DNA from: Amphiscolops sp. MND2022
Lineage: Eukaryota
Direction: 5' to 3'
Length of the DNA: 64,000 nt
Assembly (NCBI GenBank): GCA_964187785.1
Contig: OZ076416.1
Span: forward strand, 29,140,001 to 29,204,000
Shown: in pieces, positions 1 to 64,000 of the stretch
Numbering within the stretch: position 1 is the stretch's first letter
Layout of the letters: every line of letters starts with the position of its first letter
Made by a program: the position numbers and the translations under genes
Notes under the pieces: model-generated
Seen by the model: the letters and a program-made list of their open reading frames with translations, nothing else
Databases searched by the model: none
What the model was told of the DNA's origin: nothing

Positions 1-1376
1 GCTTCATACGTTGGTTCCTTTTCGTGAGACTTCGTTATTGGCGGGATAAACTCCGTTTGTGCTGGAAGGATAAGCATCGTGGACGTTGATACAGCTTCTC
101 CACTCGAAACAAGGGGTTGAGGTAGGGGTGCGTATCTCGCCATAGGTTGTTTGGAACCTGAGGGTTTCGTCGTGGTGATTATACTCTCTTTTGGTTTGAG
201 TGAAACACTCTTCACAGGCTTTGGTAGGGACATGTCAGTCTCCTGCAATAGTTCTTTGATGGTGTTGTTTGGTAGAGTTGATTGAGGCTGGACATTTTTT
301 AGCGCAGTGCCCATCGCCTGTAATTGCGAGCACACCTCCTGAATTTGGGCTTCCATACGTACCTCTCTTTGGGCCATCATATACTTCAATTTAGCCATTC
401 GATAACCCATGGCATCCATGCGAGCTGCTTGTACTTCCTGTCCTTGTATTTGTCGCTCAGTGGAAGTGGAAGTCCTTAACTCAGATTGCACAGCTTCAAT
501 CTCCTCCACAATTGCCTGATGCTCTCTATCGCACCTCGCCTTGCGCTCAGATAGTTGGGAAGCAGCTTGCTTCACACCAGCTTGGGCTTCCAGCAGGGCT
601 TTACGCGCCTTTGCTGCTTCATGTACAGCTCGGTATGCTGAAGATCGACCAGACACAGCTTTTGATGAAGGTGAGGACGAGCGCGAATCGCCATGAGGTC
701 TTGTAGTGCCAGTCTGTGCTAGTAGAGCTGGAGGCCGTATTTGTCTACTTTTTCCCGATGGCCGGGGTGCAGTGGCTTCTTGCAAGCGCGCTCTGGCATA
801 ATTCATACCCCCGACATAAGACATTTGTTGCAATATCTCTGCCGTGTTCGCAGTGCTCTCGCTTGCCATGCTGGGAGCCTTGAATTGTCCAGTAGCATTC
901 AAGCAACTCATTTCAGCTTCCTCCTCAGCTTTTGTTCTGTTGGAGTTGGGCCATGTTCCTGCTTCGTCAGTACCGAAAAGTGTGACAGCTACTTTGGTCA
1001 GTTCTTGCAACCATTTGGACGTGTGCGCCTGACTTCCTGTTTCGTCGGCTGATCCCCCGATATCGTCTGCCGTCCTGGTGACCTGTTTGGTCTGGTATTC
1101 TTCTGATGCGTTGTCTGACATAGGGTCTGAAAAATCGGGTTGCATAATAAAACTGTCATCAGTTGGCCAATCTTCCTCCCTGGGGTCTGAGGTTAGGTCT
1201 GATATTGCACTGAGGTTTGTCTCGCACGCCACGGGTTCTGGTGTTTTCGGTGTTTTGGCGTGTAGTGAGGCAGCTTCCCTACCCCTATTTGAAAGATGTG
1301 AGTGCCGATGGGTGTTCGAACGACTTAATGTCTTTGTGATCGAATTCCAAAGACTGCGGAAGTTGTTGTTTTTCAT
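1..1376 (-). CDS. Gag-like N-terminal ORF of an LTR retrotransposon (BEL/Pao-like architecture), runs off the left edge
   Basis: Manual translation from ATG 1376 is open for 458 codons to the window edge; it is missing from the ORF track because there is no stop. A Ser-rich stretch (SRSSSPSSKAVSGRSSA) is followed by a coiled-coil (EAAKARKALLEAQAGVKQAASQLSERKARCDREHQAIVEEIEAVQSEL), a layout typical of BEL/Pao polyprotein N-termini. An LTR and PBS lie upstream. Confidence 0.6.
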   Translation of the reverse strand, partial: MKNNNFRSLWNSITKTLSRSNTHRHSHLSNRGREAASLHAKTPKTPEPVACETNLSAISDLTSDPREEDWPTDDSFIMQPDFSDPMSDNASEEYQTKQVTRTADDIGGSADETGSQAHTSKWLQELTKVAVTLFGTDEAGTWPNSNRTKAEEEAEMSCLNATGQFKAPSMASESTANTAEILQQMSYVGGMNYARARLQEATAPRPSGKSRQIRPPALLAQTGTTRPHGDSRSSSPSSKAVSGRSSAYRAVHEAAKARKALLEAQAGVKQAASQLSERKARCDREHQAIVEEIEAVQSELRTSTSTERQIQGQEVQAARMDAMGYRMAKLKYMMAQREVRMEAQIQEVCSQLQAMGTALKNVQPQSTLPNNTIKELLQETDMSLPKPVKSVSLKPKESIITTTKPSGSKQPMARYAPLPQPLVSSGEAVSTSTMLILPAQTEFIPPITKSHEKEPTYE

Positions 1377-4279
1377 GACTTAGCCTATTTCGGAATAGTC
1401 GAAATTCGATGAGGGAGTCGCTTCGGCGTGAAACGTTTACTGCGCGTTGATACCGTTGCGTGGGGTCGAAAACCGTGCGTTTAGGGTTCACGAGGCAACT
1501 ATGTCACACACACTTAAGTTCTTTTGATAGTTTCAAAGATTTTTGGAGTCTTTCAAATTTCACTCATCGTCTGGTACGTGATGTTCGATTGTATAAAGTA
1601 CTTGAAAAATTATCACGATTCACATTAAGTGATGGACTCACTAACATGCGTTTAGACAAGGGTGTTTTTGCAAATTTTTTACATGGAAGACCGGGTTTCG
1701 TCCCACTTTTCTAAGTTTCGCCTCGGTGGAGACTTGAGCCAGAATGATGATACGCACGTCTCGAATGGGACGAAACCACATCTAATGGTCGTAGCGAGTT
1801 CAAACTTACTCAAGCAGTTGTTACCAAACCACAAGCTCAGAAAGTGAGCTCAGATTGATGCTACCTTTTCGCTAAGACAATTATGCGACGTTTACAACAA
1901 ATCTTGAATTTTCTCGGAGAGTACCAAAAATATATAAGTGGCTCAAATTTGTTCCTGAAGAATCGGATCTGGCTCAAAATTGACCAGAGGATCTTACACA
2001 CATATAGGTACACGGAATTGAGCACCGATTTGAGCTCCGAGGGTTGTGCACTGTTTTGCCTTGGTATAGACGTGCGGTACACCTATGTCTCGGAAGGAGT
2101 CAAAATGCACGCTTATTATACAATTTCTAGGCACCAGTATGAGTTAGCGGTTCGGTATTCTCGCTAACAATGCAACAACTAGCACAAGTCACGATGGTGG
2201 GCTGCAATTTATACCCACTTTTCCAATAAGGTGTTCAGGCATTTCTGAAAAATTTCGAAAAATTTGCCTTTTTGCACCTCTTTTTGAGCAGTACTTTTCA
2301 GTCAATTTTTCAATAAATACAACACCGATTGGCTCGAAACTTAGTAGGCGCTGTCAGTGGTGCCCACAATGCTGGTTCAATGGTCCGATGAAAGCTCGCG
2401 AGCTTTCCTAGGGTTTCGACTGAGTTCAGACGCTATTTCAGCAAGAGTCCTTTTTTTGACACTTTTTTCACAAATAGGCTAAGAGGGTCGACACTACAAA
2501 CGTTACGGCAGGCAAGATAAGGTCAACGTGTTGCCCCACTAGTCACAGCACTGCCACAAGTCCTCAATTAGCCGCGCCTGTTAGGTTTGAGGCACTGTCG
2601 GTCTTATAGTTTTGGAAATTTTCGGCTAGTTCAGCTCGTTCTGATGTCAAAACGTCAGAGAGCTTTTCTCAACTTTGGTTAGCGCTAGGCTCACCAAATT
2701 TTCGGCACTAGTATTATTTTTTGTGGTGGTTACGAAAATGCAACCAGTTTTTAGCTAGGGTTCGGGAATCTATGACCCGACCCTAACAATTGGACAGTCC
2801 GGTTTTGTGGAAATTTGGTCAGATTCAGTGCGTTTTTCCACTTTTCTCAGCACTGAAAAGGAATTTTTTGACGCGGTTTTCAGCACTATGCGTTATTTTT
2901 TATGTAAAAACAGAAAATGAGAGCTGGGAAGCTCCTAGCTAACAAAAAAACAGAGTGTCCAGGGGGTTTTAATTATATATGCGGACACTCCTGAAACTAA
3001 CTAAAAATCAACGTTTTTCAACTTTTCTTCACACTGAAAAAGAATTTTGGGGTGCGGTCTTCACTCTTGACCGTTAAATCTTTCGAATAAACTGGAAGCA
3101 ACAGTCCGCGGACTGTTCTTGGTATAGGAATGTTAGTCAATGATCGGTTCAAGTTCCATTCAAGAATACTATTGGAAAACTTCAAAATTGCAATTTCTGT
3201 AGGTTTTTGTGGCAGGTAGTGACAATAATTACCGAAACAGGCAGCTCTAGGTACCGGCTGGTGTGCCCTGACATAATTGTGGCCCAGTGGGGATGTTTGG
3301 AAGTTCCAACATCAATCTCCCCACTACTAGAAGTGCTTAATTTTTCCGAAACGGGGTTTTCTCTCACAAGATTCGCACTAAGTGCTTTTTTGGGCAACTT
3401 TGAGCAGTTGGCCCTGGTTTTTGTGAACTCATTAGAGTTCTGAGCTACTTTTATTTAATTTCTGCAAATGTGTGGCTGGCACCAAGAGCGCTCGCGCTCA
3501 TGTAGGTGTTTCGCCTCAAAGTGGCCAAATTTGGCACTTTTCGTCGAAAATACATGAAAAAACGCACTTTTTTCGCACAAAACAGGTGCAAATGCACACG
3601 CATATTTGCAGAAAGCTCGTAAGAACATCGGCAAGTGATTACACATAAAATTTTGAGCAATCAAAAAAATTTTTTCAACCTGACTCAAAGTATTCATACA
3701 ACCTGGATCGACGAGTTGTATCTTTCCGTTCCTTTTACTCGTCACCCAGAACAGTTAGAGACAAACGGGTTGCATCTCTAGATAGGTCAGTGTTTGTAGT
3801 ACGTTGCCACCAAATTTCGTTTTTCTGGGTAGCCTGTACGAGAAATGGGATAGGCGAGTCGTACAACTCCATTCCGGCAGGTTGTAAGATACTTTTGAGC
3901 AAGGATCATCCTCTTCTCAACACTCGCTTCATTGGTCACAAAAAGCTGAAAAAGGCTGGAAAATACCTGTTAACACCTCTAGCAGCCTTTTGACGGCTTG
4001 CTAGACCAATTTTAGAGAGTGACCCGTTAAGAGGGTTGGTTATTTCGACTGTTACCTGTTAACTACTAAAAAGCTTCAGAATTACAACATACAGCGCTTT
4101 TTCACTAAATTTACCTTTAACCACCAGGCATAAAGCCTTCAATAATGTACATACAGGGTAAAAACATAGAAAACTCTGCTTCTGTCTTCTCCTCGTCAGA
4201 GTCGGGTCGTACTTGGCGTCAATCACCAGAGGGTCGGCTCTTTTAAAACCATTAAGGGAAGCACTTCGAAGCGATCCCT

Positions 4280-4291
4280 CTGTGGTCGCCA
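4280..4291 (-). promoter_or_regulatory. Primer-binding site (TGGCGACCACAG) of the left-edge LTR element
   Basis: On the minus strand a TGG-starting 12-mer follows the LTR end (...CATCA) after a T5 spacer. Confidence 0.6.
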
Positions 4292-4296
4292 AAAAA

Positions 4297-4748
4297 TGAT
4301 GTCTCTATGTAACGACAGGCTCTCACCACTGTCGCCGTAACCATGAGAGTAAGAGGAACACATGATATGGGTATTTGCCCGGGACAGGCGCCCATGACCA
4401 TGAGCTCATTTTGCCTCCTTCGGGTAAAAACTGTCCCGTCAGAGGAGGATTCCGCTTCTTGTGAAGTGCTCGCCGGCCTGATCCAGTCTGTAATTGCTAT
4501 CAGTAACGCGAATTACGCTTTTTCTTCGAAACCAACGCTTAGATAGCCTTTAAAAACAGGTGAGGTCGAAAAGGAAAATCGTGTTCTCTTGTAGCTACAG
4601 AGGAAATCGAAATAAGTAGCTCACGAGCTATTACCACGACAAAATACGCAATTTACTGCATAATTAGCACTTTTGGGGCAGCAATTAGCCTGGGACACAA
4701 GTACGGATGCTTGTTCAAGCTTGTTGACTCATTTTGGTGGTCACAACA
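4297..4748 (-). mobile_element. 5' LTR of the left-edge element
   Basis: TGATG...CAACA termini, adjacent PBS, and block-wise homology over its whole length to the TSD-flanked solo LTR at 58323-58786. Confidence 0.65.
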
Positions 4749-7700
4749 TATTGTAATGATCTGCTAAAGAAAGCACCGATGGGAACAGAGTTTAGTCCGT
4801 ATCGGCCGAAATTTGAGTCTTTTTCTGACAGGTTTTGCGGATTCCTGTAGTCGTCTAGTTCGTAGTGGGTCTCTTCTGCTTCTCTCGCTCAAATCCTTTT
4901 CAATTTCGGGGACAGGTCCTTTGGTAAAGACACGGTATCCTTCAGCGGAATATGACTTTTCAGGGGAGGGCATCTAGTCCCTTGAACGAAATTTTCAAAA
5001 AAAATTCGAATTCTCGGACTCGATAAGTGATCGTTACAGTATATACGTAACTGTATATTATAATCATTGGTTTGATCTTATTTTTTCATTCTTCACTTTC
5101 TGGTGTTGAAAATTTCAGCATTTATGGTAACATTTAAAAACAAACATAGGTACAGAACGGTGACAAAACGCTGGTCAAGAAATTGCGTCGAGAGTTACAA
5201 TTCTTTGTTTTTATATGGGGGTTGCCCTTCCCATGGGTAGGTATGTATACATTCCATCGGTCACTCGCAAATACATGTTTATGTCCGGTTTATATTCCTT
5301 CCGAAAATGGGCAAGCTAATTTGTTTGTATCTTTCTGTCGTATTTTTTTTTGTTGTTTCTCTTTCGTTTAATTCCTCAGTTCTGCTATTTTTGTGAGTTG
5401 GCATTATTTTGATTCTGACTGCGCCATGTGGTATCTCGCTGTAAGATAGAAAGGATGAAGTGATAATACTCAGTTCTGCTCGTTATTTTATCAAACGTTG
5501 GACTCACTATCTGTATCATTATTAAGCTTGAACAACGTTGGCAGGTACTTAGCTGGTGGAAATTTCACTGAATTTACAGCTTCTAAATGACACATGCCAC
5601 ATATATGAATGATCTTTGTTAGGTTTTTTTCATAAATTTCAAATAGCAGTAAAATGAGAAGCATATGTGTGTGTTTTGGCTAGCAATAATTTTGTTTGAA
5701 TGCTTGGCGCGGTTCCTCTGTTAACTATGATCAAATAGTGAAACTGAGCGTTGGCGCATTTTATGTTTATTTTTGTTTTGATTCTGAGCCAGTTTGAACG
5801 ATGAAACTATGGAACCACACGAATTTTTCTTTTTTCACATTATTATGGATTTTGTATTGGTCAAGCTTATACATGGTTTTAGGAAACATTTTCACCTGTT
5901 TTTTCACAAACAGCTTTTTTGGAAAGCCTTTTTTATATTTCCTTTCCGTTTCCTTTGCAGATGACAAATAACCGTTCATAAAAGTAACGTTTTTGAAATT
6001 CCAAATTGAAGTATTCGCAATAGCTTCTACATTCAGTCTATTCCTCGACTTTTTTCATTGGAGCCATTATCTGGTAACTTGCATCTCTTAGTTTATGTAA
6101 TATAGTCCATTTAGTTCACTTATATCTAAAACCAATTATCAGGCACGCACATAAAAAAGACGTTAAGTAAAATTAGAAGGGGAGTGAAGTAGCGCCAACT
6201 TCGAAAGATTAACTATTCAATAAAATCCAACAATACTCCAAAATAGATTTTTAAGCTTTTGTTTTATGCTGTATCTTTCGATCTAGAGGTTCTCTGATCT
6301 AAAGGCAAGTGTCGACGTTGCTACTAGAGTTACAAATGATGACGCTGCCGAAACCCACAATTAAAGTTAGTGTTAATAATTAATAGAAAATTAGAGTTAG
6401 TTTTTCAGCTTTTCGGGAATCCATCGTTTATAGTCGACACCCTCTGTGAGATTTATGGGAGATTTATTATGTTTTCATTGTAATGAAACTGAAATATTTG
6501 GCACTTTGACTCAGTGAACGCTTGAAATCAGGTCGAGGGCTCGAACCCCACGTAGGAGCGAACTGTTTTTTTAACGTTTGCACAGCTAGACTAGGTCGAA
6601 GGTTTTTTTTTGTATTTTCACGGCACAGTGCATATTTTCTCGAAATTTATTCTATATCACCAAAAGGTACCATCTTTGATGATATTCGATTGATAATTTT
6701 TGTCAGAAAAAGTTTCTGACGTCTTGTTTGTGTTTTGACACCTTAGGACTTTAATTCCAACAAAAATCTTTGAAAAACTTGTGAACTTTGGGTTTTAACA
6801 TTGTTTTATAGCTAAGTTTTACTTAACTAATCCAATTAATCCGGTGGCAATACAAAATAATGAATAAGAGTTTTCATTGAAAGATACTTCAATGAAAAGC
6901 TTAATGAAATTAAGCTTTTGAAAAAGTTCTCGAATTTCGAAGAGTTTTGCGAGGAAACGGGTTTAGATTCTTCAGCTTTTATTTAGTTGTAGATGGGTTC
7001 CAACAGCAACAACAACCATAAAATCTAAGTTTTGGTAATATGATCTTTGGATTACTCTAGAACACTGTCCCAAGCTAACAGCTATCTTGATCAGTTTTTT
7101 TCTGAAGTATGTATTTGAAGATGGTTTGCAAAAAGACATTGAACCATCTATTCGGTTCAGAAGCTATCAATCCAATTGATCATACTTTGAGAATTTGAGC
7201 AATGGTGATTCGAATTTATGTTGATACATATCTACATGTTTACACACTATATAAATATTTAATAGATTAGATTTACACATTATCACTGGTACTTGTTTTT
7301 GCCGCAACGATCAGTTGTTGAATTGAAGACTGTACAATTACATTACATTTTCAATACGAAGTCAGAATAAATCTTGATGCAGTCAGCATTTTAATATACC
7401 CATTGACGTTGTTTTTTTGCAACCGGGAAGACGACGGAAGAAACAAAACTTTAAGTACCGAAATTCAAGGAGACCACCAACGGAAAGAAGATATACCTAC
7501 CGAAACGATGGCTCGGAAGATTTAGACAATATAAGAAGAGAAAACACAAAAAGGATAAAACGGAACTAAAACGAAGGCCAAAACGACACAAATTGGTTGA
7601 TCCGGAAACGAAGCTAAAGTACACAAAGATTTCATATGGGGCACCAGTTTAGAAGGATTATATCAAATCACACGGGCGGAACATAAAACCGAACCAGTTA

Positions 7701-10064
7701 TAATAGTGATCAAAGTTGATGCGATTTTTCAAAGGATACTTTCTACCAAAAAAAAAAACAAAATAAACCACAATCGAGACGAATGCTTCTGGAGGAATCT
7801 CATTTAGACGAAAACTCCTGGAGACTTCTGGCGGAGGTTGATAGAGATTGAAAAAAATGCTACTTCGAAGGCATAACAACAGAAGAACAACTTTTTTCTC
7901 AATTGATGATCGCAATTATCGATAAAAAGCTGTGGGATAAACTATTGATAATGAAAAATGTTGAATTGAAGAAAATGAAAAAGATGCTTCAAAAGTTTTA
8001 CGAAAAGAAGAAAAATAAAAATATCATACAGGAAGCATTGATATAAAACTAAGAAAAAGAAATCAACGAAGAACCAATCCAAAGAACGGGCAGATTCTCA
8101 ACAAGACCAAACATTAATTGCAGTAATAGTTGACCATGTGAGTTCTGCAATGCATGAACTGGAACTCAACACATAAATATCCCACATTAGAACAAACGAG
8201 CAATAGCTGCGGTAAGAGGGCCGGTTCGCGACAGCTTGCAGATCAGAAAACGAATGTAAACGCAAAATTCGGAAAAAAAACGGAAAATGAAAATACACAC
8301 ACGAATCACCCGACGAATCACACTCAAGCATCTAGAAAATTGAAATAATCAACGAGAAAGTAGACACATTCAACCACTGGACAGCAGCAGTGAAAATAAA
8401 CGATAAGGAGAAAAACTTGCAATATATCACTCATTTCAACTTTACTAACGGACAATAAAAAAGGAAAGAAACTGATTTAGAAAAGATCAAACACCAGTAT
8501 TAGGACGTAAAAAATAACGAATTAATGTTCCGGGCAATAATACCGGTAGACATCGAATATGGAAACAACAAAAAAGGGGCTATTATTTTCCACCGAGAGA
8601 AACGACATAACTACCACTGCTCAAACCTGACTGGCTGAAGAAATTCAAGTTAAAATTGAAAAGATCCGATTGGATGAGAGAAATCAAAAAGAAAAGAGAA
8701 GAGTAAGCATTAGGCGTCCGTGCTTGTTTAAGAATACTACCACTATTAAAGACGCTGAGATCAAAATGCAGCTAAAACTGGGACACTATCCGATGGAACA
8801 AAAAGCAAGACCGATGCGACTACATCTATGAGAAGCGGTTAGGGGAGAATTAGAAAAATTAGAAAATCCGGACACCAAAAGAAGGTGAAACAAGTGGATG
8901 AAAATTGTTTTGTCTCGGCATTGGTAACACAGTAAAAAGTTGTTAATCAGTGAAAGTCGCATTACATTTGCGAATAAATTTTGACAGCTGTAAAACCATC
9001 CGATCACAACTGTAAAATATGGAAAAAGTGTTAAATCAAATTTCGATAGTAATAGCGAATGACCGAAAAAATAGAATTTTTAATTTCGAAAAGTGATTTA
9101 GATTACACATGTGTGCAAATGAACTTATTAGCGGAATCAAACCGACAATGTGTAAATGCCCTTCACAGGATCAATTTTAGCGTATGTTTCCGATTCAAAA
9201 AAAAGTTTACGGTTTGGCCGATACCCTTGCAACTTTCCAAGAAAAAACTGATCGAGCACTACAATTTTGTACCCCGACATGGTTGGTCTTTGGAACACGT
9301 AGAAGATTGACAAATATTTGACATCGTTTTTCCGAGCGATGCACTATCCAGCAAAATTTTACTTCGACTTTCGGAAGGTACTGACATTCTCTAGTAGAAT
9401 GTCAAGAAAATTCTAAAGTGGAAAATTAGGAGAAAAACAACAGAGAGACTTGGTAACCATAAAAACTAATTGTCCGACAAACAGGCTTGGAATAGTTTCT
9501 TTTTTTTTAAACAGAAAGAAGGTTCTTCGATATACCGAAAATCAAGCATTAGATCGCTGAATAAAAAACAGATGTAACAAACAATACAGCGCCAGACTCA
9601 CTAGATGGCTGCCCCGACTTAAATATTTCGATATTTCAAAGCAATATATACCGGTAGCAACCTAGATATTACCAAGTTCGCCTGTAGAAATCCGGTAGGG
9701 AGCGCCACAACCGAAAACGTAAACGATGAACAATACGTAACATACATTTTCACAGAACGAGCTGAATTTGAAATACGGAAAAGTTTTTAAGGACCAATCA
9801 CAAAGCGCGCCGAACAACGCAGAGAAACACGAGAGCATATTAACTAGCTCATCAGAGAAAATTAAAACATTACAGAAAAACCGAGCTGTGAACAACCTAA
9901 TTGAAGACGAAGAAACCAATCCGAATGTCAACTCATAAAAGTTCGAATGTGATAAAATTAAAAACTGCAAAATAACATGACAGAATAACCAAAAACAAAC
10001 GGACAGCAAATATTTTCATTGGGGAGCAATCACCGAGATAATGGAATTCATTAGAATAAGGAGG

Positions 10065-10400
10065 AATAAGACGGAAACGGCCAAGGTTGGCGCTATATCT
10101 AAGGCTCAAATCATAAAGTGGGGACCCTTTGAGCTTTGTGAAACTCCAGTCAGTTGGTTGCAAAATCAAAACAAAAATTAAAGGGGGACCTTTTGGAGGA
10201 TCTTTAATTTTTTTAATTAGGATTTTTTAACGGTGTCACAGTGTCAAAAAATGTGAAAGGGGGTCTCTTTGGGATTTTTTGAGATCCATTGTGTTGCAAA
10301 ATATCGAAAAAAACGAAGGTTTACCCTCTGGTGGAATCCAAAAAACTTCAAAAAAAGTCGAAAAAAATCCGAGTGAAAAATGCCAAAAGGGGGCATCGTA
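10065..10400 (+). mobile_element. Non-autonomous repeat with AA(C/T)AAGACGG...GGCGCTATATCTAAGGCTCAAA head and AAAGGGGGACC subrepeats (Helentron/DINE-like candidate)
   Basis: Same head as 19756 (minus) and 13569; interrupts the old Gypsy pol. Confidence 0.55.
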
Positions 10401-11869
10401 TGTATTCGAGTTTCTGTACGTCGATTTCTAGCGTTTCGAGTGTGGTTTGGAGGTTCGTAGTTCAAGTTGATGATGTTGAACGAATGAACCAAAAAGCAGA
10501 CCGATCGCGTTAAACTCACGAGAAAAAAAACTAGCCACTGTAATAGTCGTGCATTTTCTTCGAAACCGCTGACTGAAAACACGGAACACTACAGTTAGTG
10601 CAAAGACGAGAAGAGATAGCTAGACCGTGAGCAACAAGAAAAAACATGTCATCTGACTTGTTTCCACTTTCTCTAATTACGCTCAATCACCACAATTCGC
10701 AATTTCTGATTACACTGTGTATCAAAATTCACGATGAACACACTGCACTGTTTCACTAGGATACGATTCGCTCTCGTTTTACGGAAAATACACATTACCC
10801 TTGATAAAAAATTCCACTTTTGCGGCAAATGTATCGTAATGTGACCAGAAAGCGCGCACAAAGAACAACTTGGGTCCCGTATAGACCATACACGCGAAGC
10901 GGAGGGGAAAATGCAGAAATAGACGAAGAATTGATATATCGAGCAAACGGATTGGGCGTATTTGAAACAATGACGCGTTTTTATTGGCTGTTAATCGAAC
11001 TAGCAAGATCTTGCTAGTTCGAGGCGGCATATGTATCGTAATGATCAACCAATGGCGGAACTAAAAGAATAAACCCGGTTCTAGGAAGTGAGGGAGAAAT
11101 TCAAGTCATAAAAGGAGACAGCCTCTCGATTGTCGATATAAAAAACAACAGTACGGACGGAAAAGAAGTCCACTACGTCCAAATAAATCAAATCACCGGA
11201 ACCGTTACATATGGAAACAAAGTTACGTATGAAACAAATGAAAGAAGCCGAGAAGGACTTCATGTTGGATCTGAAATCATTTCACAGCGAAATCGGGTAC
11301 TGACGCAGAACTAAATTGAGTGAACCTGGCCATAAACCGAAACAACAATTCAACGGCCCACGACGAAGTGGGACTGCTTTTTAACAACGATAAAGCTAGA
11401 GTCCCAAATGAACTCAGAAGAAAACTAATGGTTGCCCTGGAGTATGGACAAGCCGGAACCACAAAGATGGCTGCAGAAGAAAAATTCTCCTGGTTGCTCA
11501 ACATCACGCGAGATTTCAAAGAACGAGTGAAAACAAAAAGGTGTATAATGCCAACCCTAAGGTAAGAATTTGAAATATCAACTACCGAAACATGATAGCG
11601 GAAAGTTGAAACAATTTATTGAACTGGCACAAGAAATCAAAACAGATTTATCCCGAGATTTAAGCAAATGAAAATTAAACGGGGAGAGCCAATTACGTAA
11701 AGGGACAACTGTAAATCTATGTAAAACAAACAAAAAATGCTGATAGATTTTTCAACGCAGCATTCCAACTTCTACGAAATACGGGAAAAATCAAACCAGA
11801 TGAAAGCGGAGTATTTATCGCCAGAGAATTTACCGAACTTTGCCAATCGAAAAACTTTGAGATTGAATA

Positions 11870-12130
11870 GTGCTCACTGAATCGAAATCAAGGGCTGAAA
11901 AGGCGCAAAAAGCGTAAAAGGGGGACCTTTCGGGCTTTTTGAAACTCATGTTTGTTACAAAATTTGGAAAAAAAGAAGGGGGACACCTTGGAGACATTAA
12001 AAACGTTTGGAGAAAATAAATAAAATTGAGAAATGTTTCCAAAAATTTTTTCCTTCTCCAGAATGTTTTCTACTTGTTTATCATATTTTGCAACAAACGG
12101 GTTTTTCAAAATGCCCGAAAGGTCCCTCAC
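11870..12130 (+). mobile_element. Fragment of the same AAAGGGGGACC-subrepeat family (duplicate at ~15380-15646)
   Basis: AAAAGGGGGACC / AAGGGGGACAC subrepeats with AT-rich spacers. Confidence 0.45.
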
Positions 12131-13568
12131 GTTACAATTTTGATTATATTACACCGTAACTCAATATTACGTTACTTAATCGTAAAATGATTATTTGCTT
12201 AATTAACGTATTATTAAGTTAACAAGGATGACAATCTTGTCGTCAAAGTTACCCACAATACATAATTTGAATATATTACGCTGTGTGAACCCATCATTTA
12301 CTGTATTCTGGTCAAAATGTGTACCAGAATAATGTGAATTTCAATCAAGTTCCGTACAGATGAACGAAGTGGGAATTAGGCAAAGTGCGTAATTGAAAAT
12401 TGTGTGAAGGTGACTAACCACGAACATTATTCACTTAGAGAAACGATTAATGCAATAGTCTAATGACTATGGAACGTGATTAAAATAACAACGCGTTGTT
12501 ATTGGATCTTCATCAAACTAGCAAAACCTTGCTAGTGCAATTCGGCTAATGTATCGTAATATCGTAACGATTTTGAACCTTGTCGGAGTGCCGAAAAAAA
12601 TTAAAAATATGACCCATTGGATTTTTAACATCCTTTCTTTCGCAGAATTGAAGGGGTGCCTCTGGTGCAATTTAAAAATTTCCGAAGAAAGGTCTCAGTG
12701 CCAAAAAAGCAGAAGCAATTTTAGCGTATGTTTCGGATTCAACAAAATTTACGGTTTGGCCGATACCCCTGCAATTTTCCAAGAAAAAACTGACCGAGCA
12801 CTACAATATTGTACCCCGGCACGGTTGGTCTTTGGAACACCTAGAAGATTGACAAACAATTGACATCGTTTTTCCGAGCGATGCACTATCCAGCAAAATT
12901 TTACTTCGACTTTCGGAAGGTACTGACATTCTCTAGGAGAATGTCAAGAAAATTCTTAAGTGGAAATTAGGAGAAAAACAACAGAGAGTCTTTTATATAA
13001 AAATTTTTTTATACAGAAAAAAGGTTTTTCGATATACCGAAAATCAAGCTCTGAATCGCTGAATAAAAAAACAGATGTAACAAACAATTCAGCGCCAGAC
13101 TCACTAGATGACTGCCCCCACATAAATGTTTCGATATTTCAAAGCAACACATACCCGGTAGCAACCTAGATATCACCAATTTCTCCTGTAGAAATCCGGT
13201 AGGGGGCGCCACAACCGAAAACGTAAACGATGAACAATACGTAACATACATTTTCACAGAACGAGCTGAATTTGAAATACGGAAAAGTTTTTTAGGACCA
13301 ATCACAAAGCGCGCCGAACAACGCAGAGAAACACGAGAGCATATTAACTAGCTCATCAGAGAAAATTAAAACATTACAGAAAAACCGAGCTGTGAACAAC
13401 CTAATTGAAGACGAAGAAACCAATCCGAATGTCAACTCATAAAAGTTCGAACGTGATAAAATTAAAAACTGCAAAATAACATGACAGAATAACCAACAAC
13501 AAACGGACAGCAAATATTTTCATTGGGGAGCAATCACCGAGATAATGGAATTCATTAGAATAAGGAGG

Positions 13569-13900
13569 AACAAGACGGAAACGGCCAAGGTTGGCGCTAT
13601 ATCTAAGGCTCAAATCATAAAGTGGGGACCCTTTGAGCTTTGTGAAACTCCAGTCAGTTGGTTGCAAAATCAAAACAAAAATTAAAGGGGGACCTTTTGG
13701 AAGATCTTTAATTTTTTTAATTAGGATTTTTTAACGGTGTCACAGTGTCAAAAAATGTGAAAGGGGGCCTCTTTGGGATTTTTTGAGATCGGTTGTGTTG
13801 CAAAATATCGAAAAAAACGAAGGGGATACCCTCTGGTGGAATCCAACAAACTTCAAAAAAAGTCGAAAAAATCCGAGTGAAAAATGGCAAAAGGGGGCCA
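13569..13900 (+). mobile_element. Duplicated copy of the 10065 element
   Basis: AACAAGACGGAAACGGCCAAGGTTGGCGCTATATCTAAGGCTCAAA, offset 3504 from 10065. Confidence 0.55.
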
Positions 13901-16900
13901 TCGTATGTATTCGAGGTTCTGTACGTCGTTTTCTAGCGTTTCGAGTGTGGTTTGGAGGTTCGTAGTTCAAGTTGATGATCTTGAACGAATGAACCAAAAA
14001 GCAGACCGATCGCGTTGAACTCACGAGAAAAAAAACTAGCCACTGTAATAGTCGTGCATTTTCTTCGAATTCGCCGACTAAAAACACGGAACACTACAGT
14101 TAGTGCAAAGACGAGAAGAGATAGCTAGACCGTGAACAACAAGAATAAAACAAGCCATCATACTTGTTTCCACTTTCTCTAATTACCCTCAATCACCACA
14201 ATTCGCAATTTCTGGTTACACTGTGTATCGAAATTCACGATGAACACACTGCACTGTTTCACAAGGATACGATTCGCTCTCGTTTTACGGAAAATGCACA
14301 TTGCCCTTGATAAAAAAATCCACTTTTGCGGCATATGTATCGTAATGTGACCAGAAAGCGCGCACAAAGAACAGTCTGGGTCCCGTATAGACCAAACACG
14401 CGAAGCTGAGAGGAAAATGCAGAAAAAGACGGAGAACTGATATATCGAGCAAACGGATTGGGCGTATTTGAAACAATGACGCGTTTTTATTGGCTGTTAA
14501 TCGAACTAGCAAGATCTTGCTAGTTCGGTGCGGCATATGTATCGTAATGATCAACCAATGGCGGAACTAAAAAAATAAACACGGTTCTAGGAAGTGAGGG
14601 AGCAATTCAAGTCATAAAAGGAGACAGCCTCTCGATCGTCGATATAAAAAACAACAGTACGGACGGAAAAGAAGTCCACTACGTCCAAATAAATCAAATC
14701 ACCGGAACCGTTACATATGGAAACAAAGTTACGTATGAAACAAATGAAAGAAGCCGAGAAGGACTTCATGTTGGATCTGAAATCATTTGACAGCGAAATC
14801 GGGTACTGACGCAGAATTGAATTGAGTGAACCTGGCCATAAACCGAAACAACAATTCAACGGCCCACGACGAAATGGGACTGATATTTAACAACGATAAA
14901 ATTAGAGTCCCAAATAAACTTAGAAGAAAACTAATGGTTACCTTGGAGTATGGACAATCCGGAACCACAAAGATGGCTGCAGAAGAAAATTCCTCCTGGT
15001 TGCTCAACATCACACGAGACTTCAAAGAACGAGTGAAAACAAAAAGGTGTATAATGCCTACCCTAAGGTAAGATTGTGAAATATCAACTACCGAAACATG
15101 ATAGCGGAAAGTTGAAACAACTTACCGAACCGGCACAAGAAATCAAAGCAGATTTATCCGGAGAGTTACGGAAATGAAAATTAAACGGGGAGAGCCAATT
15201 ACGTAAAGGGACAACTGTAAAATTATGTAAAACAAACAAAAAATGCTGATAGATTTTTCAACACAGCATTCCAACTTCTACGAAATACGGGAAAAATCAA
15301 ACCAGATGAAAGCGGAGTATTTATCGCCAGAGAATGTACCGAATTTTGCATATCGAAAAACATCGAGATTGAATAATGCACACTGAACCGAAATTAAGGG
15401 CTGAAAAGGCGAAAAAAGCAAAAAAAAGGGGACCTTTTGGGTTTTTTGAAACTCCAGTTTGTTACAAAATTTGGAAAAAAAAAGAAAAAAGAAGGGGGAC
15501 ACCTTGGAGACATTAAAAACGTTTGGAGAAAATAAATAAAATTGAGAAATGTTTCCAAAAATTTTTTCCTTCTCCAGAATGTTTTCTACTTGTTTATCAT
15601 ATTTTGCAACAAACGGGTTTTTCAAAATGCCCGAAAGGTCCCTCACGTTACAATTTTGATTATATTACACGGTAACTCAATATTACGTTACTTAATCGTA
15701 AAATGATTATTTGCTTAATTAACGTATTATTAAGTTAACAAGGATGACAATCTTGTCGTCAAAGTTACCCACAATACATAATTTGAATATATTACGCTGT
15801 GTGAACCCATCATTTACTGTATTCTGGTCAAAATGTGTACCAGAATAATGTGAATTTCAATCAAGTTCCGTACAGATGAACGAAGTGGGAATTAGGCAAA
15901 GTGCGTAATTGAAAATTGTGTGAAGGTGACTAACCACGAACATTATTCACTTAGAGAAACGATTAATGCAATAGTCTAATGACTATGGAACGTGATTAAA
16001 ATAACAACGCGTTGTTATTGGATCTTCATCAAACTAGCAAAACCTTGCTAGTGCAATTCGGCTAATGTATCGTAATATCGTAACGATTTTGAACCTTGTC
16101 GGAGTGCCGAAAAAAATTAAAAATATGACCCATTGGATTTTTAACATCCTTTCTTTCGCAGAATTGAAGGGGTGCCTCTGGTGCAGTTCAAAAATTTCCG
16201 CAGAAAGGTCTCAGTGCCAAAAAATCCAATTGAAAAACACCAAGATAGCCAAAGTGGGATCCTTAATAAGTTCTCGAGATTCTAGAAGTCGCTTTCGTTT
16301 TTTTTGTTTTGGGTGAGGTTCTCAGGTTTCGAGTGTATTGAACCTCCGTAGTTCAACTTGTTGAAAAACCTAACAAAAAAGTGGGCCTCAGGCGTCTGAA
16401 AAACCAGTGTAAGAGAAGGGCATAGTTCTTCGAAATGTGACCAGGTATGAAGAAGTTGATGCGTCCAACTAGTTGGCAATGGCGAAAACAGAAGCCTCAG
16501 AAAAAGTGGTGTAAAAACAACCGAAAATGAAAAATTTGGTTAGTGAGTACCTTTCAATTTTGTTAATTTGTAGAAAGTAGGCAGTAAGCGAAACGGAACA
16601 TATCATCACTACAGAAGACGGAAACTTATTTCGTGAAAACATATTTCGTGACTGAATATTTTTCAGAATGACAAAAAGAAAGACCGGTGACAAAATAACA
16701 CTGTAGAGAGAAATCCACACTGTCTCCGCAGCTTAGATGGAAAACACACTCAGCGGAATTTAATTCTGAGGGATAAAGCGGATGGAAATTTCAAAATTAT
16801 ACAAAACCGGAGCCGAAAATCAGACACTGATGCTGAAAGCGAGGAAGGAATTATCAAAGATCAAGATGAATTAACTTCGAAAGGAACAACCTTGACACAT

Positions 16901-18171
16901 CGGAAAGGACCGTATACAAGCCAATAACGACAAACCCGAAGATGAGTTGAACCTACATACCGACAGCGAAATTCATACTGGTGAAGCTAAAAGTTTTAAA
17001 AAAACAATAACCGAAAATACCCAGAAGGTCAAACCGGGAAAGTAGACAAATGAATAGATACGAGGGGTACCATATTCAAAAATGTTTTTGACATAATAAA
17101 GATGGTCTTTGAAACTTTCAAGATTTAACCTGGAAGCCTACCGAGACCATAGGACTTTGAAACAGAGAGCAAAGCGCACTGGCATGCTCATCGAAAGCAT
17201 AGAAGGAAACTTCCCCAAAAAGGGCTAGTGTTATAATACGGATTCCGATTTATTCGTTTCAAAAGCTGCAATCAACCTGATCTTAAAATGAGCAGTAGTG
17301 ATTGGATTTTATGTTGATACATATTTACACGTTTACATACAATATGTATCGTAGAACAACTTTATACAGAATCATTGGTACTTGTTTTTGCTATAACGAT
17401 CAGTTGGTGAATTGAAGATTTTAGAAATACAATATATTTTTATAAGCAAGCCAAAATAGAACAGTGGATTTTTTCTCGAAAACGATCGGTTTGGTTTTCG
17501 TGTAGTTAAAATCAGCACTGTTCAACATCACCCAACCTATTAGCCAAATTATTCCTCTAAGGCCTGAGTTGAGATTTTGAAGCAAAGCTATATTATTAAG
17601 CATTAGAAAGTGCCTTTCATTTTCGAACGCTTTTTCAGATTTTCAACGGTCCTCATTGGGGTAATTCTTGGCTGTGTTAGATTGATAGAAGTTCCTCAAT
17701 AAATGTCCTAGGGCATAATAAAAGACTTGGACCGTTCCTGGCTTGTTTAAACTTTCAATGGTCAGTATAATTGACAAATTATCTTCAAAACCTTCCGGCG
17801 AGTTTGATGATTAATTTGAAACAAATATCATCCTTTAGGAGTTATCATTGCCTGGCCGGTTACCTAAGAACTTTCTTTTCGTTTTTTGCTTGAAACTGGA
17901 ACACCAAAATAGCTGCCAAAGTTTCAATTTGTTTAATCATTTCCCAAGTTGGTCACTTTTCAAGTCTGATATATGACTTTTTTCAATTTGCTCACATCTG
18001 CATGATGCATACTAGAGAAATTATATCGCTTGCGAATGCTTCTGAAATGAAAAAATAACAAAAAGGACATCAGATGCAAATTTGTCTTTCTTCAATTACA
18101 AGCCTTCGCGAAAGAACATTGTTATGATGTATCGATGGATTGTAAATTATTTATCAACGTTTGAATCAGCA

Positions 18172-18501
18172 ATGGCTGCTTATGTTCATCAGAAAACCTG
18201 TTTCACTACATTACTAATATCGGGATGGTATATTTTCTCAACGATTAATGTTTTCTACAGTACTGTTATATTTTTGTCCGAAGATCACCAAATTGAAGTA
18301 TTACTTGTTACAATGCTTTTTTGTCAGTACCTTTTGGGTGGTATCCCACTAATTTGCTCCTCAATATTGACCCATCCCTCTTCGGGGGAGAAATCTGCTG
18401 TGGAGTTCAACCAAGCTGACGTCATATCCGGTTTCTTCTACCTTATCGGCAATTTGAGTGCCTCAATGTCCTTAGCGTACACTTCTGTTTCTGTCAACCA
18501 G
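18172..18501 (+). CDS. Exon 1 of TPT/SLC35E-pyruvyltransferase fusion gene (N-terminal transporter half)
   Basis: LLISGWYIFSTINVF, TMLFCQYLLG and GFFYLIGNLSASMSLAYTSVSVNQ match TPT-family TM1-TM4 motifs. Joined in phase 0 to ILKALEPVF at 25911 it gives the family VSVSxxxxxKALEP motif. Start ATG is 18172 (GCAATGG); 18124 and 18127 are in-frame alternatives. The donor is CAG|GGATGT (non-canonical). Confidence 0.8.
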
Positions 18502-19382
18502 GGATGTTGCATTCGTTTCTCATACAAATCACAGCATTGGTAGCTAGTGAAATAAAGTTCTCCCCATTGGAAGGCCTTTTTACATGTAAATTGCTATTCG
18601 TTATTGGAACTAAAAGTGATTCACTCAATCTAACTTTACAATCTTCGAAGAGTTTAAAGATGCTTCTGAGATCCTTGAAGACTAAGTTGAGAGAAACTTC
18701 TGAAAACTACCGATTTCAACGTCTTGTTGTTTCCGCAAAAACTGAGAACAAAAAGTTTTCGTGATGGATAATGTTCAAACTTGCCTGGGTTTGCAATCAA
18801 TTGAATTCCATTGGTGCCCCAATAATTCTCGTGCATTTAGGGCACAAGAGCACTTTTTCAATCTCAAGGAAAACAAGATTACGCTCCGATCAGATACATT
18901 TTTCAATATTCTTTATCCTTCAAAATTGTATCTTTATTTACGCAACAGTCTCAGAAAATCGATTCCCATTCTACCGAAATCAATTTACTCCTTTCAAGGC
19001 CAGGGATTTAAATTAATTAGAAAATCCGACGGTCGTTTCTGTTTTTAAGGATGCAAATTCGACAGCCGCTGTTCAATTTATCTAGTTCTTAGAGCGTTAG
19101 TTTCGGAAAACTTAAGGTCTTCGGTTTTACTGCAGAGTTTATGCCATGATGCTCATTCAGTTTGAATAAATAGATTTCGGCTCTATCGTGGTCCGTCCGT
19201 TTTTTTAATGGTACATCGATGTCGCATATAAGAAATTCGTTGTAACGTTTTTAGTCGGCGCTTTTCTAAGGAAAAGTGCCCGACTCTTACAGTGACTAGT
19301 TTTTTTTCTTTCTTTTTTTTCGTTAGACTACAATCTCACTCTGATTGGGCCACTTTTCTTACAATCGAAACTACTAAAACTA

Positions 19383-19756
19383 CTAGCATAAGAGGCCAAG
19401 TCCGGTCAGTGGAAATTAGTGCAAAAGGGTCCCCCCTTTCATTTTTTACTTTTTTACCGTAGCCTACAAAACCGGACGAGACTAAAGGTTCCCCCCTTTC
19501 AATTTCGGCATTGTGCGACTTTTTTTTTCAAAAATATTTTAATGTATCAAAAGAGTCCCCCTTTCGAGTTTTTTGATATTTTGCAACAGAATATACGTTG
19601 ATAAAGCCCGGAGGGTCCCCCCTTTTACATTTTTCGGCACTATGCGACATTTTCTGAAAGAAAAAAAATTCAAAAATTTCAAGTTTTTTTCAAAAAACTC
19701 TTTTGCGCTTTTTGAGCCTTAGATATAGCGCCGACTTTAGACGTTCCCGTCTTGTT
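19383..19756 (-). mobile_element. Intronic non-autonomous element (Helentron/Helitron-like candidate)
   Basis: 5' AACAAGACGGGAACGTCTAAAGTCGGCGCTATATCTAAGGCTCAAA, four (A/G)AAGGGGG(A)ACC subrepeats, and a 3' weak hairpin followed by CTAG. Confidence 0.55.
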
Positions 19757-20272
19757 GACATTAAGAGGAGGAAAACGTTTTCCCATGCAATAGTTTCTTT
19801 TCAAATTTCTACATACATCTCATCCGCGTCCTTCCTCAATGTCAGCAAATAGAGAACCAGTGGAAACTTTGGGCTTGGAAAACTTGGAGAACAAAAAAAT
19901 TTACCTACCTGTTATAGGGTTTCTTTATACCCAGTAACTTGTATTTCTTTTTAGATTACAAAGGAGAGAGCAGAGCAAGAATCTATTCATTAACTAGACC
20001 ATGTGGTGAAATGGTTCACCGTTTCTTTTGGTGGTCTACGATTTTGCTGGTACTATTGACAATGTTGATAAATATATGAATAGACAACAACAGTTTGGAT
20101 ATTTGAACATACTATGATTGACAGTTATATATATGTTTCAATTAAAGTTTCTTTTAGTCTTTTTTGTCAACCCTGTCACACTTCTCCTTCTTTGCTTTCT
20201 TGGCCATCTCTGTTCGGGTATATGTTAACACAAAAATTTAGGGTTGTAGTTCGTTAGGTGTTGTTTGTAGTT

Positions 20273-21760
20273 TTATCGTAGACTGTCCTCGCTTGACGAG
20301 AGGTTGATGATTTCGGGTTTGTCCATTGTTGTGGGTTTTTCTATATCGCAGATCATTACGGTGTCTCCGTAATTTTGTGGTGCTCTTCTACTTCTTTGGG
20401 ATCTTCTTTCTCCCGTCGATGTACTCGGTTCATTGTCAGTGTCGGTGTTTTGTTCTTCATTTGTTTCTGTGGGTTCTATTTGTGTAGTCCCCCAGTTTAC
20501 CGTGGCTTTTATGGCATTTGGAGTATTTTTATGTTTTTGTATTGTCTTCTCTTCATCCTCCGATTCAAAGAAAATTTCTTGCCAGTTAGCGAGTCTTTTG
20601 AATTCCGTTGGAATTTTCTTATTTTGCTTTTTCTTCGGTGAAGTTGGGGAGTTGCATTTCTTTGGTCGCGCATTTCTACTTGGTTCATCAATGTTGGCGT
20701 CTTGTGATTGGTTGTTGGTTTGTGCTGTTTGGTATAGATTGGCCAATTTGTGTGAAGTAACCACTTCACGCTTACTCAATAGTGTTGGCAGTGATTTGCC
20801 TCTTTCTTTTATTTTGAGCGTGTGTGGTGTTTCGTTGATGATTCGGCCTTTCTTCTTCTTGTATGTTGCCTCCAGTTTTGAACCTCTGGCACGTTCTCTC
20901 ACCAGAATTTCTGAGTCCTGGTCTGCCGGAAAGTCGCTCATCTCCAGTTCGAAGTTGCTGTCTTTGTCTGAAACATTGTAGTTCGGTTGTGGTTTAGTAG
21001 TTATTATGTCTTTGACAGTAGTAAATTTTCGATTTTCATGTAGTTCCGCTGGTGACAATTTATTTTCTTTGGGGGCAGTTCGCAGTGCGTATAGTAGTTC
21101 GGATAATCCGGTGTTTTCTTTATCCAGTACTATTGTTTTATTTGCCCTTAATCGTTCGTTTATAGTGCGGATTAATCTTTCTACTTTGCCGTTGCCCCTG
21201 TGATCGTAGATTGGATAGATAATGTGTTGAATAAAATATTTACGACAAAAGTTTTGAAATTTTTCGCTTTTAAATGCTGTTCCCGGGTCTGTACGAATTC
21301 GTCGTGGGTTTCCGTTATTTGCTATATAGTTAGTTAAAAATTCTATTACTTTGGAGGTGGTGGGGGCGCGGAGAAATTTTGCGTCAGGCCAACCTGATTT
21401 ACTATCTACCGAGACTATGAGATATTTCTTTGAGCTACGTGCGATTTTGAACGGCCCCGCTAAGTCGATTGCTATTTCTTCATTTATTGTTATTGGGGTT
21501 GGGAGTTTACCGAATTGTTTTTGTTTTAAAAGAGTTAATCGACTTACCCGGATTTTGACATTCAGAGCACGACTTTGTAAGAAGTGTGATATCTCGGTGG
21601 ATACGTGGCCACCAGATATCCGAAATATGGCGTAACATTTGATCGCGGCCAGGGTGTCCCCAGTGTAATGAATTTTTGATCGGGGTTTGTAAGACTTTTG
21701 GGATTATAAGACGAGCATCTAAGTATAAGAGATCGTTTTCATCTAGTGAAAGGGAAGTAA
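20273..21760 (-). pseudogene. Element A integrase with C-terminal tail, one frameshift near 21530
   Basis: HHCC (LHWGHPG...SCSEC) lies in one frame. The DDE core (IAIDLAGPF, RTDPGTAF, NGKVERL) lies in the next frame and continues into ORF 20273-21058. Confidence 0.9.
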
Positions 21761-21817
21761 AACGTTCACGCCATGGGCTGTCGAGTGCTTTTATTTTGGC
21801 TTTTGTGGGATTCTTGA

Positions 21818-22650
21818 TTAGATTGATGATTTTTTGTAAATTTTCATCATCTTGTAATTGGCGATTAGTAAATTTTCACCGATTTTATTGGCAATTGGTA
21901 ATTTTGATTCAAAATTTTGGGAAATTGAATAACCTGCAATCGTATTGATTGAGTTTGTTTGTCCCATTTTGTTGTCGTTGTTGAATTGCAGTGTATTGCG
22001 TGCTTTGAATGAATCACGAATGCTTTCACTTTTACTGCGTTCATCGCCACGTCTCAACTTGATCCAATGGCGGCCTCTGATTGGTCCGTTGAATTCTTCA
22101 GCTAAAATGCTATTTACATTATTTACATGATTCACTGTGAACCAGTTGTTCCACAATTCTTCTGTACCTTCTATTGGAGATGGGTGTCTTGACAAGTAAT
22201 TTGCAATTCCGATCGTTCTGCCTGGAGCATGGAAGATTTCAAAATCGAAAGGAAGTAGACGATCAACCCATCTTGTGAGTCGGCTTGAGTATGTTTTGTT
22301 ACCTTTGTTACTTTTTAAAACGGTGGCTAGTGCTTTGTGGTCAGATACGACTTGGAATTTTATCCCGTATAGATAGTTTTTGAAATGCTCGACTGCCCAG
22401 ACAACCGCCAATAACTCAAGTTCATTAATTGAGTATTTTTCTTCTAATGGTGTGAGGAAACGTGAAGCGAAGTGGATTGGTCTCCAACCAATTTCTTCTT
22501 GCTGTTGTAGTACAGCACCTAAACCTGCTTTACTGGCGTCGCAAATAATTCTTATTTTTCCGCTTTTCTTGAAGTGACCTACTTCTGTAAGTTTCTTGAC
22601 TTGTTTATTTATTTCTTCGAAAGCTTTGTCATGACTTTCGGTCCAACATC
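21818..22650 (-). pseudogene. Element A RNase H
   Basis: DASK...LAVVWAVEHFKNYLYG...SDHKAL...RLTRWVDRL motifs. Confidence 0.9.
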
Positions 22651-23914
22651 ATGCTTTGTCCTGTTTCAACAATGGGCGTAATTTAAAGCATAGTTGTGCC
22701 AAATTGGGTATGAACCTGTTTAGTTGGTTCACTGCGCCCAAATACGACCTTAGTTCCTTTAAATTTTTTGGTTGAAGCTTGTCAGTTATCGCTTGAATTT
22801 TTGTGTTGATTGGCTTTATTCCTGTTTGTGTTAGGTGGTACCCTAACCATTCTATTTCGCTTTGTGCGAATTTACATTTCTCCCATTTTAGCCGTATGTT
22901 CGCTTTATCTAGTTTTTCTAGTACTTGTTTTACTCTTGCGTAATGGTCTGTTTCGCTTCCTTTTGTTACTATTAGTATGTCATCCAAAAAGACATACGTA
23001 TTTGCAATGTTGGATAATTTTTTATCCATAACTTTCTGGAACTCGGTAGGCATCACTGTGAGTCCATAGAATCCAGTGATGAAGCGATATGTTCCCGTTG
23101 CTTTGCCGCCTATTATTTGGAAATTGCAGTGGCGTGCCGTTTCCTCATCTAATGGTATTTGGCCATAGGCATATCGCATATCTAACAAAGTGTACCACGC
23201 TTGTCCGCTTTTGTTATTATCTAGTTGTTCTGCTACCATGTCTACAAGATGTTCTAAATTCGGCATTTGGTATTTGTCTTTAATTAATTCATTGTTTAGC
23301 GCGCGTGCGTCTAGTGCGACTTTTACACTTTTGTCTCGCTTTACTGTTATTACAACCGGTTGGATAAATTGTTTATCTGTTATATCTGTTACTCGTTCAA
23401 TATGTCCTTCATTCAATAGTCTTTCAATTCCTTCTTGGACCGCGTCTTGTAATTGGATAGGTACTCGTCTACCTTTCTGTTGCGTTATTTTGGCTTCTGG
23501 TTTGAATTCAATTTTTACAGTATCATCACGAATTTGTCCTTGTCTCGTGAACAAAGAGGAAAATTGGTTTTGTAGTTTAATCTTTTCGTTATTGTTATCA
23601 TTATCGTTCCAAGTTTTTGGTTTAGTTTGTTCACTTGGTTGCGTTGTTTTATTTGGTTGTTTAATATTTTGTTTAATTGTGTAAATAGCTTTGTTACCTT
23701 CGTCTTTTGTTGGAGATACGACTTTGTAGTTGAATGCATTCAACCAATCACGTCCAATTAGTGACTTCGCGCCTTTGTCTGCAATCAGTATTCGGGCTTT
23801 GTTTAGTTTGCTATCACCCACTTCTAGATGACAGAATATGTAGCCCAATAGTTGTAGCTTCCGTTTGTTGAAGTCCACATATTCCTCATCTTCTGGTAGT
23901 TCTCTGATGAACAA
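22649..23914 (-). CDS. Element A protease C-terminus and reverse transcriptase
   Basis: LIGRDWL, LDARALN, YAYGQIPL, YGLTVMPTEFQ, FLDD catalytic motif. Confidence 0.93.
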   Translation of the reverse strand: MFIRELPEDEEYVDFNKRKLQLLGYIFCHLEVGDSKLNKARILIADKGAKSLIGRDWLNAFNYKVVSPTKDEGNKAIYTIKQNIKQPNKTTQPSEQTKPKTWNDNDNNNEKIKLQNQFSSLFTRQGQIRDDTVKIEFKPEAKITQQKGRRVPIQLQDAVQEGIERLLNEGHIERVTDITDKQFIQPVVITVKRDKSVKVALDARALNNELIKDKYQMPNLEHLVDMVAEQLDNNKSGQAWYTLLDMRYAYGQIPLDEETARHCNFQIIGGKATGTYRFITGFYGLTVMPTEFQKVMDKKLSNIANTYVFLDDILIVTKGSETDHYARVKQVLEKLDKANIRLKWEKCKFAQSEIEWLGYHLTQTGIKPINTKIQAITDKLQPKNLKELRSYLGAVNQLNRFIPNLAQLCFKLRPLLKQDKA

Positions 23915-25010
23915 TGTTTTGCGCTTCTTTTTTTTATTTCATCAATAGCAAATATTGTCACGGGTGATCCAGAGTCTACCATTGTTTGAAATGGATTTCC
24001 ATTTATTTTTCTTTTCATGGTGAATTGTCCTTTGTTATCACCCTCGATCGTGAGTACTACCTTCTCGTTATCCACAATTGAATCTTCGCTGCTTTCACTC
24101 CACTCATCAATACGTTGAACACTTTGAGGAGGTTTTGCTACTTTGCGGTTTTTCGCAAATGTTCCGGCTCCTCTAGTTTGGCAACATCGGGCAAAATGTC
24201 CTTTCTTTCCGCATTTCATGCAAGTGACGCCCAAAGCTTTACACTCTTTTAAATGTTGTGGTGTAAATACTCCTTCACATCTGAAGCACTTTTTGGTGGG
24301 TCCCCATCGTTCATTGGTTTGGTTAATGTTATTCACGTCAGTTATTTCAGTTTTTATGTTTGGCTTATCTAACGTGCCAAATGATTGTTGTCTCAATGTG
24401 CCTTCCTCGTACGCAACGGCAAATTGAATTGTTTCAGCCGCTGTTGGCTTTGGTTCTGTGCACAGTTTTTGTTGAACTTCTTGATTTATCATGTTCACAG
24501 TGAAAACATCTTTCACTAAACTATCTGTTATTGTGCCAAAGTTGCACTTTGCGGCTAATCCATTTAGTTCGTTCCAGAAGTTCTTCAATGATTCGCCTTC
24601 TTTTTGTTTTCGGGATAGAAATTTGAAACGATCAAGAGTTTCATTTTTCGGCTTCTCGAAGCAGTCTTTGCAGTTCTTTAGCAGATCGGGAAGTGATATG
24701 GTTGGTATGTTGGTGGTGGGAAACTTGTCGGCGATTGATTTGCGTCCTGTTGATCCCAGTGCAAGGTAAAGTATACTGATAGCCTTCTTGGTAGCTGGTA
24801 CTTCGTCGAGATCTCCCATTAAACTTTTTTTTTATCTCCCGTTTTCATCAGTTCTGCGATTGATATGTTGTTTTTGGCCATTAATGCCACTTCGAATATA
24901 TCTCGCCATTTTTCCCATTCTAATGTAGGGTTTTTGGAGGCATCTTGCCAATAAGTTGGAAGTCCTGCTAATGCCTGGGTTCCCGTAGAAAGTTCGGCTC
25001 GCAGCGCCAT
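23824..25010 (-). pseudogene. Element A gag with CCHC knuckle and protease active site, frameshifted at poly-A runs
   Basis: MALRAEL...WEKW start, CMKCGKKGHFARCC knuckle, MVDSGSPVT protease motif. The breaks at ~24825 and ~23930 fall in A-runs. Confidence 0.9.
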
Positions 25011-25910
25011 GTTATAGGGTTTCTTTATACTCAGTAACTTGTATTTCATTTTAGATTACAAAGGAGAGAGCAGAGCAAGAATCTATTCAATAACTAGACC
25101 ATGTGGTGAAATGGTTCACCGTTTCTTTTGGTGGTCTACGATTTTGCTGGTACTATTGACAATGTTGATAAATATATAAATAGACAACAACAGTTTGGAT
25201 AATTGAACATACTATGATTGACAGTTGTATATATGTTTCAATTAAAGTTTCTTTTAGTCTTTTTTGTCAACCCTGTCACACTACCTCTGACAATATTTCG
25301 GACAAGAAAAAAATGTGGAATGCGTAGCAAAGGCTCTTGCGAAGTTTATAGCTGCAGTTTTTGGACTTCGAAGGTCCGTTTTTCCAAACCTATTGTAAGT
25401 AGCGGTATAGTCTTCCTGTAGAACATTCGGCACGACTCTCAGTTACACTTTTTATTTTGTTTCCAATAGAAGCTCTGGTGTGACGTCAACACACATTTTC
25501 AAGGTAAATACGTTCAGGTCTCTCTTGAACAAATGTATCACGTCTAGGCAACCTTTCTCATGGTCCACTAGGTGTAAGTTTTATGGCTTTAAGCGTTTGT
25601 TTGGCCAAAACATTGGGGTTTTCAAAAAATTTTGTCGGAGCATACGTAGTAATTTGCTCAGATAAAAAGTCCAAAACTGAAATTTCTCCAAATCAGGATT
25701 TTAACACCAAAATCACAGGGTAAAAACTTCCACATCAGGATTTTATTCTGTTCCTATGAAAAAAAAATTTGAAAGAAAGTTAGTTTGACATCTTGATACA
25801 GCGCATATCACGCAGATTAAAAAAATTTGTGCTACTTTGTATATATTGTATAAAAAATATTAAACTTTTCTTATTGCAAAAAAATGAGCAACATTCTTGT
25901 TGTGAACCAG

Positions 25911-26695
25911 ATTCTGAAAGCGTTAGAGCCGGTCTTCTCTGCTGGATTGTCGGCTGTCATCTTCCACACTTATCTCTCCAGCCACCAAGTTCTCTACATG
26001 ATGCTCGCAGTCTCTGGTGCCTGTCTTGCTGCCTTCAAAGACCTGCAATTTAATTGGTTCGCATTCTCCATGGCATTTCTATCCAACGTCTCTTTCGCCA
26101 CTAGAAACGTCTTTCTCAAACTATCTCCTCAAAACCAACAGTCATCACCATTGGAGCAACAGGGCAAAATATCCATATGCGCTGCCGTTTTTCTTATTCC
26201 CCATTGGTCAGTTCTATGCATGTCGAGAACCAATGAAATTGCAGAGATCTTATACGACTTAAGCATACTCAAAAACATTATCGTAGTGGCTATCTCGCAT
26301 ACAATATACAACTTTTGTTCAATCACAGTTCTATCAGATGTCGAAAATGTGGTTCAACACGCGCTCCTTAACATCATGAAACGACCTTTCGTCATTTGTG
26401 CCACGTATCTCATTGATCGACAGAATGCTGTTCTAACATTCAGCAAATGTTTGGGATTATTATTCCTTGTTGTTGGTCAAGTATTGTTCAAACTGAATTA
26501 TAAGTTTGGTTACTCACACTATATTAAAAATCCCAGCATTTTGGTTCCAAAAATAGCCTACATCTTGATAGCTATCATTCTGTTTCATTACTCAACGACT
26601 TTGGGAGACTTTGCAATGAACCAAGTCGTTTTAGGAACCAAGTCGACCAAAACTCCAATCGCAAAATCTTTCCTCAAGAATTCCCATGAAGACAA
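25911..26695 (+). CDS. Exon 2 of fusion gene: C-terminal TPT/SLC35E half plus extra hydrophobic segment
   Basis: ILKALEPVF, FNWFAFSMAFLSNVSFATRNVFLK, YNFCS...HALLNIMKRPFVI are TPT motifs. Acceptor AACCAG| at 25910; donor AA|GTTAGT at 26696 (phase 2). Confidence 0.88.
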
Positions 26696-26869
26696 GTTAG
26701 TGCATTTTTGAATTGGTTCTTTCGGGTAAGATTTGTGTGCGTTCGTTCCGAATCAAACGTATCTTACTCCAGATTCTTTTCACCCACATTTCAAATATTC
26801 GGAAACGTTTCACCTAAAATAACAAAGTAGCAACTATTAGGCGACCCGGAAAAACACGGTTTCACGGTT

Positions 26870-28680
26870 TACTTGATGACCCAAAAAACGGAACGTACAA
26901 AAAGTTTTGAGCTCTCAAAGTGTCAAATATTTGTCAACAAACGTTTCAAAGCAACGTTTAACGCTTCTGTCAATCATTCAATTTTGGTACATTTCTCAGA
27001 AGCGAAAATACTTTCACACATTGAGAGTGAGAACGAAATAACTGGTAGACTGAAGTATTTTCGATGGTTGGAGATGTGATTACGTAATATAAGCTTCAAT
27101 CAAAATAATTGATAGATAGAAATATTGGAAAGATTCTCCGTGAGGCGACATTTGTTATCAAGCGACATTTGTTATCATTTTTTTAAAAAGCGGCATTTGT
27201 TATCAAATTGAAAAAGCGACATTTGTTATCAAATCTAAAAAGGCGACATTTGTTATCATGAGTTCAATAAGCTGAAAACACGTGTCAGATTTTGTCGGAA
27301 TTATTATTATAACGTAGTCAGCAATGTTCACATACCCCTAGTGCCCTAATTGCAGGAGCGAAGCGAAGCGGAGCGACGTGCCATCTGGCATGCCTCAATA
27401 TTGCTACTTGGCGAAGGAGCCAAGTGACCGAGCCATACAACAAATATAAAGGAGACAACAGATATAGTAGACATATTTCGATAAAAAAAATGTCGCCTTT
27501 TTAGGTTTGATAACAAATTTCGCTTTTTCAATTTGATAAAAAATGTCGCTTTTTCAAAAATGATAACAAATGTCGTTTGATAACAAATGTCGCTTGATAA
27601 CAAATGTCGCTATACCAGATTCTCAGTGCTTTGTTTACAAACAATACAATTTTGAAGACGCAAAAAATTTCTGCATTCCGTTTTTTGGTTCACCTAGTAT
27701 ATTTCAACTCAAATTCAGAACCAACAATGAGTGAACAAAACATCGAAATGCGTCTCAAAACGTAGTGTGAGTCTGAACCGAGCTGTCAATCAAACGCATT
27801 TAGATCTAAGAACCAAACGCGATCTGAAACTGCTTGTGATTGAAAAATATTTTTTACTACTAGGTGAACCAAAAAACGGAACGCATAAAAATTTTTTACA
27901 GCAAAAACGTATTAATTGTAAACAAGACACTGAGAACCTTTCACTTTCTCTGTCAATCATTCTCTCACTACGTAATCAAATTTTCAACAAAGAATGATCC
28001 AAACTTTCAGAAGAGGTCTAGACATCTGTACCAGTCATTTCGTTCACACTTCTGATGAGTGAAAGTTGTTTGGCTTCGAAGAAAAGATGTCAGATTGAAT
28101 GACTGACAAGCTGAGCTCCAATGTACAGAGTTGTTTTGAAACTTTTCGTTGACAAATATTTGACATTCTGAGAGAACATAGAAATTTTGTGCGTTTTATT
28201 TTGGTTCACCTAGCAGGTCATACAAAAAACGGAACATATTAAAAATTTCGAGCTCTCAAAATATTTGTCAGCAAGTGTTTCACAACAATTTTGAACGATG
28301 CCATTTGAATTGTCAATTGTTCAAAATGACAATTTTCACACATCAAAGTGAGAACGGAATGACAGACAAAGCTGTGTAAATTTTTTCCTGAAAATTCAAA
28401 CCGTTCTTAGTTGATGCTGTGATTGCGTAATAAGAGATCCATTTGAAAATATTGACAAAAATTGAACTTTCTGTTCCTCGTTTATTAATGTTACAACTTT
28501 GAAAAGTAAGATTTTGTGCATTTCTTTTTTTTTGGTTCACGCAGAAAACTCGATGTACCGAATCTGTGTGATTTTGTCTTCGAAACTGACGTTGTTCTGA
28601 ATGGTAGACAAGTGACAAAGTGAAATTAAGAGAACTTCTGATCTCTTGTTGACAAATGTTTGCGTCATCAATTTTAGACT
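26870..28680. repeat. Array of ~100-140 bp units in alternating orientation (core CTAGGTGAACCAAAAAACGGAAC) in intron 2
   Basis: Copies at ~26875(+), 27625(-), 27858(+), 28085(-), 28215(+), 28500(-). Perfect 24-bp inverted repeat at 27676-27699 / 27858-27881. Confidence 0.75.
27145..27610. mobile_element. Foldback-type MITE with modular inverted arms
   Basis: Five copies of GCGACATTTGTTATCA on the left and six inverted copies on the right, around a ~220-bp core containing GAGCGAAGCGAAGCGGAGCG. Confidence 0.75.
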
Positions 28681-29157
28681 ATAATTTCTAGAGCCTGATT
28701 ATCTCAGTTTTGATTTGATTGACAAGTTTTCACGTACTGAAGTACAGAGCTTTGAAAAAAGTTCATTCCAGCGTTCGTTTACAAACACTGGCTATTTAAA
28801 AAACGCAAAACAAAATTCTTTCCCAGTCTGAATATTGGGTCAAATTATACTGACCCGTAAAATTAATCAGATTCCGTCACATTCAAACTTTTTTGTCGAT
28901 TCATATCATGAATACAAAAAGTTGAAATGCAAATTGTCTGTACCGTCGCTAAGATGGGAAATATTTGTTCACTGTTTTCCTGTGATCTTAAAAAGCGTTC
29001 CATACGCCATGATTTTCATGTCCTCTGGTTTTCCGTCTCTCATAATTTTGCATAATTTTCATGTTTTTCATGTTTTATCGTTTTTATTTTGAGAGGAACA
29101 CAGTTATACAATTTTGAGCAAAATTTTAACTTAGACAGATACTGTTTTGTGTTTCAG

Positions 29158-30206
29158 TAATACATTTTGGAAAGCTGATGTTTTGAATGCGAGTGTTGCA
29201 AGACCTTATGCAGTGAACTACTTGCGAGTTCGATACAGAATTCATTCCGAGAAACTTGATAGCATGCTTCCTTCAATGCAATCGTGCAAGCAAGGACTTG
29301 AAGAAAAAACGAATCTCAAACTAGTGCTTCTTACCTGCAAGGTGCTTCTTCTTCAAAATATCTCTGACCCTGAACTTCAACTTTTCAAATCACTATTTGC
29401 TGTAAATTTCCCAACATTTGTTGAGAATAGTCAGTTGAAGTTCGTCCTATTTCATTTGCTGATGAACCGCATTGTTCGTTACACCTTTGACAAAAAAGAT
29501 TTCAAACTTTTGGGTACAAGTTTGATTGATAAGAACTCAGTTCGCATGTTTTACTGGTACAATCCGCAGGACAAATTCATGAATTGGGGAGATATTTTGG
29601 GCCCTGTGATTGTGGAGAAATTGTCTCACCTTAAAGTTGTTCATACCACCAAAAAAGTACAAAATGTGTCACTTCTCTATGGAGTTGGAAGTATATTGAC
29701 CCAGGCTATGGAAGACAGGCGACCTTATGTAACCTGGGGGCCGGGGTTAATAAAAGCACCGACAGATGTTGAACTTATGGGTGCTATCAATCGAAGCAGC
29801 ATTCAATTCCAAAACGGGAAGAGGACTGCAGAGTGTCCAAAACTGCTGAGTGTCAGAGGACCTGAATCGCAAGTGGCTATGCTCGCTATGCGGGGTACTT
29901 TTGCCCAGATATCTAAAGACCCAGGACTCCTGATTTCACATATCTTTCCAGCACGGCATTTTCCAAAGCCCAAGGAAGCAGAAGTTTGCCTGATTCCTCA
30001 CTATGTTGACAAACAAATGGTGGTTAAGGTGCTAAAAGCGAATAAAACGAGCAGCAGCAAGAAGATAAAACTCATATCGGTTTCGACAATGGAAACTAAC
30101 TACAACCGCTTTGCAGAACAAGTTGCACGTGAAATTATTTCATGCCGGCGTGTTTTGTCATCCAGCTTACACGGGCTGATTGCGAGTCATGCTTATAGGA
30201 TCCCAG
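29158..30206 (+). CDS. Exon 3 of fusion gene: stem region plus polysaccharide pyruvyltransferase (ExoV-like) domain
   Basis: NWGDILGP, GVGSIL, WGPG, VRGP, DPGLL, IPHY and SSSLHGLIASHAYRIP motifs. Acceptor TGTTTCAG| at 29157 is phase-compatible with 26695 (AA+T=Asn). The donor is CAG|GCAAGC. Confidence 0.88.
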
Positions 30207-30645
30207 GCAAGCATGCTCAAAATACAATTGTTGCACCATGTTCAACACAATCAGAAATTTCAGTTTTTAAATAAATACAATAAATACACTCCGAGAGTTA
30301 AAAAAGAGAGTCAAATTGGAATTTTGATAAAAAATTGAAGAAACGGTAGATTCTCATCCTTTAATGAAACTAGAAAAATTCAATGAAAATCTTGTAAATC
30401 GATGAATTTTCTCTCGATATAAAGGAAATGTTCGTAAAAAAAATCAGCTCGTTTGCTGGCGAGAGTTCTACGTCTCGAGTTTTAAGTCTTCGATTCGCGT
30501 GAAGAATATCGACAATAAATACTATTTCCATTCACACCAATTCGAACACATTGAGAATATTCAAAATCAAAAAATCAGCAAAATCAAAATTTTTAAAATG
30601 TCAATTCAATTCTAACTTTTCCATATTGGGAATGCTTGTCTTCAG

Positions 30646-30899
30646 GTGCAGTGATTTCTCTTTCCAGTAAAATTGCAGGGGGCAACTTCAAATACCGCGA
30701 CTATTACGAATCTCTGGGGTTATACATGCACAGAGACATCATACGTCACAATTTGACAAATTTGACACGATTGAATGACGTCACATTTTTGAGTAGAATA
30801 GTTGACAACACCCCACAACCAAAATTCCCAATTAACATCGCTTCCATTATCAACACATATCCATTCAATTTACACAATTCCATGAACTACCTTCTGTAA
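30646..30899 (+). CDS. Exon 4 (last) of fusion gene: pyruvyltransferase C-terminus
   Basis: GAVISLSSKIAGGNFKYRDYYESLG matches the ExoV-type ..SDK..GG.FKF.DYY motif with correct spacing. Acceptor TCTTCAG| is preceded by a CTAAC branch-like site at ~30612. The four exons total 2418 nt = 805 aa + stop. Confidence 0.85.
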
Positions 30900-31559
30900 T
30901 TTTTCATAACTTTCGTAATTTATCAGAATTTGGATGTAAATTTTCCATCGTAGAGGACGAAGACCGATAACATAATAGACAAACCTTATTATTGCTGCCA
31001 ATAAACTTAATACCGTTGCTATTGTTAGTCGGCGCTTTTTTTGTCAGATCAGAGAACTCACTCTGTATGAACTACTTTTTGGTACAGAGGTTATTCAGTT
31101 CAGGGGGAATCCAGTGGTAGCGGCTTCGATTCCCTGAAAACCAAAACAAAATCATACTTCTGCAAATGAAAAATCAACCTAATCACGACGTTTCAAGATT
31201 CTTAACTTGACACTGGCAAATTTCGAAAACAATCAAGAACAGGAATCTTAACTTCAGTAGATTTGATTTTATGAGAAACAGTTTTTATTTTCAGCCAATG
31301 TTTCATATGGGAATGGAAAATACTTGAATCAAACGGGTTTTTTTACAAAATTTGCCAAGCACCAAAATTATATTCAACTTCAAGGGTGTTACCAACTGTA
31401 AGGACTTTTGTCTCTATCGGCTCTTAGGTCACAAGCAGACAGTCAGTCCTTCTTTGTAATTCTAGATTTAAACCCATTATTTCTCTCAAAAATCTTGTGA
31501 CTATTAGGGGACGATTTTGCCTCGGTGTCCCGATTCCCTGAAGATGACATTGAACTGAC

Positions 31560-31975
31560 TTAATTCTGAATCTCTGGGATGTTTCTTTCGGTTTTTGCTG
31601 GGCTATTCGCCTTATTTATTTGACTGTACATCATGGAAATCATAGAGTCCATCACTTGAGAGAGTCTCAGGTTAAACTCACTAGTAAAAGTTTCCATCCT
31701 CTCTTGAAATCTATCCTGTCTGGGAATTATATTTTCATGGACATAGTGTCCAGATCCATTTTCACGGGAATCATTCTCCCTAGGTTGTGAATTTGACTCA
31801 ATGTCACAATAGTTTTTCGAATTTGAATTTCCAATTAGATTTGAAAGTTCACGCTCAATTGGATCGACGTTGCTACTTCCAAGTATAACGTCCATATTTT
31901 CAAGATCGGACATCATGTCCATTTCCCTTGACTTTCTAGCTTTCGCCTTTTGTCTTCTTGTGGAAAGCTTAAGAG
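31560..31975 (-). pseudogene. Truncated retroelement ORF1/gag-like N-terminus
   Basis: (TRRQKAKARKSRE)MDMMSDLENMDVILGSSNVDPIERELS... has a basic leader and a coiled-coil-like end. It stops abruptly with no downstream domains. The family assignment comes from recall and is not verified. Confidence 0.4.
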
Positions 31976-33594
31976 ACTGTTACAAGAGGTAAGAATTTTA
32001 ATTTTCTTAGGCTTGCAAAACAGATTCAACAATAACAAATATCTAATAGGTTGCAACAAACGTATTTAATCAAAAATTGTGTCTTCCGGTCCAGGAGTCC
32101 TGGGTATTTATAGTATAGGTTGAATTACTATCAAAATATTTATAATCATGATACTAAAAATAGAACTGCTCCGGCTAAAAATAGAAACCAATCTATAAAT
32201 AGTACCATGACGCGAGGTCATCAAAGAGTAAGCGGCAACAATTGTTTACGTGACCATGAGGTCCACGTAATTGTAACCATAAACATAGCAACGTGATTTT
32301 CTTGCATATTACATGTGCTTTTGACTGAAAGGGGAGAAAAGACAACAAGTCCAATTTAGTATAGGGTGCAAAAACATTTAGCAACAGCTCTATGCGTTTA
32401 TGATCATGGATAAACACTTCGATTGGGTCAAAAGGGCTACATTTAACTGCACATTCTAATAATCTCACGTTTCAATCTAATTTGGGACTGGATGTCCTGT
32501 AGCCATAACTCCGACGTGAATATACTAGCACAAGCGGCACATGGCCACTTCGTCCGATAATTGCTATACCGGATTGGAATACTTGAATCAAATACTGCGC
32601 TGAATAAAAAAATTGACTCCGAAAATGACAAAAAACCCAAAATCTTCCGATATCCAATGTTTTTATGCATTTTTTGTTAGAGTTCCGACAAACTTCGTGA
32701 ATTGGAATGGAATGTTTTAAAGAGTCATCAAGAAAAAAGTTGGTTGTCCAGTAGTCTTTAATGAAGAGATAATAGCATTGTTCTGAATGAAAATGTCTCA
32801 ACTTGAGACCGAAAATGACAAAAACACAAACTTGTCCAATTTTCAAATATTTTATGCTTTGTCCCAAGTTTTTAACAGACTTTGTCAACTGGAACGTTGA
32901 AAAGAGCCGACAAGGAAAGAATGTGTTGTCCCGTACGCTTAAAAAAGAGATAAATGCAGTTTTTCAAACGAAAACTGTCCGGAAATGACATCGAAAAAGA
33001 CAATATTTTCCGATTATCACTAATTTTGTTGAAATATTGATAGACTTCGTAGGCTAGAATGTTAAAACGCATAAAGCATGGACAAATTTGTTGTATTGGT
33101 GAGCTTTTGTCACGAGAAAATTTGAATTTGTAATAGAAAAACGCCACAAATTAACTGTTAAAAAATCTGTTTTGATGCATTTTCTGTGCAATTTCCAATA
33201 GACTTTGTTTTAAGTTCGAACACAATCAAATCAACAACAGAAAGACGAGCTTTGAATTACATTTATGAAGTGAACGTTGCGGCGTTTTGCTTCAAAAAAC
33301 TCCAGATTGACTCCAAAGGAATCGAAAAACCTAATTAATTTCGTTTTTGTGTAGCTTGTGTATTTCTTGAGCTGTTTTGTGGTCAGAATGTTGGCAAGCG
33401 TTCAACAAAGACCGACCTCATAATCTAGTAGGCTTTCGAAGGAAATTCTTATTAGTTTAAACAACGTAGGTTAATTTAACTATGAGTCCGATTATTAATT
33501 CCAATTTTAGCAACAACAATGTAATATTATGGTTGGGTAAAAAATGAGTTTATCCGTTTCGTCTCCGTCCGACTGTACAGGGTGTCCATTCTCC

Positions 33595-34816
33595 TTAATC
33601 AAAGGGATTCGGTCCAGGGAGAGTCACGGTGTTATAGTGACTGTAGGAAATTGAATACCAATTCCCATCACAAGCGGCCGCCTGCGACAGTCGCCCTGTC
33701 ATAAGGGGGAACGTCACTGCAGACTTTCCGTCCAAGAAAACTCTCCTTTTTGTTTCTCGCTCCGCCAGTGTTTCTCCAGGGATTGTTGTCTTACTTAGAT
33801 AATCGTTAACTACTTCCGACTGATTTTTTGGTACCGATTTCTCACAGACCACACAGTCTGAATAGTTCACCAATGTAGAAGCTTCCGATACTGCCATCCC
33901 TCTGAAATGATTGGAGATCGAATCTACTGTGACTGTCTCGTCTGAATAGGAGCAGCTTGTCACCCTTGCCTCATCGTCTGGGCCTCTATCGGCTACAGGA
34001 GGGGACAATGGAGTATCCACCTGCCGTATTAAAATGCGGCAAACAATAATAGGGTGATTATTTCTTACCCTGTCGTCGCATGCTAATGGACCGTTCCCAT
34101 TGCCAAGATTGAAGTACCTTTGACTGAAAGTAGGGAACGGCGGTTGGTTTGGCCTCGGAGTCACACACCTCTTTTGCGACCCAGCTGTCGTACCAGTAGT
34201 TGGTATCGGAATGGGGTCGGCCAGTTGCCTCTCTCTATACATCTCGCCATTAGCTGAAATTCCTCTGTCTCTCCAGCTGATGAGGAGACCACATCCTCCA
34301 TACAGTCTGAGCTGAGGCACTCCAAGTAGCTGTCCTCGTCGCTTGACAGGTAAATAATGGCCGGTTCCCCTTCAGATTGGGCCGCACCAATGAAGTCCAT
34401 AAGGAAAGTTTCCTGCTGTTCCATCATGATGTACCTTTTTTAAGAATCATTCCGCAACCTTGAAGAGATGGCTAACTTTTTTTCAAAAGTTTGAGTTTGT
34501 AGGAAGCAGCCGATTGGTGCAGCTGAAATCAGTAGAATGGCGATTTCCTTTTCTGTCGACTCGCACGGACTTTTACTCAACTTCAGTTTTTTTCCCTTTC
34601 TCAATAACACTTTTTTTCCTCGGTAATCAGCTTTCAACTAGCCGCTGAGACCACTTTGAAATTACCGACGGCGGCATTGATGACTCTCATAACTTCTACT
34701 AACACTCTTAGTTCTGAAGCACCGTGATGAGTGTTTATTATGAGCAACTTGAAGGTTTCAAGTGGGTAACGATATGGCTGAAGGCCACGCTGTCTTGCTC
34801 TTCTCGTGTCAGCCAA
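33595..34816 (-). pseudogene. Broken orphan ORF cluster, probably from a mobile element or virus
   Basis: Four abutting minus-strand ORFs (34634-34816, 34440-34637, 34161-34427, 33595-34320) join through frameshifts or stops into ~400 aa. No recognised domain. Confidence 0.4.
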
Positions 34817-35356
34817 TAAAATCGCAAGAAATTTTCTTTTCCCATAAACTGAAAATCCAAGGTCGCAAGTGCATATAAGGAACAGTGTAAATGATCTTGA
34901 AAATTAACTAATCATAAAATAATTATGGAAAAATTATAAAGTAAAGATAAACTAATAGGGTAATTGCATGGAATAGCGAAGTTTTCGAAATAAATAAAAA
35001 AATGTAGTTATTGCTGGTAGACTCTATCCACAAAATGGCGTAATTTGTAAATGATGAAAATTTGACACCAAATTGTATAGCCACAAACTCCAATTTCGAC
35101 ACATTGTCACATTGCCGATTCGCCTTTCATTTCTTTACATTCAATTCTCTTCCGTATTACTCTTTTCTTTGTAATATCCATGTTGTATTCTAGCTCATTG
35201 ATATCAAAAAGATGCTTTCATATAAACTCAAGTGTATTCTAGTTTATTACCAATACTCTATGATGGGATATCATCTGCACTAAAGTGGCAGGTATTTAAT
35301 AAAAGAGCATCATAGGTTGGTATATATCAAGTACAAATGATAGACAATACGGTAGA

Positions 35357-37384
35357 CTAATTATAAAAATTGTCTGTATTGTCTTCATTCCCCCTCTCAC
35401 TATTGGCTACTGTTCGGCCAATGGGGTGCTGTTTTTCTACTGTATTGCGGTGACTCCTCCAATGGTCCAGTTGTTTATGGACGGATAACTGATCCTCGCT
35501 TTCGTGGTTGTCACGGTGATTGTTTGCCTGTGATGTCAATCTGTTATCCGTTGTTCGGTTTAGTTGGGGCTGTTCGTCTCCCTCTCCATTTGGTTCGGTA
35601 CTTCTGAATTTAACCTTTCGACTGTGTTTCCTGTAATCATGACATATTGGATTATTATATCGAATAATGGGGTTGGTTTTTGTTAGTCTTTTTGATCTGC
35701 ATATTGTTTTTTCTTCGCCGTGTTTAATATCTGCCTCTAATTCGGTGCTAGAACTCAGATTGCTGGCCATGTCTAATTCTGAATTTTCAAAGTTGTTCCC
35801 TTCCCCCGTTTTAGGGAAGGAAGTAAGATTTTCAAACACCTTACCGTTATCATCCCTGATACAAAGCTCATCGTTCGCTTGTCTAGCGTCCTCAATAGCA
35901 CGGTCGATCTCCGTGTCTGTCATGTTGGCGGTGGTAATGGTGGGTGTGGTGAGTGGACCGGTACTGCTCGTTCCTCCCGGTGGGGATTGGTGGGGACTTG
36001 AGTTCTGTCGGTCTCTTGTCAGCTTCAATGGTCTGCCTCGTCCGTATGTGCTCCTTTTTACCGTCGCGTTGTCTGACTGGTCCAGAGCGGTAGGGCTGTT
36101 GTTCTCTACTGGTGAGGTCTCGGGCTCGATGTCTGATTCGATCACGTATGCCCTCTTCTGTTTTGATATTGATCTTGTAAACCGGCCGTCCGGTCCCCTC
36201 GGTCCAGTTCCTCTGTTGTTGTTGCAGTCCTGATTAAAATCATAGATAGGTTTAGTAATACATTTCTTGTGTATTACTCTACCGTTGGGCGTTGTTACGG
36301 TGTGGCTTGTTTCCGAAATAGCTATATTCAGTTTGTTGCTATAAACTCTTTCGGATTTAGATTTTTGGTGTTTTTTTTCTAAGAAATGGAAAGGTTGGTT
36401 ACTAACTCCTTTATCGTTTTTTCTTGTCTTCATCGGTAGCTGGTCGGACACACCGCCAACTCCGCTGAATGAGTATACCAGTAAGGTATCGGGTTTCGCT
36501 AAAATAGAAGCTTTTGTTAGGTTTTTTAGGTTTAGTAAGTTAGTTATTTCCGTATTTGGTTTTCGGCCGTAATGTAGTTCGAATGCTGATTTCTTCAATT
36601 TCGTGTAGGGTGTTTTTCTCATGACGTCTAACGAAAGGTCTAAGGCCTTTCCGAGCCGTTCGCTTGCCTTAATATTCGTTAAAAGGTTTTCTTTTAGTGT
36701 TTTGACTCCCCGTTCTACTAAGCCTGTGGGAGTGTGGATATACGGTGTTCCGTATATCAATTTGATGTAATGTTTTTCGAAGAAGTCTCGAAAAAGACGA
36801 CCCGTGAACGCGGTTGCCTTATCTGTTCTAATTGTCTTCGGTATACCGTTCAGCTGAATATATTGTTCGAGAAATTTTACCGCCGTTTCTCCGTCAGTGT
36901 ATTTGCAGAAACTGGCTGAAGGCCATTTGCTATACCAGTCAATGGACAGTAAGATATAGAATCGGCGATGGTTATCTGTGATTGGTCCGATGAAATCCAG
37001 TTGGATTTCTTCGTTCGGACTATTCACCGGGGATAGGTTATTTTTTTCCGTGCTGGGTATATAAGGTTTATTACTCTTACCAGACATTTTGCAGGGGATG
37101 CAAGTTTCACACTTCTTTTTGATTGCATCGGACATCTTTGGCCACCAGAAGTGTCGGGCTGCTAGGGTCATCTTGTTGATGGCTGGATGTCCCTTGTGTA
37201 GGCTGATTACTGTGGTTCGCAGGTTCTTGGGGACGATGATTCTGTCTTCCATGAAGACAAGACCGAACCGGCTTGACAGCTTCCTTCTATGCAATTGGTA
37301 TTCGTCTGGTATCATCTCATGCTGTTGTCTTTCGAGGCACACCAGAGTTTTTAGCAAATTTGGATCGTTCGTAGTCTCGTTCAT
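35357..37384 (-). CDS. Element B integrase with long C-terminal extension
   Basis: HKGHP...CETCIPC zinc motif, QLDFIGP, TDKATAF, GLVERGV. The ORF is 675 aa and its stop lies inside the 3' LTR. Confidence 0.93.
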   Translation of the reverse strand: MNETTNDPNLLKTLVCLERQQHEMIPDEYQLHRRKLSSRFGLVFMEDRIIVPKNLRTTVISLHKGHPAINKMTLAARHFWWPKMSDAIKKKCETCIPCKMSGKSNKPYIPSTEKNNLSPVNSPNEEIQLDFIGPITDNHRRFYILLSIDWYSKWPSASFCKYTDGETAVKFLEQYIQLNGIPKTIRTDKATAFTGRLFRDFFEKHYIKLIYGTPYIHTPTGLVERGVKTLKENLLTNIKASERLGKALDLSLDVMRKTPYTKLKKSAFELHYGRKPNTEITNLLNLKNLTKASILAKPDTLLVYSFSGVGGVSDQLPMKTRKNDKGVSNQPFHFLEKKHQKSKSERVYSNKLNIAISETSHTVTTPNGRVIHKKCITKPIYDFNQDCNNNRGTGPRGPDGRFTRSISKQKRAYVIESDIEPETSPVENNSPTALDQSDNATVKRSTYGRGRPLKLTRDRQNSSPHQSPPGGTSSTGPLTTPTITTANMTDTEIDRAIEDARQANDELCIRDDNGKVFENLTSFPKTGEGNNFENSELDMASNLSSSTELEADIKHGEEKTICRSKRLTKTNPIIRYNNPICHDYRKHSRKVKFRSTEPNGEGDEQPQLNRTTDNRLTSQANNHRDNHESEDQLSVHKQLDHWRSHRNTVEKQHPIGRTVANSERGNEDNTDNFYN

Positions 37385-38097
37385 GAGCAGTTGTAGGTCC
37401 GTAGAGAAATTCTTTTCCGTCTCGCGTACTGCCTGCTCTAGATTTCAATAGTTTTTTTCTTCGGCTGAATTTCGGGGCGCGTATCCCATCTTTACGTATT
37501 GGACACTCTTTACTCCGACGTAACGTGCCCAATTTATCGCCGGTACTTCTAGGACCGATGGGTCTTGGTCCGTCTCGGAGTTTCTTTCACCTTCTTCCAT
37601 CGTAGTCGGTGCTGAAGATGGGCCGGGTCTTTCCCAGAATGGATCTACTGTCCATTGTTCGGAGTGGCTGGTCTACGGTTGGTAGCCTCCTTTGTTCTGT
37701 GGACCGATTTTCTGTCTGAGGTATTTTTGAGGCCAGTTGTTGATAAGTAATTGCAGCCGTTCTTCAATCACTTTTCTCTCGTTGCGAAGGAATTTGGGCT
37801 CGTGGTGAGGTTTCCATCTTCCCCCGGTTATGCGGTAAATCCCGGGTTTGACGATTTCTTTCCACCGGATGGTTAACTTGGTTACTTCGGCGGAATTATA
37901 TTTTGTCTCGATATTTTCTATCGTTTTGACATCCATTGTTAATTTGGTATGCTGAATGTTGTTCACGTTGTTTGAACTTGAGCGTGTGTATGTATCGCTG
38001 TAAAGGCAGTCAATGGCGATTTGTTGACGGGCGTCGTTTGTCCGTGGCTTATTGTTTGCTTTGCGTTCATTTTGCTAGGTAGCGTTTTCTGATTAGT

Positions 38098-39285
38098 TCA
38101 AATGGTTGCTAAGGCGTATTTGGAGATGAAGCTGTAGTGTGGTAGAATGTTGCTGATTACGTATTCTCCGTCGTATGCATCGTCCGCTTGTGGTGGTAAT
38201 ACCGGATTTCTGCTTAGATAGTCCGTAAGTGCTAAGTGTTTGCCAGCTATGTGGTTTACGTTGATTGTGAAATGAGCTAACCGGTCCAACCACCGTGTTA
38301 AGCGTGCGCTATAGGTTTTGTTAGAACGATTTCGTTTAATTAGTGGCTCTAATGCTTGATGATCCGTTAAGAGTTTAATGGGTTCAACGTAAATAAATAG
38401 ACGGAAGTGTTCTAAACCCCACACTACTGCCAAAAATTCGAGTTTGTTTATCCCATATTTTTTTTCTGCATCCGATAAAAAACGACTCGCGAAACCGATA
38501 GGTTTTAAACGTCCATTCGGTTGTTCTTGTCAAAGAGTTGCCCCTAGGCCTTTGGTGCTTGCGTCGGTTGTTATTACGTTTGGATAATCAGAATTATAGT
38601 AGGCCAGACACGGTATTTCCGTGAATTTTTGTTTCAAGTTTTCAAAGGCTAGTGTGTGTTCTTCTGTCCAGATCCAATTGTTGTTCTTTTTCAATAGCTG
38701 TCTCAAACTGTCTGTTTGGGCGGAAAGGTTGTCAATGTATTTTGACAAATACTGAATGGCTCCCAAGAATAATTTTTATTGTTTCTCGTTGTTCGGTTGT
38801 TTTAGTTCTTTCATCGCCAATAGCTTGTCTTGTAATGGTCGGATTCCGACCTGATCAATTCGGTGACCGATCCATTCAATCTCTGTTTTGAAAAATTCGG
38901 ATTTTGTTTCGCTCAATCTATATCCGGCGTTTTCAAGTTTTGTTAGGACGTCGATCAGTTCTCTCATATGTTCTTCTTTGAAACCTTTTGTTTCCACAAT
39001 GATGTCGTCTAACCATGCTGGGTGTTGGTTCTCCAGTGTCTGGTCAATTTTTTCCTGGAAGATGGTCGGAATATCCGCTAACTCGTAAAATCCCTTGAGG
39101 AAACGGTAGTAACTGGTGAAATTTCCTCCGGTCACGGCGAACATGCACAGGTTTCTGGCTGCTCTCGAGAGTATTAGCTGACCGTATGCGTAGTCTAAAA
39201 CGAATTTGGAAATCCATATTTCGTCCGCTTGGCCATCTGCTATTTTTCTCGATCTTCTTGAGATTAATTCCTCCATGTTCGGCAT
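38098..39285 (-). pseudogene. Element B RT/RNase H, frameshifted
   Basis: LDYAYGQL, IPTIFQEKID, WLDD, TDASTKGLGA, AVVWGLEHFR and TDHQAL motifs across three ORFs. Confidence 0.92.
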
Positions 39286-39294
39286 TTGCGCGTT

Positions 39295-41034
39295 TCATTT
39301 CACGGTTATTTCGTTGAGTTTTCTTGAGTCCAATGCAATTTTTACGGACTTATCTTTCTTTACCGTAATAACTGCTGGGCTCACAAAGCAATTCTTGTCG
39401 ATGTTGTTGGCCTTTTCCATATGGCCTCGTTTTATGAGTTTTTCTATTTCTTTTTCCACCGATTGTTGTAAGTGTATCGGTAAGGGTCTTCCTTTCTGCT
39501 GTATCAGTTTCGCGTCTTCTTTCAGTTGTATTTTCACTTCTAGCCCGTTTTCTGTATGGTTTTCGTTGAACAGTTTTTTGAATTTCGTTTTCAATTTCGT
39601 TACATCCGGGTCTTCTTTTATTTGGTGTATTTGTGGAGCGGTTTTACCGGTCTCTAGTGTTATCCCCAGTTTTTCCATCCAATACAGTCCCAGTAGGGGA
39701 TTTGTTTTTTTCGTTGTAATTAGGATATCTAGTTCTTTACGGTTGCGTTGATTTCTACTTTCGCGTTGTTTCCCTTCGAATCGTATCGCGTTGTCTTTTA
39801 CGTCCCTGTATTCCGTTTCCAGAGGGCGTAACGATGTTATTTTGTTGAATTTTGATTTTGACATCAGCGTTACTGGGGAACCGCTATCTATGATGAATTT
39901 GATTGGTCGGTTGTTGACCAATGCGGTGACTGTGAAAAATTCCGGTCCATTGTTATTCGTTGGCCGGGTTGAATGTATCTTTTGTTTCACTGAATGGATT
40001 GTGTTTGGTGTCCAGTCATCTTCACCGGCACTGGTTGTTTCGCCTTCCATTAATTGGTTCACTTTTTCATTTGAGCGGCAGCATTTGCCAAAGTGGCCAA
40101 TTTTACCATACTTTGCGCAATTCTTTCCTCTGGACATTCGTGTTGACGTCACCAGTTCGGTGCTCCGCGACGGTTGCAGCCAATTTTCTTGAATTTTGCC
40201 GGTTTTTCTAGTTGTTCCTTTGTAGCTTTCGTTTTTTGTTTATTTACGTACCGGATTTTCTTTTCTTCTTCTGTTTCAGGTGAGTCGTTCAATTTTTCAT
40301 ACTTGTATTCATGTATTGCGTCAGTTGTGGCTTCCACAGACATGTCACTTTTTCAGATTTTCTTTTTAAAATCACAATCACCGGTTGATTTACCGATAAG
40401 TGACAAAAGTTTTGATGCTAAGAGTTTTGCTGCGGTAATTGTTTCGAACTCGCAGTTCTTTTCTACATCCAGTATCCGTTTCCATACATCTGCTGCAGTT
40501 TCGCCGTCTTCCCGTTTCGAGTCAAAGAAATCGGCTCTGCTGTGGTGTACGTTTCTTTCTGGTGTGAAGTGTAGTCTGAAAAGTGTGTAGAGTTTGTATA
40601 GTGGTAGTGAGCTCGGTTCTCTTTCCCTGACCGTCTTTGTCATTTCCGTGATAGCTTTTTGTCCGATTGCCCAGATAAAAATGTCTTTTATATCTGTTTC
40701 GAGTTGATCACGGTATTGTGGTAAGATCTCTTTACTGTTTGTCATAATTGACAAGTCTATTTCCTTCGTCATCTTTATGTATTGGACGATTTTTCTCCAC
40801 CACATACTTGCATTGGCTTGATCTTGCTTTTCTAGCGTGGGAATGGTGAGCTTTTGCGTGCAGGTCCGGTCAACCGTCCTGTTCATTGTCTCGTTCGGTA
40901 GTACTTGTCCACCTTGCTGCGTTCTCGTTGACATCTGTGTGCTTTCTCCGTATCTCGTATTTTCTTCCATAATGAATGGTGTCTGTTGTTTTTGGTGGTT
41001 CGTGTATAGCTTCGAGGCTATTCTGACTGTGCCA
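39295..41034 (-). pseudogene. Element B gag/protease, frameshifted
   Basis: Gag MWWRK...FIWAIG...HFTPERN, degenerate knuckle CAKYGKIGHFGKCC, protease IIDSGSPVT. Confidence 0.9.
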
Positions 41035-41749
41035 TGTTGTATTCTAGCTCATTGATATCAAAGAGATGCTTTCATATAAACTCAACTGTATTCTAGCTTA
41101 TTACCAATTCTCTATGATGGGATATCATCTGCACTAAAGTGGCAGGTATTTGATAAAAGAGCATCATAGGTTGGTTTATAATAAGTACAAATGATAGACA
41201 ATACGGTAGAATAATTATATAAATTGTATAACTTTATAAATATATAAATTGAATAATTATATAATAATATAAATTATATAAATATTCTCTTCAATCCAGT
41301 ATTTAATCATCATTTGTATTTAGTCTTTAGACTTTGGGTCAGTTTTTGTGTAAAAAAATTTGAATCTTCATTTACGTCGTCTTCATCCAGCAACAGTCAA
41401 GTAAATGGAATCCAAGTCCCATTACTCATTTCCTACAGCAACTTCTGCCCGCATCCAGAAATAGCGACGTCTTGTCTCAACTCTCCAACTTTCATCGCTG
41501 ACTCATTCAACAATGTCTTCATCAGCCGTGATCAAACATGCCAGTGGACTTCATGTTTCTTTTTTCAATTTTATTTCAATATTGAACTAGTTTGAAGCTT
41601 GATCAGGGCTCTCATTTCATTCACGTACTTCCTGTCCAAAACCCAAGTGTTCACTTGAGTACAAAGTTATCTACTTCCGGAAGATTTTCATTGCGGTATT
41701 GGATTCATGTTCCGGAGGTTCCCGCTTGATTTTATTTCTCTCTGCTTAG

Positions 41750-44700
41750 ACATGTCGTCTGAACAGCCAATTGATGAAACTCTTCTACAGCCTGCTGACA
41801 CCACCACTACAGCTCAGGCTTTGTCAGACGACCAGAACGTTGATAATCCCCAAACAATCAGTGAAGGTGGATTAGAGCAACCTCCAGGACTGCGCCCTTC
41901 GTCCAACTTGTCCTCCAGCAGCGGTAACACAGAATAAATTCTCTCGGCGTTTGCAAACCAGACTTTGCGCACCTTGGCTGCCTTAGACCCTAGCCTAGAC
42001 ATCACCTTGTCGTCTGCGCCTGACCAGACTTTACAACAAGGCGGGACCGAGCTGGCCCCTGATAAGGTCGACACAGAACAACAGGAACCTCCAGGCAATT
42101 CGACACGAGCTCTGCCAATTGGGCGCAAGAGCAAAAAAAGAATTACTTCGAAACTGATGCAAGCGAAATAGAAAATCTGTATGACAGCGCTGGCGCAGAC
42201 GGTCTGGCAGAAAGGCCTACCTCCAGTATTGTGAACTCTGATCTTTTTCAGCTCCAGGAGAAGACCGAGAGACGGTCAGTCAGGGTGTCAGCAAGCCCCA
42301 AGGACTTCATCAAAACAGCGAGCCAAAACTCACTGCACACTTTTCTGCCAACGGTCGGATCATACTTCGTAAACACTTCACTGCGACTGCCCATATTGAG
42401 CTTCCAAGAGGGCACACCACGGTTGAGTTCAGTGAACCTCAGATTCACGCAGTGCTTAAGACCATTTCGGACGAGACAGCAAAGTCGTCAATACATGCTA
42501 TTCGTTCGCTAGTCCTACAGGCAGTTTATGGGGGAAAAGGACAATCCGCTGCACAGTTTAGAAAGGCACTAATTTGAGGAGATACCCCTGTTAGACGTAA
42601 GTCTATTCTGTAAGTCGCATTCTGGGCATACCACGATTTCTAGTCCGGGTTACAGTGAGGGTGACTACAAACTCTTATGCACCATTTGTCTTCAGGTCAA
42701 AAATCAGTAGGCCATCTTTAGCCCACCACGGAAGAAACGGAAGCTACTAAGCCGGGCAAAGTTATTAAGCCTGTATATTTCCAAGGAATCCAGTGGACTA
42801 AACTGTTTGTTACTGGCCCGCAAAACCCCGTCCATAACAAATACAAATTCTACTGCCAAATATGCAAGACGAATGTATCCATTTACTCTAAAGGAGCCCG
42901 TGAGATCGTCCGTCACTATCAGTAAGAAAGTCATCTAAGAAAGAATCAACGATGGCGATACGAGCATTTGGGTAAGCTCAACAAAATCACAGGAATCACA
43001 GTCCACGCCGTTAGAGGGAAGGACGGATATGTACTCTCCGCGTTCGAGCTGGAAAAGGAGAAGCCCTTGTTTGAGTTTGCTCCCCTAGATATTGGCCCAC
43101 GCTTTCCTTTCTACGATGACTACATGGCGAGTGCAGGTGGACTAACAAGCTCTGAAGACGTTCGTTTAGAAACTTAGATCTCTCTGGTTGGAAGATCTCT
43201 CCTATATTTTGGCAACCTCGCTATACTGAGAGGACTTTGGGCCGAGGTGGGCAATATCACCGACCACCAGGACATGTTTGGAGATCTTGACTGGAGCTCT
43301 ACCACAATAACGGTACGTATGTGGCCTTACGCTTTCTTTTTCTTTCTTTTTGGGGTGTCCATTAGGATAGCTTAGACGTGGTTATATGATAGTCGACTCG
43401 ACATTCGCATGATTTTAAGTGGTCTGGGCTGTTTCAGGCCATCCTCCATCATGTCTTCTTGCGTGGCATGGAAGGCGTGGCGCAGTCAGTCAACGAGTCG
43501 GAGTTGTACTCCATTGAGTTCGAGCCACAAGGTGGCTTAGAAGTAGCATCCTTGCGTTATTGGAAATTGGATCGCCTCGTGAAAATCCAACTTTACCGGT
43601 ACAGCTTGACCTCTGTTCCTGCTCGAAATTAGTTGCTTGTGGTAGCCCGACTCTTATCTTTTCTATCGACTGCACCCCAAATCATCTGCATGTCAGGCTG
43701 CACTTCTGACGTCCTCTAAACAGTTGAGCAATCTGCTTTGTTGAAGCAGGGCATCCGAGTACCCTTTCCGCTATCAGGTACTGTCGTTGCAGAAACTGAT
43801 GCATGAACGAGAAGGAAGCGTATTTGAGCGGATAGGTCTTCATACGCAGCTCAAGTACCTGCTGGCTTATGTAGCCAATAGTCTTCACGAACCCTGGATG
43901 GCCAAAGCTCCAGAACTCGCCAAAGTAAGACTCGTTTTCCAGCGTTAGAGTATGGTTACATCTTGTACACCAGTTCCATACCATTGTTTTTTCTAGGCTA
44001 CTGTCAATTGTATTTTGCGACTTCGGTCCATCCCCGTCATATGCTATGAAATGATCACAAGCTGGCAGATCTTCTTGGACCACATTACAAGGATTGCGCC
44101 TAGTTACGAGATGCTAGGTGTCAAAAACAAGGTTTTAGGTTGTTCCATTGACTACTTTAATTATCGACCAGTTCTTTATGGCCTGAACACCATTAGCAAA
44201 CCCTGTATTCTTTTAGCCTCAGAGTCTGGAATGGCAAATCATCAGTGATGAATTCTTCCCGATCAAGCTGGAATTTTATGGAGGAATCGTGTACGATTGC
44301 AAGTATCTCCTGTTTCAGTCCTTACGGTTGGGGTTAGGGGTTTCCTTGGTGTCCCATCTCGCCTAAAAGCCCATAGGTCAAGTTCCTTTATTGTCGATTT
44401 TTCGTTGTTTGGACAATGTTTGTTTCGAAAGGAGCCTAGTAGGCAACCGAGACTCTGGATTCTTCATCTTTTGCCAGCTGAATAGTTCCATTCGAAAACT
44501 CTGCTACCGGTCTCTTTTTCCGAAGCACCTTCCTATAGAGACGGACTGGACACAGTTACCCGTGCTTCGCACCGCCGAGCTTCGTCAATTGTCTTCGAGG
44601 GATTTCCTCACCCGATTGAGGCTGAAATTGGATCATGATCTAGCTGCTACAGATAAAGTGAATCGAGACAACAGCGACCGTGAGGGTCCAATTCCCAATA

Positions 44701-45200
44701 TGGCCGAATTAGTCGAGAACGCAAAAGAAACGTTTAATGCCAAGGCAAGAGGCTACATCGTTTTCTTGCTTGAAAACTTCCTAAATCACATCAGTCTGAA
44801 TGCCAACATCGTGAGGGGATGGCTTGTTTCGATCCCCACATACTCTTGTGTCTTCCAATGGAGCGAGCTCCATTTTGCTTTGCAGCTCTATATCAGAGAT
44901 TCAGTCACCGAGACTGGTTGGAGGGATCTCCTCACGACGACTATCGTGACGAATATCTGGAATTTGTGATGCTTTTTCGTCAAAGCTACCATTCCCTGAA
45001 AAATTCGCCGGATGCGTTTCTCGACATGGTGGATCTATTGTCTGCAATGCCTGAGCTCCGTAATCGACCCCATCTCTAGCGACTGTTTCGACTACGTTGC
45101 ATGTGTCTCGCAGAGAACACCCCTCTGCTTCCTCCCATACGATTCCATGCAAGTCGAGTAGATAGAAAGGTGAATGCGGCCAAATGGAAGACTAAGAAAC
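41750..45200 (+). pseudogene. Decayed zinc-finger DNA transposase-like gene (hAT-like), with at least one GT-AG intron
   Basis: C2H2 BED/TTF-like finger FYCQICKTNVSIYSKGAREIVRHYQ*ESH at 42845-42935. Candidate intron ~43314-43437. C-terminal helical region with ACFDP and L..LF.L.C.CL. Many stops and frameshifts. Confidence 0.5.
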
Positions 45201-45689
45201 CTTGATATCAAATGTGGAAGAAGTGGATCCCAAACCGATCTACATGGAAGAAGATAGCGTAGAGTTTCCCAGAGATAACGCGCTTGTCGTTGATGGGAGT
45301 AGATTCAACGCTGAAAAGAGAAGCACACTATATCCAGTCTAGACTAATCACATCAATGGAGAATTCTCTGTGAAAAAAAAAGATTACCAGTGACCAAACC
45401 AAAAAAAAGCCGAATTCGAATTCGTGATGAATCTGAAGGGCCTAATATCAACAACTGCAATTGACTCGCAACTAACCATGAGTTTAAGCCAGCATGCTCC
45501 GGGAGGACGGCAAAACAGCTCCAGATGGCTGTCATCTGGTAATCAAAAAGCTGTCAATAGGGTGCAGCCTTGTTTTCGTCGATAACCAGATCTTAATGCA
45601 TTCAACTTGAGAAGACGCGTGTTGATTTTCTACATTTTGGTCACGCCGCTACGATGAAGGTGATAGTCGAGGAAAAGACGTTTCGGTGT

Positions 45690-46130
45690 CTGGAAATGAT
45701 TACGGATACCGAAATCAAAATGCCAGACTGCCCAACATGATTGAAGGGCCCAAATACTCAAAAACCTTCAAACAATCCGAATCGAAATTTCAACTGACCC
45801 GAATCGAAATTCCAACCGACCCCGTCCAAACTGTTCAAGTTGATTTTATCGGAAAACTTCATAATAGCCACAACAGCAAATTGAACGGGATGGACAATCA
45901 CTGACTGCAGTGGACTGATTCGGGAAAGGGCGGACGTTAAACATTTGCAAAAAGTTGGACAGAAGTGAAAAATTTCTTGACAATTAGTTTCCATTTATAA
46001 GAATACCGAAATACATCAAGTCGGACAAAAGGAGGGACTTCAATTTGAAAATTCGAATTATAGAGGTTGAATACTGCCTATCATTCTGGTAATACCAGTT
46101 AAATAACAACATGGAATCCACGAATGCTTT
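45690..46130 (+). pseudogene. Gypsy integrase fragment
   Basis: IPTDPVQTVQVDFIGKL followed by an I.SD.G-like remnant. Confidence 0.6.
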
Positions 46131-47388
46131 AAGATTGTAATGGATCGCATTGAACTGAACTAGGTAAAGTTACGCTTTTGGGTTTACAATAACGTTCTAA
46201 AATAACGCGAATGCATTGCTTGAAACAGCACAAATTAAATCCAAGTATTTTTACAATGGTATAGATCTTGAATTTTGTTAGCTACAACAGTTTTTTATAG
46301 TTTGAAGTTCGCTGTTCTAACCAATGGTTTTTTCCAAGCCACTGTGTTCGCGTTAGTTCTATCAAATGTTACCAAAACGGCAATTCTAAAAAATATTTGA
46401 ATTTCAATTTTCGAATGCTACTAAAACATGCCCCAAAACCAAAGTTTTAGCTTTCTCCAATTTGAATAATCTCCTGAATTATTCATATAATGAATGAGTA
46501 AAAGTATTTCACTTTTTGAAAAAGACTGTTTTTACTGTTTCCATGACTAATTTAGACGCAATAATTCACTTATTTGCGCGCCGGGTACGCTAGTTATATA
46601 TTGTTCGGATTTGTTTGAAATTGGCTGGAGAAAGCAAATTCGTATCATTTCCCATTCAACCTTCACTCCTGAGTTTGAAAGAAAAATATGAATTACAGGC
46701 GATTTAGACCAATCTCATTAGATGGGTTCAAATTAAGCGAATCCTAAAAAATTAGAAAGTTGAACACTCGGATGGTTTTCAAATCGCCATATTATTGATT
46801 ATATTGAAAAAAATGGACACTTGAATACATATATATTGTAGAGATGGATCTCGCTTTCTTTACGATAGTAACACAGCCTTGTGAATGATTCTTGTCGCCT
46901 CTTTTCAACATGTTCATTTCAATTTGGTGGTACCAGTTAAAGTTTAATTAGTTTTGAAATGAAAATCCTAACACATTTACATTATAATATGGGAGAATTT
47001 TCTGGCCAAAATGTTGGAAAAAAGTTTCATGTAGGTTTTTTGAACGATCTCAGGAAAAAGCGACAGTGAACATTTTTTTGATACCGACTTGAAAAGCATC
47101 GTTTTAACCAGATAATTTTTCAAAGATTTTCTTGCGTTCATTTTTTAATATTACACACTTACGGGATGACTTTTTGCTATACATTAACTGCCTACGCTGA
47201 TTCTACATTTTAGCATAAATTCACAGTAGCGGAAACGACAAACCACCCAATTCACGAAACATTTTCTGTTCCACTTAGAGGAGTTTTGGATAAGAATGGT
47301 CTTCTCGCAGTTTCGGCAGAAACGAAATATCATTTCTAGCTAATGTCAATAATCGTTCGAGTTTTGGAGACAGTTTTTGACCAGCAAA

Positions 47389-47682
47389 TTATTCTTCCGT
47401 TTTATCTTCTTCAGGCTGGTTTTGTGATTCCACCGATTCTGCGAAACTAACTCGTCGATCTGTGTTTGTTTTTGGTGGTTTCTGAGAATCCTCCTTTTCT
47501 TCTGGTTTCTGCAATGTGAAAGCATCGCCACCAAGAAGCACTGCCAATTCGTTCACGTGGCCAACTTTCTCCTCCAAATCAGGCTCCGAGTAGTTCGGGG
47601 CTTCTCCCAGAGGCTGCAGGAATATTAGCAGAAAGCTGTCTTTGCATAGATTCTTCACATCCTCCGAGTGTTGAGCCAGGAG
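47389..47682 (-). CDS. Last exon of armadillo-repeat protein gene
   Basis: LLAQHSEDVKNLCKDSFLLIFLQPL completes an ARM repeat when joined in phase 0 to ...DAVHCMK (50671). Acidic tail and TAA. The acceptor TGTAAAG is weak. Confidence 0.65.
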   Translation of the reverse strand, partial: LLAQHSEDVKNLCKDSFLLIFLQPLGEAPNYSEPDLEEKVGHVNELAVLLGGDAFTLQKPEEKEDSQKPPKTNTDRRVSFAESVESQNQPEEDKTEE

Positions 47683-48247
47683 CTTTACAAATGCATTTCA
47701 TTCACGTTTAGATTGTATTTGGATTTGGATTTGTTGCAAAAAATTGTTTTAAATGAAGTTTCAAAAGCTTGACCCAATTTCTTAGTTGGGTCTATAGTTG
47801 AGAAACAGAATTTTTCTATGAAGGTAAAAAAGAAAAGGCAGTTAAAATTAGAAGTGGAATTTCGAATTTTCAAACGACTTTTTACTAACTTTAAAGTCGG
47901 GGACAAAGACCATGAATGCAAAGAATTTAGTTTCGATGACTTTCATTTCGGAGTTGGTTTTTCTTTCTTAGTTGCTTGCTCCCTCTTTGTACCTCTGAAC
48001 TTCTGTTGCGATAATTTGTTTCAAGGGCCTAGTAGAAGCTTCAGTGTGCGACAGAGCATGAAAAGATGGACAAAAAAGTCAACATGACACGTGGGCAACA
48101 AGCAGAACAGAAATACGTGGATCTTAAGCGCAAGCTTGGAGAAAGAGCTGAGTCTTATGATGTAAATCCGACAACGGGAATTTTGCAGAACTACATAACA
48201 TTTCGCTCTAAAAAACCAAGCCATGTGGCAAAATTGAAATGTCAAGA

Positions 48248-49063
48248 ATGCCCATGTTGAGCTTTCCTTGAGAATCTGTAAAGATCTGTGAGCCAATTTT
48301 CCTTGAGGATCTGTAAAGATCGTGCCACTGCTACGTAAGGACAACTGCAGATCTGCAAGGATCTTTACAGATGTTCAAAGATTTTCTGTACAGATTTCTC
48401 AGGAAATTTTTTCAAAACCTTATAGTGAAACTATGCATTTCATTTTTTAGCTTCTTCTGTAGATATTTTTGCTGACCAAGGCTCAGTCAGTTGAAACTCT
48501 CCATCATTCAAAATTCTTGAGCAGGAAATCTTGTCCCCATCACGGTAATTTTGGTGTCTGGGGAATGTTCGGTGTTGGTTATACACTGTAATTTATCCAT
48601 TTCACTTGAACTTTCCAGAAGTGGTTTTTCAACTTTGAGAGGCTCGTTTGCGATATTGACTTCGTTTTGAAGGAAGAAATTTGACATATGACAATTTTCT
48701 GGGTTGGTAGAGATGTTGATAGAGTGCTGTGGTTGTAATATTTCGGAAACATGGTTTGCTGGAGTAGTTTCAGTAATTGCCGGAAACTCGGAATACGTTA
48801 TAGTAATTTATTGGTATGGTTAATTTTTAACAAATCCTGGAATATCTGCAAGGATCTGTACAGATCTGTACAGATTCGCACAGAAATTTTCTTAAAACTT
48901 CAAATAAGACGTGTGTTTTTTTTTGGTAGAGCACTTTTTAACCAGCTAATTTCTTTTTCGAAAACTGAAATTATGACTATTCAATTTTCGAACAATCCTG
49001 AAAACGCTGTCAGGATCTGTGCAGATCTGTACAGATTCGCAGGGAGTGCTCAACATGGGTGGT
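48248..49063. mobile_element. MITE with ~40-bp imperfect TIRs and 10-bp TSD (Mutator-like)
   Basis: TIR CCCATGTTGAGC...GAATCTGTA(A/C)AGATCTG at both ends. AATGTCAAGA is duplicated at 48238-48247 and 49064-49073. Subterminal GATCTGTACA repeats. Confidence 0.8.
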
Positions 49064-49616
49064 AATGTCAAGAGATGATATATAACTTGAAACCACCAGT
49101 TGACAATTTTGGAGCCTTTTGGAAAAAGACAATAACAAAAAAGAATATAACGTTTCCAAAGAGGAAAACTGCATTATATCCTAAAAAGAAAGATCATAAA
49201 AAGGCAGCAGAAGAACTTTGATTGAAAGCAAACTGGCGCGCATCCGAAAAAGGAAAAATGTGAGGACTCCATTCTCATATTTATTTTTGCATGCGAAGTA
49301 TTTACTCTGCCGATTGTACCGGCGACTCGATCAATGTTCATGTTGATGCATCGAAATGCACAACGGCAAGCCATGCCATGTTGGTACAACGATGGGTGTA
49401 TGGGTCAACCATCATTCAATTCCTCTAAACGGAACGATGTTACTCAAGTGAGACTAATCCGATTTCACATCAGCGTCCGAGAAACCGCCCTAGCTTTGGT
49501 GGAATATGGTAGAATGAAAATCGAACTACAACTACGGTCTTACACGTTTTCGATGTTGGTCACACGCACCTACAAAATTCGTTCTATTTTTGGATAAAAA
49601 GTTGACGTAGATACCG

Positions 49617-49937
49617 TCAAGCGGAGAAACGTCGAACACAAGCTATGAAGCCAGGCGTTGATTTTTTAAATTTATAATTTCCTGAATAAATGTTTTCGAA
49701 GCGACACGAATGATCAATGAAGTAAGTTTTTTTCAGTTTCGTTAAGTATTTGACTATTTTGAGTTGAAAAGAACAGGGAAATTCTACTCCTCCATGAGTG
49801 AATGATCGAATAGGGTTAACTCGCTCCAAAAGTAAGTCGCCCATGACGAATGGTCGTTTCGTTTCGCGAAATTGAATACAATTTACACAATAATGAGAAT
49901 TTTTGTCATTTTCAGCAATTTTATCCAAGTAAACCAA
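49617..49937 (-). pseudogene. BEL/Pao integrase fragment
   Basis: CVNC..FR......MGDLLLERVNPIRSFTHGGVE...STPGFIACVRRFSA matches the Pao MGDLP.ERV.P.RPF...GVD and ST..F...LRRF motifs. Confidence 0.75.
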
Positions 49938-50670
49938 GTAAAAGACAACTGAGTTCGGTAGCAGAGAATAAGTCTAGAAAATTCTGGTGAAGGTTTTTTT
50001 ATTTATCGATGAACGTGAGCAAACGTACGTTTTAGTCGTAAAGGTTTGAAAAAAAAACATTTGAAAATTACTAATAACTAATGATTAGGATTTTTCAGCG
50101 AATTGTTCTTTTTGTCTCCTAAAGTGCTCTCAAAATGAAATAGTAGCTTTTCACCGTAGCAATTTTTCACCGATGAGACACAATTTACCACTCGAGGCCC
50201 CACCAGCCGGTTTTAGTTTGGAGGGAACGTGATTCCTTAGTTTCACTCGGAAATTTTCCTTAAATTTTTGTGATCCAGTTTCGGACAAATGTTGACAATC
50301 GTGTAAGCGTAGTATTGATCCAACTGAGTGCTACAGTTCCGTCGTACCATGCGAAACCATGAGGTATTTTAAAAAATTAAAGATAGTGTTGCAAGAACGA
50401 ACGAATCAAGGAGATCTGCGCAAAGCTCAAGTCTGACTGAGTACGACAACTAATTTTGATCGATGCGACACATGTTTTTGAGCGAAGTTTCTCTGAATGG
50501 TAACCTTTAGCTTTTTAGAAACAATATATACAACCCAAGCTAGAGCGGATTCCTGCTTACAATCTGCAGCAAAAAATGAGCAATTCCACTATTTTCATAC
50601 TTTGACTTTTCAATTGGAACCCTAGATATCTTTTTTGTGCGCTAATGAATGAAATGAGAGAGATGATTGC

Positions 50671-50839
50671 CTTCATGCAATGCACTGCATCCAGCTTGAC
50701 CCCGTCGTCATCACTGAAGTCGTTCTGGATGTACTCCACGAGGTCACTCTGGAAGCCCTTCTCCACACATTCGTCACGTGACTTCTCTGCCCGGCTCAAC
50801 AGATTGCTCAGAGTCCACAATCCGTACCGTCTGTCGTGT
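50671..50839 (-). CDS. ARM-repeat gene exon
   Basis: (R)HDRRYGLWTLSNLLSRAEKSRDECVEKG...DAVHCMK. Acceptor TTCAACAG is phase-2 compatible with 53192. The donor is AAG|GCAATC (GC). Confidence 0.78.
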
Positions 50840-53191
50840 CTGTTGAATAAAAAGTACTTCAGACTGTAAATCTAAAAATTCTAAAAGACTCTTTAGAATT
50901 TAGAATTCAAGATATTGAGATTGGAAATGAGTGTGACTTGGCTTTAAACGTTATTCCCGCTCGCCCTTCCACAGCTACATGTAGTATGAGAAAAAAGAAA
51001 ACGAAAAGAAAAGATTTTCGTATAAAGTGAATATAAAAATTTTAGTTGATGAGGTATCCAAGTGCTGAAAATGACTAGACCAAATAAAAATGGAATATCA
51101 AATGATAAAAGACAGAAATTGGGATTTATTGAAAATTTTGAAAGCTCTCCATTTGATAAATCTTCAAAGAGAGCCTTCGGTGAAATTATATTGAAAATAG
51201 ATGCACGAACGTTGTTGTTTATCATGTTTATCAATAGAAGCAGCTCAAACTTCGATTCTCTGCGGTTATCAAATTTTTATTTAGAAACAATTTAAGCCTC
51301 CCGTGATCTATATTCCACCAATTTCGCTTCATCGACAGTTCCATTGTGAGTAATTAAAATTAGTTCGTGTTCAGGAGTAAACTTTTGGAGTAAATTTATC
51401 CAAATTTTTGCCGGTATCTCCTCACTATTAAAACGTGCCCGTTGCTCGATGCTATGATTCTCATGCGGTTCTTTTGTTTCAGAATTGGGCCTGTACTCAT
51501 AAACATCGATTTTCGACCACTTGAACGTTTGTTTTCATTTCAATCTAACTTTTAAAACCAGTCAACTGTGGCATAATTGAAACTGACATTTTTGAAGATA
51601 ATGCTTCTTCTATCGGGTATCTTAGAAACAAAAGCATTCACGAAGAACTGTCATTCCTGACTTTTTGTGCTTTGAATTCGATGGGAAAATCGATGATGGA
51701 AAATAGCACGGGTGGGGGTGGTTGAAATAAGTCAGTTGATAGAGCAATGTTTCAAAACCAAAATGGTTTTTAGGGTATTCTCAACTTGATCTCTCAGCTC
51801 ATTGAACGATGAGTACAAAGTCTTTTATAATTTTTAAAATTCATGTTTCTCAATGCTGGTAAGTGAAGCATTTTCTGATTTTTGTCAGCTGCCAATCAAC
51901 TCATGGTTGGATGATTTTTGAGTGGAGTTGAGCGACCGAAAAGTGGTTGACACAAAGATTGGAATCCACGGTGCTAAGAAATGGCGGCAGGTCTTTAGTT
52001 CGGAAGTTAGAGACCCAATGTTGAAGATAACAAGACAGGAAGTTCGGTTTCTAACCTTTAACTTTTCCAAACTTTACAAATACATAAGGTTTGAAACCTA
52101 TTTAAAACCATCAGTAATTAGTACGGTACTCATTTTCCACTGTCACCCATTTATGCTAGGCAATTGTTTACTGAAACTGAACTGAAACTTTTCTGAAAAC
52201 AGAAAATTTTGGAAAAATTGTTGAAGTAGAGCGTGACTATAGACTTAGACTGTTTTAATTAATTAGTCTCATTTTTTGCTACCATATTACCTGTCAACTT
52301 AGAGCAGAAGAAACACGGGAAACAAGACACGATACTGTTTAGTTTTATTTATGCTTTCCTTTTTATACGAAGTATTAGCATACAACATGGCACAGTTATA
52401 ATAACCACAGAGGTTATACCAGATTACGATAATTTTTGTTTTGAAGTCGAATCAAATTACAGTTATAAAACCTAGTTTTTTGACAAATCCAGACTTTTTT
52501 ATTTCTCTTTACCAATATCTCAACTCTAAAACCTGCAGTCAAGAAAAAAACTTTCGGGATGAATGCCGAAGCCGTTACGGTATCCCTTAACTTTCGTAAT
52601 TTACAATTCTTCTGAAAATGTCTTTTTAAAAATGAAAAACCAAAAACATTATGCAGTGTATTTTTCCAACCATTTCCAGAAACAATGGTAGTTTCCAAAG
52701 ATGAATAACAGAGTCAATGGTACCAAATTTGCCCCAGGCGTTATTTGATACAACTTGTTGTTCGTGAGATTTTGCACGATAGTTTCCGAAAAATGCCAAA
52801 GTTCCAAATATGCTAAATGATATACGATTTTATGCAACTTTTTTTATTTCAAAACCAAAAGATACCATGCTAATTCTGATGGAAATGTAGGCGAATTTTT
52901 CTTCTGACAATGTTCTTTACAATGAATATATGAAAACTTATTAGGCTTCAAATGTATCCTCTGGAGAAATCGTGGGTCTCTAGTCTTTTCGTTTTCTAGT
53001 GAATATGATTTCTAGCTGATCATAATAAAATCAGAAGAATAAGTGAGTATCAGCTCTTTAATGCCATACTTTGCTCTGAGTTTTATTAACATGGTCCAGA
53101 AACCCTAGTTTTCACCTACCGCGGAACATTTTCACCCCACCCCCGATCCTAGAATCCTCATTCGTATGTCTGGGAAGCATTCCTTCCTTAC

Positions 53192-53407
53192 CTGTTGAGA
53201 TTGTTCTGTATCGACTTGATCAACTTCGCACACCCCCCTCTCTCCGCAACATCTACAGCCACCTCGTCCGGCTGATCGTGCATGAGGTGCCCCAGAGCAA
53301 AGGTGATCTCGGCGCCCACAGCGTGACCGTCGTATTCGTCCAAAAGCTCCATAAGCATTTTTATAACCCCAAACTTCACGCATGCGTCCTTGACCTCCCG
53401 GTTTAAT
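53192..53407 (-). CDS. ARM-repeat gene exon
   Basis: (R)LNREVKDACVKFGVIKMLMELL...EITFALGHLMH...RGGCAKLIKSI. Strong pyrimidine acceptor CCCTTTCCTCCCCATTAG and canonical donor CAG|GTAAGG. Confidence 0.85.
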
Positions 53408-53928
53408 CTAATGGGGAGGAAAGGGCAAAGGAATGACCCTCTTATATGAAATGTTCAATTTTAGTGAAGTTCTAGATGTTTAGGGTCAATGAAAATCAGT
53501 AGATCAATTCAGATAGATCAATTTACTGAAGGATGAAAAGAACTCCAAGCCAAAGAGAGGAGCAAATCTCATATTTAAATGTGTCATCGCTCATATAACT
53601 TTATTGGATTATTAGAATCAACAGGTTTCGTATAAATGACCAGAATGATCAACGCTGAATGAATGCAACGTTGATCATTGTGATCATTTATTTCAAGACT
53701 GTTGGTTCTAATAGTCTTGGACGTGTCAAACTATGTTTTCTAAAAGATCAAAGAAAAACTCGAAATCTTGTCATATGAACAATTCTATTTGGGTTTGGGT
53801 TTTTGATACCCAAAGAGAAGCAATGTCATCAAAACCCCATGGCTGACCCCGCATTCTCAAGTTTACATCAAAGAATGCCAAAAAATTTTTGATGTACTTA
53901 TTTTTAATATTTCAAAACTTAGACATTC

Positions 53929-54124
53929 CTTATAAGCGCCCCTAAAGCCACAATGCAACTTCGTTTGGTCTCGGTCTGGTATTTCTCCTTGTAGATGCGT
54001 TTCATGATGATTCCCAAACCTCCGCACTCGTAGCATTTCTGTTTGCCTTCCTCGGAAAATTCGACCACATTTTCAAGCACAGCAGCCGCCCAATGGCGTT
54101 CGTTCTCATTCGCGTTAGAATTCA
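53929..54124 (-). CDS. ARM-repeat gene exon
   Basis: ERHWAAAVLENVVEFSEEGKQKCYECGGLGIIMKRI...RSCIVALGALI. The phase-2 donor AAG|GAATGT (GA) is needed to join 53407. Confidence 0.8.
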
Positions 54125-54728
54125 CTGATCCAAATGTGCATGTGAAAAAATGGGAAACATTCCGGCGAAAAGTCTTTTTTTTATTAAAAAAACGAATTAC
54201 GTGGGGGGGTCTGTTCACAAATTTTAGGCACAAGAGCCCAGTCTCCTCTTTGTGACCCAAAAGCTACAATTTAGCATGTTTTTTAATACAGTTTTCTATT
54301 GAAGGAGCCTTGCTGATTCTTATAAATGGATTTTTAGGAAGGTTAAAAAGTTTTATTAGCCAGGTTAGTTTGTTTTGAGCGAAATAAAAAACCTGCGTAG
54401 TTTCACGTGATACAGGTGAGAATTGATAATTTAGATTCGTCCAAAGTTTTTTTCGAAAAAAATTGTTTCGATAGAGCTTTGAAATAACCGTCTTTCAAAT
54501 CTTTCAATTGCTTCCATCTTTCATTCGAAGTATCATTCAATCGACTGAAGAACCTTTTTAGACTGACAAGGTCTGTTATAGATATCAGTTTTTCATCTAA
54601 ACACTCAGTACGTATTGATTATCCAATGAAAATTGTTTTTTCCTTTTTTTAAACATATCTCTTTTCACATGCCTGGCTTCAATAGAATTTTTTTGATGAT
54701 GTCAGCATTGGCTAGGTCCGTACAGAAC

Positions 54729-54836
54729 TCGTAATTGTGTCGACTGCGGTAAAACACTTCTCGAAGCTGATTGGCTCTTGTCTTAGAGCCAGTCTGAGTT
54801 TGTTCCAACCGCTCAATAGCAGCTTCTGCGCTGGGT
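54729..54836 (-). CDS. Probable ARM-gene exon
   Basis: Acceptor TTTTTTTCAG, open helical peptide PAQKLLLSGWNKLRLALRQ. The phase-1 donor CGA|GTTCTG is weak. Confidence 0.5.
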
Positions 54837-54963
54837 CTGAAAAAAATATGACATAAAAAGAATTTGCCACTGCTTTTGTGTCCTCGCTATACCTTTGATA
54901 ACGAGTTGCGATGTATATAGGTTTTTTGTTGATTATAAACAATACGTTTCATTCAAAACGCTC

Positions 54964-55158
54964 CTTTCAAAGGGGCGTTTTGAGTGAAACATGTTGAAAC
55001 ACTCTTGGTGAATTTCTTGACAGTATCAGGTTTGGTAGCCCGATGGCTAGTTCCATCAGTTCGTGTGGCAGTAAATTGGGCATCGACGTTTTGTTTGTAT
55101 CTGAGGTTTTGGAGGACAAAAGGTGGAGTGTTCAATCCATCTGAATCCTTTTCATTCT
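54964..55158 (-). CDS. Possible upstream ARM-gene exon
   Basis: Open low-complexity peptide. The phase-1 join AAG|GAGCGT to 54836 gives ...APLKDPAQK. The 5' boundary is uncertain. Confidence 0.35.
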
Positions 55159-56899
55159 CTGGTGAAAACTTGTTGTAGAAATCAATTTGTCATAATCGTA
55201 CTTTCTATAATTACCTTTAAGCACTTATTAACAAGTTCACTAAATACAGCTGGTAATCATTCATATTATACTAGAAGGAACAAAAAGGGACTGTTATTTA
55301 TTCCCTACAGTCGGACTGTCACTGAATCGAAATCGGTTAAAAATAGATTACGGCAAGCATACAACTGGCTAAAAGTCAGGGATTTGATTCCCAAAGATAT
55401 CAAGCGTTTGAGTAACTCGCAAATTTCTTTACAACTCAAAAAAATTCGGAACTTTATATCATAGGTAGTAATGTTAGCATATCGATCTTCGATACACGTT
55501 CATGACTGTACCATACATTTGCCTATTCAACTGAGTGATAACATTGAAGAATTACTTTGAACTTTCATCTTGCAATCTTTCAGCTTTTTTGATGTGGGGC
55601 AGAAACTTGAAGAGCAGCTTACGCTCATTTTCTGTCCTTATTGGATGTAATCCTTATAAGTTTATTGAACTGCTGTTAACTTATGTTATTGTATATCCTC
55701 TCAAATAAATTTTCCTTCCTTTCCTTACAAAGCTATGAACCACGCTGGTAAACGTTTTCAGCCCGAACAATATCTAAGTGCTTACCCAGTGTATCGAAGG
55801 TTTTAATGTAAAAATGTATTCCTCAAATCTTGGAGAAACTATGCAGAGGTCGGATGTAAAGACATGATCACTAAGGAGCCTAACTGAATAACAAGTCAAA
55901 GACAGCTCGAAGTCGGCGGAAACGAAAAAACAAAATCTTCATTTTGGCTGCCCTATCCGCTTCATCGCATTCGTAACTGTCTTTCAAAACGAAAAACAAA
56001 AGTGACAGTAATCGTGTAGCGATTTCAATTCACTGACAGGAGAGACTAAAACTTACTGTTGTCTTTTTTGGCTTAAAAATAAGCTTTGAACATTAGAGCA
56101 CCAAAAAACAAGTGGTGGATTTGCTCCGAGGGATGAACAGAGTGATCGACATTTTAGGTAGCCACAAGTTGCCGTGAGGTTGCCATTGCGAGCGTGGAGA
56201 AGTCTGAAGGGATGGTATGGAGTACCATCTACAAATACACCCATTTTGCCCATTTGTCGGATTTATGTCTCGTAGGAGGGATTGCTTCTCATGGATGTTC
56301 CCCGATCCTAGTCTGTAACTGCCAACGAACAGTTTGCCTCACCAGAACAACAGTTCTGATAGCGTTTGAGAAAAATGATTCAATTCCTTGCAAAATATCA
56401 ATTATACAAAAGTAACAAATTATTTTAACAACAAGCTCACAAGCAGAACAATAGCGGCCTACAGTGCAATCAGAAGAAATGCGCTGCATCTGAAGTCGCG
56501 CAGCTTGCAAAATGGGGCCCCAGGTTCCGCAAAATTGTCTTGGTTGTTCAGGATTTACATGAAGTAGCTTAATGCTATTACACATCAACAATATGCTGTT
56601 ATTGTAGTGATTAATTAGTGATTAGGTTGATTAGCTATTCCCAATTGCGCCTATTCATGTCCTGTTTTCAAGTATTTAAAGAGAAGTTAATTTCCCCATT
56701 ACCGCGGGGTGGACGCCGAATAAGCAGTTCTGCTTTTCTAAGTCGGCGCCCTTTCGGATACTATCTCCCCATAGCAAGCTTTGGTACCATATTTGCAGCC
56801 AAGTGGTCAAGCAATGGTGGGCTTGAAGCTGTGGTTTCAAAGTGACTTGCTCAAGGTCACAAAGGTCTGACTGCTCACCGTTGCTCTTTTTGTTTTGCT

Positions 56900-57056
56900 T
56901 TTCTCCGCCAAATGCGTTATTTTTTGTCATTGACCATACCACTAAGCTAGGGATGAAGGACTTGCTTAAGGACCAACAATGGTGAGTTGAGAGAGATTCG
57001 AACCTGATACCGCCCCAGTACAGGCCGAATGCTCTAACCACTACGCCATGGTCCCC
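56900..57056 (-). mobile_element. tRNA-derived SINE
   Basis: A box TGGCGTAGTGG and B box GGTTCGAATC, followed by GTCCTTAAGCAAGTCCTT, which resembles the conserved SINE central motif GTCCTTGRGCAAG. No complete cloverleaf or CCA end. Confidence 0.75.
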
Positions 57057-57629
57057 CGATCTCTCGTTTTTCCTAAAGCACCTGTTTTGTTAAGTGCGTG
57101 AAGTCCAAAAAGAGCCAATATATGCTATACAACATTTTGATAAATTCAGAATCATCATCCATTAGTGGGTAATTTTACATTACTCCCCTGCCTCTGTATG
57201 ACGTCCTCGTCATGCTCCGAGAAGCTAGGCGAATTGAATACATCCGTATTATTGAAGCGTCCTTGCATTTTTGAATTTCTCCGGTGGAACCAGCAAGGTT
57301 CGTAGCGCTCTGTCTTGGTCATCGCCTCTTCTTTTTCGTGCCAATGTCAAAGATGCGATTCATAGCGCTCTTTAAAAGGTTTTTGGTTAAAAAATCCTCA
57401 GTAAAAAAGCACTGTGTAGAAAAAAAACAATTGGATTTTAGAACTTTTCCATTTTAGGAGACCTTGGGCAGCACGCTCTGATGTGCAGCTCCACGCCTGG
57501 TATATTGAAATTGCATTAGTTAGTTTTGTAATCGAGACAATGAGAAAGGAACAAGACGCCCGCTAAGCACCGGGATATTTTCCGCCCTGTTCGCCTTCAC
57601 CAACTGAGCCATAGCTATTTTGGGAGAGA

Positions 57630-57832
57630 AGAATAGGATCTGAAGAATAAGATCTAAAAGTTAGTGATTTTAGATCTTATTCCTTTTAGATCTTATTCCC
57701 GCCCTGAAATTTTAGACCTTATTCCCTTTAGATCTTATTCCCTTTTTTGACTTTAGATATTATTCCCGCTGTATGCTATTTTAGTTACTTGACTATTTTA
57801 GTAACTAGTAGCTATATAAAATAGTCAAGTAA
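57630..57832. repeat. TTTAGATCTTATTCC tandem and inverted repeats plus a perfect 16-bp palindrome
   Basis: About five direct and two inverted copies of the 15-mer. TTACTTGACTATTTTA (57785-57800) pairs with TAAAATAGTCAAGTAA (57817-57832). Confidence 0.8.
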
Positions 57833-58322
57833 TCAAAATGTGGAGGTCGTGGGGATTTGGCAAAATTTGGAAAAAAGGCGTCACAGATCACGTTTTTCCT
57901 CCCCCATTTTAAAATGTGTGGTCGGAAAATAACAAAGAATGCTTTTGACAATTAGCACCAAAGTACGAACGGCAAAGACAGCTTAGCAGCTCCTCACTGC
58001 AGGAGCATGGAGGCTGTAGCACTCGACGATTCAATGTGTTGCATTGAAGCTTTGAGGAAAACCATTGTTAGAATTTTTGAGAATAACTTAGCCCAAAGCA
58101 TCTGCAGTCATTCGACAAACAAAATTTGAACAAAAGACTTTTCTCGGACAGTGCCGACAAAATACATTGTGCACAAGAACACTGTTTTGTCAGAATTTGA
58201 GCTTGTGAGAGTTGTGAACTCGTGAAAGACCCTTCTTTTCGAAATGGCATTAGAAGGACAGTTGAGCTACGTTAAACATCAATGAGCTCGTGCTGACAGT
58301 CACGTCCGTCAAGCTCGTAAAG

Positions 58323-58786
58323 TTACGTAACGGCAAGCTGTTATCCGTCGCTTAACGCGTCAACAGAGGTGGAGGAACCTGAGGAAATGGGTGAGTCGCT
58401 CGGGACAGGCGCCCATCGCCACACATCAATTTTACCTCCGGGGGTGAAATACCTCTCGGGGCCATTGGTGGTTCGACGAATACTGACCAACCGGCCCTAG
58501 TCTTTGATTGCTAATAAAAAGGGCATCTTTCTGACTCTCTAAAGACCACCGCTTAACTAGCTCATAAAAACAATGCCAAGAATAAGGTATATTTCCAGTT
58601 CTAAAAAAAGGTCTAAAATTCGGAATAGTATTTAAAGTAGCGCTCGAGCTAGCTAAAACCAGTGAAAATACATCAAAGCACGCATGAATATGGCAAACCA
58701 CACAACTACAAGTTGGGGCGCAGGGGCTCCAAGTACCAAACAAGGATTGTTAAACGAAAAGACTCATTTTAACGGTTTTCGCTACA
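58323..58786 (-). mobile_element. Solo LTR related to the 4297-4748 LTR
   Basis: Flanked by TAAAG on both sides (58318-58322 and 58787-58791). Colinear conserved blocks with 4297-4748. The left terminus is TT instead of TG. Confidence 0.7.
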
Positions 58787-60112
58787 TAAAGGGTAGCATA
58801 ATGCTGAAAATCGATAAAAACCGGGGTTGGCACCTTAAAAAGAGTCTTTATACGAGTTTTCACAGTCTGTATGTGAAACAGGCTCTCAGGCCATGTCGTT
58901 CGCTGTGTTCTCGCTCGGTCCTTGTTTTGTATTAAAAATGGCGAAAACAGCGAAAAGAGCAATCACATGCTCAGTGTCACGTCACACATCGAATTAGAAT
59001 TTTTGACAAAATTTCTGAACATGTCAAAATTTCAAAATCGGCTGTACCAGAGGGTGCCGTTATATTAGTTTGTAACGTCCTTGAGTGGCGCTAGATTCTT
59101 TTGAGGTCTAGAAACGAAATCATGCAGAATACTTCAACGTAGTCCGATTATCAAGGACTGATAGGTCTGACAGATCCGACATTTATTAGATAGATCAAAA
59201 AAGGTAAAAAAAATTCCTCTTTTGGTTTCTTTCTCTCCTTTTTGCTTCCTAAAAAGAAATTACACCAGGTCAAGGTCTCGCTCGGACCTGGATCAACGAA
59301 ATGAACAAAAAATTAAAAAATCATTTGCTGTTTTGTCTTTCACAGATGTCATGGAGGTATAGGTGTTTTCTTTTCTCGTCTTTGGATATGTTTTTAGGTA
59401 CCTGATTGGCTGCAAAGACATGCAGAAAAACCTCAAAAATTTTAGTTGATCACCAAAGCTGGTTGACGTTTCAACTAATGAATGTATTTTTCGCCTGTAG
59501 ACAGTCCATATTCGAGGGTCAAATGCATGTTTATACGCATTATATGAACTTTAACAAGCTGGAAACCGCAGGGATCGGTGTTCCTTGCTCAAAGTTGAAA
59601 ATACGAGATTGTTTCACGTCGCTTAGAAAGTGTTCCTGAAAAATGTCTGTAGTTCTCATTGCCAAGAAATGTTCGACAGAGAACGTGTTTAGCGGTAAAA
59701 GTCTTTTTCTTTCTTTGAAAAAGTAAAAACAACCAAGGCGAGAGCCTTGATAAGGTGTGGAAAACTTTCTATAAAAAGTCGCACAGTGGCCCCAAAAAGT
59801 TTTTTTCCAATCTATAAATACAAAAAAATTAAAGGAGCGAACGTTTTGTGAAATAAAAAACCATTCAACAAAAAATTGCACAGTGTCTAAAAAACTACAT
59901 ACACTTTGGTAACTGGAATGAAATTGACAAATAATGAAATGTTGGATGTTTTGAAATTATTTCAGCTCTTTTTAGATCTTGGGCGTCATGTAAATCTTAT
60001 TATCGCATTTGTCGTATTTGGTAATTTCGAATAAATAGAAAAACAAACCTTCGAAAAGCCACTATAAGAAGCCAACTAAAAGAGGTTTCCATGTCGCATT
60101 GGGCTCAGCAAT

Positions 60113-61122
60113 TGTAACGTCCGGCTAGCGGCGCACATCTAGGAAGAGGGACAATGCCTAGGATGCTTAAACAGGAGACCGTTGTCTTACTACATACCTA
60201 GACACTAGTTTTTGATCCCAAAATGGTCTCCATGGGGGACTTTTCTAACGTCTAAGGAGACTCCTCTAATTAGAGCTCCGAGGCGACGTGCCGGCACTCT
60301 CAAAGTCCGGACACGCCCCACAAGCCTGTAAAAACGTATCCTAAGGTTTTAGCGCGTTCCTGCTATCTCCTACATACTTCCGAGGTCCAAAAAGGTGTTT
60401 ATCCGAAAAATGTCATTTCGACAGTTATGGGCATGAAATGCCGACCTAGAAGGTCAGGCACGGGAAAAATAACAAAATGCATTAATATAAATTAACAAAA
60501 TAAAGGGGGATAAGCCCCGAGTGGAAATAGAGTTACTGTTTGCAGGTTCTCGGGGATCCAGTCATGTAGTTCTGGAATGGCTCTGCTTTCCCAGGGAGGA
60601 CATAGCACCGGGTAGCGTTCTTTGAATTCTATCCCATGGATCTTCATGTCGTCAGTCGTCTATTTCTTTTTCTTCTTCTGTCGTTCTTCTCGTTCTCGCG
60701 TTCTCTCTTTCATTTTATGGGCTTTTAGGACCTGCCAGGTCGGCCATTTTGATTCGCACCTTTTTTGGTTCTTGATCGAATTTTTCAACGAAAACTTGGT
60801 ATTGACTGGTGGACGTTACATCCTCCCCGGGCCGTAGTTTGTCGTCCTCGGCAAACGAGAGGATGCTCGCACCCAAAGGGTACTCTGAGGTCCACAGAAA
60901 AGGTCTTATATCAAAGCTATGTTGATTTCACATTATTATTCTTTTCGCCTTACTACTGCATGTCTAGCGCCTTAAAGCCATCGAATTCAAAAAGCACTGA
61001 TTTTTAAGTTAAAAACTATACAGTCGGATTTTTTCTTTAAAAAGGTTTTTTCACTAACTACTCAGTTCAAGTTAAAATTTCTTTTTCTAAAATAGGGCCC
61101 CTGCGCGGCCAGGTGAGTAACA
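60113..61122. mobile_element. Candidate ~1-kb LTR (TGTAAC...GTAACA)
   Basis: LTR-like termini and a GC-richer non-coding body next to the orphan ORF. No exact TSD, PPT or partner copy in the window. Confidence 0.3.
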
Positions 61123-61405
61123 ACAACTTTTGGGCTTGGTAGAAGTTTCCAATTCAAATCAAAACGGGAGGGCACCGAACCGGGACCCACCCAGAGGATG
61201 TAACTATATTGCATTGTTACAATGGTAGCAAAGTATAATATACATCAAACAAAACTCAGGAATTAAGGTTTATTGCACTGAAAGTTTTCAGCACCAGTAA
61301 GATGGTGTAACACAACTAAAATCAAGAATTGGCATTAGTACATTGATGATAGGGTCCTTTATGCTCAATTGTGTTCTAACAGTCTTGAGGGTCCAGAGGA
61401 CTCCT

Positions 61406-62785
61406 TTATTCCAGCAGTTGATCCTGTGGGGCTTCTTGGACTGAGGTGTTGCCCATGGCATCCACCGTATTCTGATACTCTTCGTCTATGGTCAGCAGAT
61501 TATTGAGCTCTGACTCTATGTCCGCTGCTTCCAAGTTCGAGATATTGGTTTCCACTTCGTCTCTTACAGGAGTAGTGGCGTCAGAGAACGTGAAGTTATT
61601 ATCAATCATAGGTTCCTCTGATGGTGGCATGACGCCTGGCACATCATCTTGTGCCCCTTCCACCAATATTTCATTGGAGTCTTGACTCATGTGGGGCGTG
61701 GGAAAGACGGTGCGAGAGCTGCCAGAGGCAGCTTCGCTCAAATCGCTAATTCCTGGGATAGCTTCGACTGATTCCAAGTTCGGCAGACCGTCCGCTAATT
61801 CTTGATGGCCATATTGGATGAACAGCTGCCTGAACGTTCGTATTCCCCTAGCGTATTCTTCGCCCACGGCTCGAGTACGTTCTCGCTGGAGACCATGCAG
61901 ACGCACGAATATCTCTAGTGCCATACGCGGGTTGCTGGGAACGTCAGTGTTCACGGGCAAATCTTTCTTGCTTGGTTCTTTTGCTACTGTCGGAATAGTT
62001 GTCGGCAGCTGTTGGAAGGTCTGGTGTATAGCGAGGTCCACGAGCTCTGGCTGGGCCCAACATGTAATAGTATTCAAGATTCTGGCGGTATGCTCACGGG
62101 GTTCTGTTCTTGTACAATATATTCTGGCAGTGTCACACGCATAGGGATACAATAACCTAGTAGGTTCTTCTCCTTTTCGACGACCACCCAATCTTTGGAT
62201 AATTGTTCTCAAGATACGCAGGACAACTGGCACGTCCCACCCTTCAAATGTCGCCACTGCTCCATTATTTGGATCAATGGGGGTGTGCAGCCAAACTACC
62301 GGATGGATTTCCATTGGCAAAGGGAGCGAGCTACGTGCTCTCGCCTTGATCAAGGTGAGATAGTTGTGTTCCACTTGTTGGCGGTCTTTGATTACGGTAT
62401 ACGCCATGGGAGGTCGCAAGTTGGCAAAGCTGTGTATCACTGATTGATAGGTGGGACCCTGAAGGGGCCCATCAGAGGTCACGAAATGTAGAATCGAGAG
62501 GGATGGGCTCACCGCTGCCACTCGCAGGGCTTGCGTTGGATAGCGCAGGGCCATAACTGCGCCGAAGATAGGCCAGACTACCGGAGCAATGAGGGGTATT
62601 AGGTCCTCTGTTTCCACGAGCATCAATGTTGCAACTTGTGTAGGGAACAGGAACCCAGGAAGTTGATTGGGGTCTCGGTTAATAGCTGGGCACTCATCCA
62701 GAGGATGCATAACGCCCGAGACATTGACCCAGGTGGAATAAATCCACACTAGAAGTGCTTGAATGTTTAAGTCCAGCTGCGTCTT
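61406..62785 (-). CDS. Orphan >=447-aa ORF, 5'-truncated by a duplication junction; probably a mobile-element accessory gene
   Basis: Long intact ORF with ~50% GC in an AT-rich context. The frame stays open upstream of 62749 up to the junction near 62790. No recognised domain. Confidence 0.6.
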   Translation of the reverse strand, partial: KTQLDLNIQALLVWIYSTWVNVSGVMHPLDECPAINRDPNQLPGFLFPTQVATLMLVETEDLIPLIAPVVWPIFGAVMALRYPTQALRVAAVSPSLSILHFVTSDGPLQGPTYQSVIHSFANLRPPMAYTVIKDRQQVEHNYLTLIKARARSSLPLPMEIHPVVWLHTPIDPNNGAVATFEGWDVPVVLRILRTIIQRLGGRRKGEEPTRLLYPYACDTARIYCTRTEPREHTARILNTITCWAQPELVDLAIHQTFQQLPTTIPTVAKEPSKKDLPVNTDVPSNPRMALEIFVRLHGLQRERTRAVGEEYARGIRTFRQLFIQYGHQELADGLPNLESVEAIPGISDLSEAASGSSRTVFPTPHMSQDSNEILVEGAQDDVPGVMPPSEEPMIDNNFTFSDATTPVRDEVETNISNLEAADIESELNNLLTIDEEYQNTVDAMGNTSVQEAPQDQLLE

Positions 62786-63007
62786 TAATCACCCAGAGGA
62801 TGTAACTATATTGCATTGTTACAATGGTAGCAAAGTATAATATACATCAAACAAAACTCAGGAATTAAGGTTTATTGCACTGAAAGTTTTCAGCACCAGT
62901 AAGATGGTGTAACACAACTAAAATCAAGAATTGGCATTAGTACATTGATGATAGGGTCCTTTATGCTCAATTGTGTTCTAACAGTCTTGAGGGTCCAGAG
63001 GACTCCT

Positions 63008-63783
63008 TTATTCCAGCAGTTGATCCTGTGGGGCTTCTTGGACTGAGGTGTTGCCCATGGCATCCACCGTATTCTGATACTCTTCGTCTATGGTCAGCAG
63101 ATTATTGAGCTCTGACTCTATGTCCGCTGCTTCCAAGTTCAAGATATTGGTTTCCACTTCGTCTCTTACAGGAGTAGTGGCGTCAGAGAACGTGAAGTTA
63201 TTATCAATCATAGGTTCCTCTGATGGTGGCATGACGCCTGGCACATCATCTTGTGCCCCTTCCACCAATATTTCATTGGAGTCTTGACTCATGTGGGGCG
63301 TGGGAAAGACGGTGCGAGAGCTGCCAGAGGCAGCTTCGCTCAAATCGCTAATTCCTGGGATAGCTTCGACTGATTCCAAGTTCGGCAGACCGTCCGCTAA
63401 TTCTTGATGGCCATATTGGATGAACAGCTGCCTGAACGTTCGTATTCCCCTAGCGTATTCTTCGCCCACGGCTCGAGTACGTTCTCGCTGGAGACCATGC
63501 AGACGCACGAATATCTCTAGTGCCATACGCGGGTTGCTGGGAACGTCAGTGTTCACGGGCAAATCTTTCTTGCTTGGTTCTTTTGCTACTGTCGGAATAG
63601 TTGTCGGTAGCTGTTGGAAGGTCTGGTGTATAGCGAGGTCCACGAGCTCTGGCTGGGCCCAACATGTAATAGTATTCAAGATTCTGGCGGTATGCTCACG
63701 GGGTTCTGTTCTTGTACAATATATTCTGGAAGTGTCACACGCATAGGGATACAATAACCTAGTAGGTTCTTCTCCTTTTCGAC
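63008..63783 (-). pseudogene. Duplicated C-terminal half of the orphan ORF, fused out of frame to another ORF fragment (63676-63900)
   Basis: Peptide identical except for A>S and S>L changes. An upstream in-frame TGA and no ATG. Confidence 0.7.
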
Positions 63784-64000
63784 TTGTGCCATCCTTGGGT
63801 CCGCCCGTGGAGTCATTGGAGCGTCATTTTGTTCGTTGGGGGTGTCAACAATGCTGAGCTCACTGATGGGCCCTTGGTTGGAGTTTGGCCAGTTTTCCAA
63901 GCTGTAGTCAGTGACTTCCAGCGGAGGCCATGTGTTTCTTTGCGTGTTGTTCTCAGTATTATCCGGTAGATTGGTGCTATCGGGGGAGGCTCGTGAGGAG

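What the first reader, a model, noticed from the sequence alone, without database searches (positions are those of the whole stretch)
18172..30899. Single gene fusing a TPT/SLC35E-family transporter to an ExoV-like pyruvyltransferase: candidate self-supplying glycan-pyruvylation machine in an animal
Seen in sequence: four exons split by a 5.4-kb retrotransposon and repeats splice in frame (330+785+1049+254 nt = 805 aa), giving a complete TPT-family transporter followed by a PS_pyruv_trans-type domain. Established: pyruvyltransferases use PEP. In S. pombe, Golgi pyruvylation by Pvg1 depends on TPT-family PEP transporters (Pet1/2). Pyruvylated glycans are typical of bacteria, algae and fission yeast and rare in animals (sponge aggregation factor). 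Inference: this gene imports PEP into the Golgi and transfers it to glycans within one polypeptide, implying pyruvylated (anionic, sialic-acid-mimicking) glycans in this organism.
Basis: partly seen in the sequence, partly recalled or inferred. Interest (0 to 1): 0.9.

Follow-up and report, generated by a model that had tools for sequence, protein, structure and literature searches.

The report
Transporter–pyruvyltransferase fusion gene in an animal
This animal gene most likely encodes one membrane protein that joins a phosphate-translocator-type transporter to a sugar-pyruvylating enzyme, making it a good but untested candidate for how some animals add pyruvate to their glycans.

Summary
Four + strand exons (18172-18501, 25911-26695, 29158-30206, 30646-30899) join in frame to 805 aa. 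Exon 2 is a TPT-family transporter and exons 3-4 an ExoV/PssM-like ketal pyruvyltransferase (PvT). A 5.4-kb LTR element lies in intron 1.

No RNA run exists for this organism, so the fusion rests on comparison:
- Four more loci in the same genome have the same TPT-then-PvT exon series. In three loci the best donor and best acceptor at the domain junction share phase 2.
- An acoel (Convolutriloba macropyga) RefSeq model of 816 aa has the same architecture and aligns end to end.
- A diatom transcript and a mostly molluscan ESM Atlas cluster of 60 proteins also carry both domains.

An eleventh transmembrane helix follows the 10-helix transporter core, which should place the enzyme on the lumenal side. 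All family-invariant PvT residues are kept, and so are the four phosphate-binding transporter residues. The closest Swiss-Prot folds are Arabidopsis PPT2 and S. pombe Golgi PEP transporter Pet2.

PEP transport and pyruvyl transfer remain inferred. The position that is Asn in plant PPT is Phe here.

The scan noted a similar fusion on another piece of this genome (s1-184707).

Verdict: a real, probably functional fusion family, unnamed in databases and absent from the literature I could search. It is a new variant of a known kind.

The parts
18172..18501 (+). Exon 1: N-terminus and TM1-TM3 of the transporter. The start codon is uncertain, because in-frame ATGs also lie at 18124 and 18127.
   Evidence: It aligns to residues 33-130 of C. 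macropyga P0151 with the VS(V/L)NQ junction in register. Hydrophobic segments are listed.
18502..25910 (+). Intron 1, a non-canonical GG..AG intron. Its first 9 nt (GGATGTTGC) are complementary to GCAACATTC, 14 nt before the 3' splice site. Its 3' end repeats the end of exon 1 (GT[CG]AACCAG).
   Evidence: The CAG|GGATG donor is conserved in 4 paralogs. The intron is absent in the C6 paralog and in C. macropyga.
19910..25282 (-). LTR retrotransposon (5.37 kb) nested in intron 1, with 273-nt LTRs 98% identical.
   Evidence: LTRs. (RVT_1 in ORF 22649-23914, minus strand). (ORFs).
25911..26695 (+). Exon 2: TM4-TM10 of the TPT core, with phosphate-binding K (ILKALEP, 25911-25931), Y (SHTIYNF, 26295-26315) and KR (NIMKRP, 26370-26387). 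It also holds the extra TM11 (26535-26591) and a linker.
   Evidence: Pfam TPT 8.8e-24. PDB 5y78 alignment. Residue roles from 10.1101/169169. Motif coordinates.
26696..29157 (+). Intron 2, the transporter/enzyme junction. It is canonical (AA|GTTAGT ... TTTCAG|T), phase 2, and holds high-copy repeats.
29158..30206 (+). Exon 3: a helical N-terminal region and most of the pyruvyltransferase core, with NWGD, GSIL, WGPG, VRGP (29849-29869), IPHYVD and SSSLHG (30158-30181).
   Evidence: Pfam PF04230. All 24 family near-invariant positions that fall in this exon are kept. Motif coordinates.
30207..30645 (+). Intron 3, a GC..AG intron. Its 5' end CAAGCAT is complementary to ATGCTTG just before the 3' splice site.
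   Evidence: The GC donor is conserved in 4 paralogs; the C6 paralog has GT.
30646..30899 (+). Exon 4: C-terminal part of the enzyme, with the invariant K, D and Y (NFKYRDYY, 30684-30707) and the TAA stop.
   Evidence: It is 59% identical to P0003 residues 716-794.

Best explanation
Positions 18172-30899 hold one intact four-exon gene for a protein of about 805 aa.

Domain layout:
- The N-terminal 300 aa form a 10-helix DMT/TPT-fold transporter of the phosphate-translocator type.
- An eleventh transmembrane helix follows the core and carries the chain across the membrane once more.
- The C-terminal 470 aa, a helical region plus an ExoV/PssM-like ketal pyruvyltransferase, therefore lie on the side opposite the transporter's termini. 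That side is the Golgi/ER lumen if the core sits as other Golgi TPT/NST proteins do.

Inferred mechanism: the transporter exchanges cytosolic phosphoenolpyruvate for lumenal phosphate. The tethered enzyme uses that PEP to put a pyruvate ketal on a terminal sugar of a glycoprotein or glycolipid, and the released phosphate leaves by the exchange.

What is shown and what is inferred:
- Shown: exon structure, domain identities, conserved residues, paralogous and orthologous fusions.
- Inferred: splicing in this organism, topology, PEP as substrate, the acceptor.

The gene belongs to a family of at least five loci in this genome. Their enzyme domains have diverged far more than their transporter cores, which suggests different acceptors.
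For: In-frame join of 4 exons to 805 aa.

Domain identity:
- Pfam TPT and PS_pyruv_trans both score above their cut-offs.

Comparative evidence for the fusion:
- Every PvT paralog in the genome has a TPT exon just upstream on the same strand.
- At the domain junction the top-scoring donor and top-scoring acceptor are both phase 2 in the window, in C1 (CAG|GTGAGT, where the TGA that ends the frame lies inside the donor site) and in C8_29.08 (AA|GTTAGT, as in the window).
- C. macropyga RefSeq models XP_075251646 and XP_075251655 carry both domains. They are built from 2 exons and align over residues 9-801 of the window product.
- A second ENA assembly has the same order, 4.4 kb apart.
- A diatom transcript has TPT followed by PvT.
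- An ESM Atlas cluster of 60 proteins, commonest in Mollusca, carries PF04230 in 97% and PF03151 in 93% of members.

Topology:
- The extra TM11 is present in the window, the paralogs and C. macropyga and is predicted as helix 318-340.
- No hydrophobic segment occurs in the PvT part, so a separately started enzyme would have no anchor.

Enzyme domain:
- The PvT model has pLDDT 92.8. Its best folds are PssM (6.8e-10), ExoV (2e-8), EpsI and Pvg1.
- All 27 near-invariant family positions are kept, including the R, H and K of the kind shown to bind PEP in CsaB.

Transporter domain:
- The only PDB sequence hit is the plastid translocator GsTPT2. The equivalents of K204, Y339, K362 and R363 are kept.
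- The best Swiss-Prot folds are PPT2 and O94695, which is Pet2.

Selection:
- dN/dS is 0.39-0.43 on exon 2 against paralogs.
- The one exon-3 length variant seen in a sample contig is in frame, 21 nt.
Against: - No RNA evidence was available for this organism, and the DNA runs show no spliced form.
- Introns 1 and 3 have non-canonical donors, GG and GC.
- The TPT domain scores far below the TIGR00817 cut-off (63 against 318 bits).
- It has Phe where plant PPT has Asn, and Asn by my hand count where GsTPT2 has His185, so PEP specificity cannot be read from the pocket.
- The Arg of the R-L-H motif of Pvg1/CsaB is Ser here. The same is true of the whole bacterial-like subfamily.
- The intron at the domain junction is phase 2 here but phase 0 in C. 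macropyga, so the two junction introns cannot be equated.
- The orientation of the core in the membrane is assumed from other family members.
Confidence: 0.6

Rival explanations
1. The fusion protein is real, but the transporter moiety does not carry PEP. It may carry another phosphorylated or nucleotide-linked solute, only export phosphate, or serve mainly as a polytopic membrane anchor for the enzyme.
For: - Phe is kept at the GsTPT2 Phe263 position, which is Asn in plant PPT and is said to clash with PEP.
- His185 is replaced by Asn (my hand count from the alignment).
- The Foldseek E-values for PPT, TPT, GPT, SLC35E and SLC35D3 are all within two orders of magnitude of each other.
- The diatom fusion shows no obvious eleventh helix.
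Against: - The four phosphate-binding residues, including the KR pair, are kept in all family members and in the diatom.
- PvTs use PEP, and S. pombe needs TPT-family Pet1/Pet2 for the same reaction.
- The same two domains are joined in at least three distant lineages. That argues for a functional link rather than a mere anchor.
Confidence: 0.2
2. These are two adjacent but separately expressed genes: a transporter that ends at TGA 26709-26711 and a pyruvyltransferase that starts inside exon 3. They would be kept in tandem because they work together.
For: - No RNA data were available.
- ORF callers on related assemblies report the two parts as separate proteins (P0175 and P0005; P0001 starts at an internal Met).
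- The linker is poorly conserved.
Against: - Those calls come from intron-blind ORF finding.
- The best donor and best acceptor are phase-compatible in three diverged paralogs.
- The RefSeq model in C. macropyga joins the two parts across a 6.7-kb intron.
- A stand-alone PvT would lack any signal or anchor.
- The Atlas cluster members carry both domains in one protein.
Confidence: 0.12
3. The window copy is a decaying duplicate that is not spliced or not expressed, while other paralogs carry the function.
For: - The GG donor of intron 1.
- A 7.4-kb intron 1 invaded by a young LTR element.
- One paralogous locus (C8 28.99-29.02 Mb) has stops and lacks a matching first PvT exon.
Against: - All four exons are open.
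- All 27 invariant PvT positions and the transporter phosphate site are intact.
- dN/dS is below 0.5.
- The GG and GC donors are shared by paralogs that are otherwise intact.
- Other notes on this genome report that GG donors recur elsewhere in it.
Confidence: 0.08

Closest known systems
S. pombe Golgi pyruvylation system: Pvg1p pyruvyltransferase plus PEP transporters Pet1p/Pet2p
   Same: It has the same two activities: a TPT-family transporter and a PF04230 ketal pyruvyltransferase that uses PEP in the Golgi lumen. Pet2 (O94695) is the second-best Swiss-Prot fold match of the transporter domain. Pvg1 is a significant fold match of the enzyme domain.
   Different: In yeast these are separate genes, and Pvg1 has its own type II anchor. 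Here they are one polypeptide joined by an eleventh TM helix. Identity is low (about 12% to Pvg1, 18% to Pet2). The enzyme belongs to the ExoV/PssM-like branch, with SSSLHG in place of the R-L-H motif.
Rhizobial ExoV / PssM exopolysaccharide ketal pyruvyltransferases
   Same: These are the best fold matches (PssM 6.8e-10, ExoV 2e-8). They share the motif set NFGD, GSIL, WGSG, VRGP, IPHYVD, SSSLHG and K..DY with about 1500 bacterial-like homologues.
   Different: The bacterial enzymes are stand-alone proteins of about 260-320 aa. They are cytoplasmic and act on lipid-linked repeat units (from my own knowledge). The animal domain has an extra N-terminal helical region of about 120 aa and is tethered to a transporter.
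Plastidic phosphate translocators (PPT, TPT, GPT; structure GsTPT2, PDB 5Y78/5Y79) and SLC35E proteins
   Same: They share the 10-TM DMT fold and the phosphate-binding Lys, Tyr and Lys-Arg. PPT2 is the top fold hit, and SLC35E1/E2/E4 are in the same list.
   Different: Identity is only about 18-22%, and the score is far below the TIGR00817 cut-off. Phe stands at the PPT Asn position. There is an extra eleventh helix and a fused enzyme.
C. macropyga LOC142344055 (XP_075251646 / XP_075251655), the diatom MMETSP1070 transcript, and a mostly molluscan ESM Atlas cluster
   Same: All have the same TPT-then-PvT architecture.
   Different: All are unnamed or 'uncharacterized'. The acoel protein is 38% identical to the window product. 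The diatom PvT domain does not group with the acoel clade. The molluscan proteins could not be fetched for comparison.

Membership tests
PS_pyruv_trans (PF04230) ketal pyruvyltransferases | Profile match above the curated threshold | tested here: met
   Exon 3 scores 29.9 bits against a cut-off of 25.3, E 6.9e-7. HMMER finds 1523 homologues at E<=0.001.
PS_pyruv_trans (PF04230) ketal pyruvyltransferases | Two-domain alpha/beta (GT-B-like) fold shared with Pvg1, ExoV and PssM | tested here: met
   This was tested on the C. macropyga homologue, using an alignment that includes the window exons. The model has pLDDT 92.8. Fold matches are PssM, ExoV, EpsI and Pvg1 and 5ax7 at probability 0.97.
PS_pyruv_trans (PF04230) ketal pyruvyltransferases | PEP-binding Arg, His and Lys (CsaB R148, H308, K328 / Pvg1 R217, H339, K361) | tested here: inconclusive
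   The family-invariant R (VRGP), H (SSSLHG) and K (K..DY, in exon 4) are all kept in the window. Their equivalence to the CsaB and Pvg1 numbers is read from motifs, not from a residue-level superposition. The second Arg (CsaB R306) is Ser here, as in the whole subfamily.
PS_pyruv_trans (PF04230) ketal pyruvyltransferases | Transfer of pyruvate from PEP to a sugar acceptor | not testable with these tools
   This needs an enzyme assay.
TPT family (PF03151) / plastidic-type phosphate translocators | Profile match and 10-TM DMT fold | tested here: met
   PF03151 scores 84.8 bits against a cut-off of 30. The model has 10 core helices. PDB hit 5y78 has E 1.6e-10.
TPT family (PF03151) / plastidic-type phosphate translocators | Phosphate-binding Lys204, Tyr339, Lys362 and Arg363 (GsTPT2 numbering) | tested here: met
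   K in ILKALEP, Y in SHTIYNF and KR in NIMKRP align to these residues (roles). They are conserved across the family and in the diatom.
PEP/phosphate translocator (PPT) subtype | Asn in place of Phe263, widening the pocket for PEP; membership in TIGR00817 | tested here: not met
   The window has Phe (SNVSFATRN) at that position. TIGR00817 scores 63 bits against a cut-off of 318. So the domain is not a PPT orthologue; whether it works like one stays open.
Golgi PEP transporters Pet1/Pet2 (S. pombe) | Close similarity to Pet1/Pet2, and PEP import into the Golgi | tested here: inconclusive
   Pet2 is the second-best fold hit (7.8e-11, 18% identity), but it is not separated from PPT, TPT or SLC35E hits. 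Transport and localisation cannot be tested here.
Single fused gene (one mRNA) | Transcript spanning the 26695/29158 junction | not testable with these tools
   No RNA run was found for this organism. Support is comparative only.

The most novel reading that the evidence does not exclude
TPT-pyruvyltransferase fusions are the so far unidentified animal glycan pyruvyltransferases. Under this reading they form a self-supplying Golgi module present in acoels and molluscs. It would account for pyruvylated galactose in Aplysia glycolipids and would give acoels a pyruvate-based anionic glycocalyx. The five paralogs here, with conserved transporter cores and diverged enzyme domains, would pyruvylate different acceptors.
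Probability: 0.4. Interest if true: 0.75.

Novelty: new variant of a known kind. Interest (0 to 1): 0.62.

Why it matters
Pyruvate ketals on animal glycans have been known for decades, in Aplysia glycolipids and sponge glyconectins. The reviews I could read name no animal enzyme for them.

A fusion of the donor transporter with the transferase is a strong 'Rosetta stone' link. It proposes that PEP is imported into the secretory pathway of animals, names candidate genes and makes the question testable by expression and glycomics. It also gives an orphan branch of the SLC35E/TPT family a candidate substrate.

The gene also shows this genome's unusual introns: conserved GG and GC donors closed by terminal stems.

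Tried and rejected
- RNA evidence: two run searches, on the window gene and on the C6 paralog, found only four DNA runs of one sample. Laying them showed contigs that cross exon-intron borders and no 26695/29158 joint.
- Sequence search of the PDB with exon 3, and with a 63-sequence family profile, found no pyruvyltransferase. Only fold search did.
- NCBIfam gives no family for the PvT part.
- The word-based homologue search of the transporter part found only unnamed close relatives, so the transporter could not be placed in a named-sequence tree.
- A full-length alignment for folding (A2) was poor and was not used.
- The window genome is not C. macropyga, since the best identity is 39-45%.
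- A TE insertion directly into an exon was considered for the exon 1/2 break and rejected. The LTR element lies well inside the intron, and the intron with its GG donor is shared by four paralogs.
- A shared origin of the diatom and acoel fusions is not supported by the PvT tree, but the diatom branch is too long to decide.
- Fold searches of the ESM Atlas added only generic PvT and DMT clusters.
Full report
**1. Observation**

Joined, they give an open frame of 805 codons ending in TAA.

Pfam scores exon 2 as TPT (PF03151, E 8.8e-24). It scores exon 3 as PS_pyruv_trans (PF04230, E 6.9e-7, just above the curated cut-off).

Intron 1 holds a 5.37-kb LTR retrotransposon on the opposite strand. 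Its 273-nt LTRs are 98% identical and it carries an RVT_1 ORF. Intron 2 holds very high-copy repeats.

Only intron 2 has canonical GT-AG ends (AA|GTTAGT ... TTTCAG|T). Intron 1 begins with GG and intron 3 with GC. In-frame ATGs lie 45-48 nt upstream of the proposed start, so the N-terminus is uncertain.

**2. Is it one gene?**

No RNA run is available for this organism. The four runs that hold the locus are genomic. Their contigs cross the exon-intron borders and none shows a spliced joint. The case is therefore comparative, and it is strong.

(a) Paralogs in the same genome. The genome is 1.07 Gb and the window lies on a 64.6-Mb contig.
- Every copy of the PvT domain has a TPT exon just upstream on the same strand. 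The other loci are at C1 89.5 Mb, C6 50.2 Mb, C8 29.08 Mb and C8 28.99-29.02 Mb.
- tblastn with the 805-aa product recovers the full exon series, in order, at three of them. The C8 28.99-29.02 Mb locus has stops and lacks a match for the first PvT exon.

(b) The domain junction.
- The best-scoring donor at the end of the transporter frame and the best-scoring acceptor at the start of the enzyme frame are both phase 2. This holds in the window, in C1 and in C8_29.08.
- In C1 the donor is a perfect CAG|GTGAGT, and the TGA that ends the frame lies inside that donor site.
- C8_29.08 has the same AA|GTTAGT donor as the window.
- These copies share only 43-65% amino-acid identity, so the compatible frame has been maintained.

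(c) Other organisms.
- HMMER against 1.84 billion representatives found P0003, 798 aa, matching exon 3 at residues 389-715.
- P0003 is XP_075251655, isoform X2 of 'uncharacterized protein LOC142344055' of the acoel Convolutriloba macropyga. Isoform X1 has 816 aa.
- Both domains are present in both isoforms. The gene has two exons split by a 6.7-kb GT-AG intron between the domains.
- The window product aligns to it in a single HSP (residues 9-801 to 33-813, 38% identity, E 3.7e-168). The exon 1/2 junction (VSVNQ|ILKALEP against VSLNQVIKCLEP) is exactly in register.
- A further ENA assembly has a TPT ORF followed 4.4 kb downstream by a PvT ORF.
- A transcript of the diatom Minutocellus polymorphus (MMETSP1070) also has TPT followed by PvT.
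- An ESM Atlas cluster of 60 eukaryotic proteins, commonest in Mollusca, carries PF04230 in 97% and PF03151 in 93% of its members.

The window genome itself is not C. macropyga, since the best identity is 39-45%. It is probably another acoel or a relative, but I could not name it.

**3. The non-canonical introns are not defects**

- The CAG|GGATG donor of intron 1 is shared by four paralogs. The CAG|GCAAG donor of intron 3 is also shared by four.
- In both introns the first 8-10 nt pair with a block 7-14 nt before the 3' splice site. The arms differ between paralogs yet stay complementary.
  - Intron 1: GGATGTTGC/GCAACATTC in the window, GGATGCCA/TGGCATCC in C1.
  - Intron 3: CAAGCAT/ATGCTTG in the window, CAAGGAT/ATCCTTG in C8_29.08.
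- Intron 1 also ends with a copy of the last 9-14 nt of exon 1. It is absent from the C6 paralog and from C. macropyga. That is what a transposon-derived intron would look like.
- Earlier notes of this scan report GG donors and terminal stems elsewhere in this genome.

**4. Anatomy of the protein**

- Hydropathy and an AlphaFold model of the acoel N-terminal 400 residues give ten core helices plus an eleventh. This helix is at 318-340 in the acoel protein and 319-337 in the window (SILVPKIAYILIAIILFHY, 26535-26591).
- An eleventh hydrophobic segment is present in all paralogs and relatives.
- A 10-helix DMT core has both termini on one side, so the eleventh helix should put the C-terminal 470 residues on the other side.
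- That part has no further hydrophobic segment. It carries 8 of the protein's 10 N-X-S/T sequons.

**5. The enzyme domain**

- The PvT part of the acoel protein was folded with an alignment that includes the window exons. The model has pLDDT 92.8.
- Its best Swiss-Prot fold matches are the rhizobial ketal pyruvyltransferases PssM (6.8e-10) and ExoV (2e-8). EpsI, YxaB, AmsJ and S. pombe Pvg1 follow. Pvg1 (5ax7) also matches in the PDB at probability 0.97.
- The catalytic core is residues 120-399 of that part. About 120 helical residues precede it.
- All 27 positions that are at least 90% conserved in a 63-sequence family alignment are kept in the window, 24 in exon 3 and 3 in exon 4.
- They include the R of VRGP, the H of SSSLHG and the K of K..DY. 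These match the kind of residues shown by mutagenesis to bind PEP in CsaB (R148, H308, K328). The equivalence is read from motifs, not from a superposition.
- Exon 4 is thus needed for the active site.

**6. The transporter domain**

- The only PDB sequence match is the plastid triose-phosphate/phosphate translocator GsTPT2 (5y78, E 1.6e-10).
- Using that alignment and the published roles (10.1101/169169), the four phosphate-binding residues are all present: Lys204, Tyr339, Lys362 and Arg363.
- The Phe263 position stays Phe; it is Asn in plant PPT, where the change makes room for PEP. His185 is Asn by my hand count.
- The best Swiss-Prot fold matches are Arabidopsis PEP/phosphate translocator 2 (4.2e-11) and O94695 (7.8e-11). 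A published table names O94695 as the Golgi PEP transporter Pet2. Other plastid translocators and SLC35E1/E2/E4 follow closely, so the ranking does not settle the substrate.
- TIGR00817 matches far below its cut-off.

**7. Mechanism**

- Pyruvyltransferases use PEP. In S. pombe the Golgi enzyme Pvg1 depends on the TPT-family PEP transporters Pet1 and Pet2.
- Joining the two activities in one chain, with an extra helix that places the enzyme across the membrane from the transporter's termini, is most simply read as a self-supplying module. PEP enters in exchange for phosphate, and the enzyme releases phosphate as it forms the ketal.
- This reading is inference. Splicing here, topology, PEP specificity and the acceptor are all untested.
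- dN/dS is 0.39-0.43 on exon 2 against paralogs. The one exon-3 length variant seen in a contig of the sample is an in-frame 21-nt deletion. Both point to a working gene.

**8. Rivals**

- The transporter part may carry another solute or only anchor the enzyme. I give this 0.2, on the Phe263 point and the weak discrimination among fold hits.
- Two separately expressed neighbours: 0.12. Only intron-blind ORF calls support this.
- A decaying copy: 0.08. The intact residues speak against it.

**9. Novelty**

- Reviews of pyruvylated glycans list the mollusc Aplysia and sponges as the animal cases and name no animal enzyme.
- Full-text searches found no paper on a TPT-PvT fusion.
- The architecture is already present, unnamed, in public protein sets: an acoel RefSeq model, a molluscan cluster and a diatom transcript.
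- The PvT tree puts the acoel-type domains in one clade with 100/100 support on a long stem. The diatom lies elsewhere on a long branch. The origin of the fusion is open.
- I rate this a new variant of a known kind, the Pvg1 plus Pet1/2 system merged into one protein. It is of good but not exceptional interest.

Noticed in passing
window 18502-18510 with 25888-25896, and 30207-30216 with 30630-30639; paralogs in L023, L024/L025, L026-L028: Both non-canonical introns (GG-AG and GC-AG) have a terminal stem. It pairs the first 8-10 nt of the intron with a block 7-14 nt before the 3' splice site. The arms differ between paralogs but stay complementary, which looks like compensatory change.
   Followed up: partly
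window 18488-18501 and 25897-25910: The 3' end of intron 1 repeats the last 9-14 nt of exon 1 (GT[CG]AACCAG), next to the inverted terminal blocks. The intron is absent in the C6 paralog and in C. macropyga. This looks like an intron born from a transposon insertion with a target-site duplication.
   Followed up: partly
window 25911-26500 compared with L023 and L028: The transporter core in exon 2 is 82% identical to the C1 and C8 29.02 Mb paralogs (dS about 0.27). Exon 1 and the enzyme exons are only 43-49% identical. This suggests gene conversion of the core or a mosaic history.
   Followed up: partly
L020:1429-2619 and L026:2379-3700: Degenerate, compact partial copies lie just downstream of the last exon of two paralogs. 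Each has the transporter tail, the start of the enzyme and the end of the enzyme, with a large internal deletion.
   Followed up: no
window 29823: One contig of run X4 carries an in-frame 21-nt deletion in exon 3, in a poorly conserved loop of the enzyme. Several SNPs in exons 2-3 also differ between contigs of the same sample.
   Followed up: no
window 26844-28235: Intron 2 holds repeats with summed contig depth up to about 490,000, against about 70-90 for the flanking unique sequence. They are among the most abundant repeats of this genome.
   Followed up: no
window 35357-37384 (-): A 675-aa ORF with integrase zinc-binding and rve core domains marks a second retroelement downstream of the gene.
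   Followed up: no
P0164 (Minutocellus polymorphus MMETSP1070): A diatom transcript also joins a TPT domain to a PS_pyruv_trans domain, but shows no obvious eleventh helix. Its enzyme domain does not group with the acoel clade.
   Followed up: partly

Follow-up and report, generated by a model that had tools for sequence, protein, structure and literature searches.

Do introns of an acoel genome begin with GG, GC or GA in place of GT, and what could make up for the missing +2U? The question is raised by a 64,000-nucleotide stretch of Amphiscolops sp. MND2022 DNA (the window), for which a sequence-only reading had listed five non-GT donors, CAG/GGATGT (18502), CAG/GCAAGC (30207), AAG/GCAATC (50670), AAG/GAATGT (53928) and, less surely, AAG/GAGCGT (54963) (a slash marks the splice junction), and had proposed a lineage-wide change of the spliceosome. 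All five hexamers are found at these positions on the strands given. Judging from the genomic data, several introns in this acoel genome seem to start with GG, GC or GA, and the view that the non-GT donors are true features of functional-looking genes is supported.

The odd +2 bases are not assembly errors, a possibility which the earlier reading had itself raised: independent contigs from DNA runs, four paralogs and another haplotype concur. Logan contigs of four DNA runs, covering 50400-55300, contain no alternative letter at positions 50670, 53927/8, 54962/3 and 54671/2; the GC donor at 30207 is retained in identical form in the second haplotype (L070); and AACCAG/GGATG is read in all four paralogs of the TPT transporter gene.

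Host genes and their donor sites

The GG donor at 18502 is borne out by homology. P0004, whose contig carries it as one ORF, aligns with exon 1 of the TPT gene up to Q117, at 18501, and resumes in exon 2 (Table 1), while P0004, P0005 and P0006 all read through the join as ...SVS(L/V)NQ(V/I)(L/I)KALEP. The donor matrix score is +7.7, versus -12 for the best frame-compatible GT donors, and the nearest in-frame GT donors would delete two or four conserved residues. Four TPT paralogs keep CAG/GGATG despite otherwise diverged or unalignable introns; those introns without the LTR retrotransposon measure 685-2118 nt. A fifth paralog (L009), which is matched by P0006 and lies in the same genome as the window, has no intron here, and neither do homologs from another species.

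The GC donor at 30207 is likewise confirmed by its join to the last pyruvyltransferase exon. Against P0159 and P0160, both of which are intronless single ORFs, the GC-AG join scores 106 versus 85 for the best GT-AG join; with the best GT-AG joins, residues are lost or gained and the score falls 21 points below. The exon 3' of the GC-AG intron encodes the most strongly conserved stretch of the protein, and the intron is not present in homologs from another species.

No homolog of the ARM-repeat gene was detectable; the support for its junctions comes from reading frames, the scores of the sites, the spacing of the repeats and four SNPs. The spliced model E2-E5 comprises 248 stop-free codons. 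In E4, the four heterozygous SNPs amount, in the model frame, to two silent changes plus I>V and D>E; read in the alternative open frame, all four are non-conservative (Y>C, R>G, G>R, A>T). The join across the GT-AG intron restores the exact ARM spacing (W23, LSNL 25-28). A GC-AG intron beyond the earlier list starts at 54672; the strongest competing GT donor there has a score of -0.9 and would insert junk residues.

At 53928, GA is the best candidate donor, with moderate support from score, spacing and helix. Frame-compatible GT donors score only -2.9 to -4.8, the acceptor is the first AG past the pyrimidine tract, and the join yields a 14-residue L-to-G interval equal to that of the gene's next repeat. 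A weak frame-preserving GT-AG rival (53924..53395) stands against it. The remaining two of the five listed donors are not borne out. GC 50670 is weak: its flank score is 2.3, the open frame continues as a plausible ARM helix, a search for its downstream exon found none, and read-through to a GT at 50560 is possible. GA 54963 is probably wrong, because its phase is 1 and the one good acceptor, 54837, calls for phase 2; it is also embedded in a local hairpin.

Table 1. Features of the three genes and their introns, in window positions
Feature	Position	Strand	Evidence or value
TPT/SLC35-like transporter coding exon 1, ATG to ...VSVNQ	18124..18501	+	Translation; tblastn of intronless homologs P0004-P0006 stops exactly at 18501
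GG-AG intron, 7409 nt, CAG/GGATGT ... GTGAACCAG/ATT	18502..25910	+	Homologs; four paralogs
Terminal helix, 5' arm, CAG/GGATGTTGC, -3..+9	18499..18510	+	Duplex of -17.4 kcal/mol with 25888-25899
Terminal helix, 3' arm, GCAACATTCTTG, 11 nt upstream of 3' splice site	25888..25899	+	
LTR retrotransposon open frames (gag, RT, integrase) nested in GG-AG intron	20276..24831	-	ORF list
TPT transporter coding exon 2 with stop codon	25911..26711	+	Pfam TPT, E = 4e-24, profile positions 95-290; homologs
Pyruvyltransferase (PS_pyruv_trans) large exon, ending ...HAYRIP(G)	29135..30206	+	Pfam; 47% identity to P0159, P0160
GC-AG intron, 439 nt, CAG/GCAAGC ... CTTCAG/GT	30207..30645	+	Join scores from two intronless homologs
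Terminal helix, 5' arm, AG/GCAAGCATGCTCAA	30205..30220	+	-19.0 kcal/mol with 30625-30642
Terminal helix, 3' arm, ATTGGGAATGCTTGTCTT, outer bases unpaired	30625..30642	+	
Pyruvyltransferase last exon with stop codon, GAVISLSSKIAGGNFKYRDYYESLG...	30646..30899	+	63-65% identity to P0159/P0160 C-termini
ARM-repeat gene exon E2 (model)	54673..54836	-	Open frame
GC-AG intron, 548 nt, CAG/GCATGT ... GGATCAG/TG	54125..54672	-	Donor flank score 8.1
Perfect 13-bp terminal helix, 5' arm, GCATGTGAAAAGA	54660..54672	-	-17.6 kcal/mol; z = -7 vs mismatched intron ends
Perfect 13-bp terminal helix, 3' arm, TTTTTTCACATGC, 13 nt upstream of 3' splice site	54138..54150	-	
ARM gene exon E3, ...CIVALGALI+AG	53929..54124	-	
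GA-AG intron (candidate), 521 nt, AAG/GAATGT ... CCCCATTAG/A	53408..53928	-	Flank score 6.1
ARM gene exon E4	53192..53407	-	Weak Arm match and designed-ARM match
GT-AG intron, 2352 nt, CAG/GTAAGG ... TTCAACAG/A, without terminal helix	50840..53191	-	
ARM gene exon E5, 3' end tentative	50671..50839	-	
Claimed GA donor 54963, within local hairpin	54940..54990	-	Probably no splice donor

The sequence-only reading had further held that every non-GT donor follows exonic AG, which is true of the supported sites, and that stronger pairing elsewhere may compensate for the +2 base, which fits the flank scores. With +1 and +2 ignored, the non-GT donors score 7.7, 9.2, 8.1 and 6.1, as compared with a mean of 5.3 +/- 2.3 for Prp8 GT donors; two Prp8 GC donors reach 8.5 and 7.5, background GT sites in the Prp8 region average -6.6 +/- 4.7, and only 0.3% of G[ACG] sites within the window score at least 6. 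Positions -2, -1, +1 and +3 to +6 match AG/GURAGU well, with +2 left unpaired with U1 A7. The donors GGATGT, GCAAGC, GCATGT and GAATGT do not fit U12-type /RTATCCTT. The 3' ends of the four non-GT introns are CAG or TAG, in each case after a T/G- or C/T-rich tract; some of their acceptors score poorly on an acceptor matrix trained on Prp8.

Pairing between the intron ends

Each well-supported non-GT intron in the window has a helix of 9-15 bp (here called a clasp) that reaches from the 5' splice site to near the 3' end. Its 5' side spans -3 to about +9/+14, including the odd +2 base, and its 3' side precedes the 3' splice site by 4-25 nt. The helix energies are -17.4, -19.0, -17.6 and -11.6 kcal/mol, the last for AAG/GAATG with CATTCCTT, and the Prp8 GT introns (n = 30) are weaker, with a median of -6.9 kcal/mol (Mann-Whitney p = 0.0009). 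The whole set is small, with 4 independent non-GT introns and 31 GT controls, 30 of them from one gene. The terminal duplex is the best of its own intron in the four TPT copies (for GG 18502, among 202 windows), in the pyruvyltransferase intron and in the ARM GC intron. By comparison, the duplex of the GT intron in the ARM gene has just -5.1 kcal/mol and is matched by 72% of interior windows. Three of four GC introns have a terminal helix that is the best among all windows of the intron; of the two in Prp8, one lacks a notable helix.

The arm sequences are unrelated among the four non-GT introns. Within the TPT family, the helix is kept via two-sided compensatory changes in three paralog lineages (the +7 pair is T:A, C:G or A:T, and the +8 pair G:C or A:T) and its G-U pairs are confined to the sense strand, which indicates selection for an RNA helix. 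A direct repeat longer than CAG occurs only in TPT, where AACCAG is common to the exon end and the intron end in three copies; elsewhere it does not exceed the CAG consensus. A 685-nt TPT paralog intron, compared with the genome, matches only its paralogs apart from two short 74% matches.

Spliceosome, old introns and competing explanations

Prp8 is a conserved gene, and its old introns are nearly all conventional: 30/32 are GT-AG and 2/32 GC-AG, the latter above the usual ~1% (binomial p = 0.04), with GA or GG donors in 0/32. Pooled over the window and Prp8, GA and GG donors make up 2 of 37. The earlier figure of 4-5 non-GT donors out of 8 is not supported as a genome-wide rate. Within the window, 4/5 supported donors are non-GT, versus 2/32 in Prp8 (Fisher p = 0.001). 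In U1, A7, the partner of +2U, is kept in all 20 copies read, with variants elsewhere, and the U6 ACAGAGA is intact. With U1 A7, U6 and the Prp8 introns ordinary, a lineage-wide spliceosome change is not borne out. The non-GT introns would appear to lie mainly at lineage-specific positions. Separately, the published Symsagittifera roscoffensis spliced-leader 32-mer is present exactly in the genome (PMC9911081), in about 2,400 copies (about 2,378 at up to 3 mismatches; control pattern, 0), which points to that acoel or a close relative as the source.

We consider it fairly probable that the ordinary major spliceosome removes the clasp-closed GG, GC and GA introns and that the structure assists. 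Three features are present that could offset the missing +2U, namely a near-perfect donor consensus at -2, -1 and +3 to +6, a normal AG 3' end, and an intron-specific clasp complementary to the intron's own 5' splice site, odd +2 base included. The clasp would join both intron ends and the branch region and so mark the donor, and pairing of +2 with U1 would then matter less for its recognition; before U6 binds, the helix would need to be opened. Such help is not obvious, since U1 would normally be impeded by a helix in which the 5' splice site is buried. What the data display directly is the DNA letters, the helices with their covariation, and the protein-level joins of GG 18502 and GC 30207; RNA splicing at the non-GT sites, and aid from the helix, we infer.

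It is rather unlikely, in our estimate, that the helices are fossils, left by MITE- or introner-like insertions that carried terminal inverted repeats along with short direct ones, or by an inverted duplication in the course of repair, in which case the complementarity would not yet have decayed and the non-GT donors would be tolerated for other reasons. Such an origin is suggested by the shared AACCAG of the three TPT copies, by the absence of the two datable introns from the other species, and by the combination of border inverted repeat and short direct repeat, which is the architecture of Amoebophrya introners (PMC7789003). What argues against it is that the TPT intron has no further genome copies, that the arms of the four introns are unrelated, that direct repeats outside TPT are no longer than the CAG consensus, and that the TPT helix has been preserved by compensatory changes with sense-strand G-U. 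A lineage whose altered spliceosome generally relaxes +2, stronger U1/U6 pairing elsewhere being sufficient, seems to us distinctly unlikely. The preceding AG and kept +3 to +6 of the non-GT donors and the Prp8 GC-AG frequency would agree with it, and there are precedents in Eurytemora and Oikopleura (PMC7072748) and in tunicates, where U2AF and snRNA modification are altered (PMC13326754). The conserved U1 A7 and U6 and the lack of GA/GG in Prp8 do not agree with it, and a global change leaves the intron-specific complement to the odd base unexplained; as each non-GT intron has its own 5'-splice-site complement, an explanation in cis is likelier than a relaxed spliceosome.

That the exons are mis-modelled, with look-alikes at the non-GT sites and real junctions at canonical sites close by or at small exons that escaped notice, is very unlikely. 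Such an account draws on the rival sites GT 53924 and AG 53395, the possible read-through at GC 50670 and the phase of GA 54963, but the intronless homologs leave no room for it at GG 18502 and GC 30207, the flank scores of the competing GT donors resemble background (-12 to -0.9), and a chance look-alike would lack conservation in four paralogs and a covarying helix. We give almost no credence to non-spliceosomal removal, either by a helix-reading RNA pathway as proposed for Euglena or by somatic DNA excision, even though a helix at a non-canonical border is a hallmark of euglenid nonconventional introns (PMC12501133) and no match to U12 snRNA was found in the genome (a weak negative, with 43 candidates scored). 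Spliceosomal signals are present throughout (+1 G, 3' AG, T/G-rich tract, good donor consensus), the distance from helix to 3' end, which varies from 4 to 20 nt, implies no fixed cutting geometry, and no skipped form across the ARM introns occurs in the DNA contigs of four runs.

Relation to known systems

GC-AG introns are the major non-canonical class of animals and plants, at about 1%, and their +2 C is offset by a stronger donor consensus. Three of the six supported non-GT introns belong to this class; the frequency here looks higher (2/32 in Prp8, 2/5 in the window), and three of four have the helix. Introns of the GA-AG and GG-AG kinds are known from the copepod Eurytemora affinis and from the larvacean Oikopleura dioica (Robertson 2017, PMC5714493; Frey and Pucker 2020, PMC7072748). 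CAG/GGATGT (18502) and AAG/GAATGT (53928) fit the pattern of these U2-type-looking G[AG]-AG introns, sharing +1 G, A/G at +2, 3' AG, exonic AG and +3 A (PMC7072748). The acoel differs in its phylum, Xenacoelomorpha, for which a literature search gave no report of such introns, in the terminal helix, undescribed in those animals, and in having GC as commonly as GA and GG together.

Intramolecular pairing that bridges intron ends, replacing or assisting a protein or snRNP step, is known from teleost (AC)n...(GT)n introns and from the yeast zipper between 5' splice site and branchpoint. That pairing is of simple repeats or internal to the intron and leaves a GT donor free, whereas here an intron-specific arm spans the non-canonical donor. 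Lin et al. 2016 (PMC4691745) deal with the structured teleost introns of this (AC)n...(GT)n kind. In Amoebophrya, introners have 8-20 nt inverted repeats that pair the intron ends, short border direct repeats and non-GT borders, and they occur preferentially in genes of lower conservation (Farhat et al. 2021, PMC7789003). Inverted repeats likewise pair the ends of all four non-GT introns here. In contrast to that protist, with its highly variable borders, no fixed G...AG and many repeated families, +1 G and AG persist here, and the only intron searched for further copies, that of TPT, is single-copy.

Nonconventional introns of Euglena have a CAG/CTG motif with fixed spacers (3 nt 5', 5-6 nt 3') and no donor consensus (PMC12501133). 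Near-border pairing joins the ends of euglenid nonconventional and intermediate introns with non-GT borders, as here (PMC12501133; Milanowski 2016, PMC4770533), but the acoel helix covers the donor, its spacer varies from 4 to 20 nt, and the donor consensus and AG are intact, which places these introns outside the euglenid class. In the larvacean Fritillaria borealis, 95% of introns break the GT/AG rule, which is ascribed to U2AF divergence and U1/U6 m6A changes (PMC13326754). The rule is widely broken in this and other tunicates while the major spliceosome is still used (PMC13326754), and in this respect the acoel may be similar; it differs in having mostly canonical borders at its old introns, with a cis helix at the exceptions.

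Non-GT donors in the three host genes

The window, positions 29140001-29204000 of contig C8 in the 1.07-Gb host assembly (G000), is eukaryotic DNA of 39.5% G+C without N, and its 64 kb contain three host gene units (table) as well as LTR retrotransposons. A sequence-only reading had placed five introns with GG, GC or GA donors in these genes, and all five donor hexamers are present at their positions. Contigs of four DNA runs spanning 50400-55300 are invariant at the donors 50670, 53928, 54963 and 54672, the last being a GC donor added in this analysis. Another public assembly of this organism (ERZ25074608) has contigs identical to paralog loci of G000, and one of its contigs carries the locus of the window as a second haplotype, again with GC at the 30207 donor. 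The non-GT letters are not assembly errors. On the second haplotype, a ~5-kb LTR retrotransposon with RT and integrase lies between the transporter and pyruvyltransferase genes (L070:4504-9389); it is missing from window 26712-29134, a transposon insertion polymorphism. Public ORF calls at these loci (P0001 and P0158) are exon fragments.

Gene units, transporter paralogs and terminal helices of the non-GT introns (window coordinates unless a G000 contig is given)
Feature	Position	Strand	Helix	Energy (kcal/mol)
TPT/SLC35-like transporter	exon 1 up to 18501, exon 2 starting 25911	+
TPT GG intron	18502		12 bp	-17.4
Polysaccharide pyruvyltransferase	29135-30896	+
Pyruvyltransferase GC intron	30207		10+5 bp	-19.0
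Armadillo-repeat (ARM) gene	about 54836-50671	-
ARM GC intron	54672		13 bp, perfect	-17.6
ARM GA intron	53928		8+2 bp	-11.6
TPT paralog	G000:C1:89.52 Mb
TPT paralog	G000:C8:29.02 Mb
TPT paralog	G000:C8:29.09 Mb
TPT paralog	G000:C6:50.21 Mb
TPT paralog	the window

Donors were scored with a matrix built from 32 introns of the host Prp8 gene, with positions +1 and +2 left out (flank score); real donors reached 5.5 +/- 2.4 and background GT sites -6.6 +/- 4.7. The GG donor at 18502 is supported by three homologous proteins that run continuously across the join (...SVS(L/V)NQ(V/I)(L/I)KALEP...): P0004, which comes from another organism and is a verified single ORF within its contig, P0005, and P0006, which matches L009, the intronless TPT paralog of the host genome. 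In tblastn searches, their matches stop at 18501, which corresponds precisely to Q117 of P0004, before restarting in exon 2. Of the five TPT paralogs, one is intronless and the other four are interrupted at this codon; all four introns begin at AACCAG|GGATG, although they range in length over 685, 801, 2118 and 7409 nt and are mostly unalignable to one another. The nearest in-frame GT rivals (18487 and 18493) would delete conserved residues, and their flank scores are about -12, compared with +7.7 at the GG site. Because AACCAG is common to the exon end (18496-18501) and the intron end (25905-25910), a direct repeat kept in three of the four intron-bearing copies, the cut could shift leftward by as many as 6 nt; among the possible placements, only GG...AG retains both G at +1 and a 3' AG. 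Outside the paralogs, no further copies of the intron turned up in the genome, and an introner was rejected for this intron on that ground. Three of the five paralogs lie within 150 kb on C8, and several precede a pyruvyltransferase-like ORF, as if the two genes had been amplified in tandem as a pair.

For the pyruvyltransferase, two homologs from the other organism, P0159 (450 aa) and P0160 (420 aa), are both single ORFs and read ...SSSLHGLI(A/V)SH(A/S)(F/Y)GI(R/P)GAI(F/I)S(I/L)S(S/D)KI(T/V)GG(N/D)FKYRDYYES(L/I)G..., a stretch matched in the window by ...HAYRIP + G + AVISLSSKIAGGNFKYRDYYESLG. When all in-frame joins were enumerated without bias, the GC-AG pair 30207..30645 ranked at the top, with a score of 106 versus 85 for the best GT-AG join, in support of the GC donor. 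P0159 and P0160 (loci L071 and L072) stand alone as ORFs, each starting at a codon of its own; the window counterpart is 29105-30896. Among the loci examined for paralogs of this intron, only N-terminal parts were present.

The ARM gene has no paralog that we could find in the host genome, no match in the protein collection, no synteny match among the loci examined and, in PDB, a designed ARM protein as its sole match; its junctions were therefore judged on three kinds of internal evidence. Flank scores are 6.1 for GA 53928, 8.1 for GC 54672 and 7.3 for GT 53191, and frame-compatible GT rivals of the non-GT donors score from -0.9 to -12. The acceptor matrix (32 Prp8 sites) penalizes C-rich tracts and is unreliable for ranking acceptors. 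The exon model E2-E3-E4-E5 comprises 248 stop-free codons. With the GA join, 14 residues separate the L of ALGAL from the G of the next repeat, which is the spacing in the following repeat, versus 11 with the GT-AG rival 53924..53395; flank score and repeat spacing favor the predicted GA donor. The join of E4 to E5 (53191..50840, GT-AG), found via phase and ARM spacing, brings W and LSNL to consensus ARM positions. In the ARM frame, two of the four heterozygous SNPs in E4 are silent and the other two are I>V and D>E; in the other open frame, all four are nonconservative (Y>C, R>G, G>R and A>T). The reads resolve two haplotypes, with four SNPs at 53260-53394 in E4 and five within 55 nt of the GA-AG intron (53746-53800).

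Two of the five proposed donors are poorly supported. GC 50670 has a flank score of 2.3 and no exon was found behind it; the frame instead continues as a plausible third repeat helix. GA 54963 is in phase 1, but its only good acceptor (54837) requires phase 2, and the site lies within a local hairpin; the palindrome CAAAACGCCCCTTTGAAAGGAGCGTTTTG at 54940-54990 (minus strand) overlaps it. The earlier observation is partly confirmed: the predicted donors at 18502, 30207 and 53928 hold, and 54672 joins them.

Donor usage in Prp8 and the spliceosomal RNAs

To ask whether such donors are general in the genome, Prp8 (G000:C4, 33 exons over 88 kb) was rebuilt against a reference protein (P0048), with all candidate in-frame joins scored. 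Its introns are 30 GT-AG, three of these junctions having been assigned by eye, and 2 GC-AG, with neither GA nor GG. Since four of five supported window donors are non-GT, versus 2 of 32 in Prp8 (Fisher p = 0.001), the non-GT rate is very uneven between genes. The two non-GT introns that can be dated, those of TPT and the pyruvyltransferase, are both absent from the homologs of the other species, and the TPT intron is also absent from one paralog of the host genome, which suggests that non-GT donors reside mainly in lineage-specific introns. Nothing conserved was found in the Prp8 flanks. Across the Prp8 region (G000:C4:84100663-84188673), exons are G+C rich and introns A+T rich, and 3' splice sites follow T/G-rich rather than C/T-rich tracts (TTGTTGTTGCAG).

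A lineage-wide change of the spliceosome, as had been proposed, is not borne out. Most of the 20 U1 genes read (L016-L035) start with AUACUUACCUG; variants are changed at position 3, 6 or 9 or have a different 5' end, and all 20 keep A7, the base that pairs with +2U. The U6 ACAGAGA box is likewise intact. Thus, these snRNA sequences give no sign of a trans-acting change, compensating variants being absent from U1 position 7 and from ACAGAGA, and Prp8 itself lacks GA and GG donors. The non-GT donors are unlike U12-type sites; U12 snRNA had no match in the whole assembly, a weak negative given the few candidates scored. The U1 genes fall into at least three sequence families, with many copies clustered on C12; 5'-end variants include AUACUAACCUG (3 copies), AUACUUACUUG and AUUCUUACCUG, and two copies have an aberrant AAAUAUUUAAACCUG start. 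The host genome contains exact matches to the 32-mer known as the spliced leader of Symsagittifera roscoffensis (PMC9911081), which places it in that species or very near to it. With up to three mismatches, it is found ~2,378 times, on all large contigs (control pattern, 0); this seems too many for SL RNA genes alone, suggesting SL-bearing retrocopies or a leader-carrying repeat.

Terminal helices of the non-GT introns

The more interesting lead is a terminal helix that accompanies the non-GT donors. When exon -3 to intron +14 was folded as a duplex with the final 45 nt of its own intron, the four supported non-GT introns gave helices (table) that were, as a group, more stable than those of the 30 Prp8 GT introns (median -6.9, best -13.3 kcal/mol; Mann-Whitney p = 0.0009). 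Against interior windows of each intron, the terminal window ranked first in all four TPT copies, in the intron of the pyruvyltransferase and in the GC intron of the ARM gene. The sole GT-AG intron of the latter lacks a comparable helix (-5.1 kcal/mol, with 72% of interior windows equally good). In every helix, the odd +2 base is paired (G:C or G:U, C:G, A:U). In the TPT paralogs, changes on both sides preserve the helix: +7 is T:A, C:G or A:T, +8 is G:C or A:T, and +6 is T:A, T:G or C:G. As an acceptor finder for GT 53191, GC 50670 and GA 54963, this pairing was not decisive because long-range scans yield many chance matches (-10 to -14 kcal/mol).

The most economical reading is that these are spliceosomal introns with predicted non-GT donors, which would owe their tolerance to an otherwise near-perfect donor and to a complement, encoded in the intron, that keeps both ends together. 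The earlier interpretation is partly supported, in that the donors are probably real and compensated. We infer that the helix aids splicing. It could instead be a relic of intron origin, against which the TPT covariation argues for selection, in this one intron family. G-U pairs of the TPT helix make sense in sense-strand RNA only, and no excised DNA forms were seen in the contigs of the four DNA runs. Returning to spliceosomal introns aided by a helix, it is tempting, if rather doubtful, to envisage an acoel intron class that sets its 5' splice site in cis: an anti-donor private to each intron, lying by the 3' splice site, would pair with the donor, do part of the job of U1 and free +2 to be any base. 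Such a class might also offer newly gained introns a way to become spliceable. If compensatory change maintains, within the intron, a complement to each odd donor, this pairing would provide a concrete mechanism by which a spliceosome with normal U1 and U6 could handle such donors.

Relation to known non-canonical introns

Gene finders and read mappers restricted to GT-AG, GC-AG and AT-AC would yield broken or truncated genes in this acoel, and studies of annotation and orthology in Xenacoelomorpha would have to allow for non-canonical donors. In the literature searched, we found no paper on non-canonical donors in acoels, and the S. roscoffensis genome paper (PMC9911081) does not mention them. 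Very few animals are known to have GA and GG donors at an appreciable frequency, and an acoel would add a third lineage, distant from the others. The closest parallels are the GA/GG-AG introns of Eurytemora and Oikopleura (PMC7072748), ordinary GC-AG introns, the structured introns of teleosts (PMC4691745), the inverted-repeat non-canonical introns of Amoebophrya (PMC7789003), and the nonconventional introns of euglenids (PMC12501133). Pairing of the intron ends as a splicing mechanism would tie introns of animals to those protist introns that depend on structure, and cis-defined acoel introns, if they exist, would be an animal counterpart of the helix-dependent introns in euglenids and Amoebophrya.
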